In this document: one piece after another, positions 1 through 64,000 of the stretch | Position numbering within the stretch: the stretch's first letter is position 1 | How the letters are laid out: the number at the start of each line of letters is the position of its first letter | From: the human T2T-CHM13v2.0 reference genome, Homo sapiens | Assembly: GCA_009914755.4 (NCBI GenBank) | Contig: CP068257.2 | Span: 6,816,001 to 6,880,000 of the forward strand | DNA length: 64,000 bases | Direction of reading: 5' to 3' | Made by a program: the position numbers and the translations under genes | The notes under the pieces: generated by a model | Database searches by the model: none | Seen by the model: the letters and a program-made list of their open reading frames with translations, nothing else | Told to the model about the DNA's origin: nothing

Positions 1-794
1 ATATAATGGAATGGAATGGAAGGGAATGGAATCAACCCAAGTGCATTGGAATGGAATGGAATGCAACGGAATCAACCCGAGAGTAATGGAATGGAAAGGA
101 ATGGAATGGAATGGAAAGAAATGGAATGGAATCAACCCGACAGGAATGGAATGGAATGGTATGGAATCAAACCGAGTGGAATGGAATGGAATGGAATGGA
201 ATGGAATGGAATGGAATGGAATGGAATGGAATGGAATGGAATTTAATGGAGTGCTATGGAATCAACCCGAGTGGAATGGAATGGAATGGAATGGAATGGA
301 ATGGAATGGAATGGAATGGGATGGAATGGAATGCAATGGAATGGAATGGAATGGAATGGAATGGAATGGAATGAACCCGAATGGAATGGAATGGAATGGA
401 ATTGAATGGATTGCAATGGAATGGAATTGATTCAACCCGAGTGGAATGGAATGGAATCGAGTGGAGTTGAATGGAATGGAGTGGAATGGAATGGAATGGA
501 ATGGAATGAAATAAACCCGAATGGAATGGAATGGAATGGAATGGAATGGAATGGAATGGAATGGAAAGGAATCAACCCGAGTGGAGTGGAATGGAATGGA
601 ATTTCATGAAATGGAATGGAATGGAATGGTATGGAATAAACACGACTGGAATGGTATGGAATGGAACGGAATGGAATGGAATAAAATGGAATGGAATGGA
701 ATGGAATCAACTCGAGTGAAATGGAATGGAATGAAATGGAATGGAAAGGAATGTAATCAACCGGAGTGGAGTGGAATGGAATGGAGTAGAATGG

Positions 795-3700
795 AATGGA
801 ATGGAATGGAATGGAATGGAATGGAATGGAATGGAATGCAATGGAACACAACAAAATGGAAAAAACCCGAGTGGAATGGCATGGAATGGAAAGGACTTGA
901 ATATAATGGAATGGATTGGTATCATCCCGATTAGAAATTAATGGAATGGAATGGAATGGAAAGGAATGGAATGGAATGGAACCTACACAAGTGGAATGGA
1001 ATGAAATGGAAATAAATGGAATGGAATAGAATGGAAAGGAATGGAACGGAATGGAATGGAATGGAATGGAATCTACACGAGTGGAATGGAATGGAATGGA
1101 ATTTAATGGAATGGAATGGAATAGAATGGTATGGAATCAACCCGAGTGGAATGGTAAAGAATGCAATGTAATGGAACGGAATGGAATGGAATAAAATGGA
1201 ATGGAATGGAATGGAAACAACCCGAGTTGAATGGAATGGAATGGAATAACCGGAGAGGAATGGAATGGAATGCAGGGTAATGGAATGGAATAGAATGGAA
1301 TGGAATGGAATGGAATAGAATGAAATGGAAAGGAATGGAATAGAAACAACCCGAGTGGAATGGAATGGAATGGAATCCACCCGAGTGGAATGGAATGCAA
1401 TGGAATTGAACGGAATATAATGGAATTGAATAGAATCATCCTGAGTGGAATGGAATGGTATCTAATGCAATGGAGTGGAATGGAACAGAACTGAATGGGA
1501 TGGAAAGAATAGATTGAATCCAAGTGGAATTGAATGGAATGAAATGGATTCGAAAGGAATGGAATGGATTGGAATGGATTGGAATGGAAAGGAATGGATT
1601 CAACCCGAGTGGAATGTAATGGATTGGAATGGAGTGGAATGGAATGGAATGGAATCAACACGAATGGAATGGAACGGAATGGAATGGAATGGTATGGAAT
1701 GAAATAGAAAGGAACGGAATAGAATCAACCAAAGTGGAATGGAATGGAATGGAATGGAAGGGAATCAACACGAGTGGAATTGAATGGAAAGGAATGCAAT
1801 GGAATGGAATGGAATGGAATGGAATGGAATGGAATGGAATTCAATGGAATCAACCCGAGTGGAATGGAATGCTATGGAATGCAATGGAATGGAGTGGAAC
1901 AGAACGGAATGGAATTGCATGGAATTGATTGAATCCGAGTGGAATTGAACGGAAGGGAATGCATTGGAATGGAATGGAAAGGATTCAACCCGAGTGGAAT
2001 GTAATGGAATGGAGTGGAGTGGAATGGAATGGTATGGATTGGAATGGAATGGAATGGAATGGAATCAACACAAAGGGAATGGAATGGAATGGAATAGAAT
2101 GGAAAGGAATGGAATGGAATGGTATGGAATGTAATGTAATGGAATGGAATGGAATGAAATGGAATCAACCGGAATGGAATGGAATGGAATGGAATGGAAA
2201 TGAATCAAACCGAGTGGAATGGAATGGAATGGAATGGAAACAATGCCATGCAATGGTATCAACGGGAATGGAATGCATTGGAATGGAATGGAATGGAATC
2301 ACCCTGAGTGGATAGGAAAGGAATGGAAGGGAATGGAAAGGAATGGAATGGAATGGAAACTAATGGAAGGGAATGGAAACAACCCGAGTGGAATGGAATG
2401 GAATGGAATGGAATGGAATGGAATGGAATGGAATGGAATACAACAAAATGGAAACAACCCGAGTGGAATGGCATGGAATGGAAAGGACCTGAATATAATG
2501 GAATGGATTGGAATCAACCCGATTAGAAACTAATGGAATGGAATGGAATGGAATGGAATGGAATGGAATGGAATGGAATGGATTGGAATTTACCCGAATG
2601 GAATGGAATGTAATGAAATTAAATGGAATGGAAAGGAATGGAAAGGAATGGAATGGAATCTACACGAGTGGAATGGAATTGAATTGAATTTAATGGAATT
2701 GAACGGAATACAATGATATGGAATCAACCCGTGTGGAATGGTATAGAATGTAATGTAATGGAATGGAATGGAATAAAATGGAATGGACTGGAATGGAAAC
2801 AAAACGAGTGGAACGGAATGGAATAACCTGAGAGGAATGGAATGGAATGGAGTGGAATGGAATGGAATAGAATGGAATGGAATGGAATGGAATAGAATGA
2901 AATTGAAAGGAATGGAATGGAAACAACCCGTGTGGAATGGAATGGAAAGGAATCAACCTGAAGGGTATGGAATGGAATGGAATGGAATGGAATGGAATGG
3001 AATGGAATGGAATCAACCAGAGTGGAATGCAATGGAATGAAATGGAATTGAAATGAATGGAATGGAACGGAATGGAACGGAACGGAATTGAATCGAATGG
3101 AATCAACCCAAATTGAAAGGAATGGAATGGAATGGACTGGAATGGAATGGAATGGAATGGAATGGATTGGAATGGATTCAACACAAATGGAATGGAATGG
3201 AACGGAATGGAATAGAATGGAAAGGAGTGGAATGCAATTGAATGGAATGAAATGGAATAAACCCGAATGGAATGGAATGGAATGGAATGGAATGGAATTG
3301 AGTGGAATGGAATAAACACCAGTGGAATGAAATGGAATGGAATGGAATGGAATGAAATCAACACGAGTAGAACGGAACGGAATGGAATGGAATGGAAAGG
3401 AATGGAATCAACTGGAATGGAATGAAATGGAATGGAATGGAGTGGAATGTAATGGAATGCAATGGAATCAACAAGAGTGAAATGCAAAGGAATGGAATGG
3501 AATGGAATGGAATGGAATGGAATGGAATACAACAAAATGGAAAGAACTCGAGTGGAATGGCAAGGAATGGAAAGGACTTGAATAAAATGGAATGGATTGG
3601 AATCAACCCGATTAGAAACTAGTGGAAAGGAATGGAATGGAATGGAATCTGCCCGAGTGGAATGGAATGGAATGGAATTGAATGGAATGGAATGGAGTGG

Positions 3701-6700
3701 AATAGAATAGAATGGAATGGAATGGAACGGAATGGAAGGGAATTGAATGGAATAGAATGGAATCGAATCTACCCGAGTGGAATGGAATGGAAAGGAATTT
3801 AATGGAATGGAAAGGAATGGAATGGAATGGAATGGAATGGAATGGAATGGAATGGAATGGAATAAACACCAGTGGAATGAAATGGAATGGAATGGAATGG
3901 AATGCAATGGAATGGAATGGAATGGAGTGGAATGGAATAAACACCAGTGGAATGAAATGGAATGGAATGGAATGGAATGCAATGGAATGGAATGGAATGG
4001 AATGGAATGGAATGGAATGGAATGGAAACTACTGGAATGGAATGGAAACAACCCGAGTGGAATGGAATGCAATGGAATGGAATGGAATGGAATGACACGG
4101 AATGGAATGGAATGGACTGGAATGGAATTTAAAGGAATGGAATGGAATCAACCCGACTGGAATGGAATGGAATGTAAAGCAGTGAATGGAATGTAATGGA
4201 ATGAAATGGAATGGAATGGAATGGTATGCAATGCAGTGGAATGGATTTGAATGGAATGGAACGGAACGGAACGGAATGGAATGGAATGGAATGGAATGGA
4301 ATGGACACCAATGGAATGGAATGGAATGGAATGGAATTGAATGGAATGGAATGGAATGGATTGGAATGGATGGGAATGGAATGGAACGGAATTAACCGGA
4401 GTGGAATGCAATGGAATGGAATGGAGTGGAATGGAATCAACCCGAGTGGAATGGAATGGAATGGAATGGAATGGAATGGAATGGAATGGAATGGAATCAA
4501 CACGAATGGACTGGAACGGAATGGAATGGAATGGAATGGAATGGAATGGAATGGAATGGAATGGAATGGAATAGTATGGTATGGAATGAAATGGAAAGGA
4601 ACAGAATGGAATCAACCCAAGTGGAGTGGAATAGAATGGAATGGAAGGGAATCAATACGAGTCAAATGGAATGGAGTGGAATGCAATGGAATGGAATGGA
4701 ATGAAATGAAATGGAATGTAATGGAATGGAATGGAATTCAAGGGAATCAATCCGAGTGGAATGGAATGGTATGGAATGCAATGGAATGGAGTGGAACAGA
4801 ACGGAATGGAATGGAATGGAATTGATTGAATCCGAATGGAATTGAATGGAAGGGAATGCATTGGAATGGAATAGAAAGGATTCAACCCGAGTGGAAAGTA
4901 ATGGATTGGAATGGAATGGAAAGGAATAGAATGGAATCAACACAAATGGAATGGAATGGAATGGAATGGAAAGGAATGGATTGCAATGGAATGGAATGGA
5001 ATGGAATGGAATGGAATGCAATGCAATGGAATGGAATGGAATGCAATGCAATGGAATGGAATGGAATAAACCCGAATGGAATGGAATGGAATGGAATGCA
5101 ATGCCATGGAATGGAATGGAATGGAGTGGAATGGAATAAACAGAAGTGGAATGAATTGGAATGGAATGAAATGGAATGGAATGGAATGGAATGGACTGGA
5201 ATGAAATAAACCCGAGTAGAATGGAACGGAATGGATTGGAATGGAAAGGAATTGAATAAACTGGAATGGAATGAAATGGAATGGAAGGGAGTGGAATGGA
5301 ATGGAATACAATGGAATCAACACGAGTGGAATGCAATGCAACGGAAGGGAAAGGAATGGAATGGAACGGAACCAACCCGAGTGGAGTGGAATAAAGTGGA
5401 ATGGAATGGAGTATGATCAACCTGAGTGGAACGGAATGCAATGGAATGGAATGGAATGGAATGGTTTCAACCAGAGTGGAATGGAATGGAATGGAATGGA
5501 ACGGAATGGAATGCAATGGATGTAACTGGAATGGAATGGAATGGAATGGAATGGAATGGAATGGAATGGAATGGAACGGAATCAACATGAGTCAAATGGA
5601 ATGGAATGGAATGGAATGGAATGGAGTCAACACGAATGGACTGGAACGTAATGGAATGGAATGGAATGGAATGGTATGGTTTGGAATGAAATGGAAAGGA
5701 ACGGAATGGAATCAACCCAAGTGGAGTGGAATAGAATGGAATGGAAGGGAATGAAGACGAGTCAAATGGAATGGAATGGAATGCAATGGAAAGGAAAGGA
5801 ATGCAATGAAATGGAATGGAATGGAATGGAATGGAATGCAATGGAATGGAATGGAATTCAGTGAAATGGAATGGAATAGAATGGAATGGAATAGAATGGA
5901 ATCTACTGTAATGGAATGGAAACAACCAGAGTGGAATGGAATGGAATGGAATGGAATGGAATGGAATGGAATGGAATGGAAAGGAACGGAATGTAAAGGA
6001 ATGGAATGGAATCAACCCGACTGGAATGGAATGGAATGGAAAGGAATGAATGGAATGAATGGAATGGAATGGAATGGAATGGAATGGAATGGAATTGTAT
6101 GGAATACAATGATATGGAATTGAATGGAATGGAACGGAATGGAACGGAATGGAATGGAATGGACCCCAATGGAATGGAATGGAATGGAATGGATTGGAAT
6201 GGAATGGAACGGAATTAACCCGAGTGGAATGGAATGGAATGGAATGGAGTGGAATGGAATGGAATGGAATGGAATGGAATGGAATGGAATGGAAAGGAAT
6301 CAACCCGAGTGGAATGCAATGAAATGGAATGCAATGGAATGGAATGGTATGGAATCAACCCTAGTGAAATGGTATGGAATGGAATGGAATGGAACAGAAT
6401 GGAATGGAATCATCCCGAATGGAATGGAAAGGAATGGAGAGGAATGGTACGGTATGGAATGGAATGGAAAGGAATCAACCCGAAGGTTATGGAATGGAAT
6501 GCAATGGAATGGAATGGGATCAACCCGAGTGGAATGCAATCGAATAAAATGGAATGGAATGAAACGGAAAGGAACGGAATGGAACGGAATTGAAAGGAAT
6601 GGAATCAAACCGAGTGGAAAGGAATGGAATGGAATGAAATGCAATGGTGTGGAATGGAACGGATAGGAATAACATGCAATCGACTTTAGTGGAATGGTAT

Positions 6701-8600
6701 GGAATGGAATAATATGCAATCAACTTTGGTGGAATGGTATGGAATGGAATGGAAAGGAATGGAATGGAATGGAATAAAAGGGCATGGAATGGAATGAAAT
6801 CAACCCGAATGGAATGGAACGGAATGGAGTAGAATGGTATAGAATGGAATGGAATGGAAAGGAATCAACCTGAAGGGTATGGAATGGAATGGAATGGAAT
6901 GGAATTGAATTGAATGGAATGGAATGGAATCAACCAGAGGGGAATGCAATGAAATGAAATGGAATGGAATGGAACGGAAAGCAACGGAACGGAACGGAAT
7001 TGAATGGAATGGAATGAACCCGAGTGGAAAGGAATGGAATGGAATGGAATGGAATGGAATAACATGCAATCAACTTTGGTGGAATGGTATGGAATGGAAT
7101 GGAATGGAATGGAATCGAATGGAATGGAATCAACCCGAGTGGAATGCAATGGAATGAAAAGGAATGGAATGGAACGGAACGGAACGGAACGGAACGGAAT
7201 TGAATGGAATGGAATCAACCCGAGGGGAAAGGAATGGAATGGAATGGAATGGAATGGAATGGAATGGAATGGAATGGAATGGAATAAAAGGGCATGGAAT
7301 GGAATGGAATCATCCCGAGGGGAATGGAATGGAATGGAATGGAATGAAATGGAAATGAATCAAACCGAGTGGAATTTAATGTAATATAATGTAATGGAAT
7401 GGAATGGAAACAATGCAATGCAATGATATCAACTGGAATGGAATGCATTGGAATGGAATGGAATGGAATCACCCTGAGTGGAAAGGAATAGAATGGAATG
7501 GAAAGGAATGTAATGGAATGGAAACTAATGGAACGGAATGGAAACCACCAGAGTGGAATGGAATGCAATGGAATGGAATCGAATGGAATGGAATGGAATG
7601 GAATGGAATGGAATGGAATGGAATACAACAAAATGGAAACAACCCGAGTGGAATGGCATGGAATGAAAAGGATTGAATATAATGGAATGGATTGGAATCA
7701 ACCCGATTAGAAACTAATGGAATGGAATGGAATGGAATGGAATGGAATGGAATGGAATGGAATGGAATCTAACCTAGTGGAATGGAAAGGAATGGAATTT
7801 AAAGAAATGAAATGGAATGGAATGGAACAGAATTGAATGGAATGGAATGGAATGGAATCTACCCGAGTGAAATGGAATGGAATGGAATTTAATGGAATGG
7901 AATGGTATAGAATGTAATGGAATCAACCCCAGTGGAATGGTATAGAATGTAATGTAATGGAATGGAATGGAATAAAATGGAATGGAATGGAAACAACCCG
8001 AGTGGAATGGAATGGAATAACCGGAGAGGAATGGAATGGAATGGAGTGGAATGGAATGGAATAGAATGGAATAGAATGGAATGGAATAGAATGAAATTGA
8101 AAGGAATGGAATGGAAACCACCCGAGTGGAATGGAATGGAATGGAATGGAATGCAATGGAAACATCCCGAGTGGAATGGAAAGGAATGGAATGGAACGGA
8201 ATATAATGGAATGGAATGGAAACATCCCGAGTGGAATGGAATGGTATGGAATGCAATTGAATGGTATGGAACAGAACGGAATGAAATGGAATGCAATAGA
8301 TTGCGAGTGGAATTGAATGGAATGGAATGGATTGGAATGGAATGGAAAGGATTGGAGTGGAATGGAATGGAATCAACAAGAATGGAATGGAAAGGAATGG
8401 AATGGAATGGAATGGAATGGAATGGAATGGAATGGAATGGAATGGAATGGTAAGGAACAGAATGGAAACAACCCGAGTGGAATGGAATGGAATGGACTGT
8501 AATCCACCCGAGTGGAATGGAATGTAATGGAATTGAACGGAATATAATGGAATTGAATGGAATCATCCCGAGTCGAATGGAATGGTATCTAATGCAATGG
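795..8600. repeat. HSat3 higher-order repeat copy 1 (~7.8 kb)
   Basis: It aligns to 8600-16480 at an offset of ~7805-7913 bp. For example 841-940 equals 8641-8740, and the 525-nt stretch 1137-1661 gives the same 174-aa artefact ORF as 8943-9467. The non-pentameric marker cccgattagaaa(c/t)ta(a/g)tgg occurs at 920, 2517, 3607 and 7697, and again at 8730, 10347, 11447 and 15610. Confidence 0.85.
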
Positions 8601-11600
8601 AATGGAATGGAATGGAATGGAATGGAATGGAATGGAATGCAATGGAACACAACAAAATGGAAAAAACCCGAGTGGAATGGCATGGAATGGAAAGGACTTG
8701 AATATAATGGAATGGATTGGTATCATCCCGATTAGAAATTAATGGAATGGAATGGAATGGAAAGGAATGGAATGGAATGGAACCTACACAAGTGGAATGG
8801 AATGAAATGGAAATAAATGGAATGGAATAGAATGGAAAGGAATGGAACGGAATGGAATGGAATGGAATGGAATGGAATCTACCCGAGTGGAATGGAATGG
8901 AATGGAATTTAATGGAATGGAATGGAATAGAATGGTATGGAATCAACCCGAGTGGAATGGTAAAGAATGCAATGTAATGGAACGGAATGGAATGGAATAA
9001 AATGGAATGGAATGGAATGGAAACAACCCGAGTTGAATGGAATGGAATGGAATAACCGGAGAGGAATGGAATGGAATGCAGGGTAATGGAATGGAATAGA
9101 ATGGAATGGAATGGAATGGAATAGAATGAAATGGAAAGGAATGGAATAGAAACAACCCGAGTGGAATGGAATGGAATGGAATCCACCCGAGTGGAATGGA
9201 ATGCAATGGAATTGAACGGAATATAATGGAATTGAATAGAATCATCCTGAGTGGAATGGAATGGTATCTAATGCAATGGAGTGGAATGGAACAGAACTGA
9301 ATGGGATGGAAAGAATAGATTGAATCCAAGTGGAATTGAATGGAATGAAATGGATTCGAAAGGAATGGAATGGATTGGAATGGATTGGAATGGAAAGGAA
9401 TGGATTCAACCCGAGTGGAATGTAATGGATTGGAATGGAGTGGAATGGAATGGAATGGAATCAACACGAATGGAATGGAACGGAATGGAATGGAATGGTA
9501 TGGAATGAAATAGAAAGGAACGGAATAGAATCAACCAAAGTGGAATGGAATGGAATGGAATGGAAGGGAATCAACACGAGTGGAATTGAATGGAAAGGAA
9601 TGCAATGGAATGGAATGGAATGGAATGGAATGGAATGGAATGGAATGCAATGGAATTCAATGGAATCAACCCGAGTGGAATGGAATGCTATGGAATGCAA
9701 TGGAATGGAGTGGAACAGAACGGAATGGAATTGCATGGAATTGATTGAATCCGAGTGGAATTGAACGGAAGGGAATGCATTGGAATGGAAAGGAAAGGAT
9801 TCAACCCGAGTGGAATGTAATGGAATGGAGTGGAGTGGAATGGAATGGTATGGATTGGAATGGAATGGAATGGAATGGAATCAACACAAAGGGAATGGAA
9901 TGGAATGGAATAGAATGGAAAGGAATGGAATGGAATGGTATGGAATGTAATGTAATGGAATGGAATGGAATGAAATGGAATCAACCGGAATGGAATGGAA
10001 TGGAATGGAATGGAATGGAATGGAATGGAATGGAATGGAAATGAATCAAACCGAGTGGAATGGAATGGAATGGAATGGAAACAATGCCATGCAATGGTAT
10101 CAACGGGAATGGAATGCATTGGAATGGAATGGAATGGAATCACCCTGAGTGGATAGGAAAGGAATGGAAGGGAATGGAAAGGAATGGAATGGAATGGAAA
10201 CTAATGGAAGGGAATGGAAACAACCCGAGTGGAATGGAATGGAATGGAATGGAATGGAATGGAATGGAATGGAATACAACAAAATGGAAACAACCCGAGT
10301 GGAATGGCATGGAATGGAAAGGACTTGAATATAATGGAATGGATTGGAATCAACCCGATTAGAAACTAATGGAATGGAATGGAATGGAATGGAATGGAAT
10401 GGAATGGAATGGATTGGAATTTACCCGAATGGAATGGAATGTAATGAAATTAAATGGAATGGAAAGGAATGGAAAGGAATGGAATGGAATCTACACGAGT
10501 GGAATGGAATTGAATTGAATTTAATGGAATTGAACGGAATACAATGATATGGAATCAACCCGTGTGGAATGGTATAGAATGTAATGTAATGGAATGGAAT
10601 GGAATAAAATGGAATGGACTGGAATGGAAACAAAACGAGTGGAACGGAATGGAATAACCTGAGAGGAATGGAATGGAATGGAGTGGCATGGAATGGAATA
10701 GAATGGAATGGAATGGAATGGAATAGAATGAAATTGAAAGGAATGGAATGGAAACAACCCGTGTGGAATGGAATGGAAAGGAATCAACCTGAAGGGTATG
10801 GAATGGAATGGAATGGAATGGAATGGAATGGAATGGAATGGAATCAACCAGAGTGGAATGCAATGGAATGAAATGGAATTGAAATGAATGGAATGGAACG
10901 GAATGGAACGGAACGGAATTGAATCGAATGGAATCAACCCAAATTGAAAGGAATGGAATGGAATGGACTGGAATGGAATGGAATGGAATGGAATGGAATG
11001 GAATGGATTGGAATGGATTCAACACAAATGGAATGGAATGGAACGGAATGGAATAGAATGGAAAGGAGTGGAATGCAATTGAATGGAATGAAATGGAATA
11101 AACCCGAATGGAATGGAATGGAATGGAATGGAATTGAGTGGAATGGAATAAACACCAGTGGAATGAAATGGAATGGAATGGAATGGAATGAAATCAACAC
11201 GAGTAGAACGGAACGGAATGGAATGGAATGGAAAGGAATGGAATCAACTGGAATGGAATGAAATGGAATGGAATGGAGTGGAATGTAATGGAATGCAATG
11301 GAATCAACAAGAGTGAAATGCAAAGGAATGGAATGGAATGGAATAGAATGGAATGGAATGGAATACAACAAAATGGAAAGAACTCGAGTGGAATGGCAAG
11401 GAATGGAAAGGACTTGAATAAAATGGAATGGATTGGAATCAACCCGATTAGAAACTAGTGGAAAGGAATGGAATGGAATGGAATCTGCCCGAGTGGAATG
11501 GAATGGAATGGAATTGAATGGAATGGAATGGAGTGGAATAGAATAGAATGGAATGGAATGGAACGGAATGGAAGGGAATTGAATGGAATAGAATGGAATC

Positions 11601-14600
11601 GAATCTACCCGAGTGGAATGGAATGGAAAGGAATTTAATGGAATGGAAAGGAATGGAATGGAATGGAATGGAATGGAATGGAATGGAATGGAATGGAATA
11701 AACACCAGTGGAATGAAATGGAATGGAATGGAATGGAATGCAATGGAATGGAATGGAATGGAGTGGAATGGAATAAACACCAGTGGAATGAAATGGAATG
11801 GAATGGAATGGAATGCAATGGAATGGAATGGAATGGAATGGAATGGAATGGAAACTACTGGAATGGAATGGAAACAACCCGAGTGGAATGGAATGCAATG
11901 GAATGGAATGGAATGGAATGACACGGAATGGAATGGAATGGACTGGAATGGAATTTAAAGGAATGGAATGGAATCAACCCGACTGGAATGGAATGGAATG
12001 TAAAGCAGTGAATGGAATGTAATGGAATGAAATGGAATGGAATGGAATGGTATGCAATGCAGTGGAATGGATTTGAATGGAATGGAATGGAACGGAACGG
12101 AACGGAATGGAATGGAATGGAATGGAATGGAATGGAATGGACACCAATGGAATGGAATGGAATTGAATGGAATGGAATGGAATGGATTGGAATGGATGGG
12201 AATGGAATGGAACGGAATTAACCGGAGTGGAATGCAATGGAATGGAATGGAGTGGAATGGAATCAACCCGAGTGGAATGGAATGGAATGGAATGGAATGG
12301 AATGGAATGGAATGGAATGGAATCAACACGAATGGACTGGAACGAAATGGAATGGAATGGATTGGAATGGAATGGAATGGAATGGAATGGAATGGAATGG
12401 AATGGAATAGTATGGTATGGAATGAAATGGAAAGAAACAGAATGGAATCAACCCAAGTGGAGTGGAATAGAATGGAATGGAAGGGAATCAATACGAGTCA
12501 AATGGAATGGAGTGGAATGCTATGGAATGGAATGGAATGAAATGAAATGGAATGTAATGGAATGGAATGGAATTCAAGGGAATCAATCCGAGTGGAATGG
12601 AATGGTATGGAATGCAATGGAATGGAGTGGAACAGAACGGAATGGAATGGAATGGAATTGATTGAATCCGAATGGAATTGAATGGAAGGGAATGCATTGG
12701 AATGGAATAGAAAGGATTCAACCCGAGTGGAAAGTAATGGATTGGAATGGAATGGAAAGGAATGGAATGGAATCAACACAAATGGAATGGAATGGAATGG
12801 AAAGGAATGGATTGCAATGGAATGGAATGGAATGGAATGGAATGGAATGGAATGGAAATGAAAGGAATGGAATGCAATGGAATGGAATGGAATGCAATGG
12901 AATGGAATGGAATGCAATGGAATGGAATGGAATGAAATGAAATAAACCCGAATGGAATGGAATGGAATGGAATGCAATGCCATGGAATGGAATGGAATGG
13001 AGTGGAATGGAATAAACAGAAGTGGAATGAATTGGAATGGAATGAAATGGAATGGAATGGAATGGAATGGACTGGAATGAAATAAACCCGAGTAGAATGG
13101 AACGGAATGGATTGGAATGGAAAGGAATTGAATAAACTGGAATGGAATGAAATGGAATGGAAGGGAGTGGAATGGAATGGAATACAATGGAATCAACACG
13201 AGTGGAATGCAATGCAACGGAAGGGAAAGGAATGGAATGGAACGGAACCAACCCGAGTGGAGTGGAATAAAGTGGAATGGAATGGAGTATGATCAACCTG
13301 AGTGGAACGGAATGCAATGGAATGGAATGGAATGGAATGGTTTCAACCAGAGTGGAATGGAATGGAATGGAATGGAACGGAATGGAATGCAATGGACGTA
13401 ACTGGAATGGAATGGAATGGAATGGAATGGAATGGAATGGAATGGAACGGAATCAACATGAGTCAAATGGAATGGAATGGAATGGAATGGAATGGAATGG
13501 AATGGAGTCAACACGAATGGACTGGAACGTAATGGAATGGAATGGAATGGAATGGTATGGTTTGGAATGAAATGGAAAGGAACGGAATGGAATCAACCCA
13601 AGTGGAGTGGAATAGAATGGAATGGAAGGGAATGAAGACGAGTCAAATGGAATGGAATGGAATGCAATGGAAAGGAATGGAATGCAATGAAATGGAATGG
13701 AATGGAATGGAATGGAATGCAATGGAATGGAATGGAATTCAGTGAAATGGAATGGAAAAGAATGGAATGGAATAGAATGGAATCTACTGTAATGGAATGG
13801 AAACAACCTGAGTGGAATGGAATGCAATGGAATGGAATGGAATGGAATGGAATGGAATGGAATGGAAAGGAACGGAATGTAAAGGAATGGAATGGAATCA
13901 ACCCGACTGGAATGGAATGGAATGGAAAGGAATGAATGGAATGGAATGGAATGGAATGGAATGGAATGGAATGGAATGGAATTGTATGGAATACAATGAT
14001 ATGGAATTGAATGGAATGGAACGGAATGGAACGGAATGGAATGGAATGGACCCCAATGGAATGGAATGGAATGGAATGGATTGGAATGGAATGGAACGGA
14101 ATTAACCCGAGTGGAATGGAATGGAATGGAATGGAGTGGAATGGAATGGAATGGAATGGAATGGAATGGAATGGAAAGGAATCAACCCGAGTGGAATGCA
14201 ATGAAATGGAATGCAATGGAATGGAATGGTATGGAATCAACCCTAGTGAAATGGTATGGAATGGAATGGAATGGAACAGAATGGAATGGAATCATCCCGA
14301 ATGGAATGGAAAGGAATGGAGAGGAATGGTACGGTATGGAATGGAATGGAAAGGAATCAACCCGAAGGTTATGGAATGGAATGCAATGGAATGGAATGGA
14401 ATCAACCCGAGTGGAATGCAATCGAATAAAATGGAATGGAATGAAACGGAAAGGAACGGAATGGAACGGAATTGAAAGGAATGGAATCAAACCGAGTGGA
14501 AAGGAATGGAATGGAATGAAATGCAATGGTGTGGAATGGAATGGAAAGGAATAACATGCAATCGACTTTAGTGGAATGGTATGGAATGGAATAATATGCA

Positions 14601-16480
14601 ATCAACTTTGGTGGAATGGTATGGAATGGAATGGAAAGGAATGGAATGGAATGGAATAAAAGGGCATGGAATGGAATGGAATCAACCCGAATGGAATGGA
14701 ACGGAATGGAGTAGAATGGTATAGAATGGAATGGAATGGAAAGGAATCAACCTGAAGGGTATGGAATGGAATGGAATGGAATGGAATTGAATTGAATGGA
14801 ATGGAATGGAATGGAATCAACCAGAGGGGAATGCAATGAAATGAAATGGAATGGAATGGAACGGAAAGCAACGGAACGGAACGGAATTGAATGGAATGGA
14901 ATGAACCCGAGTGGAAAGGAATGGAATGGAATGGAATGGAATGGAATGGAATAACATGCAATCAACTTTGGTGGAATGGTATGGAATGGAATGGAATGGA
15001 ATGGAATCGAATGGAATGGAATCAACCCGAGTGGAATGCAATGGAATGAAAAGGAATGGAATGGAACGGAACGGAACGGAACGGAACGGAATGGAATGGA
15101 ATGGAATCAACCCGAGGGGAAAAGAATGGAATGGAATGGAATGGAATGGAATGGAATGGAATGGAATGGAATGGAATAAAAGGGCATGGAATGGAATGGA
15201 ATCATCCCGAGGGGAATGGAATGGAATGGAATGGAATGGAATGGAATGAAACGGAAATAAATCAAACCGAGTGGAATTTAATGTAATATAATGTAATGGA
15301 ATGGAATGGAAACAGTGCAATGCAATGATATCAACTGGAATGGAATGCATTGGAATGGAATGGAATGGAATCACCCTGAGTGGAAAGGAATAGAATGGAA
15401 TGGAAAGGAATGTAATGGAATGGAAACTAATGGAACGGAATGGAAACCACCAGAGTGGAATGGAATGCAATGGAATGGAATCGAATGGAATGGAATGGAA
15501 TGGAATGGAATGGAATGGAATGGAATGGAATACAACAAAATGGAAACAACCCGAGTGGAATGGCATGGAATGAAAAGGATTGAATATAATGGAATGGATT
15601 GGAATCAACCCGATTAGAAACTAATGGAATGGAATGGAATGGAATGGAATGGAATGGAATCTAACCTAGTGGAATGGAAAGGAATGGAATTTAAAGAAAT
15701 GAAATGGAATGGAATGGAACAGAATTGAATGGAATGGAATGGAATGGAATCTACCCGAGTGAAATGGAATGGAATGGAATTTAATGGAATGGAATGGTAT
15801 AGAATGTAATGGAATCAACCCCAGTGGAATGGTATAGAATGTAATGGAATGGAATGGAATGGAATAAAATGGAATGGAATGGAAACAACCCGAGTAGAAT
15901 GGAATGGAATAACCGGAGAGGAATGGAATGGAATGGAGTGGAATGGAATGGAATAGAATGGAATAGAAAGGAATGGAATAGAATGAAATTGAAAGGAATG
16001 GAATGGAAACCACCCGAGTGGAATGGAATGGAATGGAATGGAATGCAATGGAATCAACCTGAGTGGAATGGAAAGGAATGGAATGGAACGGAATATAATG
16101 GAATGGAATGGAAACATCCCGAGTGGAATGGAATGGTATGGAATGCAATTGAATGGTATGGAACAGAACGGAATGAAATGGAATGCAATAGATTGATTGC
16201 GAGTGGAATTGAATGGAATGGAATGGATTGGAATGGAATGGAAAGGATTGGAGTGGAATGGAATGGAATCAACAAGAATGGAATGGAAAGGAATGGAATG
16301 GAATGGAATGGAATGGAATGGAATGGAATGGTAAGGAACAGAATGGAAACAACCCGAGTGGAATGGAATGGAATGCACTGTAATCCACCCGAGTGGAATG
16401 GAATGTAATGGAATTGAACGGAATATAATGGAATTGAATGGAATCATCCCGAGTCGAATGGAATGGTATCTAATGCAATG
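8600..16480. repeat. HSat3 higher-order repeat copy 2 (~7.88 kb; ~75 bp longer than copy 1 through GGAAT-unit indels)
   Basis: Same evidence as copy 1. The aacatgcaatcaactttggtgg markers at 6680, 6715 and 7070 recur at 14560, 14595 and 14955. The aataaaagggcatgg markers at ~6775 and 7285 recur at ~14660 and 15180. Confidence 0.85.
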
Positions 16481-19400
16481 GAATGGAATGGAACAGAACG
16501 GAATGGAATGGAAAGAATAGATTGAATCCAAGTGGAATTGAATGGAATGAAATGGATTGGAAAGGAATGGAATGGATTCTAATGGAAAGGAGTGGATTCA
16601 ACCCGAGGGAATGTAATGGATTGGAATGGAGTGGAATGGAATGGAATGTAATCAACACGAATGGAATGGAACGGAATGGAATGGAATGGAATGGAATGCT
16701 ATGGAATGAAATAGAAAGGAACGGAATAGAATCAACCCAAATGGAATGGAATGGAATGGAATGGAATGGAATGGAAGGGAATCAACACGTGTGGAATGGA
16801 ATGGAAAGGAATGCAAAGGAATGGAATGGAATGGAATGCAATGGAATGGAATGGAATGGAATGGAATGGAATCAACCCGAGTGGAGGGGAATGGAATGGA
16901 ATGGAATCAACAAGAGTGGAGTGGAATAAAATGGAATGGAATGGGATGGAATCAACCTGAGTGGAACGGAATGGAATGGAATGGAACGGAATGGAATGGT
17001 ATCAACCAGAGTGGACTGGAATGGAATGGAATGGAATGGAATGGAATGGAATGGAACAGAATCAACCTGAGTCAAATAGAATGGAATGGAATGGAATGGA
17101 ATGCAATGGAATGGAAACTACTGGAATGTCATGGAAACAACCCGAGTGGAATGGAATGGAATGGAATGGAATGGAATGGAATGGAATGGATTGGAATGGA
17201 ATGTAAAGGAATGGAATGGAATCAACCCGACTGGAATGGAATGGAAAGGAAAGGAATGAATGGAATGGAATGGAATGGAATGGAATGGATTGGAATGGAA
17301 TGGAATGGAATAAACCAGAATGGAATGGAATGAAATGGAATGGAATGGAGTGGAATGGAATAAACACCAGTGGAATGAAATGGAATGGAAGGAAATGGAA
17401 TGGAATGGAATGGAATGGAATGGAATGGAATGGAATGGAATGAAATCAACCCGAATAGAATGGAACGGAAAGGAATGTAATGGAATAGAGTGGAATGGAA
17501 TGGAATGGAATGGAATGGAATGGAATGGAATGGATTCAACCCGAGTGGAATGGAATGGAATGGAATGCAATGGAATGGAATGGTATGGAATCAACCCTAG
17601 TGGAATGGTATGGAATGGAATGGAACGGAACGGAATGGAATTTAATCAACCCGAATGGAATGGAACGGAATGGAGTGGAATGGTACGGAATGGAATGAAA
17701 TGGAAAGGAATCAACACGAAGGGTATGGATTGTAATGCAATGGAATGGAATGGAATGGAATCAACCCGACTGGAATGCAATGGAATAAAATGGAATGGAA
17801 TGGAACGGAACGGAACGGAACGGAACGGAATTGAAAGGAATGGAATCAACCCGAGTGAAAAGGAATGGAATGGAAAGGAATGGAATGGAATGGAATGGAA
17901 TGGAATGGAATGGAATGGAGTGGAATGGAATGGAATGGAATAACATGCAATCAACTTTGGTGGCATGGTATGGAATGGAATAACATGCAATCAAATTTGG
18001 TGGAATGGTATTTAAAGAAATGGAAAAGAATGGAATGGAATGGAATAAAAGGGCATTGAAAGGAAAGGAATCAAACCGAATGGAATGGAACGGAATGGAG
18101 TGGAATGGTATGGAATGGAATGGAATGGAAAGAAATCAACCCGATGTGTATGGAATGGAATGGAATGGAATGGAACGGAATGGAATGGAATCAACACGAG
18201 TGGAATGCAATGGAATGAAATGGAATGGAATGGAACGGAACAGAACAGAATTGAATGAAATGGAATCAACACAAGTGGAAAGGAATGGAATGGAATGGAA
18301 TGCAATGGAATGCAATTGAATGGAATGGAATAACATGCAATCAACTTTGGTGGAATGGTATGGAATGGAATGGAATATAATGGAATGGAATGGAACAAAA
18401 GGGCATGGAATGGAACGGAATCAAACCGAATGGAATAGAGCGGAAGGGAGTGGAATGGTATGGAATGGAATGGAATGGAAAGGAATGAACCTGAAGGGCA
18501 TGGAATGGAATGGAATGGAATGGAAGGGAATGGAAAGGAATGGAATCAACTCGAGTGGAATGTAATGGAATGGAATGGAACGGAACGGAACGGAAAGGAA
18601 TTGAATGGAATGGAATCAACCCGAGTGGAATGGAATGGAATGGAATGCAATGGAATGGAATGGAATGCAATGGAATGGAATGGAATGGAATGGAATGGAA
18701 TGGAATGGAATGGAATGGAATAACATGCAATCAACTTTGGTGGAAAGCTATAGAATGGAATGGAATGGAATGGAATGGAATGGAATGGAATGGAATGGAA
18801 TGGAATGGAAAGGAATGGAATGGAATGGAATAAAAGGGCATGGAATGGAACAGAATCAACCCGAATGGAAAGGAACGGAAAGGAGTGGAATGGTATGGAA
18901 TGGAATGGAATAGAAAGGAATCAACCCGAAGGGTATGGAATGGAATGGAATGGAATGGAATGGAATGGAATGGAATGGAATGGAATCAACCCGAGTGGAA
19001 TGCAATGGAATGAAATGGAAGGGAATGGAATGGAATGGAACGGAACGGAACGGAATGGAACGGAACGGAATTGAATGGAATGGAATCAACCAAAGTGGAA
19101 AGGAATGGAATGGAATGGAATGGAATGGAATGGAATGGAATGGAATGCAATGGAATGGAATGGAATGGAATGCAATGGAATGGAATGGAATGCAATGGAA
19201 TGGAATGGAATGGAATGGAATGGAATGGAATGGAATGGAATGGAATAGCATGCAATCAACTTTGGTGGAATGGCATGGAATGGAATGGAATGGAATGGAA
19301 TGGAATGGAATAAAAGGGCATGGAATGGAATGGAATCAACCCGAGAGGAATGGAATGAAATGGAATGGAATGGAATGGAATGGAAATCAGTCAAACCGAG

Positions 19401-20700
19401 TGGAATGTAATGTAATGGAATGGAATGGAAACAGTGCAAAGCAATGCTATCAAAGGGAATGGAATGCATTGGAATGGAATGGAATGGAATCACCCTGAGT
19501 AGAAAGGAATGGAATGGAATGGAATGGAACGGATGGAATGGAATGGAAACTAATGGAATGGAATGGAAACAACCCGAGTGGAATGGAATGCAATGGAATG
19601 GAATGGAATGGAATGGAATGGAATGGAATACAACAAAATGGAAACAACCTGAGTGGAATGGCATGGAATGGAAAGGACTTGAATATAATGGAATGGATCA
19701 GAATCAACCGGATTAGAAACTAATGGAATGGAATGGAATGGAATGGAATGGAATGGAATAGAATGGAATGGAATGGAATCTACAAAAGTGGAATGGAATG
19801 TAATGGAATTAAATGGAATGGAATAGAATGGAATGGAACGGAATGGAATGGAATGGAATGGAATGGAATGGAATGGAATGGAATGGAATCAACCCGAGTG
19901 GAATGGAATGGAAAGGAATGGAAGGGAATCAACACGAGTGGAATGGAATGGAAAGGAATGCAATGGAATGGAATGGAATGGAATGGAATGGAATGGAATG
20001 GAATGGAGTGGAATGGAATGGAATCTACCCAAGTGGAATGGAATGGAATGGAATTTAATGGAATGGAATGGAATAGAATGGTATGGAATCAACCCCAGTG
20101 GAATGGTAAAGAATGCAATGTAATGGAACGGAATGGAATGGAATAAAATGGAATGGAATGGAATGGAATGGAAACAACCCGAGTGCAATGGAATGGAATG
20201 GAATAACCGGAGAGGAATGGAATGGAATGAAGTGTAATGGAATGTAATAGAATGGAATGGAATGGAATGGAATGGAATGGAATGGAATGGAATGGAATAG
20301 AATGAAATGGAAAGGAATGGAATAGAAACAACCAGAGTGGAATGGAATGGAAAGGAATCCACCCTAGTGGAATGCAATGGAATGGAATGGAACGGAACAC
20401 AATGGAATGGAATGGAATTGTCCCGAGTGGAATGGAATGGTATGGAATGCAATAGAATGGAATGGAACAGAACGGAATGAAATGGAATGGAATAGATTGT
20501 ATGCGAGTGGAATTGAATGGAATGGAATGGATTGCAATGGAATGGAATGGATTGGAGTGGAATGGAATGGAATCAACACGAATGGAATGTAACGGAATGG
20601 AATGGAATGGAATGTAACGGAATGGAATGGAATGGAATGGAAAGGAACGGAATGGAATCAAACTTAGTGGAATGGAAGGGAATGGAATGGAATCCACCCG
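16380..20700. repeat. HSat3 shorter, more diverged higher-order copy (~4.3 kb). It lacks the ~680-bp start segment and the middle segment of the 7.8-kb copies.
   Basis: 16380-16530 is a fused joint of the X' end motif (ccacccgagtggaatggaatgtaatggaattgaacggaatataatgg...aatcatcccgagtcgaatggaatggtatctaatgcaatgg) directly followed by ...gaacagaacggaatggaatggaaagaatagattgaatccaagtgg, which in copies 1 and 2 lies ~680 bp downstream (1465-1530, 9270-9330). 16500-16750 is ~90% similar to 1500-1750. The aacatgcaatcaactttggtgg markers resume at 17945, 17980, 18335, 18725 and 19255. cccgattagaaactaatgg occurs only at 19712. Confidence 0.6.
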
Positions 20701-23700
20701 AGTGTAATGGAATGGAATGGAATGCAATGGAATTGAACGGAATATAATGGAATGGAATGCAATCATCCCGAGTGGAATGGAATGGTATATAATGCAATGG
20801 AATGAAATGGAACAGAACGGAATGGAATGGAAATAATAGATTGAATCCAAGTGGAATTGAATGGAATGGAATGGATTGGAAAGGAATGGAATGGATTGGA
20901 ATGGAAAGGAATGGATTCAACCCGAGTGGAATGTAATGGATTGGAATGGAGTGGAATGGAATGGAACGGAATGAACACGAATGTAATCGAACGGAATGGA
21001 ATGGAATGGTAAGCAATGAAATGGAAAGGAACGGAATAGAATCAAACCAAGTGGAAGGGAATGGAATGGAATGGAAGGAAATCAACACGAGTGGAATGGA
21101 ATGGAAAGGAATGCAATGGAATGGAATGGAATGGAATGGAATGGAATGGAATGGAATGGAATGGAATGGAATGGAATCTACCCGAGTGGAGTGGAATGCA
21201 ATGGAATGGAATGGAATGGAATCAACCCGAGTGGAATGGAATGGAAGAGAATGCAATAGAATGGAATGGAATGGAATGCAATGGAATGGAATGGAGTGGA
21301 ATTCAATGGAATCAAACCGAGTGGAATGGAATGGTATGGAATGCAATTAAATGGAGTGGAACAGAAGGGAATGGAATGGAATGGAATTGATTGAATCCGA
21401 GTGGAATTGAATGGAAGGGAATACATCGGAATGGAATGGAAAAGATTCAACCCGAGTGGAATGTAATGGAATGGATTGGAGTGGAATGGAGTGGAATCAC
21501 CACAAATGGAATGGAATGCAATGGAATAGAAGGGATTGGAATAGAATGGAATGGAATGGAACGGAATGGAATAGAATGGAATGTAATGGAATGGAGTAGA
21601 ATGGAATAAACACCAGTGGAATGAAATGGAATGGAATGGAATGGAATGGAATTGAATGGAATGAAATGAACCCCAGTAGAACACAACGGAATGGAATGGA
21701 ATGGAAAGGAATGGAATCAACTGGAATGGAATGAAATGGAATGGAATGGAGTGGAATGGAATGGAATGCAATGGAATCAACAAGAGTGAAATGCAATGGA
21801 ATGGAATGGAATGGAATGGAACGGAATGGAATCAACCAGAATGGAGTGAAATAAAATGGAAAGGAGTGGAATGGAATCAACCTGAGTGGAACGGAACGGA
21901 ATGGAATGGAATGCAATGGAATGGAATGGAATGGAATGGAATGGTATCAACCAGAGTGGAATGGAATGGAATGGAATGGAATGGAGCAGGAATGGAATGC
22001 AATGGAATCAACTGCAATGAAATGGAATGGAATGGAATTGATTGAATCCGAGTGGAAATAAAAGGAAGGGAGTGCATTGGAATGGAATGGAAAGGATTAA
22101 ACCCGAGTGGAATGTAATGGAATGGGGTGGAGTGGAATGGAATGGTATGGAATGGAATGGAATGGAATAGAATCAACACAAAGAGAAAGGAATGGAATGG
22201 AATGGAATAGAATGGAAAGGAACGGAATGCACTGGAATGGAATGGAATGGAATGAAATGGAATAAACCCGAATGGAATGGAATGGAATGGAATGGAATGG
22301 AATGGAATGGAATGCAATGGAATGGAATGGAATGGAATGGAATAATATGCAATCAACTTTGGTGGAATGGTATAGAATGGAATGCAATGGAATGGAATGG
22401 AATGGAATGGAATGGAATGGAATCAAACCGAGTGGAATGCAATGGAATGGAATAGAATGGAATGGAATGGAATGGAATCAACCCGAAGGAAATGGAATGG
22501 AATGGAAAGGAATGAATGCAATGGAATGGAATGGGATGGTATGGAATGCAATGGGATGGAATTGAATGGAATGGAACGGAATGGAACGGAATGGAATGGA
22601 CCTCAATGGAATGGAATGGAATGGAATGGATTGGAATGGGATGGAACGGAATTAACCCGAGTGGAATGGAATGGAATGGAATGGAACGGAATGGAATGGA
22701 ATGGAATGGACCCCAATGGAATGGAATGGAATGGAATGGAATGGAATGGAATGGAATCAACCCGAGTGGAATGTAATGGAATGGAATGCAATGAAATGGA
22801 ACGGTATGGAATCAACCCTAGTGGAATGGTGTGGAATGGAATGGAACGGAACGGAATGGAATGGAATGGAATCAACCTGAATGGAATGGAATGGAATGCA
22901 GTGGAAAGGTACGTAATGGAATGGATTGGAAAGGAATCAACTCGAAAGGTATGGAATGGAATGCAATGGAATGGAACGGAATGGAATGGAATCAACCTGA
23001 GTGGAATGCAATGGAATAAAATGGAATGGAATGGAACGGAACGGAACGGAATGGAACGGAATTGAAAGGAATGGAATCAATCCGAGTGGAAAGGAATGGA
23101 ATGGAATGGAATGGAATTTAGTGGAATGGAATGGAATGGAATAACATGCAATCAACTTTGGTGGAATAGTATGGAATGAAATAACATGCAATCAACTTTG
23201 GTGGAATGGTATGGAATGGAATGGAAAGGAATGCAATGGAATGGAATAAAAGGGCATGGAATGGAACGGAATCAACCCGAATGGAATGGAACGGAATGGA
23301 GAGGAATGGTATGGAATGGAATGGAATGGAAAGAAATCAACCCAAAGGGTATGGAACGGAACGGAATAGAATGGAATGGAATCAACCCGAGTGGAAAGGA
23401 ATGGAAAGAAATGGAATGGAATGTAATGGAATGGAATAACATGCAATCAATTTTTGTGGAATGGTATGGAATGGAATGGAATGGAATGGAATGGAATGGA
23501 ATGGAAAGGAATGGAATAAAAGGGCATGGAATGGAACGGAATCAACCCGAATGGAATGGAGAGGAATGGAGTGGAATGGTATGGAATGGAATAGAATGGA
23601 AAGGAATCAACACGGAGGGTGTGGAATGGAATGGAATGGAATGGAAAAGAATGGAATCAACACGATTGCAATGCAATGGAATGAAATATAATGGAATGGA

Positions 23701-26300
23701 ATGGAACGGAACGGAACGGAATTGAAAGGAATGGAATCAACCCGAGTGGAATGCAATGCAATGGAATGGAATGGAATGGAATGGAATGGAATGGAATAAA
23801 AGGGCATGGAATTGAATGGAATCAACCTGAGAGGAATGGAATGGAATGGAATGGAATGGAATGGAATAGAATGGAATGGAATAAAAGGGCATGGGATGGA
23901 ACAGAATCAACCCGAATGGAATGGATCGGAATGGAGTGGAACGGTATTGAATGGAATCGAAAGGAAAGGAATCAATCTGAGGGGTATGTAATGGAAAGGA
24001 ATGGAATGGAATGGAATGGAATCAGCCCGACTGGACTGCAATGGAATGAAATGGAATGGAATGGAAAGGAATGGAACGGAACGGAACAGAACCGAACAGA
24101 ATTGAATGGAATGGAATCAACCCAAGTGGAAAGGAATGGAATGGAATGGAATGGAATGGAATGGAAAGGTATGGAATGGAATAGCATGCAATCAACTTTG
24201 GTGGAATGGTATGGAATAGAATGGAATGGAATGAAATAAAAGGGCATGGAATGGAACGGAATCAAACCGAATGGAATGGAACGGAATGGAGTGGAATGGT
24301 ATGGAATGGAATGGAATGGAAAGAAATCAACCCGAAGGGTATGGAATGGAATGGAATTGAAAGGAATGGAATGGAATGGAATCAACCCGAGAGGAATGCA
24401 ATGGAATGAAATGGAATGGAATGGAACGGAACGGAACGGAATAGAATGGAATGGAATCAACCCGAGTGGAAAGGAATGGAAAGAAATGGAATGGAGTGTA
24501 ATGGAATGCAATAACATGCAATCAACTTTGGTGGAATGGTATGGAATGGAATGGAATGGAATGGAATGGAATTGAATGGAATGGAATGGAATGGAAAGGA
24601 ATGGAATAAAAGGGCATGGAATGGAACGGAATCAACCCGAATGGAATGGAGCGGAATGGAGTGGAAAGGTATGGAATGGAATGGAATGGAAAGGAATCAA
24701 CCCGAAGGGTGTGGAATGGAATGGAATGGAATGGAAAAGAATGGAATCAGCACGATTGGAATACAATGGTATGAAATGTAATGGAATGGAACGGAACGGA
24801 ATAGAACGGAATTGAAAGGAATGGAATCAACCCGAGTGGAATGGAATGAAATGCAACGGAATGGAATGGAATGGAATGGAATGGAATGGAATGGAATAAC
24901 ATGAAATCAACTTTGGTGGAATGATTGGAATGGAATGGAATGGAATGGAATGGAATGGAATGGAATGGAATAAAAGGACATGGGATGGAAAAGAATCAAC
25001 CCAAAAGGAATGCATCGGAATGGAGTGGAATGGTATTGAATGGAATCGAATGGAAAGGAATCAACCTGAAGGGTATGGAATGGAAAGGAATGGAATGGAA
25101 TGGAATGGAATGGAATCAGCCCGACTGGAATGCAATGGAATGAAATGGAATGGAATGGAAAGGAATGGAAAGGAACGGAACAGAACGGAACAGAATTGAA
25201 TGGAATGGAATCAACCCAAGTGGAAAGGAATGGAATGGAATGGAATGGAATGGAATGGAATGGAATGGAATGGAATGGAATGGAAAGGTATGGAATGGAA
25301 TAGCATGCAATCAACTTTGGTGGAATGGTATGGAATGGAATGGAATGGAATAGAATGGAAACTACTGGAATGGAATGGAAATAAACCGAGTGGAATGGAA
25401 TGCAATGGAATGGAATGGAATGGAATGGAATACAACAAAATGGAAACAACCCGAGTGGAATGGCATGGAATGGAAAGGACTTAAATATAATGGAATGGAT
25501 TGGAATAAACCCAATTAGAAACTAATGGAATGGAATGGAATGGAATGGAATGGAATCTACCCGAGTGGAATGGAATGGAATGGAATTTAATGGAATGGAA
25601 TGGAATGGAATGGAATGGAACGGAATGGAATGGAATGGAATGTACCCGAGTGGAATGGAATGGAATGGAATTTAATGGAATGGAATGGAATAGAATGGTA
25701 TGGAATCAACCCGAGTGGAATGGTATAGTATGGAATGTAATGGAACGGAATGCAATGCAATAAAATGGAATGCAATGGAATGGACACAACCCAAGTGGAA
25801 TGGAATGGAATAACCGGAGAGGAATGGAATGGAATGGAGTGGAATGGAATGGAATAGAATGGATTGGAATGGAATGGAATAGAAAGAAATGGAAAGGAAT
25901 GGAATGGAAACAACCCGAGTGGAATGGAATGGAATGGAATGGAATCAACACGAGTGGAATGGAATGGAATGGAATGGAATGGAATGGAATGGAATGGAAC
26001 GGAATATAATGGACTGGAATGGAGTCATCCCGAGTGGAATGGAATGGTATGGAATGCAATGGAATGGAATGGAACAGAACGAAATGAAATGCAATGGAAT
26101 AGATTGAATGCGAGTGGAATTGAATGGAATGGAATGGATTGGAATGGAAAGGTATGGATTGGAGAGGAATTGAATGGAATCAACACGAATGGAAAGGAAG
26201 GCAATGGAATGGAATGCAAAGGAACGGAATGGAATCATCCAGAATGGAATGGAATGGAATGGAATGAAATTGAATGGAATGGAATGGAATGGTATAGAAT
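20700..26300. repeat. HSat3 further diverged higher-order copy of ~5.6 kb (approximate extent). It starts with the same fused X'/X joint and contains a local ~1.08-kb sub-repeat at ~23.1-25.4 kb.
   Basis: 20700-20850 repeats the fused joint seen at 16380-16530. 20400-20520 and 25990-26110 resemble 8210-8320 and 16085-16210 (ggaacggaatataatgg...atagattg(attg)cgagtggaattgaatgg). The marker cccaattagaaactaatgg is at 25514. Artefact-ORF blocks at 23461-23691 and 24536-24781 are paralogous (offset ~1075 bp). aataaaagggcatgg is at 23245, 23515, 23795, 23880, 24240, 24600 and 24965. Confidence 0.5.
22500..22880. repeat. HSat3 segment with an essentially identical paralogue at 28335-28700 (offset ~5.84 kb)
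   Basis: aaaggaatgaatgcaatggaatggaatgggatggtatggaatgcaatgggatggaattgaatgg...ggaatggacctcaatgg...ggaacggaattaacccgagtggaatgg reads identically at both sites. The artefact ORFs 22382-23065 and 28071-28595/28495-29055 share long identical peptide stretches. Confidence 0.8.
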
Positions 26301-29300
26301 GACCCGAGTGTAATGGTATAGAATGCAATGGAATGGAACGGAATGGAATGGAATAAAATGGAAAGGAATGGAATGGAATCGACCCGAGTGAAATGGAATG
26401 GAATGGAATGGAAAGGAAGTGAATCAACCTGAGTGGAATGGAATGGAATGGAATGGAATGGAATGGAATGGAATGGAATGGAATCAACCAGAATGGAGTG
26501 GAACAAAATGGAATGGAATGGAATGGAATGCAATGGAATCAATTGGAATGGAATGGAATGGATTGGAATGGAACAGAATCAACACGAATCAAATGGAATG
26601 GAATGGAATGGAATGCAATGGAATGGAATGGAATGGAAACTACTGGAATGGAATAGAATCAACCTGACTGGAATGGAATGCAATGGAATGGAATGGAATG
26701 AAATGGAATGGAAAGGAATAGAATGAAATCAACACTAGTGGAATGAATGGAATGGAATGGAAAGGAATGGAATGGAATGGAATGGAATCAACACGAATGG
26801 AATGGAACGGAATGGAATGGAATGGAATGGAATGGAATGGAATGTAACGGAATGGAATGCAATGGAATCAACTGGAATGGAATGGAATGGATTGGAATGG
26901 AACGGAATCAACATGAATCAAATGGAATGGAATGGAATGGAATGCAATGGAATGGAATGGAATGGAATGGAAACTACTGGAATGGAATAGAATCAACCCG
27001 ACTGGAATGGAATGCATTGGAATGGAATGGAATGAAATGGAATGGAAAGGAATGGAATGGAATCAACACTAGTGGAATGAATGGAATGCAATGGAAAGGA
27101 TTGGAATGGAATGGAACAGAATGGAATGGTATGGAATCAATCCGAGAGGAATAGTATGGAATGGAATGGAAAGGAACGAAATGGAATGGAATAAAATGTA
27201 ATTGAATGCAATGGAATCAACCCGAGTGAAATGGAATGGAATGGAATGGAATGGAATGGAATGCAATCAATCCGACTGGAATGCAATGGAATGGAATGGA
27301 AGGGAATGGAATGTAATGGAATCAACAAGAGTGGAATGGAATGGAATGGAATGGAATGGAATGGAATGGAATGGAATGGAATGGAATGGAAAAGAATCTA
27401 CCTATGTCAAATGGAATGGAATCGAATGGAATGGAAATTACTGGAATGGAATGGAAACAAACCGAGTGTAATGGAATGCATTGGAATGTAATGGAATGGA
27501 ATGGAATGGAATCAACACTAGTGGAATGAATGGAATGGAATGGAGAGGAATGGAATGCAATGGAGCGGAAAGGAATGGTATGGAATCATCCTGAGAGGAA
27601 TAGTATGGAATGGAATGGAATGGAACGGAATGGAATGGAATAAAATGTAATTGAATGCAATGGAATCAACCCGAGTGAAATAGAATGGAATGGAATGGAA
27701 TGGAATGCAATCAATCCGACTGGAATGCAATGGAATGGAATGGAAGGGAATGGAATGTAATGGAATCAACAAGAGTGGAATAAAATGGAATGCAACGGAA
27801 TCACCCCGAGTGGAATGAAATGGAATATAATGCAATGAAATGGAATGGAATCAACACTAGTGGAATGGAATAGAATGGAATGGAATGGAATGGAACGGAA
27901 TGCAAGGCAATGTAATCAACTGGAATGGAATGGAATGGAATGGAATGGATTGGAATGGAATGGAATGGAGTGGAATGGAGTGGAATGGAATAACATGCAA
28001 CCAACTTTGGTGGAATGGTATGGAATGGAATGGAAAGGAATGCAACGGAGTGGAATAAAAAAGGCATGGAATGGAACTGATTCAACCCGAATGGAATGGA
28101 ACGGAATGGAATGCAATGGAATCAACTGGAATGGAGTGGAATGGATTGGAATGGAACGGAATCAACCTGAGCGAAATAGAATGGAATGGAATAGATTGGA
28201 AACTACTGGAAGGGAATGGAAACAACCTGACTGGAATGGAATGCAATGGAATGGAATGGAATGGAATGGAATGGAATGGAATGGAATGGAATGGAATGGA
28301 AACAACCCGAATGAAATGGAATGGAATGGAAAGGAATGAATGCAATGGAATGGAATGGGATGGTATGGAATGCAATGGGATGGAATTGAATGGAATGGAA
28401 CGGAATGGAACGGAATGGAATGGACCTCAATGGAATGGAATGGAATGGAATGGATTGGAATGGGATGGAACGGAATTAACCCGAGTGGAATGGAATGGAA
28501 TGGAATGGAACGGAATGGAATGGAATGGAATGGACCCCAATGGAATGGAATGGAATGGAATGGAATGGAATGGAATCAACCCGAGTGGAATGTAATGGAA
28601 TGGAATGCAATGAAATGGAACGGTATGGAATCAACACTAGTGGAATGGTGTGGAATGGAATGGAACGGAACGGAATGGAATGGAATGGAATCAACGTGAA
28701 TGGAATGGAATGGAATGGAATGGAATGGAATGGAATGGAATCAACCAGAGTGGAATGGAATGGAATGGAATGTAACGGAAGGGAATGTAATGGAATCAAA
28801 TGGAATGGAATGGAATGGAATCAACCTGAGTCAAATGGAATGGAATGGAATGGAATGGAATGGACTGGAAACTACTGGAATGGAATGGAAACAACCCGAG
28901 TGGCATGGAATGCAATGGAATGGAATGGAATGGAACGGAATGGAATGGAATGGAATGGACTGGAAACTACTGGAATGGAATGGAAACAACCCGAGTGGCA
29001 TGGAATGCAATGGAATGGAATGGAATGGAATGGAATGGAATGGAATGGAAGGTAAAGGAATGGAATGGAATCAACCAGCCTGGAATGAAATGGAATGGAA
29101 AGGAATGAATGGAATGGAATGGAATGGAATGGAATGGAGTAAACCCGAGTGGAATGGAATGGAATGCAATGGAATGGAATGGAATGCAGTGGAATGGAAT
29201 GGAATGAAATGGAATGGAATGGATTGGAATGGAATTGAATGGAATCAACCGTAGTGGCATGGAATGTAATGGAATGGAGTGGAATGCAATGGAATGGAAT

Positions 29301-32300
29301 GGAATGGAATGGAATTGAAGGGAATTGACCCGAATGGAACGGATTGGAATGGAATGGAATGGAATGGAATCAAATGGAATGGAATGGAATGGTATGGGAT
29401 GAACCCGAGTGGAATGGTATGGAATGGAATGGAATGGAACGGAATCGAATGGAATAAAATGGAAAGGAATGGAATGGAATCAACCAGACTGAAATGCAAT
29501 GGAATGGAATGGAAAGGAATCAAGCGGAGTGGAATAGAATGGAATGGAGTGGAATTGAATGGAATGGAATGGAATGGAATGAAATGGAAAGGAACGGAAT
29601 GGAATCACCCCGAGTGGAATGGAACAGAATGGAATGGAATGGAATCAACCTGCGTGGAATGGAATGGAACGGAATGGAATGCGATGGAATGGAACGGAAT
29701 GGAATGGAATGGAACGGAATCATCCTGAGTGGAATGGAATGGTATGGACAGCAATGGAATGCAATGGAACAGAATGGAATGGAATGGAATGGAATAAACT
29801 GAATCCGAGTGAAATTGAATGGAATGGATTGGATTGGAATGGAATGGAAGGGATTGGAATGCAATGGAATGGATTCACCCAAGTGGAATGTAACAGTTAG
29901 GAATGGAGTGGAATGGAATGGATTGGAATGGAACCAACACGAATGGAATGGAACGCAATGGAAACGAATGGTATGGAATGGAATTGAATGGAAAGGAATC
30001 AACCCGAATGGAATGGAATGGAATGGAATGGAATGGAATGGAATGGAATGGAATGGAATCAACCAGAGAGCAATGCAATGGAATGGATTGCAACGGAATG
30101 GAATGGAATGTAACGGAACGGAACAAATGGAATGAACCCTAATGGAATGGAATGGAATGGAATGGATTGGAATGGAATGGAATGGAATCAACCAGAGTGG
30201 AATGGAATGGAATGGAATGGAGTGGAATGGAATGGAATTGAATGGAATGGAATAGAATGGAATCAACCCGAATGGAATGGAATGGAATGGAATGGAATGG
30301 AATGGAATGGAATGGAAAGGAATGGAATGCATTTGACTGGAATGGAATACAATGGAATCAAGTGGAATGGAATGCAATGGAATGGAATGGAAAGGAACTG
30401 CATCAACCTGAGTGGAATGGAATGGAATGGAAAGGAATGGATTGGAATGGAATGGAATGGAATCAACCCGAGTGGAGTTGAATAAAATGGAATGGAATGG
30501 AATGGAATGGAATGGAATGGAATGGAATCAACTGGAATGGAATAGAATCAACCCGAGTGGAGTGGAATAAATGGAGTGGAATGGAATGGAATCAAGCCGA
30601 GTGGAACGGAATGGAATAGAATGGAATGGAATGGAATGGAATGGAATCAACCTGAGTGGAGTGGAATAAAATGGAATGGAATGGAATGGAATCAAGCCGA
30701 GTGGAATGGAATGGAATGGAATGGAGTGGAATGGAATGGAATCAACCCGAGTGGAATGGAATGGAATGGAATGGAATGGAATGGAATGGAATGGAATGGA
30801 ATGCAATAGAATCAACTGGAATGGAATGGAATGGAATGGAATGGAATGGAATGGAATGGAAAGAATCAACCTGAGTCAAATGGAATGGAATGGAATGGAA
30901 TGGAATGGAATGGAATGGAATGGAATGGAAACTACTGGAATGGAATGGAAACAAACCGAATGGAATGGAATGCATTGGAATGTAATGGAAAGGAATGGAA
31001 TGGAATCAACCCTAGAGGAATGAATGGAATGAAATGGAAAGGAATGGAATGGAATGGAGCAGAATTGAATGGTATGGATTCAACCGGAGAGGAATAGTAT
31101 GGAATGGAATGGAATGGAACGGAATGGAATGGAATAAAATGTAATTGAATGGAATAGAATCAACCCACAGGAAATGTAATATAATGGAATGGAATGGAAT
31201 GGAATGAACCCGAGTGGAATGCAATGGAATGGAATGGAATGGAATGGAATGGAATGGAATAAACCATAGTGGAAAGAAATGGAATATAATGCAATAGAAT
31301 TGAATGGAATCAACCCCAGTGGAGTGGAACAGAATGGAATGAAAAGTAACAGAATGGAAGGCAATGCAATGAACTGGAATGGAATGGAAAGCAATGGAAT
31401 GGAATGGAATGGAATGGAGTCAATCCGGGTGGAATGGAATGGAATGGAATGGAATGGAATGGAATGGAAAGGAATGCATTGGAATGGAATTGAATGGAGT
31501 GGAATGGAATGGAATGGAATGGAATGGAAAGGAATGCATTGGAATGGAATTGAATGGAGTGGAATGGAATGGTATGGCATGGAATGGAATATACCCGAAT
31601 GGAATGGAACAGAATGGAATGGAAAGGAATGGAAAGGAATGGAATGGAATGGAGTGGAATGGAATGGAACGCTACGGAGTCAAACCGGGTCTAATGGAAA
31701 TAAATGGAATGGAATGGAATGGAATCAACCCGAATGGAATGGAATGGAATGGAATGGAAAGGAAAGAATGGAATGGAAGGTCATGGAATCAACCCGAGTG
31801 GAATGGAATGGAATGGAATGGAATGGAATGGAATGGAATGGAATGGAATGGAATGCAAAGGAATGGAATGGAATGGAATGGAATGCAAAGGAATGGAATG
31901 GAATGGAACGGAAAGAAACGGAATGGAATGTCACGGAATGGAATGAACCCGAATGGAATGGAATGGAATGGATTGGAATGGAATGGAATGGAATCAACTC
32001 GAGTGGAATGGAATATAATGGAATGAGTGGAATGGAATGGAATGGAATGGAATGGAGTGGAATGGAATGTAATGGAATGGAATGGAATGGAATCATCACG
32101 AATGGAATGGAATGGAATGGAATGGAATGGAACGGAACGAAACGGAATGGAATGGAATGGAATGGAATGAACCCGAATGGAATGGAATGGAATGGATTGG
32201 AAAGGAATGGAATGGAATCAACTCGAGTGGAATGGAATGTAATGGAATGGAGTGGAATGGAATGTAATGGAATGTAATGTAATGGAATGGAATGGAATGG

Positions 32301-35300
32301 AATGGAAGGGAATCATCCCGAATGGAATGGAATGGAATGGAATGGAATAGAATGGAATGGAATCAACGCGAATGGAATGTAATGGAATGGAATGGAATGG
32401 AATGGAATTGTACGGAATGACCTGAGCGGAATGATATAGAATGCAATGGAATGGAACGGAATGGAATGGAATAAAATGGAAAGGAATGGAATGGAATCAA
32501 CCCGAGTGAAATGGAATGGAATGGAATGGAAAGGAACTGAATCAACCTGAGGGGAATGGAATGGAATGGAATGGAATGGAATGGAATGGAATGGAATCAA
32601 CTAGAATGGAGTGGAATAAAATGGAATGGAATGGAATGGAATCAACCCGATTAGAACGGAATGGAATGGAATGGAATGGAATGGAATGGAATGGAATGGA
32701 ATCAACCCGAGTGGAATGGAATGGAAAGGAATGGAACTGAACTGAATGGAATGCAATGGAATCAAATGGAATGGAATGGAATGGAATGGAAAGGCATCAA
32801 CCCGAGTGGAGTGTAATAAAATGGAATGGAATAGAATGGAATGGAATCAAGCCGAGTGGAATGGAATGGAATGGAATGGAATGGAATGGAATCAACCCGA
32901 GTTGAATGGAATGGAATGCAATGGAATCAACTGGAATGGAATGGCATGGATTGGAATGGAACGGAATCAACATGAATCAAATGGAATGGAATGGAATGGA
33001 ATACAATGGAATGGAATGGAATGGAATGGAACGGACGGAATGGAATGGAATGGAATGGAATGGAATGAAGCCGAATGGAATGGAACAGAATAGATTGGAA
33101 TGGAATGGAATAGAATCAACCGGAGTGGAATGGAATGTTATAAAACCGAATGGAATGGAATGGAATTGAATGGAATGTAACGGAATGGAATGGAATGGAA
33201 ACGAATCAACCCGAGTGGAATGGAATGCAATGGAATTTAATGGCATGGAATGGAATGGAATGGTATGGAATAAACCCGAGTGGAATGGTGTGGAATGGAA
33301 TGGAATGGAACGGAATGGAATGGAATAAAATGGAATGGAATGGAATGGAATCAACCCGAGTGAAATGGAAAGGAATGGAATGGAATGGAATGGAATGGAA
33401 TGGAATGGAATGGAATGGAATCTACCGGAGTGGAGTGGAATGGAATGGATTTCAATGGAATGGAATTTAATGGAATGGAATGGAATGGAAAGGAACGGAA
33501 TGGAAAGGAACGGAATGGAATCAACCCGAGTGGAATGGAGTGAAATGGAATGGAATGGAATGGAATGGAATGGAATGCAAAGGAATGGAATGGAATGGAA
33601 TGGAACGAAATGGAATGGAATGGAATGGAATGGAATGAACCCGAATGGAATGGAATGGAATGGAATGGATTGGAATGTAATGGAATGGAATCAACTCGAG
33701 TGGAATGGAATGGAATGGAATGGAGTGGAATGGAATGGAATGGAATGGAGTGGAATGGAATGGAATGGAATGGAACGGAACGGAATGGAATGGAATGGAA
33801 TGGAATCAACCCGAGTGGAATGGAATGGAATGGAATGGAATGGAATGGAATGGAATGGAATCAACCCGAATGGAATGGAATGGAATGGAATGGAATGGAA
33901 TGGAATGGTATGGAATGACCCCAGTGGAATTGTATAGAAAGGAATGGAATGGAACAGAATGGAATGGAATAAAATGGAAAGGATTGGAATGGAACTGACC
34001 CGAGTGAAATGGAATGGAATGGAATGGAATGGAAAGGAAGTGCATCAACCTGCGTGGAATGGAATGGAATGGAATGGAATGGAATGGAATCAACTAGAAT
34101 GGAGTGGATTAAAATGGAATGGAATGGAATGGAACCAACCCGATTAGAAGGGAATGGAATGGAATGGAATGGAATGGAATCAACCCGAGTGAAATGGAAT
34201 GGAATGGAATGGAACTGAACGGAATGGAATGCAATGGAATCAACTGGAATGGAATGGAAAGGAATCAACCAGAGTGGAGTGTAATCAAATGGAATGGAAT
34301 GGAATGGAATGGAATCAACCCGATTGGAACGGAATGGAATGGAATGGAATGGAATGGAATGGAATTTAATGGAATGGAATGTAATGGAATTGAATCAACC
34401 CGAGTTGAATGGAATGGAATGGAGTGGAATGGAATGCAACGGAATGGAATGCAATGGAATCAACTGGAATGGAATGGAATGGATTGGAATGGAACGGAAT
34501 CAACATGAATCAAATGGAATGGAATGGAATGGAATGCAATGGAATGGAACGGAATGGAATTTAAACTACTGGAATGGAATAGAAACGACCCAACTGGAAT
34601 GGAATGCAATGGAATGGAATGGAATGGAATGAAATTCAATCATCACTAGTGGAATGAATGGAATGGAATGGAAAGGAATGGAATTGAATGGAACAGAAAG
34701 TAATGGTATGGAATCAATCCGAGAGGAATGGTATGGAATGGAATGGAGTGGAATGGAATGGAATGGAATAAAATGGAATTGAATGGAATGGATTCAACCC
34801 GAGTGAAATGGAATGGAATGGAATGGAATGGAATGGAATGGAATGGAATGGAATGCAATCAACCCTAGTGGAATGCAATGGAATAGAATGGAAGGGAATG
34901 GAATGGAATGGAATCAACCAGAGTGGAATGGAATGGAATGGAACGGAATCACCCCGAGTGGAATGAAATGGAATATCATGCAATGAAATGGAATGGAATC
35001 AACACTAGTGGAATGGAATAGAATGGAATGGAATGGAACGGAATGGAAGGCAATGTAATCAACTGGAATGGAATGGAGTGGAATGGAATGGAATGGAATC
35101 AATCCGGGTGGAATGGAATGGAATGTAATGGATTGCAATGGAATGGAATGGAGTGGAATGGAATGGAATGGAATGGCGTTTAATGGAATATACCCGAATG
35201 GAATAGAATGGAATGGAATGGAATGGAATGGAATGGAATGGAATGGAATGGAATCAACCCAAAAGTGATGGAATGGAAAGGAATGGAATCGAATGGAGTC

Positions 35301-37054
35301 AAACCAAGTGGAATGGAGTGGAATGAAACGAAGCGGAAGCAACCCGAGTTGAATGGAATGGAAAGGAATGGAATAGAATGGAATGGAATGGAATGGAATG
35401 GAATGGAATGGAATGGAATCAACCGGACTAGAATGGAATGGAATTGAATGGTATGAATGGAATGGAATTGTATGGAATCAACCCTAGTGGAATGGAATGG
35501 AATGGACTGGAATGGAATGGAATGGAATGGAATGGAATGGAACGGAATGGAATGGATTGGAATGGAATGGAAGGGAACGGAACGGAATGGAATGGAATGG
35601 AATGGAATGGAATGAACCTGAATGGAATGGAATGGAATGGAATGGAATGGAATTGAATCAACACAAGTGGAATGGAATGGAATGGAATGGAATTGAATCA
35701 ACACGAGTGGAATGGAATGTAATGGATTGGAGAGCAACTGAATGGAATTTAATCGAATGGATTGGAATGGATTAGAATCAACCCAAATGGAATGGAATGG
35801 AATGGAATGGAATGGAATGGAATGGTATGGAAAGAACCCGAGTGGAATGGTATGGAATGGAATGGTATGGAATCAACCTTAGTGGAATGGTATGGAATTT
35901 TATGGAATGGAATGGAATGGAATTCAATGGAATGGAATGGAAAAAATGGAACGGAATGGAATGGAATCAACCTGAGAGGAATGGAATGGAATGGAATGGA
36001 ATGGAATCGAATGGAATGGAATGGAATGGCATGGAATGGAATCAACCCAAGTGGAATGGAAAGGAATGGAATGGAATGGAATGGAATGGAATGGAATGGA
36101 ATGGAATGGAATTGAATGGAATGGAATGCAATGGAATGCAATGGAATCAACTGGAATGGAATGCAATGGAATGGAATGGGAAGGAACTGAATCAACCTGA
36201 GTGGAATGGAATGGAATGGAATGGAATGGAATGGAAATTAATGGAAAGGAATGGAAAAAACCTGAGGGGAATGGAATGCAATGGAATGGAATGGAATGGA
36301 ATCGAATGGAATTCAACGGAATGGAAACGACCCCGTTGCAGTGCAATGGAATGGATTGAACTGGAATGAAATGGAATGGATTGTAATCAACCCGTATCGA
36401 ATGCAATGGAATGGAATGGAAGGGAATGGAATGGAAAGGAATGGAATAAAATCAAATGGAATGGAATGGAATGGATTGGAATCAACCCGAGTCAAATGCA
36501 ATGGATAGGAATGGAATGGAATGGAATGGAATGGAATGGAATGGAATGGAATGGAATCAATTCGAGTGGAATGGAACTGAAAGGAAGGGAATTGACTGGA
36601 AACGTAACTACCCGAGTGGAGCGGAATGGAATGGAATGTAATAGAATGGAATGAGCCCCAGTGGAATGGAATGCAATGGAATGGAATGGAATGGAATCAA
36701 ACATGAGTGGAATGAAATGGAATGGAATCAACATAAGTGGAATGGATTGGAATGGGACGGAATGGAATGAAATGGAATGGAATGGAATGGAATGGAACGG
36801 AATGGGACGGAATGGAATGAAATGGAATGCAATGAAATGGGACGGAATGGAATGAAATGGAATGGAATGGAATGGAATGGAATGGAATGGAATGGAATGG
36901 AATGGAATAGACTGGAAAGGAAAGTAATGGAATGAAGTGAAATGGAAGGGATTCAACCCGAGCGGAATGGAATGCAATGAAATGGAATGCAATAGAAAGT
37001 AATGGAATGGAATCGATTGGAAACAACCTGAGTGGAATGGAATGGAATGGAATG
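26300..37054 (+). repeat. HSat3 domain B. Its marker set differs from domain A (the cccgattagaaactaatgg, aacatgcaatcaactttggtgg and aataaaagggcatgg inserts are absent, though cccgattagaa recurs once or twice). It has ~0.33-0.47-kb local sub-repeats and ~7.5-kb-distant diverged paralogues.
   Basis: atcaacactagtggaatgaatggaatgg occurs at 26728, 27064, 27515, ~27846, ~34645 and ~34995. ggaatggtatggaatcaatccgagaggaat(a/g)gtatgg occurs at ~27125, ~27590 and ~34710. NGMECNGINWNGMEWIGMERNQHESNGMEWNGMQWNG-type artefact ORFs occur at 26433, 26747, 32746 and 34294. Confidence 0.55.
28335..28700. repeat. Paralogue of 22500-22880 (near-identical)
   Basis: See the previous feature. The shared ggaatggaccccaatgg variant also occurs at ~6160, ~14045, ~22700 and ~28530. 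Confidence 0.8.
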
Positions 37055-40000
37055 AAATATCAAAGTACCATAACTAATATTATATACTGTTCATAAAATA
37101 TCAAAGTACCCAAACATATATTATATACTGTACATAAAATAACAAAGTACCCAAACTATATATTACATATAGTACATAAAATATCAAAGTACTAAAAGTA
37201 TATATTATATACTGAATATAAAATAACAAATTACCCAAACTATATATTGTATATTGTATATAAAATAAAAATTACACAAAATATATATTATATAATGTAC
37301 ATAAAATATCAAAGAACCCAAATTACATCTTATATACTGTACATAAAATATCAAAGTACCCAAAATATATATTCTATACTGTACATAAAATATAAAATAC
37401 GAAAAATATATATTCTATACTGTGCATAAAATATCAAAATACACTAAATATATATTATATACTGTACAGAAAATATCAAAGTAACCAAACTATATATTAT
37501 ATACTGTACATAAAATATCAAAGTACCCAAACTATATATTATATACTGTACATATAATATCAAATTACACAAACTATATATTATATACTGAACATAAAGT
37601 ATAAAATTACCCAAACGATATATTATAAACTGTACATAAAATATCAAAGTACACCAAATATATATTCCGTACTCTACATAAAATATTAAAGTACATCAAA
37701 TATATATTCTATACTGTACATCAATTATCAAAGTACATTAAATATATATTCTATAATTTAGATAAAATATAAAAGTACAACAAATATATATTCTATACTG
37801 TATATCAATTTTCAAAGTACATGAAATATATATTATATACTGTCCATAAAATATCAAAGTACACCAAATATATATTCTATCCTGTACATAAAATATCAAA
37901 TTACCCATACGATATATTATATACTGTACATAATATATCAAGGTACCCAAACATTATATTATATACTGTTCATAAAATATGAAAGTACACCAAATATATA
38001 TTCCATACTCTACATAAAATATCAAATTACATCAAATATAAAACCTATACTGTACAAAAAATATCAAAGTACACCAAATATATATTCTATACTGTACATA
38101 AAATATCAAAGTATGCAAAGTATATATCATATAATGTACATAAAATATCAAAGTATCCGAAGTATATATTATGTACTCTACATAAAATATCAATGTACAC
38201 AAATTTTATATTATATACTGTACAAAAAGTCAAAGCACACAAACTATATATTATATACTGTACATAATGTATCAAACTACACAAAATATATATTTTATAC
38301 TGTATATAAACTATCAAATTACCCAAACTATATATTATATACTGTACATAAAATATGAAAGTACACAAATTTTATATTATATACTGTACATAAAGTATCA
38401 AAGTACCCAAACTTTATATTATATACTGTAGATAAAACATCAAAGTACACCAAATATATATTATATACTGTACATAAAATATCAAAGTACCCAAACTATA
38501 TATTATATACTGTACATAAAATATCAAAGTACCCAAAGTATATATTATATACTATACATAAAATATCAAAGTACCCAAACTATATATTATATACTGTACA
38601 TAAAATATCAAAGTAGCAACACTATATATTGCATACTGTACATGAAATATCAAAGTACCCAAAATATATATTATGAACTGTACATAAAATATCAAAAGAC
38701 CCAAAATATATATTATATACTGTATGTAAAATATCAAAATACCAAAAATATATATTATATACTGTACATAAGATATCAAAGTACCAAAAATATATATTAT
38801 ATACTTTACCAAAAACCTCAAAGTATCCAAAATATATATGATATCCTCTACATAAAATATCACACTACTCAAATTATATATTATATACTGTATAAAAAAT
38901 ATCAAAGTACCCAAAATATATATTCTATACTGTACATAATATATCAAAGTACCCAAAGTAGATATAATATACTGTACATAAAATATCATAGTACACCAAA
39001 TATATATTATATACTGTACATAATATATCAAAGTACAACAAATATATATTATATACTGTACATAAAATATCAAAGTACTTAAAACATATATTACATACTG
39101 TCCATAAAATATCAATGTACCCAAAATATATTTTATATACTGTACTTAAAATATCAAAGTATGCAAACGATATATTATACACTGTACATAAGATATCAAT
39201 GTACCCAAACTATGTATTATATACTGTACATAAAATATCAAACTACGCAAAATATATATTATATACTATACATAAAATATCAAAGTTCCCAAAATATATA
39301 TTATATACTGTACATAAAATTTCAAAGTAACCAAAATATATATTAAATACTGCACATAAAATATCAAAGTACAAAAACTGTATATTACACACTATACATA
39401 AAATATCAAAGTACACATACTATATTTTATATACTGTACATAAAATATCAAAGTAGTATAACTATATTTTATATACTGTACATAAAATGCAAAGTACACA
39501 AACTACATATTATATACTGTACATAACATATCAAAGTACCCACAATATATATTATATACTGTACATAAAATATGAATGTACCCAAACTATATATTATATA
39601 ATGTATATAAAATATCAAAGTATCCACACTATATATTGTATGCTGTACATAAAATATCAAACTACCAAACTATATATTATATACTGTACATAAAAAATCA
39701 AACTTCCCAAAATATATATAATATACTGTACGTAAAATATGAAATTACCCATTATATATATTATGTACTGTACGTAAAACTTCAAAGGACCCAAAATATA
39801 TATTATATACGGTACATAAAATATCAAACTACCCCAACTATGTATTCTATACTGTACAAAAAATATCAAAGTTCACCAAATATATATTCTATACTGTACA
39901 TAAAATATCAAAGTACACCAAATTTATATTCAATACTTTACATAAAATATCAAAGTACGCAAAGTATATATTATATAATGTACATAAAATATCAAATTAA

Positions 40001-43000
40001 CTGAAGTATATATTATGTACTGTAGATAAAACATCAATGTACACCAAGTATATATTGTATATTGTACAAAAAATATCAAAGCATACAAAGTATATATTAT
40101 ATACTGTACATAACATATCAAAGTACGCAAAGTATATATTATATACTGTATATAAAATATCAAATTACTCAAACTATATACTATATACTGCACATAAAAT
40201 ATCAAACTGCCGAAACTTTATATTATATACTGTACATAAAATATCAAATTACCCAAACTTTATATTTTATACAGTACATAAAATATTAAAGTACACCAAA
40301 TATATATTATATAGTGTACATAAAATATAGAGGTAAACAAACTATACATTATATACTCTACATAAAATATGAAAGTACAAAACTATATATTATATACTGT
40401 ACATAAAATATCAAAGTACCCACACTACATATTATATACTGCACATAGAATATCAATGTACCCAAACTATATATTATATACTGAACATAAAATATCAAAG
40501 TACCCACACTATATATTATATACTGTACATAAAATATCAAATTACACACAATATATATTATATACTGTACATAAAATATCAAAGTACACAATGTTTATAA
40601 TGTATATTGTACATAAAATATGAAAATACCCTATATATTATATACTGTACATAAATATCAAAGGACCAAATATATATATTATATACTGTACATAAAATAT
40701 CAATCTACAAAAACTACATATTCTATACTCTACATAAAATATCAAAGTACACCAAATATATATTCTATACTGTACATAAAATATCAAAGTACACCAACTA
40801 TATATTATATAATATACATAAAATATCAAAGTACACCAAATATATATTCTATACTGTACAACAAATATCAACATTTCCACACTATATATCTTATACTGTA
40901 CATAAAATATCAAAGCACACAAACTGTATATTATACTCTGTACATAAAATATCAAAATACACAAACTACATATTTTATACTGTACATAAAATATCAAGGT
41001 ACAAAAAATATATATTATATACTGTACATAAAATGTCAAAGGACACAAAATATATATTATAAACTGTACATAAAATATCAAAGGACCCAAAATATATATT
41101 ATATATTATAAACAAAATATCAAAGGACCCAAAATATATATTACATACTGTACATAATATATCAAAGTACCCAAAATACATATTATATACTTAACATAAA
41201 ACATCAAAGGACCCAAAATACATATGATATCCAGTACATAAAATATCACACTACTCAAATTATATATTATATACTGTACATAAAATATCAAACTACACAA
41301 ATTGTATATTTTATACTCTACATAAAATATAAAGGTACCCAAACTATATATTATATACTGTACATAAAATATCAAAGAACACAAACTGTATATTATACAC
41401 TATACATAAAATATCAAAGTACACAAACTACATATTATATACTGTACATAAAATATCAAATTACCAAAAATATATATTTTATACTGTACATAAAATATCA
41501 AAGGAACCAAACTATATATTATAAACTGTAGATAAAATATCAAAGAACCCAAAATATATATTACATACTGTAAACAAAATATCGAAGGACCCAAAATATA
41601 TATTGTATACTGTACATAAGATATCAAAGTACCCAAAACACATATTATATACTTTACATAAAACATCAAAGTACCCAAAATATACAAGATATACTGTACA
41701 TAAAATATCACTCTACTCAAATTATAAATTATATACTGTACATAAAATATGAAAGTACCCAAAATTTATATTACATACTCCACATAAAATATCAAAGTAC
41801 ACAAACTGTATATTATACACTGTACATAAAATATCAAAGTACACAAACTATATTTTATATACTGTACAGAAAATATGAAAGTACCCAAACTATACTTTAT
41901 AACTGTACATAAATATCAAAGTAACCAAACTAAATATTATATACTGTACATAAAATATCAAACTCCTCCAACTATATATTCTATACTGTACATAAAATAT
42001 CAAAGTACAGCAAATATATATTCTATACTGTACATAAAATATCAAAGTACACCAAATATATATTCAATACTGTACATAAATCTCAAAGTATGCAAAGTAT
42101 ATATTATATAATGTACATAAAATATCAAAGTATCCGAAGAATATATTATGAACTCTACATAAAATATCAAAGTCAACAAACTTTATATTATACACGGTAC
42201 ATAAAAAATCAAAATACATCAAATATATAGTATATACTGTACATAACATATCAAAGTACCCCAACTATATATTATATACTGTACATAAAATTTCAAAGTA
42301 CCAAAAATAAATATTATATACAGTACATAAAATATAAAATACCCACACTATATATTATATACTGTACATAAAACATCAAAGTACCCAATATTTTTATTGT
42401 ATACTGTACATAAAATATCAAAGTACCCAAAATATATATTATAAACTGTACATAAAATATCAAAGGACCCAAAATATATATTATATACTGTACATAAAAT
42501 ATAAAATTAACCTAAATATATATTATAAACTGTACATAAGATACCAAAGTACCCAAAATATGTATTATATACCTAAGATAAAACATCAAAGCACCCAAAA
42601 TATATATGATATCCTGAACATAAAATATCACACTACACAAATTATATATTATATAATGTACATAAAATATCAAAGTGCCCAAAATATATGTTATGTACTG
42701 TACATAAAATACCAAAGCACACAAACTGTATATAAAACACTGTACTTAAAATATCAAAGTACACAACTAAATATTGTATACTCTACATAAAATATTAAAG
42801 TACCCAATATATATATTATATACAATACATAAAATATCAAAGGACACAAAATATATATTATAAACTGTATATAAAATTTCAAAGGACCCAAAATATATAT
42901 TATATACTGTACAGAATATATCAAATTACCCAAAATATCTATTATATACTGTACATAAGTTATCAAAGTACCCAAAATATGTATTATGTAGTTTACATAA

Positions 43001-43971
43001 ATCATCAAAGTACCCAAAATATATATGATATCCTATACATAAAATATCACATTATTCCAATTATATATTATATGCTGTACATAAATTATCAAAGAACCCA
43101 AAATTTATATTATATACTGTACATAAAATATCAAAATACACAAACTGTATATTATACACTGTATATAAAATATCAAAGTACACAAGCTACATATTATATA
43201 CTGTACATAAATTATCAATGTACCCAATATATATATTATACACTGTATGTAAAATATCAAAGTACACAAACTCTATATTATACACTGTACATAAAATACC
43301 AAAGTACAAAACTATGTTTTATATACTGTACATGAAATGTGAAAGTACACTAATTATTTTACATACTATACATAAATATCAAAGGACAGAAACTATATAT
43401 TATATACTGTACATAAAATATCAAAGTACCTAAAATATATATTAAATACTGTACATAAAATATCAATGTACACAAACTATATATTACATATCGTACATAA
43501 AATATCAAAGTATGCAAAATATGTAGTATAGACTGTACATAAAATATCAAAGTACCCAGAATATATATTATATACTGTACATAAAATATCAAAGTACACA
43601 AAATATATATTATATAATATACATAAAATATCAAAGTTCCCAGAATATGTATTATATACTGTACATAAAATTACAAAGTAACCAAAATATATATTAAATA
43701 CTGTACATAAAATATCAAAGTACAGAAACTGAATACTATACACAGAACATAATATATCAAAGTACACAGACCATGTTTTACATACTGTACATAAAAAAAC
43801 AAAGAACCCAAACTATATTTTATATACTGTACATAAAATATCAAAGTACCCAAACTATATATTATATACAGTACATAAAATATCAAAGTACCCAAAATAT
43901 ATATTATATACTGTACATAAAATATGAATGTACCCAAACTATATATTACATACTGTATATAAACATTGAAT
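37055..43971 (+). repeat. Classical satellite I, a 42-bp AT-rich repeat (HSat1A/SAR type), ~165 monomers. The + strand reads ACATAAAATATCAAAGT (17 bp) + ACCCAAACTATATATTATATACTGT (25 bp).
   Basis: There is a strict 42-bp periodicity of ...gtacataaaatatcaaagtacccaaactatatattatatact... Stretches at 38400-38650 are near-consensus. The 17+25 bipartite structure matches my recollection of satellite I. Monomers diverge roughly 5-20%, and I see no obvious higher-order repeat. Confidence 0.85.
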
Positions 43972-46378
43972 GCAGCAACACAGGTTCCCCATGAGAAAAA
44001 TGAAACTCAGGGAAAATAAAACCACAAAGGTTTAATCTCTTCTGACTTTTGAGAAACACAACACAGAGAGTGGCCCTTAGGACCAAGAGCAGGAGATCCC
44101 TAATCCCGTCACCAAGGCGATAGGGCACAAACATTGCAGGGTGAGGGCACAATCCACATTGTGAGGTCCAACTGCTGCCGGGAAGAGAGGAGTGTTTTTA
44201 CATATACCCAAAGGTCATTGAAGGCTCAGTGATTTGTTTCAAAAACTGAATCCCAAGCCCACACATTATTATGCTGCGCTTCTTAAAACAAGTTATGAGA
44301 TGGGAAATAGGGCACCCACAAATGTATCTATACATTATGTATATAATAATATATAGAATCATATATATAATATATGTAACTTATATATATATAATATTGT
44401 TTTACATCATGTTCTTATATTATATATATTATATGTAAGGTAATAATTGATAATATATAAGTATTATATTTATACAATATGACATATAATAATTGAATTT
44501 TGTGACATATATAATATATATTATATATGATACATAGAATATATTATATGGTTAATATACGAATTAAATATATAATATGCATAATATATATTACATATAT
44601 TATATCTATGTTATATATAACATACATTATAGATAATATATATATTGTATCTACGTTATATATAATATAAAATAACACAAAATGATATATAAATGTATAT
44701 ATATAATATGACATATAATATACATTATATTTTATGACATATATATAATATATATTATATATTATATATGTAAGACGTTGTATGTATAATGCATATATTA
44801 AATATATATGATATGTCTACGTTATTAATTATATGTAATATATGTTATATATTATATATTTCACATGGAATACACATGTTACCTATAATATATACTATGG
44901 TACCTATAACGTATAATTTATGATATGTAATATACTGTATGTCATATATTATATATAATTCATAATATACAGTATGTGGAATGTGGTATATATGACATAT
45001 AATATATAATATATATAACATACAATATATCATATATAACAAAGAATATATGATACATAATATATATGGTATACAAAATATATATTATGATATATATTAT
45101 ATATGTTTTATATCATATTATATATAACTATTTAAAATTATATATAACTGTATAATAGTATACGTAAATATATAATATAATAAACATGACTATATATTAT
45201 GTTATATATAATTTTATTACATACGTTACATAATATATGATAATATAATGCATATATTATATTATTTTATATTCCATAATATATATTATATATCACATAA
45301 TATATGCTGCATACATAATATTAAAATATATATTATATTATGATATATGAAATATCGTATATATTATGTATCCTATATTGTATAATATACATTATATATT
45401 ATATAACATGAATGTTGTCTATCATATGATATATAAAATTATATATATGATTATATTGTTATACATATAACGATATAAATATGTAATTATATGTATCATT
45501 ATTTATATTATATATTATTATATAATCATTTATAATTATTTATATTATATAAATAATTTTATGATTATATAAATTATAATATATAAATTATACTATGTAA
45601 TAAAAAATATATATATTATATATCATATATGATATAGTATATATGTTATATATCATATTATATATAAATATATGTTATGTTATATACAATTATATATTTT
45701 CATATATAAGATGTATAATATGTATTATCTATTATATATGTTATGTAGTATATATAATGTAAATAAGCTGACACAGGATAAATATTACATATTATGATAT
45801 ATAATATATATGAGGTTATATATTACATATAAAGCATATTACAAAACTTATAATATATATCATGTATAATTTTTTTTTAGACAGAGCCTTGTCCTGTTGC
45901 ACAGCGTGAGGTACAATGGCGCCATCTTTACTCACTGCAACATCTGCCTCACGGGTTCAAGCGATTGTCCTCCCTCAGCCTCCCAGGTAGCTGGGAGTAC
46001 ACCACACTGGGACTACACCAGCTGCCACCATGCCTAGCTAAACTTTTGGATTTTTAGTAGTGACAGCGTTTCACTGTATTGGCCAGGATGGTCTTGATCT
46101 CTTCACCTTGTGATCCCCTTGCCTTGGCCTCCAAATTTCCTGGGATTACAGGCCTGAGCCAAGATACATGTTTTTTAAATGAAAAAGAATTTCAAAGCTA
46201 CTCTGCTTGGGACAAGAATCAAATATATAAACTGAGGAATAAAACATAACCATGAAACATATTTATAACTGCATATGGAAAATACAGAGGATAATTTTTT
46301 AAATAACATATTTTGAAAGCATTAACTAGTAATTTGAAGAGTTGGCATTTGAAAGGCCCGTATGAATATACCTTCAAA
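43972..46378. repeat. 2.4-kb unit U0, variant type B (head)
   Basis: Anchor to anchor. It shares tttatgatatgtaatatactg, caaagaatatatgatacat, gcgtgaggtac and aataattttatgattatataaattataat with U2. Confidence 0.8.
45871..46160 (-). mobile_element. Alu (SINE) fragment, antisense, old and CpG-decayed. It is a fixed part of the 2.4-kb unit.
   Basis: The reverse complement reads GGCTCAGGCCTGTAATCCCAGGAAATTTGGAGGCCAAGG...GGTGAAACGCTGTCACTACTAAAAATCCAAAAATTTAGCTAGGCATGGTGGC...GGGAGGCTGAGGGAGGACAATCGCTTGAACCCGTGAGGCAGATGTTGCAGTGAG...CTCTGTCTAAAAAAAAA. It is clearly Alu, with a poly-A tail read as T9 on the + strand. Confidence 0.9.
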
Positions 46379-46730
46379 GCAGCAACACAGGTTCCCCATG
46401 AGAAAAATCAAACTCAGGGAAAATAAAACCACAAGGGTTCACTCTGTTCTGACCTTTGAAAAACACAGCACAGACAGTGGCCCTTAGGACCAAGAGCAGG
46501 AGATCCCTAATCCCGTCACCACGGCGATAGGGCACAAACATTGCAGGGTGAGGGCACAATCCACATTGTGAGGTCCAGCTGCTGCCGGGAAGACAGGAGT
46601 GCTTTTACATAGACCCAAAGGTCATTGAAGGCTCAGTGTTTTCTTTCAAAAACTGAATCCCAAGCCCACACATTATTATGCTGCGCTTCTTAAAACAAGT
46701 TATGAGATGGGAAATAGGGCACCCACAAAT
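46161..46730. other. GC-richer, non-AT, non-Alu ~570-bp segment of the 2.4-kb unit. It lies immediately next to the Alu 5' end on the + strand, and its origin is unassigned. The example given is U0/U1; the equivalent segment occurs in every unit.
   Basis: aagatacatgttttttaaatgaaaaagaatttcaaagctactctgcttggg...gcagcaacacaggttccccatgagaaaaatcaaactcaggg...gtgagggcacaatccacattgtgaggtccaactgctgccggg...cacccacaaatatatctatacattatg. It is neither satellite-like nor Alu. It is conserved from copy to copy only because the units are ~98% identical. Confidence 0.7.
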
Positions 46731-48779
46731 ATATCTATACATTATGTATATAATAGTATATAGAATCATATATATAATATATGTAACATATATATATACT
46801 ATTCTTTTACACCCTGCATCTTATATTGTATATATTATATGTAATATAGTAACTGAAAATATATAAGTATAATATTTATACAATATGACATATAATAATT
46901 ATATATTATGACATATATAGTATATATTATATATCATATATAGAATATATTATATGGTTAATATACGTACTAAATATATAATATACATTATATATAATAT
47001 ATATATTATATCTATGTTATATATAACATACATTATAGATAATATATATATTATATCTATGTTATATATAATATCAAATAACATAAAAAATAAAATTGTA
47101 TATATATAAAATGACATATAATATATATTATATTTTATGACATATATAATATATATTATATATTATATATGTAATACGTTGTATGTATAATGCATACATT
47201 AAATATATATGATATGTGTACGTTATTAATTATATGTAATATATGTTATATATTATATATTTTACATGGAATACACATGTTACATATAATATATACTATG
47301 TTACCTATAACGTATAATTTATTATATATAATATACTGTATGTCACATATTATATATAATTCATATTATACAGTATGTGGAATGTGGTATATATGACATG
47401 TAATATATGATATATATAACATACAATATATCATATATAACATACAATATATGATACATAATATATATGGTATACAAAATATATATTATGGTATATATTG
47501 TATATGTTTTATATTATATGATATATAACTATTTAAAATTATATATAACTGTATAATATTATACGTAAATATATAATATAATAAACATGACTATATATTA
47601 TGTTATATATAATTTTATTACATACGTTACATAATATATCATAATATACTGCATATATTATATTATTTTATATTCCATAATATATATTATATATCACATA
47701 ATATATGCTGCATACATAATATTAAAATATATATTATATTATGATATATGAAATATCGTATATATTATGTATCCTATATTGTATAATATACATGACATAT
47801 TATATAACATGTATGTTGTCTATCATATGATATATAAAATTATATATATGATTATATTGTTATACATATAACGATATAAATATGTAATTATATGTATCAT
47901 TATTTATATTATATATTATTATATAATCATTTATAATTATTTATATTATATAAATAATTAAATGATTCTACAAATTATAATATATAAATTATACTATGTA
48001 ATAAAAAATATATATATTATATATCATATATGATATAGTATATATGTTATATATCATATTATATATAAATATATGTTATGTTATATACAATTATATATTT
48101 TCATATATAAGATGTATAATATGTATTATCTATTATATATGTTATGTACTATATGTAATGTAAATAAGCTGACACAGGATAAATATTACATATTATGATA
48201 TATAATATCTATGAGGTTATATATTACATATAAAGCATATTACAAAACATATAATATATATCATGTATAATTTTTTTTTAGACAGAGCCTTGTCCTGTTG
48301 CACAGCGTGGGGTACAATGGCGCCATCTTTACTCACTGCAACATCTGCCTCACGGGTTCAAGCGATTGTCCTCCCTCAGCCTCCCAGGTAGCTGGGAGTA
48401 CACCACACTGGGACTACACCAGCTGCCACCATGCCTAGCTAAATTTTTGGATTTTTAGTAGTGACAGCGTTTCACTGTATTGGCCAGGATGGTCTTGATC
48501 TCTTCACCTTGTGATCCCCTTGCCTTGGCCTCCAAATTTCCTGGGATTACAGGCCTGAGCCAAGATACATGTTTTTTAAATGAAAAAGAATTTCAAAGCT
48601 ACTCTGCTTGGGACAAGAATCAAATATATAAACTGAGGAATAAAACATAACCATGAAACATATTTATAACTGCATATGGAAAATACAGAGGATAATTTTT
48701 TAAATAACATGTTTTGAAAGCATTAACTAGTAATTTGAAGAGTTGGCATTTGAAAGGCCCGTATGAATATACCTTCAAA
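46379..48779. repeat. 2.4-kb unit U1, variant type A (head)
   Basis: It carries gtaatatagtaactgaaaat, attatatattatgacatatatagtatat and aaaattgtatatatataaaatgacat. The same set is in U6. Confidence 0.8.
48271..48561 (-). mobile_element. Alu fragment (unit copy)
   Basis: Same sequence as 45871-46160, one period (2400 bp) downstream. Confidence 0.9.
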
Positions 48780-51169
48780 GCAGCAACACAGGTTCCCCAT
48801 GAGAAAAATCAAACTCAGGGAAAATAAAACCACAAGGGTTCACTCTGTTCTGACCTTTGAAAAACACAGCACAGACAGTGGCCCTTAGGACCAAGAGCAG
48901 GAGATCCCTAATCCCGTCACCACGGCGATAGGGCACAAACATTGCAGGGTGAGGGCACAATCCACATTGTGAGGTCCAACTGCTGCCGGGAAGACAGGAG
49001 TGCTTTTACATAGACCCAAAGGTCATTGAAGGCTCAGTGTTTTGTTTCAAAAACTGAATCCCAAGCCCACACATTATTATGCTGTGCTTCTTAAAACAAG
49101 TTATGAGATGGGAAATAGGGCACCCACAAATATATCTACACATTATGTATATAATAGTATATAGAATCATATATATAATATATGTAACATATATATATAC
49201 TATTCTTTTACACCCTGCATCTTATATTATATATATTATATGTAATATAATAATTGAAAATATATAAGTATAATATTTATACAATATGACATATAATAAT
49301 TATATTTTATGACATATATAATATATATTATATATCATATATAGAATATATTATATGGTTAATATACGTACTAAATATATACTATACATTATATATATTA
49401 TATCTATTATATCTATGTTATATGTAACATACATTATAGATAATATATATATCATATCTATGTTATATATAATATAAAATAACAAAATAATATAATTATA
49501 TATATATAATATGACATATAATATATATTATATTTTATGACATATATAATATATATTATATATTATATATGTAATACGTTGTATGTATAATGCATACATT
49601 AAATATATATGATATGTGTACGTTATTAATTATATGTAATATATGTTATATATTATATATTTTACATGGAATACACATGTTACATATAATATATACTATG
49701 GTACCTATAACGTATAATTTATGATATGTAATATACTGTATGTCATATATTATATATAATTCATAATATACAGTATGTGGAATGTGGTATATATGACATA
49801 TAATATATGATATATATAACATACAATATATCATATATAACAAAGAATATATGATACATAATATATATGGTATACAAAATATATATTATGATACATATTA
49901 TATATGTTTTATATCATATTATATATAACTATTTAAAATTATATATAACTGTATAATATTATACGTAAATATATAATATAATAAACATGACTATATATTA
50001 TGTTATATATAATTTTATTACATAAGTTACATAATATATGATAATATAATGCATATATTATATTATTTTATATTCCATAATATATATTATATATCACATA
50101 ATATATGCTGCATACATCATATTAAAATATATATTATATTATGATATATGAAATATCGTATATATTATGTATCCTATATTGTATAATATACATTATATAT
50201 TATATAACATGTATGTTGTCTATCATATGATATATAAAATTATATATATGATTATATTGTTATACATATAACGATATAAATATGTAATTATATGTATCAT
50301 TATTTATATTATATATTATTATATAATCATTTATAATTAATAAATAATTTTATGATTATATAAATTATAATATATAAATTATACTATGTAATAAAAAATA
50401 TATATATTATATATCATATATGATATAGTATATATGTTATATATCATATTATATATAAATATATGTTATGTTATATACAATTATATATTTTCATATATAA
50501 GATGTATAATGTGTATTATCTATTATATATGTTATGTACTATATATAATGTAAATAAGCTGACACAGGATAAATATTACATATTATGATATATAATATAT
50601 ATGAGGTTATATATTACATATAAAGCATATTACAAAACATATAATATATATCATGTATAATTTTTTTTTAGACAGAGCCTTGTCCTGTTGCACAGCGTGA
50701 GGTACAATGGCGCCATCTTTACTCACTGCAACATCTGCCTCACGGGTTCAAGCGATTGTCCTCCCTCAGCCTCCCAGGTAGCTTGGAGTACACCACACTG
50801 GGACTACACCAGCTGCCACCATGCCTAGCTAAATTTTTGGATTTTTAGTAGTGACAGCGTTTCACTGTATTGGCCAGGATGGTCTTGATCTCTTCACCTT
50901 GTGATCCCCTTGCCTTGGCCTCCAAATTTCCTGGGATTACAGGCCTGAGCCAAGATACATGTTTTTTAAATGAAAAAGAATTTCAAAGCTACTCTGCTTG
51001 GGACAAGAATCAATTATATAAACTGAGGAATAAAACATAACCATGAAACATATTTATAACTGCATATGGAAAATACAGAGGATAATTTTTTAAATAACAT
51101 ATTTTGAAAGCATTAACTAGTAATTTGAAGAGTTGGCATTTGAAAGGCCCGTATGAATATACCTTCAAA
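48780..51169. repeat. 2.4-kb unit U2, variant type B
   Basis: It shares the U0 variants. The tail has a small deletion (ttataattaataaataattttatg). Confidence 0.8.
50661..50951 (-). mobile_element. Alu fragment (unit copy)
   Basis: Periodic copy. It carries the gcgtgaggtac variant. Confidence 0.9.
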
Positions 51170-53571
51170 GCAGCAACACAGGTTCCCCATGAGAAAAATC
51201 AAACTCAGGGAAAATAAAACCACAAGGGTTCACTCTGTTCTGACCTTTGAAAAACACAGCACAGACAGTGGCCCTTAGGACCAAGAGCAGGAGATCCGTA
51301 ATCCCGTCACCACGGCGATAGGGCACAAACATTGCAGGGTGAGGGCACAATCCACATTGTGAGGTCCAACTGCCTCCGGGAAGACAGAAGTGCTTTTACA
51401 TAGACCCAAAGGTCATTGAAGGCTCAGTGTTTTGTTTCAAAAACTAAATCCCAAGCCCAGACATTATTATGCTGCGCTTCTTAAAACAAGTTATGAGATG
51501 GGAAATAGGGCACCCACAAATATACCTATACATTATGTATATAATAGTATATAGAATCATATATATAATATATGTAACATATATATATAATATTCTTTTA
51601 CACCCTGCATCTTATATTATATATATTATATGTAATATAATAATTGAAAATATATAAGTATAATATTTATACAATATGACATATAATAATTATATTTTAT
51701 GACATATATAATATATATTATATATCATATATAGAATATATTATATGGTTAATATACGTACTAAATATATACTATACATTATATATATTATATCTATTAT
51801 ATCTATGTTATATATAACATACATTATAGATAATATATATATCATATCTATGTTATATATAATATAAAATAACAAAATAATATAATTATATATATATAAT
51901 ATGACATATAATATATATTATATTTTATGACATATATATAATATATATTATATATTATATATGTAATACGTTGTATGTATAATGCATACATTTAATATAT
52001 ATGATATGTGTACGTTATTAATTATATGTAATATATGTTATATATTATATATTTTACATGGAATACACATGTTACATATAATATATACTATGGTACCTAT
52101 AACGTATAATTTATTATATATAATATACTGTATGTCACATATTATATATAATTCATATTATACAGTATGTGGAATGTGGTATATATGACATGTAATATAT
52201 GATATATATAACATACAATATATCATATATAACATACAATATATGATACATAATATATATGGTATACAAAATATATATTATGACATATATTGTATATGTT
52301 TTATATTATATGATATATAACTATTTAAAATTATATATAACTGTATAATATTATACGTAAATATATAATATAATAAACATGACTATATATTATGTTATAT
52401 ATAATTTTATTACATACGTTACATAATATATCATAATATACTGCATATATTATATTATTTTATATTACATAATATATATTATATATCACATAATATATGC
52501 TGCATACATAATATTAAAATATATATTATATTATGATATATGAAATATCGTATATATTATGTATCCTATATTGTATAATATACATGACATATTATATAAC
52601 ATGTATGTTGTCTATCATATGATATATAAAATTATATATATGATTATATTGTTATACATATAACGATATAAATATGTAATTATATGTATCATTATTTATC
52701 TTATATATTATTATATAATCATTTATAATTATTTATATTATATAAATAATTAAATGATTCTACAAATTATAATATATAAATTATACTATGTAATAAAAAA
52801 TATATATATTATATATCATATATGATATAGTATATATGTTATATATCATATTATATATAAATATATGTTATGTTATATACAATTATATCTTTTCATATAT
52901 AAGATGTATAATATGTATTATCTATTATATATGTTATGTACTATATATAATGTAAATAAGCTGACACAGGATAAATATTACATCTTATGATATATAATAT
53001 CTATGAGGTTATATATTACATATAAAGCATATTACAAAACATATAATATATATCATGTATAATTTTTTTTTAGACAGAGCCTTGTCCTGTTGCACAGCGT
53101 GGGGTACAATGGCGCCATCTTTACTCACTTCAACATCTGCCTCACGGGTTCAAGCGATTGTCCTCCCTCAGCCTCCCAGGTAGCTGGGAGTACACCACAC
53201 TGGGACTACACCAGCTGCCACCATGCCTAGCTAAATTTTTGGATTTTTAGTAGTGACAGCGTTTCACTGTATTGGCCAGGATGGTCTTGATCTCTTCACC
53301 TTGTGATCCCCTTGCCTTGGCCTCCAAATTTCCTGGGATTACAGGCCTGAGCCAAGATACATGTTTTTTAAATGAAAAAGAATTTCAAAGCTACTCTGCT
53401 TGGGACAAGAATCAAATATATAAACTGAGGAATAAAACATAACCATGAAACATATTTATAACTGCATATGGAAAATACAGAGGATAATTTTTTAAATAAC
53501 ATGTTTTGAAAGCATTAACTAGTAATTTGAAGAGTTGGCATTTGAAAGGCCCGTATGAATATACCTTCAAA
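51170..53571. repeat. 2.4-kb unit U3, variant type C (head)
   Basis: It carries tatatataatattcttttac, atgcatacatttaatat and gacatgtaatatatgat...catacaatatatgatacat. It shares the TMVPITYN and YIYNILL artefact-ORF variants with U7. Its tail Alu has the cttcaac variant. Confidence 0.8.
53063..53353 (-). mobile_element. Alu fragment (unit copy)
   Basis: Periodic copy. It carries the ctcacttcaac variant. Confidence 0.9.
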
Positions 53572-55968
53572 GCAGCAACACAGGTTCCCCATGAGAAAAA
53601 TCAAACTCAGGGAAAATAAAACCACAAGGGTTCACTCTGTTCTGACCTTTGAAAAACACAGCACAGACAGTGGCCCTTAGGACCAAGGGCAGGAGATCCC
53701 TACTCCCGTCACCACGGCGATAGGGCACAAACATTGCAGGGTGAGGGCACAATCCACATTGTGAGGTCCAACTGCTGCCGGGAAGACAGGAGTGCTTTTA
53801 CATAGACCCAAAGGTCATTGAAGGCTCAGTGTTTTGTTTCAAAAACTGAATCCCAAGCCCACACCTTATTATGCTGCGCTTCTTAAAACAAGTTAGGAGA
53901 TGGGAAATAGGGCACCCACAAATATATCTATACATTATGTATATAATAGTATATAGAATCATATATATAATATATGTAACATATATATATACTATTCTTT
54001 TACACCCTGCATCTTATATTATATATATTATATGTAATATAATAATTCAAAATATATAAGTATAATATTTATACAATATGACATATAATAATTATATTTT
54101 ATGACATATATAATATATATTATATATCATATATAGAATATATTATATGGTTAATATACGTACTAAATATATAATATACATTATATATATTATATCTATT
54201 ATATCCATGTTATATATAACATACATTATAGATAATATATATATTATATCTATGTTATATATAATATAAAATAACATAAAATAATATAATTATATATATA
54301 ATATGACATATAATATATATTATATATAATGACATATATATAATATATATTATATATTATATAGGTAATACGTTGTATGTATAATGCATATATTAAATAT
54401 ATATGATATGTCTACGTTATTAATTATATGTAATATATGTTATATATTATATATTTTACATGGAATACACATGTTACATATAATATATACTATGTTACCT
54501 ATAACGTATAATTTATTATATATAATATACGTAAGTCATATATTATATATAATTCATAATATACAGTATGTGGAATGTGGTATATATGACATGTAATATA
54601 TGATATATATAACATACAATACATCATATATAACAAAGAATATATGATACATAATATATATGGTATACAAAATATATATTATGATATATATTATATATGT
54701 TTTATATTATATTATATATAACTATTTAAAATTATATATAACTGTATAATATTATACGTAAATATATAATATAACATGACTATATATTATGTTATATATA
54801 ATTTTATTACATACGTTACATAATATATGATAATATAATGCATATATTATATTATTTTATATTCCATAATATATATTATATATCACATAATATATGCTGC
54901 ATACATAATATTAAAATATATATTATATTATGATATATGAAATATCGTATATATTATGTATCCTATATTGTATAATATACATTATATATTATATAACATG
55001 AATGTTGTCTATCATATGATATATAAAATTATATATATGATTATATTGTTATACATATAACGATATAAATATGTAATTATATGTATCATTATTTATCTTA
55101 TATATTATTATATAATCATTTATAATTATTTATATTATATAAATAATTAAATGATTCTAAAAATTATAATATATAAATTATACTATGTAATAAAAAATAT
55201 ATATATTATATATCATATATGATATAGTATATATGTTATATATCATATTATATATAAATATATGTTATGTTATATACAATTATATCTTTTCATATATAAG
55301 ATGTATAATATGTATTATCTATTATATATGTTATGTACTATATATAATGTAAATAAGCTGACACAGGATAAATATTACATCTTATGATATATAATATCTA
55401 TGAGGTTATATATTACATATAAAGCATATTACAAAACATATAATATATATCATGTATAATTTTTTTTTAGACAGAGCCTTGTCCTGTTGCACAGCGTGGG
55501 GTACAATGGCGCCATCTTTACTCACTTCAACATCTGCCTCACGGGTTCAAGCGATTGTCCTCCCTCAGCCTCCCAGGTAGCTGGGAGTACACCACACTGG
55601 GACTACACCAGCTGCCACCATGCCTAGCTAAATTTTTGGATTTTTAGTAGTGACAGCGTTTCACTGTATTGGCCAGGATGGTCTTGATCTCTTCACCTTG
55701 TGATCCCCTTGCCTTGGCCTCCAAATTTCCTGGGATTACAGGCCTGAGCCAAGATACATGTTTTTTAAATGAAAAAGAATTTCAAAGCTACTCTGCTTGG
55801 GACAAGAATCAAATATATAAACTGAGGAATAAAACATAACCATGAAACATATTTATAACTGCATATGGAAAATACAGAGGATAATTTTTTAAATAACATG
55901 TTTTGAAAGCATTAACTAGTAATTTGAAGAGTTGGCATTTGAAAGGCCCGTATGAATATACCTTCAAA
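53572..55968. repeat. 2.4-kb unit U4, variant type D (head)
   Basis: It carries ttaggagatgg, cacaccttattatg, ccctactcccg, ataggtaatacg and atacgtaagtcatat. The tail resembles the U3 tail (ttatttatcttatat; Alu cttcaac). Confidence 0.8.
55461..55750 (-). mobile_element. Alu fragment (unit copy)
   Basis: Periodic copy. It carries the ctcacttcaac variant. Confidence 0.9.
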
Positions 55969-58365
55969 GCAGCAACACAGGTTCCCCATGAGAAAAATCA
56001 AACTCAGGGAAAATAAAACCACAAGGGTTCACTCTGTTCTGACCTTTGAAAAACACAGCACAGACAGTGGCCCTTAGGACCAAGGGCAGGAGATCCCTAC
56101 TCCCGTCACCACGGCGATAGGGCACAAACATTGCAGGGTGAGGGCACAATCCACATTGTGAGGTCCAACTGCTGCCGGGAAGACAGGAGTGCTTTTACAT
56201 AGACTCAAAGGTCATTGAAGGCTCAGTGTTTTGTTTCAAAAACTGAATCCCAAGCCCACACCTTATTATGCTGCGCTTCTTAAAACAAGTTAGGAGATGG
56301 GAAATAGGGCACCCACAAATATATCTATACATTATGTATATAATAGTATATAGAATCATATATATAATATATGTAACATATATATATACTATTCTTTTAC
56401 ACCCTGCATCTTATATTATATATATTATATGTAATATAATAATTCAAAATATATAAGTATAATATTTATACAATATGACATATAATAATTATATTTTATG
56501 ACATATATAATATATATTATATATCATATATAGAATATATTATATGGTTAATATACGTACTAAATATATAATATACATTATATATATTATATCTATTATA
56601 TCCATGTTATATATAACATACATTATAGATAATATATATATTATATCTATGTTATATATAATATAAAATAACATAAAATAATATAATTATATATATAATA
56701 TGACATATAATATATATTATATATAATGACATATATATAATATATATTATATATTATATAGGTAATACGTTGTATGTATAATGCATATATTAAATATATA
56801 TGATATGTCTACGTTATTAATTATATGTAATATATGTTATATATTATATATTTTACATGGAATACACATGTTACATATAATATATACTATGTTACCTATA
56901 ACGTATAATTTATTATATATAATATACGTAAGTCATATATTATATATAATTCATAATATACAGTATGTGGAATGTGGTATATATGACATGTAATATATGA
57001 TATATATAACATACAATACATCATATATAACAAAGAATATATGATACATAATATATATGGTATACAAAATATATATTATGATATATATTATATATGTTTT
57101 ATATTATATTATATATAACTATTTAAAATTATATATAACTGTATAATATTATACGTAAATATATAATATAACATGACTATATATTATGTTATATATAATT
57201 TTATTACATACGTTACATAATATATGATAATATAATGCATATATTATATTATTTTATATTCCATAATATATATTATATATCACATAATATATGCTGCATA
57301 CATAATATTAAAATATATATTATATTATGATATATGAAATATCGTATATATTATGTATCCTATATTGTATAATATACATTATATATTATATAACATGAAT
57401 GTTGTCTATCATATGATATATAAAATTATATATATGATTATATTGTTATACATATAACGATATAAATATGTAATTATATGTATCATTATTTATATTATAT
57501 ATTATTATATAATCATTTATAATTATTTATATTATATAAATAATTTTATGATTATATAAATTATAATTTATAAATTATACTATGTAATAAAAAATATATA
57601 TATTATATATCATATATGATATAGTATATATGTTATATATCATATTATATATAAATATATGTTATGTTATATACAATTATATATTTTCATATATAAGATG
57701 TATAATATGTATTATCTATTATATATGTTATGTAGTATATATAATGTAAATAAGCTGACACAGGATAAATATTACATATTATGATATATAATATATATGA
57801 GGTTATATATTACATATAAAGCATATTACAAAACATATAATATATATCATGTATAATTTTTTTTTAGACAGAGCCTTGTCCTGTTGCACAGCGTGAGGTA
57901 CAATGGTGCCATCTTTACTCACTGCAACATCTGCCTCACGGGTTCAAGCGATTGTCCTCCCTCAGCCTCCCAGGTAGCTGGGAGTACACCACACTGGGAC
58001 TACACCAGCTGCCACCATGCCTAGCTAAATTTTTGGATTTTTAGTAGTGACAGCGTTTCACTGTATTGGCCAGGATGGTCTTGATCTCTTCACCTTGTGA
58101 TCCCCTTGCCTTGGCCTCCAAATTTCCTGGGATTACAGGCCTGAGCCAAGATACATGTTTTTTAAATGAAAAAGAATTTCAAAGCTACTCTGCTTGGGAC
58201 AAGAATCAAATATATAAACTGAGGAATAAAACATAACCATGAAACATATTTATAACTGCATATGGAAAATACAGAGGATAATTTTTTAAATAACATATTT
58301 TGAAAGCATTAACTAGTAATTTGAAGAGTTGGCATTTGAAAGGCCCGTATGAATATACCTTCAAA
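55969..58365. repeat. 2.4-kb unit U5, mosaic: D-type head (~1.5 kb identical to U4) + B-type tail
   Basis: The head shares every U4-specific variant. The tail has aataattttatgattatataaattataat and Alu gcgtgaggtac, as in U0 and U2. Confidence 0.8.
57858..58147 (-). mobile_element. Alu fragment (unit copy)
   Basis: Periodic copy. It carries the gtgaggtacaatggtgcc variant. Confidence 0.9.
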
Positions 58366-60767
58366 GCAGCAACACAGGTTCCCCATGAGAAAAATCAAAC
58401 TCAGGGAAAATAAAACCACAAGGGTTCACTCTGTTCTGACCTTTGAAAAACACAGCACAGACAGTGGCCCTTAGGACCAAGAGCAGGAGATCCCTAATCC
58501 CGTCACCACGGCGATAGGGCACAAACATTGCAGGGTGAGGGCACAATCCACATTGTGAGGTCCAACTGCTGCCGGGAAGACAGGAGTGCTTTTACATAGA
58601 CCCAAAGGTCATTGAAGGCTCAGTGTTTTGTTTCAAAAACTGAATCCCAAGCCCACACATTATTATGCTGCACTTCTTAAAACAAGTTATGAGATGGGAA
58701 ATAGGGCACCCACAAATATATCTATACATTATGTATATAATAGTATATAGAATCATATATATAATATATGTAACATATATATATACTATTCTTTTACACC
58801 CTGCATCTTATATTATATATATTATATGTAATATAGTAACTGAAAATATATAAGTATAATATTTATACAATATGACATATAATAATTATATATTATGACA
58901 TATATAGTATATATTATATATCATATATAGAATATATTATATGGTTAATATACGTACTAAATATATAATATACATTATATATATTATATATATTATATCT
59001 ATGTTATATATAACATACATTATAGATAATATATATATTATATCTATGTTATATATAATATAAAATAACAAAAAAAAATAAAATTGTATATATATAAAAT
59101 GACATATAATATATATTATATTTTATGACATATATAATATATATTATATATTATATATGTAATACGTTGTGTGTATAATGCATACATTAAATATATATGA
59201 TATGTGTACGTTATTAATTATATGTAATATATGTTATATATTATATATTTTACATGGAATACACATGTTACATATAATATATACTATGTTACCTATAACG
59301 TATAATTTATTATATATAATATACTGTATGTCACATATTATATATAATTCATATTATACAGTATGTGGAATGTGGTATATATGACATGTAATATATGATA
59401 TATATAACATACAATATATCATATATAACATACAATATATGATACATAATATATATGGTATACAAAATATATATTATGATATATATTGTATATGTTTTAT
59501 ATTATATGATATATAACTATTTAAAATTATATATAACTGTATAATATTATACGTAAATATATAATATAATAAACATGACTACATATTATGTTATATATAA
59601 TTTTATTACATACGTTACATAATATATCATAATATACTGCATATATTATATTATTTTATATTACATAATATATATTATATATCACATAATATATGCTGCA
59701 TACATAATATTAAAATATATATTATATTATGATATATGAAATATCGTATATATTATGTATCCTATATTGTATAACATACATGACATATTATATAACATGT
59801 ATGTTGTCTATCATATGATATATAAAATTATATATATGATTATATTGTTATACATATAACGATATAAATATGTAATTATATGTATCATTATTTATATTAT
59901 ATATTATTATATAATCATTTATAATTATTTATATTATATAAATAATTAAATGATTATACAAATTATAATATATAAATTATACTATGTAATAAAAAATATA
60001 TATATTATATATCATATATGATATAGTATATATGTTATATATCATATTATATATAAATATATGTTATTTTATATACAATTATATATTTTCATATATAAGA
60101 TGTATAATATGTATTATCTATTATATATGTTACGTACTATATATAATGTAAATAAGCTGACACAGGATAAATATTACATATTATGATATATAATATCTAT
60201 GAGGTTATATATTACATATAAAGCATATTACAAAACATATAATATATATCATGTATAATTTTTTTTTAGACAGAGCCTTGTCCTGTTGCACAGCGTGGGG
60301 TACAATGGCGCCATCTTTACTCACTGCAACATCTGCCTCACGGGTTCAAGCGATTGTCCTCCCTCAGCCTCCCAGCTAGCTGGGAGTACACCACACTGGG
60401 ACTACACCAGCTGCCACCATGCCTAGCTAAATTTTTGGATTTTTAGTAGTGACAGCGTTTCACTGTATTGGCCAGGATGGTCTTGATCTCTTCACCTTGT
60501 GATCCCCTTTCCTTGGCCTCCAAATTTCCTGGGATTACAGGCCTGAGCCAAGATACATGTTTTTTAAATGAAAGAGAATTTCAAAGCTACTCTGCTTGGG
60601 ACAAGAATCAAATATATAAACTGAGGAATAAAACATAACCATGAAACATATTTATAACTGCATATGGAAAATACAGAGGATAATTTTTTAAATAACATAT
60701 TTTGAAAGCATTAACTAGTAATTTGAAGAGTTGGCATTTGAAAGGCCCGTATGAATATACCTTCAAA
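58366..60767. repeat. 2.4-kb unit U6, variant type A
   Basis: Across 58830-58935 it is identical to U1 46850-46955, including tagtaactg, tatattatgac and tatagtatat. Confidence 0.8.
60260..60549 (-). mobile_element. Alu fragment (unit copy)
   Basis: Periodic copy. Confidence 0.9.
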
Positions 60768-63169
60768 GCAGCAACACAGGTTCCCCATGAGAAAAATCAA
60801 ACTCAGGGAAAATAAAACCACAAAGCTTCACTCTGTTCTGACCTTTGAAAAACACAGCACAGACAGTGGCCCTTAGGACCAAGAGCAGGAGATCCCTAAT
60901 CCCGTCACCACGGCGATAGGGCACAAACATTGCAGGGTGAGGGCACAATCCACATTGTGAGGTCCAACTGCTGCCAGGAAGACAGGAGTGCTTTTACATA
61001 GACCCAAAGGTCATTGAAGGCTCAGTGTTTTGTTTCAAAAACTGAATCCCAAGCCCACACATTACTATGCTGCGCTTCTTACAACAAGTTATGAGATGGG
61101 AAATAGGGCACCCACAAATATATCTATACATTATGTATATAATAGTATATAGAATCATATATATAATATATGTAACATATATATATAATATTCTTTTACA
61201 CCCTGCATCTTATATTATATATATTATATGTAATATAATAATTGAAAATATATAAGTATAATATTTATACAATATGACATATAATAATTATATTTTATGA
61301 CATATATAATATATATTATATATCATATATAGAATATATTATATGGTTAATATACGTACTAAATATATACTATACATTATATATATTATATCTATTATAT
61401 CTATGTTATATATAACATACATTATAGATAATATATATATCATATCTATGTTATATATAATATAAAATAACAAAATAATATAATTATATATATATAATAT
61501 GACATATAATATATATTATATTTTATGACATATATATAATATATATTATATATTATATATGTAATACGTTGTATGTATAATGCATACATTTAATATATAT
61601 GATATGTGTACGTTATTAATTATATGTATTATATGTTATATATTATATATTTTACATGGAATACACATGTTACATATAATATATACTATGGTACCTATAA
61701 CGTATAATTTATTATATATAATATACTGTATGTCACATATTATATATAATTCATATTATACAGTATGTGGAATGTGGTATATATGACATGTAATATATGA
61801 TATATATAACATACAATATATCATATATAACATACAATATATGATACATAATATATATGGTATACAAAATATATATTATGACATATATTGTATATGTTTT
61901 ATATTATATGATATATAACTATTTAAAATTATATATAACTGTATAATATTATACGTAAATATATAATATAATAAACATGACTATATATTATGTTATATAT
62001 AATTTTATTACATACGTTACATAATATATCATAATATACTGCATATATTATATTATTTTATATTACATAATATATATTATATATCACATAATATATGCTG
62101 CATACATAATATTAAAATATATATTATATTATGATATATGAAATATCGTATATATTATGTATCCTATATTGTATAATATACATGACATATTATATAACAT
62201 GTATGTTGTCTATCATATGATATATAAAATTATATATATGATTATATTGTTATACATATAACGATATAAATATGTAATTATATGTATCATTATTTATATT
62301 ATATATTATTATATAATCATTTATAATTATTTATATTATATAAATAATTAAATGATTCTACAAATTATAATATATAAATTATACTATGTAATAAAAAATA
62401 TATATATTATATATCATATATGATATAGTATATATGTTATATATCATATTATATATAAATATATGTTATGTTATATACAATTATATCTTTTCATATATAA
62501 GATGTATAATATGTATTATCTATTATATATGTTATGTACTATATATAATGTAAATAAGCTGACACAGGATAAATATTACATCTTATGATATATAATATCT
62601 ATGAGGTTATATATTACATATAAAGCATATTACAAAACATATAATATATATCATGTATAATTTTTTTTTAGACAGAGCCTTGTCCTGTTGCACAGCGTGG
62701 GGTACAATGGCGCCATCTTTACTCACTGCAACATCTGCCTCACGGGTTCAAGCGATTGTCCTCCCTCAGCCTCCCAGGTAGCTGGGAGTACACCACACTG
62801 GGACTACACCAGCTGCCACCATGCCTAGCTAATTTTTTGGATTTTTAGCAGTGACAGCGTTTCACTGTATTGGCCAGGATGGTCTTGATCTCTTCACCTT
62901 GTGATCCCCTTGCCTTGGCCTCCAAATTTCCTGGGATTACAGGCCTGAGCCAAGATACATGTTTTTTAAATGAAGAAGAATTTCAAAGCTACTCTGCTTG
63001 GGACAAGAATCAAATATATAAACTGAGGAATAAAACATAACCATGAAACATATTTATAACTGCATATGGAAAATACAGAGGATAATTTTTTAAATAACAT
63101 ATTTTGAAAGCATTAACTAGTAATTTGAAGAGTTGGCATTTGAAAGGCCCGTATGAATATACCTTCAAA
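60768..63169. repeat. 2.4-kb unit U7, variant type C
   Basis: It shares the atgcatacatttaatat, TMVPITYN and YIYNILL variants with U3. Private changes are caaagcttcac and ctgccaggaag. Confidence 0.8.
62661..62951 (-). mobile_element. Alu fragment (unit copy)
   Basis: Periodic copy. Confidence 0.9.
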
Positions 63170-64000
63170 GCAGCAACACAGGTTCCCCATGAGAAAAATC
63201 AAACTCAGGGAAAATAAAACCACAAGGGTTCACTCTGTTCTGACCTTTGAAAAACACAGCACAGACAGTGGCCCTTAGGACCAAGAGCAGGAGATCCCTA
63301 ATCCCGTCACCACGGCGATAGGGCACAAACATTGCAGGGTGAGGGCACAATCCACATTGTGAGGTCCAACTGCTGCCGGGAAGACAGGAGTGCTTTTACA
63401 TAGACCCAAAGGTCATTGAAGGCTCAGTGTTTTCTTTCAAAAACTGAATCCCAAGCCCACACATTATTATGCTGCGCTTCTTAAAACAAGTTATGAGATG
63501 GGAAATAGGGCACCCACAAATATATCTATACATTATGTATATAATAGTATATAGAATCATATAAATAATATATGTAACATATATATATACTATTCTTTTA
63601 CACCCTGCATCTTATATTATATATATTATATGTAATATAATAATTGAAAATATATAAGCATAACATTTATACAATATGACATATAATAATTATCTTTTAT
63701 GACATATATAATATATATTATATATCATATATAGAATATATTCTATGGTTAATATACGTACTAAATATATAATATACATTATATATATTATATCTATTAT
63801 ATCTATGTTATATATAACATACATTATACATAATATATATTATATCTATGTTACATATAATATAAAATAACATAAAATAATATAATTGTATGTATATAAT
63901 ATGACATATAATATATATTATATTTTATGACATATATATAATATATATTATATATTATATATGTAATACGTTGTATGTATAATGCATATATTAAATATAT
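63170..64000. repeat. 2.4-kb unit U8 (partial; the window ends)
   Basis: It has the anchor plus the GC-richer segment and the beginning of the AT-rich tract. It shares tgttttctttcaaaaac with U1 and is otherwise the common type. Confidence 0.75.

What the first reader, a model, noticed from the sequence alone, without database searches (positions are those of the whole stretch)
1..64000. Three-satellite junction (HSat3 | 42-bp satellite I | HSat1B/DYZ2-type 2.4-kb array) with no unique sequence: Yq12-like heterochromatin
The window goes directly from 37 kb of HSat3 into 6.9 kb of 42-bp satellite I and then into at least 20 kb of a 2.4-kb AT-rich+Alu composite repeat. From established knowledge, a 2.4-kb AT-rich unit carrying an Alu is the hallmark of DYZ2 (HSat1B). 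DYZ2 is most abundant on Yq12, where it alternates with HSat3 (DYZ1) blocks, and small amounts lie on acrocentric short arms. The HSat3 here shows a ~7.8-kb period, with variants of 4.3-5.6 kb, rather than the ~3.56-kb DYZ1 period I recall. That caveat keeps the chromosomal origin open. I did not expect the 6.9-kb satellite I block between the two arrays from what I remember of DYZ1/DYZ2 boundaries, and it is worth checking.
Basis: partly seen in the sequence, partly recalled or inferred. Interest (0 to 1): 0.5.

Follow-up and report, generated by a model that had tools for sequence, protein, structure and literature searches.

The report
Acrocentric-type three-satellite junction, not Yq12
The window is pure primate heterochromatin in which three known satellite DNAs (HSat3, the 42-bp HSat1A and the 2.4-kb Alu-bearing HSat1B) abut with no spacer; this arrangement is already annotated on human acrocentric short arms, and the window does not fit the Y-chromosome long arm.

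Summary
HSat3 (GGAAT)n covers 5-37,058. It is followed by 165 copies of a 42-bp AT-rich unit up to about 43,972. Then come 8.35 units of a 2.4-kb composite (AT-rich stretch, 5'-truncated Alu, GC-richer part) running to the window end. There is no unique DNA, transposon or inversion in between.

One correction: the "7.8-kb period" of the HSat3 is a single recent tandem duplication (824-8,624 and 8,625-16,650, over 99% identical). It is not an array-wide period.

The family calls (HSat3, HSat1A/SAR, HSat1B/HSATI) are right. The Yq12 lean is not.
- The HSat3 has no match to the DYZ1 (HSat3A6) marker 24-mer, has no 3.6-kb period, and sits closest to the B1/B3 markers.
- The 2.4-kb units are about 2,400 bp long and only about 90% identical to a 2,420-bp variant that matches the published Y DYZ2 consensus descriptors. 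They also lack that variant's ACATACG junction motif.
- The published T2T-CHM13 satellite table lists HSat3(B3) directly abutting "HSat1B,A" arrays on chr21 and chr22. Related pairs occur on chr13, chr14 and chr15.

Verdict: an ordinary, already annotated acrocentric short-arm satellite junction. Interest is low.

The parts
5..37058 (+). HSat3 array, (GGAAT)n on the + strand, carrying 115 CAACC[CT]GA[GA][TC] decamers. Uninterrupted, with no inversion or transposon.
   Evidence: TRF period 5; composition; decamer counts, all on one strand; purity scan.
824..8624 (+). Copy A of a recent tandem duplication of about 7.8 kb inside the HSat3 array.
   Evidence: 24-mer lag analysis; MAFFT alignment shows 99.4-99.9% identity with indels.
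8625..16650 (+). Copy B of the same duplication, plus about 125 bp of a third copy.
37054..37058 (.). HSat3 to 42-bp junction: ...GGAATGGAATG|AAATATCAAAGTACC. It is abrupt, with at most a few bases of overlap.
   Evidence: Sequence read directly; the TRF arrays overlap by 4 bp.
37055..43972 (+). HSat1A/SAR-type 42-bp satellite: 164 full monomers plus an 11-bp partial one. The consensus ACATAAAATATCAAAGT + ACCCAAA(C/A)TATATATTATATACTGT gives 17 + 25 bp. GC is 21%.
   Evidence: TRF; monomer decomposition; junction read.
43962..43980 (.). 42-bp to 2.4-kb junction: ...AACATTGAATG|CAGCAACACAGG. In consensus form both partners read TCAAAG immediately 5' of the break (42-mer ATATCAAAG|TACCC; 2.4-kb unit ACCTTCAAAG|CAGCAAC).
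   Evidence: The microhomology is read from the sequence; its role in forming the junction is inference.
43973..64000 (+). HSat1B (HSATI/DYZ2-type) array: 8 full units of 2,390-2,410 bp and one partial unit, cut by the window end.
53563..55959 (+). Example unit (u5). About 390 bp is GC-richer HSATI sequence, about 1.5 kb is AT-rich (6-19% GC, degenerate 7-9-bp TA repeats), an Alu lies at 55,461-55,751 on the minus strand, and about 210 bp of HSATI sequence follows.
   Evidence: Consensus GC profile and Alu position; TRF periods 7 and 9; Alu hits; sub-threshold Rfam hit to mir-1268 at 55,564-55,630 on the minus strand, inside the Alu.

Best explanation
The window is constitutive heterochromatin from the proximal short arm of an acrocentric chromosome, most likely human chr21 or chr22, less likely chr13 or chr14. 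A B-type HSat3 array (CHM13 label B3) abuts a small HSat1A (42-bp SAR) block, which in turn abuts an HSat1B (2.4-kb AT-rich + Alu + HSATI) array.

Nothing here is coding or known to be functional as a unit.

Shown:
- Each block is a head-to-tail array.
- The HSat3 contains a recent tandem duplication of about 7.8 kb.
- The HSat1B unit next to the boundary is the most divergent of the units.
- The junctions are abrupt.

Inferred:
- The arrays grew and are homogenised by unequal exchange or replication slippage.
- The junctions arose by illegitimate joining; the HSat1A|HSat1B junction falls at a TCAAAG microhomology.
- The whole module was copied among acrocentric arms by segmental duplication and ectopic exchange.
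For: 1. Adjacency. The CHM13 cenSat table (Altemose et al. 2021 preprint, Table S1) lists these neighbours:
- hsat3_21_6(B3) | hsat1_21_2(HSat1B,A)
- hsat3_21_9(B3) | hsat1_21_3(HSat1B,A)
- hsat1_22_2(HSat1B,A) | hsat3_22_8(B3)
- hsat3_22_17(B3) | hsat1_22_3(HSat1A,B)
- hsat3_14_11(B3) | hsat1_14_4(HSat1A,B)
- hsat1_13_3(HSat1B) | hsat3_13_6(B3) and hsat1_14_3(HSat1B) | hsat3_14_7(B3)
. In that table HSat1A means RepeatMasker SAR and HSat1B means HSATI.

2. HSat3 type. Against the 14 subfamily marker 24-mers of Altemose 2014 Table 1, the HSat3 has 7 near-matches (at most 1 mismatch) to B1 and 4 to B3. It has 0 to A6 (DYZ1), A5, A3 and A1, 1 to A4 and 2 to A2. It carries the CAACCCGAGT-type decamer 115 times.

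3. HSat1B is not Y-type. Among human-contaminant metagenome contigs recovered with a 20-mer, one variant (C2) is 2,420 bp long. It has ACATACG exactly at the HSATI/AT-rich junction, 24.2% GC and 1 CpG per 151 bp. Hallast et al. describe the Y DYZ2 consensus in just these terms: 2,420 bp, ACATACG at that junction, 24% GC, 1 CpG per 150 bp. The window units are 89.5-90.2% identical to C2. They are 2,390-2,410 bp long and read ATATATC at that site. The T2T-Y paper reports Y copies as mostly over 98% identical to their consensus.

4. No DYZ1-like period. There is no 3.5-3.6-kb period. CpG density is 1 per 58 bp, against 1 per 35 bp reported for DYZ1.
Against: - No reference genome could be aligned, so placement rests on annotation tables and marker features, not on a mapping.
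- None of the 14 marker 24-mers, including B3's, matches exactly, so the B3 label is by nearest neighbour and by context.
- Equating cluster C2 with Y DYZ2 is an inference from four published descriptors. The three exact C2 copies come from contigs with similar accession prefixes and may not be independent.
- Abundance in the protein database did not single out one variant.
- That the decamer marks B-type HSat3 is my recollection; it is not stated in the papers I read.
- The species was not established directly.
Confidence: 0.85

Rival explanations
1. A DYZ1/DYZ2 block boundary in Yq12 of the human Y chromosome, with an unusual HSat1A spacer.
For: Yq12 is by far the largest store of HSat1B and alternates with HSat3 blocks. 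The unit anatomy is the same as DYZ2. Peripheral Y blocks are somewhat more divergent.
Against: - The HSat3A6 marker is absent even at 1 mismatch in 37 kb.
- There is no 3.5-3.6-kb unit.
- The HSat1B units form a homogenised variant (97-99% identical to each other) that is about 10% from the inferred Y consensus. They are about 20 bp shorter and lack ACATACG at the HSATI/AT-rich junction.
- The T2T-Y paper's main text never mentions HSat1A.
Confidence: 0.05
2. The chr15 short-arm junction between the large D15Z1 HSat3 array (A5, A2) and hsat1_15_3(HSat1B,A).
For: The CHM13 table has a 449-kb HSat1B,A array abutting hsat3_15_7(A5,A2). A 2025 pedigree study notes a block of diverged HSat3 between the chr15 HSat3 and HSat1B arrays.
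Against: The HSat3A5 marker has 0 hits even at 2 mismatches in 37 kb, and A2 has only 2 at 1 mismatch. The nearest markers are B1/B3. That study describes diverged HSat3, not HSat1A, lying next to the HSat1B.
Confidence: 0.06
3. The orthologous or paralogous module in a non-human great ape genome, or an assembly mis-join of three satellite contigs.
For: The species is not given. HSat1A and HSat3 are shared among African apes. Satellite junctions are error-prone in assemblies.
Against: - Fragments 96-98.6% identical to the window's unit variant occur in metagenome contaminant contigs, which are typically of human origin.
- The same three-part adjacency is annotated repeatedly in CHM13.
- The edge unit shows the divergence expected of a real array border.
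- Both joins fall in phase with clean repeat ends.
Confidence: 0.04

Closest known systems
T2T-CHM13 acrocentric short-arm module HSat3(B3) | hsat1(HSat1B,A), e.g. chr21 hsat3_21_6 | hsat1_21_2 and chr22 hsat1_22_2 | hsat3_22_8
   Same: The same three satellite families are directly adjacent. The HSat1 part holds a larger HSat1B share and a smaller HSat1A share. The HSat3 is B-type. The array sizes are compatible with at least 37 kb of HSat3 and at least 27 kb of HSat1.
   Different: Sequence identity to those loci could not be measured here. The table merges HSat1A and HSat1B into one entry, so the internal order (HSat1A next to the HSat3) is shown only by this window.
Yq12 DYZ1 (HSat3A6) / DYZ2 (HSat1B) alternating blocks
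   Same: An HSat3 array lies next to a 2.4-kb array of AT-rich + Alu + HSATI units. The HSat1B block has 24% GC.
   Different: - No 3.5-3.6-kb DYZ1 unit and no A6 marker.
- Units of about 2,400 bp rather than 2,413/2,420 bp.
- About 10% divergence from the inferred DYZ2 consensus.
- No ACATACG at the HSATI/AT-rich junction.
- A 6.9-kb HSat1A block sits between the arrays.
Classical satellite I / SAR (HSat1A) arrays of chr3, chr4, chr13 and the acrocentric distal arms
   Same: A 42-bp unit made of a 17-bp A part and a 25-bp B part, very AT-rich.
   Different: The block here is small (6.9 kb). It has no clear higher-order period such as the 378-bp 9-mer reported for the large arrays.

Membership tests
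HSat3 (classical satellite III) | Array derived from the pentamer GGAAT/CATTC | tested here: met
   TRF period 5, consensus AATGG, 7,419 copies. 79.5% of 5-mers lie within 1 mismatch of a GGAAT rotation.
HSat3A6 = DYZ1 (Y-specific) | Nested tandem repeat unit of about 3.5-3.6 kb | tested here: not met
   No such lag appears. The only strong long lag, 7.8-7.9 kb, comes from one duplication.
HSat3A6 = DYZ1 (Y-specific) | Subfamily-specific 24-mers (top marker TCGTTTCGATTCCTTTCCATTCCA, Altemose 2014 Table 1) | tested here: not met
   0 exact matches and 0 with at most 1 mismatch in 37 kb. Only the single top marker could be tested, because the stored full marker list is truncated.
HSat3A6 = DYZ1 (Y-specific) | About 38% GC and about 1 CpG per 35 bp (Hallast et al.) | tested here: not met
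   40.6% GC and 1 CpG per 58 bp. This is a weak criterion.
HSat3 subfamily B3 (acrocentric and chr20 type) | Subfamily-specific 24-mers, or classification by the chm13_hsat tool | tested here: inconclusive
   The top B3 marker has 0 exact matches and 4 at up to 1 mismatch. The related B1 marker has 7, and all A markers have 2 or fewer. The full classifier is not available here.
HSat1A (SAR, Dfam DF0001062) | 42-bp unit composed of alternating A (17 bp) and B (25 bp) parts, extremely AT-rich | tested here: met
   Period 42, 165 copies, 21% GC. The consensus splits as 17 + 25 bp.
HSat1A (SAR, Dfam DF0001062) | Sequence match to the Dfam/RepeatMasker SAR model | not testable with these tools
   No Dfam or RepeatMasker here. 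The resemblance to the pTRI-6/SAR consensus is from memory only.
HSat1B (HSATI, DYZ2-type composite) | Unit of about 2.4-2.5 kb = AT-rich simple repeat + 5'-truncated diverged Alu + GC-richer HSATI part | tested here: met
   Units of 2,390-2,410 bp. The three-part anatomy is present, with an Alu covering AluY positions 13-288 at about 20% substitution divergence. Units are 84-98% identical to HSat1B-like units in 19 metagenome contaminant contigs.
Y-linked DYZ2 (the Yq12 form of HSat1B) | Modal unit 2,413 bp / consensus 2,420 bp, with ACATACG at the HSATI/AT-rich junction | tested here: not met
   Units are 2,390-2,410 bp. The site reads CCCACAAATATATCTATAC, and ACATACG occurs only about 1.25 kb into the unit.
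Y-linked DYZ2 (the Yq12 form of HSat1B) | Copies mostly over 98% identical to the Y consensus | tested here: not met
   The units are 89.5-90.2% identical to cluster C2, which matches all four published Y descriptors. Equating C2 with the Y consensus is inferred, not proven.
Acrocentric short-arm HSat3(B3) | HSat1(A,B) module of T2T-CHM13 | Direct adjacency of HSat3 to an array containing both HSat1B and HSat1A | tested here: met
   Window anatomy compared with the cenSat table rows.
Acrocentric short-arm HSat3(B3) | HSat1(A,B) module of T2T-CHM13 | Sequence alignment to those loci | not testable with these tools

The most novel reading that the evidence does not exclude
The 6.9-kb HSat1A wedge and its two exact breakpoints (GGAATG|AAATATC, and ...CAAAG|CAGCAAC at a TCAAAG microhomology) may be a single ancestral junction. 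If so, every HSat3(B3) | HSat1 module on chr13, chr14, chr21 and chr22 inherited it. It would then be a precise marker for dating and ordering the segmental duplications and ectopic exchanges among acrocentric short arms, and for testing the proposed direction of HSat1B spread between the Y and the acrocentrics.
Probability: 0.3. Interest if true: 0.3.

Novelty: already known. Interest (0 to 1): 0.08.

Why it matters
It matters little beyond bookkeeping. The window illustrates a satellite junction that the T2T-CHM13 cenSat annotation already records. The practical lesson is that a 2.4-kb Alu-bearing HSat1B array next to HSat3 is not diagnostic of the Y chromosome. Unit length, the ACATACG junction motif, the HSat3 subfamily and the presence of HSat1A separate acrocentric copies from Yq12. 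This is relevant to sex-chromosome read assignment and to contamination screens.

Tried and rejected
- Rfam at gathering threshold over 43-64 kb found nothing. At the E-value threshold the only hit was a sub-threshold one to mir-1268 inside the Alu.
- The full list of subfamily-specific 24-mers (Altemose 2014 Dataset S2) is stored truncated and holds only HSat2A1 in the part read. Only the 14 top markers from Table 1 could be used.
- DYZ1 PCR primers recalled from memory had no match within 3 mismatches (Y1.1). I could not verify the primers in the library, so I give them no weight.
- The T2T-Y supplements returned nothing for probe or primer terms or for HSat1A. All six terms scored zero, so I treat this as uninformative.
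- The genome-contig scan gave one hit in a Tateyamaria contig (58% GC) that showed no HSat1B homology.
- Five viral-contig scans found nothing: three variant-specific HSat1B junction 29-mers, and the A6 and B3 markers.
- A protein-database search with the 76-codon open frame of the unit was meant to rank variants by abundance. It gave only 26 small clusters with no clear dominant type, so it is inconclusive.
- Homology between the 42-bp unit and the AT-rich part of the 2.4-kb unit is rejected. They share only a TA-rich 13-mer, and the CAAAGTACCCAAAC half is absent.
- An array-wide 7.8-kb HSat3 higher-order repeat is rejected.
Full report
**What is in the window**

Composition splits the window into three parts:
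- about 40% GC with strong G>C skew up to about 37 kb
- about 21% GC with C>G skew from 37 to 44 kb
- 20-27% GC with no skew from 44 kb to the end

TRF reports a pentamer array (AATGG, 7,419 copies) over 5-37,058. It reports a 42-bp array (165 copies, 82% matches) over 37,055-43,963. Beyond that it finds only degenerate 7-9-bp TA repeats.

K-mer autocorrelation of the last block peaks at 2,397-2,402 bp and at multiples of that lag. BLAST of the first unit against the rest shows full-length matches at about 96% starting at 43,959. A recalled AluY consensus hits once per unit on the minus strand (AluY positions 13-288, about 75% identity, E about 1e-54 to 1e-57). Rfam gives a sub-threshold hit to mir-1268 inside that Alu segment; from memory, mir-1268 is an Alu-derived family.

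**Anatomy of each block**

*HSat3.* The array is uninterrupted and lies on one strand. No 100-bp window falls below 50% near-GGAAT 5-mers, and there are no reverse-strand pentamers. It carries 115 CAACC[CT]GA[GA][TC] decamers, all on the + strand.

It comes from one tandem duplication, 824-8,624 and 8,625-16,650, at 99.4-99.9% identity with small indels. The remaining 20 kb shows only scattered local duplications.

*42-bp block.* It consists of 164 monomers plus an 11-bp partial one. Mean divergence from consensus is 10.9% and is flat along the block. The consensus splits as ACATAAAATATCAAAGT (17 bp) + ACCCAAA(C/A)TATATATTATATACTGT (25 bp). This is the A+B structure described for SAR/HSat1A.

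*2.4-kb block.* There are 8 full units of 2,390-2,410 bp. They are 97.3-99.4% identical to one another, except for the unit at the boundary (95.7-96.3%). In + strand order each unit has:
- about 390 bp of GC-richer sequence
- about 1.5 kb at 6-19% GC
- an antisense Alu
- about 210 bp more of moderately AT-rich sequence

[quoted passage not shown] The 42-bp unit and the AT-rich part share only a TA-rich 13-mer, so the two satellites are unrelated.

**Junctions**

HSat3 passes into the 42-bp array as ...GGAATGGAATG|AAATATCAAAGTACC.

The 42-bp array ends 11 bp into a monomer and joins the 2.4-kb unit as ...AACATTGAATG|CAGCAACACAGG. In consensus form both partners read TCAAAG just 5' of the break. 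That is compatible with a microhomology-mediated join, but this is inference. There is no unique sequence at either junction.

**Chromosomal origin: Yq12 or acrocentric**

Three independent lines point away from Yq12.

*1. The HSat3 is not DYZ1.* I tested the top subfamily-specific 24-mers of Altemose 2014 (Table 1).
- The HSat3A6 (DYZ1) marker has 0 matches even at 1 mismatch in 37 kb.
- A5, A3 and A1 also have 0; A4 has 1 and A2 has 2.
- The nearest markers are B1 (7 near-matches) and B3 (4).

There is no 3.5-3.6-kb unit. CpG density is 1 per 58 bp, against 1 per 35 bp reported for DYZ1.

*2. The HSat1B units are not the Y form.* A 20-mer that is invariant in the window units retrieved 24 metagenome contigs, and 19 of them carry HSat1B-like units. 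These are presumably human contamination, a phenomenon the T2T-Y paper documents for bacterial RefSeq genomes.

The units fall into variants. One variant, C2, is 2,420 bp long. It has ACATACG exactly at the HSATI/AT-rich junction, 24.2% GC and 1 CpG per 151 bp. Hallast et al. describe the Y DYZ2 consensus as 2,420 bp, with ACATACG at that junction, 24% GC and 1 CpG per 150 bp. I therefore take C2 to be the Y form.

The window units are 89.5-90.2% identical to C2 and 91.5-92.2% identical to a second variant, C1. They are about 20 bp shorter and read ATATATC at the junction site. Y copies are reported to be mostly over 98% identical to their consensus.

*3. The arrangement is already annotated on acrocentric arms.* The CHM13 cenSat table in the Altemose et al. 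2021 preprint lists HSat3(B3) arrays directly abutting arrays labelled HSat1B,A or HSat1A,B:
- twice on chr21
- twice on chr22
- once on chr14

It also lists HSat1B | HSat3(B3) pairs on chr13 and chr14, and HSat1B,A | HSat3(A5,A2) on chr15. In that table HSat1A means RepeatMasker SAR and HSat1B means HSATI, and subfamilies are listed largest first.

The window needs at least 37 kb of HSat3 followed by 6.9 kb of HSat1A and at least 20 kb of HSat1B. That fits the chr21 and chr22 entries best. The chr15 reading is disfavoured by the complete absence of the A5 marker.

The T2T-Y paper's main text never mentions HSat1A.

**Limits**

- I could not align the window to any human assembly, so the placement is by features and annotation.
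- No marker 24-mer matches exactly, so the B3 label rests on nearest markers and on context.
- Equating C2 with the Y consensus rests on four published descriptors.
- A protein-database search meant to rank variants by abundance was uninformative.
- That the decamer marks B-type HSat3 is my recollection and is not stated in the papers I read.

**How it works**

This is non-coding constitutive heterochromatin.

Shown:
- tandem organisation of all three blocks
- a very recent 7.8-kb duplication in the HSat3
- homogenised HSat1B units with a more divergent edge unit, which is the pattern reported for DYZ arrays

Inferred:
- growth and homogenisation by unequal exchange
- junction formation by illegitimate recombination
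- spread of the module among acrocentric arms by segmental duplication and ectopic exchange

**Verdict**

The family assignments are right, but the Yq12 attribution is not. The window is an acrocentric-type HSat3(B) | HSat1A | HSat1B junction that public annotation already records. It is already known and of low interest.

Noticed in passing
window 824-16650: A single, very recent tandem duplication of about 7.8 kb inside the HSat3 array (99.4-99.9% identity, with small indels). It mimics a higher-order period.
   Followed up: yes
window 46370-63160: The HSat1B units show no regular multi-unit higher-order repeat, but there are pairs of near-identical units at irregular distances: u5~u6 at 99.4%, u4~u8 at 99.2%, u2~u7 at 99.1%. 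This suggests several local duplications of different sizes.
   Followed up: partly
L002-L025 (metagenome contigs): 19 of 24 public metagenome contigs sharing one 20-mer with the window are HSat1B units, presumably human contamination. They fall into at least three variants about 8-10% apart. Several contigs join units of different variants, which could be either chimeric assembly or real mixed arrays.
   Followed up: partly
L022 (locus 2-5851; contig BNJT01002008.1, 54 kb): A long metagenome contig carries three adjacent HSat1B-like units that differ strongly from each other (97%, 91% and 88% identical to the inferred Y form). The source organism and array type are unknown.
   Followed up: no
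window 53567-53794 minus strand, and the same place in every unit: A 76-codon stop-free frame in the GC-richer part of the unit is kept in all three HSat1B variants. Gene callers have turned it into 131-aa 'hypothetical proteins' in public databases (P0001, P0002, P0005, P0009, P0010). It is most likely a spurious ORF.
   Followed up: partly
window 44580-45867 and the AT-rich part of every unit: The AT-rich segment matches other AT-rich segments on both strands at about 68% identity. It is therefore built from a quasi-palindromic TA-rich simple repeat. This is consistent with the reported enrichment of inverted and mirror repeats in HSat1B.
   Followed up: no
L013 1-320 and 2617-3690; L002 1-1649: Contaminant contigs holding the units most like the window's (96-98.6% identical) also contain about 1-1.6 kb with no match above 80% to the HSat1B unit. 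This could be array-flanking sequence or a chimeric join.
   Followed up: no

What the first reader, a model, noticed from the sequence alone, without database searches (positions are those of the whole stretch)
43972..64000. Mosaic, non-adjacent sharing of variant blocks among the 2.4-kb units (A,B,C,D head types; swapped tails)
Head types (the first ~1.5 kb after the anchor) run U0=B, U1=A, U2=B, U3=C, U4=D, U5=D, U6=A, U7=C. U1 and U6 are identical over diagnostic stretches (58830-58935 = 46850-46955) and lie 5 units apart. U3 and U7 lie 4 units apart, and U0 and U2 lie 2 units apart. U4 and U5 are adjacent and share every private variant for ~1.5 kb. Tails (the last ~0.9 kb including the Alu) sort differently. 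U5 carries a B-type tail (gcgtgaggtac, aataattttatgattatat) on a D-type head. U3 and U4 share a tail (ctcacttcaac, ttatttatcttatat). This is direct evidence for unequal crossing-over and gene conversion operating at sub-unit resolution inside the array. It is not yet a simple fixed higher-order repeat.
Basis: seen in the sequence. Interest (0 to 1): 0.5.

Follow-up and report, generated by a model that had tools for sequence, protein, structure and literature searches.

The report
Recombinant mosaic in a 2.4-kb satellite array

Summary
Window 43972-64000 holds 8 full and 1 partial unit (2390-2407 bp) of an HSat1B-type satellite. Each unit has a GC-richer segment, an AT-rich core and an old antisense Alu. 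The array begins directly after a 42-bp HSat1A array and (AATGG)n HSat3.

The mosaic is real.
- Of 64 parsimony-informative sites, 563 of 2016 site pairs fail the four-gamete test.
- Compatible sites cluster along the unit (permutation p<1e-4), and at least 7 exchanges are needed.

- One coordinate pair is 7 nt out of register.
- U0 and U2 are not one head type.
- The U3/U4/U5 pattern is a single register-shifted duplication of one unit, 52605-55001 = 55002-57398 with 2 mismatches. This is the signature of one unequal crossover with its breakpoint inside a 95-nt interval.

Older shared blocks lie 4 and 5 units apart, and no fixed higher-order period appears. The half-unit at the array edge carries about 5% private changes.

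The units are only about 88% identical to the canonical 2,420-bp DYZ2 unit, and the neighbouring HSat3 repeats every ~7.8 kb rather than 3.5 kb. A Yq12 origin is therefore doubtful. This is known biology of low novelty.

The parts
43972..64000 (+). HSat1B-type 2.4-kb tandem array. U0 43972-46378, U1 46379-48779, U2 48780-51169, U3 51170-53571, U4 53572-55968, U5 55969-58365, U6 58366-60767, U7 60768-63169, U8 63170-64000 (partial; the array runs off the window).
   Evidence: 30-mer anchor hits with spacings of 2407, 2401, 2390, 2402, 2397, 2397, 2402 and 2402. The MAFFT alignment has 2410 columns, 186 of them variable.
52605..55001 (+). Copy 1 of a recent one-unit tandem duplication (U3 tail plus U4 head). 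Its register is shifted about 1.44 kb from the anchor.
   Evidence: Gapless 2397-nt alignment to 55002-57398 with 2 mismatches, at 52763/55160 and 53808/56205. It is the best-scoring diagonal, exceeding every one of 300 null permutations.
55002..57398 (+). Copy 2 of the same duplication (U4 tail plus U5 head).
55002..55096 (+). The 95-nt interval in hybrid unit U4 (alignment columns 1444-1538) that must contain the unequal-crossover breakpoint. The homologous intervals are 52605-52699 in U3 and 57399-57493 in U5.
   Evidence: The self-match at lag 2397 runs from 52605 to 55096, which is 2397+95 nt. MaxChi places the breakpoint between columns 1443 and 1539: U4 against U5/U3 gives Fisher p=1.7e-12, and U5 against U4/U2 gives p=1.8e-8. 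U5 against U4/U0 gives p=6.9e-13 with a wider bracket, columns 1211-1539.
45182..49541 (+). Older shared block, copy a (U0 column 1214 through U1 to U2 column 770).
   Evidence: 4377 columns with 34-35 differences (0.78%) to 57169-61529, 5 units away, against a 2.08% background. The score of 1963 exceeds the null maximum of 1857. The core that is most secure runs from U0:1214 to the end of U1.
57169..61529 (+). Older shared block, copy b (U5 column 1214 through U6 to U7 column 770). This explains the B-type tail of U5 and the U1=U6 match.
51526..53129 (+). Block shared by U3 and U7 (columns 357-1968), copy a.
   Evidence: 1612 columns with 2 differences to 61124-62727, 4 units away. By contrast there are 12 differences in columns 1-356 (Fisher p=2e-7).
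61124..62727 (+). Block shared by U3 and U7, copy b.
43972..44883 (+). Diverged half-unit at the array edge (U0 columns 1-915).
   Evidence: 42 of the 46 singletons of U0 lie here (binomial p=5.5e-14). Of 50 private columns scored in the alignment that includes the outgroups, 36 match neither outgroup and 10 keep the DYZ2 state that all other units have lost.
51298..51525 (+). Cluster of all 7 private substitutions of U3 within 228 nt. It is a candidate conversion patch from a donor outside the window, or a clustered mutation event.
   Evidence: All 7 singletons fall in columns 129-356 (p=7e-8), and 6 of 7 are absent from both outgroups.
53063..53354 (-). Ancient Alu-derived segment of the unit, shown here for U3. 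The others are at 45870-46161, 48271-48562, 50661-50952, 55460-55751, 57857-58148, 60259-60550 and 62661-62952.
   Evidence: No Rfam hit reaches a gathering score.
37055..43971 (+). Flanking 42-bp AT-rich HSat1A-type array that abuts U0 directly.
   Evidence: TRF reports period 42, 165 copies and 82% matches. The junction was read.
5..37058 (+). Flanking (AATGG)n HSat3-type satellite with a ~7.8-kb higher-order period (context only).
   Evidence: TRF. Shared 24-mers: 7332 at lags 7750-7950 against 1027 at lags 3400-3700.

Best explanation
The region is the first 8.3 units of an HSat1B-family composite satellite. Each unit consists of a GC-richer segment, about 1.5 kb of AT-rich core and a 5'-truncated ancient Alu. 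The array belongs to a subfamily about 12% diverged from the Y-chromosome DYZ2 type.

Its units carry linked blocks of variants whose genealogy changes along the unit. The cause is repeated out-of-register homologous exchange between copies of the array, with breakpoints inside units. This means unequal sister-chromatid or intrachromosomal crossing-over, possibly with some gene conversion.

SHOWN. One recent unequal crossover, offset by one unit and with its breakpoint in columns 1444-1538, duplicated 2397 bp. It created hybrid unit U4, which carries the head of the unit that follows it and the tail of the unit that precedes it.

INFERRED.
- An older copy event placed U0tail-U1(-U2head) and U5tail-U6(-U7head) 5 units apart.
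- Another event relates U3 and U7 over about 1.6 kb.
- At least 7 exchanges are needed in total.
- The outermost 0.9 kb of the array has stayed outside this turnover, as expected if crossovers rather than conversions dominate, and it has drifted about 5% away.
For: - Linked blocks. 64 informative sites fall into a few recurring splits that change between columns 1-850, 930-1450 and 1539-2342.
- Four-gamete failures in 563 of 2016 site pairs. The PHI-like statistic is 0.099 against 0.279 under permutation (p<1e-4). NSS is 0.97 against 0.72. Rm>=7.
- MaxChi breakpoints all have permutation p=0.0002: U5 against U4/U2 and U4 against U5/U3 between columns 1443 and 1539, U5 against U4/U0 between 1211 and 1539, and U2 against U0/U3 and U0/U7 between 915 and 954.
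- Each unit's nearest neighbour changes from segment to segment.
- The low-divergence diagonals cross unit boundaries. The lag-1 run is exactly one unit plus 95 nt long and has 2 mismatches.
- The shared variants are not hypermutable sites: 0 of 64 are CpG transitions, 42 are transversions, and 7 lie next to homopolymers.
- The motif searches are independent of any alignment, and the repeat finder groups the copies the same way.
- Edge effect: 42 of 46 private sites of U0 lie in the first 915 columns.
- Literature. Unequal exchange is the accepted model for DYZ1/DYZ2 (Rhie et al., 10.1101/2022.12.01.518724). Peripheral units are more diverged (Hallast et al., 10.1101/2022.12.01.518658).
Against: - Only one haplotype and 8.3 units are visible, so donors outside the window are unseen and 'private' variants may be shared further along the array.
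- The order and number of the older events cannot be resolved.
- Crossover cannot be separated from conversion for the lag-4 and lag-5 blocks. Both are shorter than their lag, which a single tandem duplication would not produce.
- The accuracy of the assembly in this region cannot be checked here.
Confidence: 0.85

Rival explanations
1. The mosaic is produced mainly by non-reciprocal gene conversion. Short tracts are copied between non-adjacent units without any change in copy number, and unequal crossover plays little part.
For: The U3-U7 block (1.6 kb) and the lag-5 block (3.6-4.4 kb) are shorter than the distance between their copies and are flanked by diverged sequence on both sides. The 7 private changes of U3 are confined to 228 nt. 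Intra-array conversion is being tested as a source of Yq12 de novo variants (PMC13252187).
Against: The best-resolved event is exactly one unit long and tandem, with a single hybrid unit, which is a copy-number change and not a conversion. The edge half-unit has escaped homogenisation. Crossovers predict this, whereas conversion would be expected to reach it. Unit lengths of 2390-2407 bp and indels travel together with the blocks.
Confidence: 0.3
2. The shared variants are recurrent, independent mutations at hypermutable sites (CpG, homopolymers, TA-rich slippage). On this view they are not inherited blocks.
For: The core is >85% AT and internally repetitive, with a ~229-bp sub-repeat. Four of the informative events are indels.
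Against: None of the 64 informative sites is a CpG transition, 42 are transversions and only 7 adjoin a homopolymer. Identical splits recur at 10-13 consecutive sites. The order of the sites matters, with permutation p<1e-4.
Confidence: 0.02
3. The pattern is an assembly or polishing artefact. Reads from near-identical units were mis-assigned, producing chimeric consensus units and a false duplicate.
For: Satellite arrays are the regions most prone to assembly error. The U4 duplicate is 99.92% identical to its neighbour.
Against: Units differ by 1-4% (about 20-100 sites per 2.4 kb), which long accurate reads spanning several units can phase easily. The blocks are long and internally consistent, and indels co-segregate with the substitutions. 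No reads are available here to test this.
Confidence: 0.07
4. The units belong to a fixed multi-unit higher-order repeat, and the window is simply too short to show its period.
For: Similar units recur 4 and 5 units apart.
Against: The lags are inconsistent: 1, 2, 4, 5 and 6. Removing the recent U4 duplication turns them into 3 and 4 rather than one period. Mean divergence by lag shows no preferred period, and shared k-mer counts fall steadily across lags 2.4, 4.8, 7.2, 9.6 and 12.0 kb.
Confidence: 0.08

Closest known systems
DYZ2 / HSat1B of human Yq12
   Same: It is a composite ~2.4-kb unit with the same cyclic order of parts: AT-rich core, 5'-truncated ancient Alu, then a GC-richer 'HSATI' segment. 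It aligns end to end with the 2,420-bp DYZ2 unit. It evolves by unequal exchange, and its peripheral units are more diverged.
   Different: - Identity to DYZ2 is only ~88% overall: 93% in the GC-rich part, 77-89% in the AT-rich core and 95-98% in the Alu and 3' part.
- Units are 2390-2407 bp, not 2413/2420 bp.
- The sequence ATATATC replaces the ACATACG motif.
- Units differ from one another by 0.6-4%, whereas most DYZ2 copies are >98% identical to their consensus.
- The flanks are HSat1A and a 7.8-kb-period HSat3 instead of 3.5-kb DYZ1.
HSat1B arrays on acrocentric short arms (chr13, 14, 15, 21, 22) and chr10
   Same: These are smaller, less homogeneous HSat1B arrays embedded among HSat3 and HSat1A. 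On chr15 a diverged HSat3 block lies next to HSat1B (10.64898/2025.12.16.694519; Rhie et al.). The satellite context of the window fits this arrangement.
   Different: No acrocentric reference sequence could be searched here, so membership is an inference from context. The only related non-DYZ2 copy found, metagenome contig L018, is 93% identical and represents yet another subfamily.
Classical unequal-crossover and concerted-evolution model of tandem arrays (Smith 1976; Dover's molecular drive), cited from my own knowledge. The standard comparison cases are variant-repeat mosaics in minisatellites, rDNA and alpha-satellite HOR haplotypes.
   Same: Hybrid units at crossover points, local duplications, divergent array edges and variant blocks shared by non-adjacent units.
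   Different: Nothing differs in principle. This is one more instance, at a 2.4-kb unit size and resolved to a 95-nt breakpoint interval.

Membership tests
HSat1B (HSATI) composite satellite family | A tandem unit of ~2.4-2.5 kb | tested here: met
   Unit lengths are 2390-2407 bp over 8 full units.
HSat1B (HSATI) composite satellite family | The unit consists of a >85% AT core, an ancient Alu fragment and a more GC-rich segment | tested here: met
   GC is 7-19% across unit positions 401-1900. An Alu lies at positions 1890-2185 (76% to AluY, Alu positions 13-289). GC is 42-56% across positions 1-300.
HSat1B (HSATI) composite satellite family | Sequence homology to a bona fide HSat1B/DYZ2 unit over its whole length | tested here: met
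   Identity to L001 is 87-90% over a best segment of ~2.1 kb of each full unit, and the circular 2,420-bp unit aligns over all columns.
Canonical Y-chromosome DYZ2 (Yq12) | Unit of 2,413/2,420 bp with ACATACG at the junction of the HSATI and AT-rich parts | tested here: not met
   L001 circularises to 2,420 bp and carries ACATACG. The window units are 2390-2407 bp and read ATATATC there (the definition comes from Hallast et al.).
Canonical Y-chromosome DYZ2 (Yq12) | Most units are >98% identical to the DYZ2 consensus | tested here: not met
   Fifteen of the 17 contaminant copies are 98.9-100% identical to L001, and the other two are 96.7% and 97.9%. The window units are 87-90% identical to it (criterion from Rhie et al.).
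Canonical Y-chromosome DYZ2 (Yq12) | Alternates with DYZ1, an HSat3 with a ~3.5-kb period | tested here: not met
   The adjacent HSat3 has a ~7.8-kb period, and a 6.9-kb HSat1A array lies in between. A diverged peripheral Yq12 block cannot be strictly excluded.
Product of unequal crossing-over (register-shifted tandem duplication) | Self-identity at a lag of exactly n units, running for n units plus the ambiguous breakpoint interval. It contains one hybrid unit whose head matches the next unit and whose tail matches the previous one. | tested here: met
   At lag 2397 the run spans 52605-55096 (2397+95 nt) with 2 mismatches. U4 has the head of U5 and the tail of U3.
Gene-conversion tract | A copy-number-neutral patch identical to a donor and flanked on both sides by recipient-type sequence | tested here: inconclusive
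   U3-U7 (columns 357-1968) and the private cluster in U3 (columns 129-356) have this shape, but two crossovers or unseen donors explain them equally well.
Fixed higher-order repeat | A constant multi-unit period at which similarity exceeds that between adjacent units | tested here: not met
   The similar blocks lie at lags 1, 2, 4, 5 and 6 with no common period. Only 8 units are visible.

The most novel reading that the evidence does not exclude
The array is an undescribed HSat1B subfamily. Its boundary unit records the leftmost crossover ever fixed in the array, and all of its resolvable exchanges are register-shifted crossovers rather than conversions. If that holds array-wide and across haplotypes, this locus would give a clean, calibratable readout of the rate and tract geometry of unequal sister-chromatid exchange in a non-centromeric human satellite. 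It would also show that conversion contributes little there.
Probability: 0.12. Interest if true: 0.4.

Novelty: already known. Interest (0 to 1): 0.2.

Why it matters
The finding mainly serves as a correction and a worked example. It shows that a pattern described as 'swapped heads and tails' reduces largely to a few out-of-register duplications once the arbitrary unit boundary is ignored. It also shows that the array should not be treated as Y-chromosome DYZ2. The phenomenon is the expected footprint of satellite turnover and opens no new question. Its practical value lies in marker design: the variant blocks and the 95-nt breakpoint could serve as haplotype markers for tracking gain and loss of units in pangenome or pedigree assemblies.

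Tried and rejected
- Rfam scan of 43000-64000 found nothing at gathering score, so there is no structured-RNA reading.
- Two viral-contig scans with unit-specific 26- and 27-mers returned 0 hits.
- An exact-protein look-up of a 56-aa ORF from the invariant Alu and 3' part, tried as a way to fetch more copies, found nothing on record. I ran no further search on a non-coding satellite.
- A GENECONV-like longest-run test works, with five globally significant fragments. However, the private sites of U0 inflate it, and I gave it less weight than the four-gamete, PHI and MaxChi tests.
- I tried to explain all blocks with a single multi-unit duplication or a higher-order repeat, and rejected this. 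After removing the U4 duplication the remaining lags become 3 and 4, and both blocks are shorter than their lag.
- I considered that the head of U0 might come from another subfamily. Only 10 of its 50 private alleles match DYZ2 and 6 match L018, so most are lineage-specific changes.
- My first regex-based check and the first MaxChi run timed out and were redone.
- The L018 fragment split failed, and only columns 1-1513 were usable as a second outgroup.

Full report
WHAT IS THERE

The window has three satellite domains. (AATGG)n HSat3-type sequence covers 5-37058. A 42-bp AT-rich repeat covers 37055-43963, with 165 copies. A tandem array with a ~2.4-kb period runs from 43972 to the end of the window.

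A 30-mer anchor places the unit starts at 43972, 46379, 48780, 51170, 53572, 55969, 58366, 60768 and 63170. That gives eight full units of 2390-2407 bp (U0-U7) and an 831-nt partial unit, U8.

Each unit has four parts. Positions 1-350 are a GC-richer segment. Positions 350-1890 are an AT-rich core of 7-19% GC. A 225-nt 3' segment follows. This is the published anatomy of HSat1B/DYZ2 (Rhie et al.; Hallast et al.).

CHECKING THE OBSERVATION

A MAFFT alignment of the nine units has 2410 columns, 186 of them variable. Pairwise differences single out U1-U6 (21), U3-U7 (19) and U4-U5 (15). All other pairs differ at 38-98 sites.

The two 'B-tail' motifs occur only in U0, U2 and U5. The two U3/U4 tail motifs occur only in those two units.

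Several details need correcting.
- The quoted identity 58830-58935 = 46850-46955 is wrong by a 7-nt register shift, giving 48 mismatches. 58837-58942 = 46850-46955 is exact.
- U0 and U2 are not one head type. They differ at 63 sites in the first 1500 columns and share B-type alleles only from column 954 on. U2 is C-like at columns 605-727.
- The A and C heads are the same type in columns 930-1450.
- U8 has yet another head type.

IS IT MORE THAN CHANCE OR HOMOPLASY?

Among U0-U7 there are 64 biallelic parsimony-informative events and 92 singletons.
- 563 of 2016 informative-site pairs show all four gametes.
- Incompatibility among neighbouring sites is 0.099 against 0.279 when site order is permuted (0 of 10,000 permutations as low).
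- The neighbour-similarity score is 0.97 against 0.72.
- The Hudson-Kaplan minimum is 7 exchanges.

MaxChi triplet tests give sharp breakpoints, all with permutation p=0.0002.
- U5 against U4/U2 and U4 against U5/U3: between columns 1443 and 1539, Fisher p=1.8e-8 and 1.7e-12.
- U5 against U4/U0: the bracket is wider, columns 1211-1539, Fisher p=6.9e-13.
- U2 against U0/U3 and against U0/U7: between columns 915 and 954.

None of the 64 informative sites is a CpG transition. Of the 64, 42 are transversions, 18 transitions and 4 indels, and only 7 lie beside a homopolymer. Identical splits recur over runs of 10-13 sites. The variants are linked blocks, not recurrent mutations.

WHAT THE MOSAIC REALLY IS

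The head/tail description depends on an arbitrary unit boundary. I compared the array with itself at lags of 1-7 units, which shows low-divergence diagonals that cross unit boundaries.

(1) Lag 1. Window 52605-55001 equals 55002-57398: 2397 nt, gapless, 2 mismatches. The self-match runs from 52605 to 55096, which is one unit plus 95 nt. That is exactly what one unequal crossover offset by one unit predicts. Hybrid unit U4 carries the head of the following unit (D type) and the tail of the preceding unit (U3 type). The breakpoint lies within columns 1444-1538. This single event accounts for 'U4=U5 head', 'U3=U4 tail' and the contrast between the U4 and U5 tails.

(2) Lag 5. U0:1214 through U1 to about U2:770 (45182-49541) matches U5:1214 through U6 to U7:770 (57169-61529) at 0.78% divergence, against a background of 2.08%. 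This explains the U1=U6 match and why U5 has a B-like tail. The D-to-B junction at about column 1212 is present in both U4 and U5, so it predates event (1).

(3) Lag 4. U3 and U7 differ at 2 sites in columns 357-1968 but at 12 sites in columns 1-356 (Fisher p=2e-7).

The scores of (1) and (2) exceed all 300 null permutations, and (3) exceeds the 95% level. Blocks (2) and (3) are shorter than their lags. After removing event (1) they sit at different lags, 4 and 3. They therefore reflect either conversion-like transfers or several superimposed crossovers, and no fixed higher-order repeat is visible.

TWO FURTHER FEATURES

The edge half-unit, U0 columns 1-915 (43972-44883), holds 42 of the 46 singletons of U0 (p=5.5e-14). 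In the alignment that includes the outgroups, 36 of its 50 private columns match neither outgroup. In 10 of them U0 keeps the DYZ2 state that all other units have lost. The outermost part of an array can never be replaced by out-of-register crossover. This is the expected edge effect, and it argues, by inference only, that crossover rather than conversion dominates homogenisation here.

All 7 private substitutions of U3 lie within 228 nt, at 51298-51525 (p=7e-8). This is a candidate conversion patch from a unit beyond the window, or a clustered mutation event.

WHERE IT COMES FROM

A 22-mer from the unit retrieved 17 human-contaminant contigs from bacterial assemblies. Fifteen of them are 98.9-100% identical to L001, and two are outliers at 96.7% and 97.9%. 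L001 circularises to exactly 2,420 bp and carries ACATACG at the junction of the HSATI and AT-rich parts. This matches the DYZ2 consensus described by Hallast et al..

The window units differ from it in several ways.
- They are only 87-90% identical to it.
- They read ATATATC at that motif.
- They are 13-30 bp shorter.
- The neighbouring HSat3 has a ~7.8-kb period, not the 3.5-kb period of DYZ1, and a 6.9-kb HSat1A array lies in between.

A subfamily-specific 24-mer found one metagenome contig, L018. It is 93% identical to the window and 88-90% identical to DYZ2, so it represents a third subfamily.

HSat1B also occurs on the acrocentric short arms and on chr10, and it lies next to HSat3 on chr15. 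An autosomal, acrocentric-type array is therefore the most likely source, but no human reference could be searched. A strongly diverged peripheral Yq12 block or a non-human ape cannot be excluded.

MECHANISM AND CONFIDENCE

- Shown: recombinational mosaicism and one unequal-crossover duplication resolved to 95 nt.
- Inferred: older multi-kb copy events at lags 4-5, exclusion of the edge from turnover, and a minor or unproven role for gene conversion.
- Timing of the recent duplication, as an order of magnitude only. Two differences in 2397 bp imply about 3,000 generations at the short-arm rate of 1.3e-7 per bp per generation quoted. At the genome-average rate it would be about ten times longer.

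VERDICT

The pattern is the textbook footprint of satellite turnover by unequal exchange, seen in an HSat1B array that is not canonical DYZ2. Novelty is low and interest is low.

Noticed in passing
window 5-37058: The (AATGG)n HSat3-type satellite has a strong higher-order period of ~7.8 kb (lags 7806-7892). Signal at the 3.5-kb period of Y-chromosome DYZ1 is weak.
   Followed up: partly
window 37055-43971: A 6.9-kb array of the 42-bp HSat1A-type repeat (165 copies, 82% matches) sits between HSat3 and the 2.4-kb array and joins U0 directly at 43971/43972. The 42-mer has only short (~28-nt, ~90%) matches inside the AT-rich core of the 2.4-kb unit.
   Followed up: partly
window 43972-44883 (U0 columns 1-915): The half-unit at the array edge carries ~5% private changes, while the rest of U0 has 4 private sites in 1.5 kb. 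The switch lies between 44883 and 44922.
   Followed up: yes
window 51298-51525: All 7 private substitutions of unit U3 are packed into 228 nt of the GC-richer segment, and 6 of 7 are absent from both outgroups.
   Followed up: partly
window ~46856-47384 and the homologous positions in the other units: The AT-rich core contains an internal degenerate sub-repeat of ~229 bp (61% identity; k-mer lags 228 and 2172).
   Followed up: no
window ~50340-50350 (U2, alignment columns 1571-1580): U2 alone has a 10-nt deletion (TTTATATTAT) in the AT-rich tail, which accounts for its short length of 2390 bp.
   Followed up: no
L001-L017 (bacterial genome assemblies): Human HSat1B/DYZ2 sequence is present as contamination in 17 bacterial or MAG assemblies. 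L001 (Mycobacterium sp., LZSC01000004.1) is a 2497-nt contig that circularises to one 2,420-bp DYZ2 unit. In L006 a ~1-kb human fragment sits between 100-N gaps inside a 5.16-Mb Nostocoides japonicum scaffold (L006 5897-6920).
   Followed up: partly
L018 (metagenome contig OIJV01000458.1, 2716 nt): This HSat1B copy is 93% identical to the window units and 88-90% identical to DYZ2, which implies at least three diverged HSat1B subfamilies in public data.
   Followed up: partly
window 63170-64000 (U8): The partial ninth unit has its own head type, with 16-23 differences from every other unit in columns 461-839. The diversity of the array continues beyond the window.
   Followed up: partly
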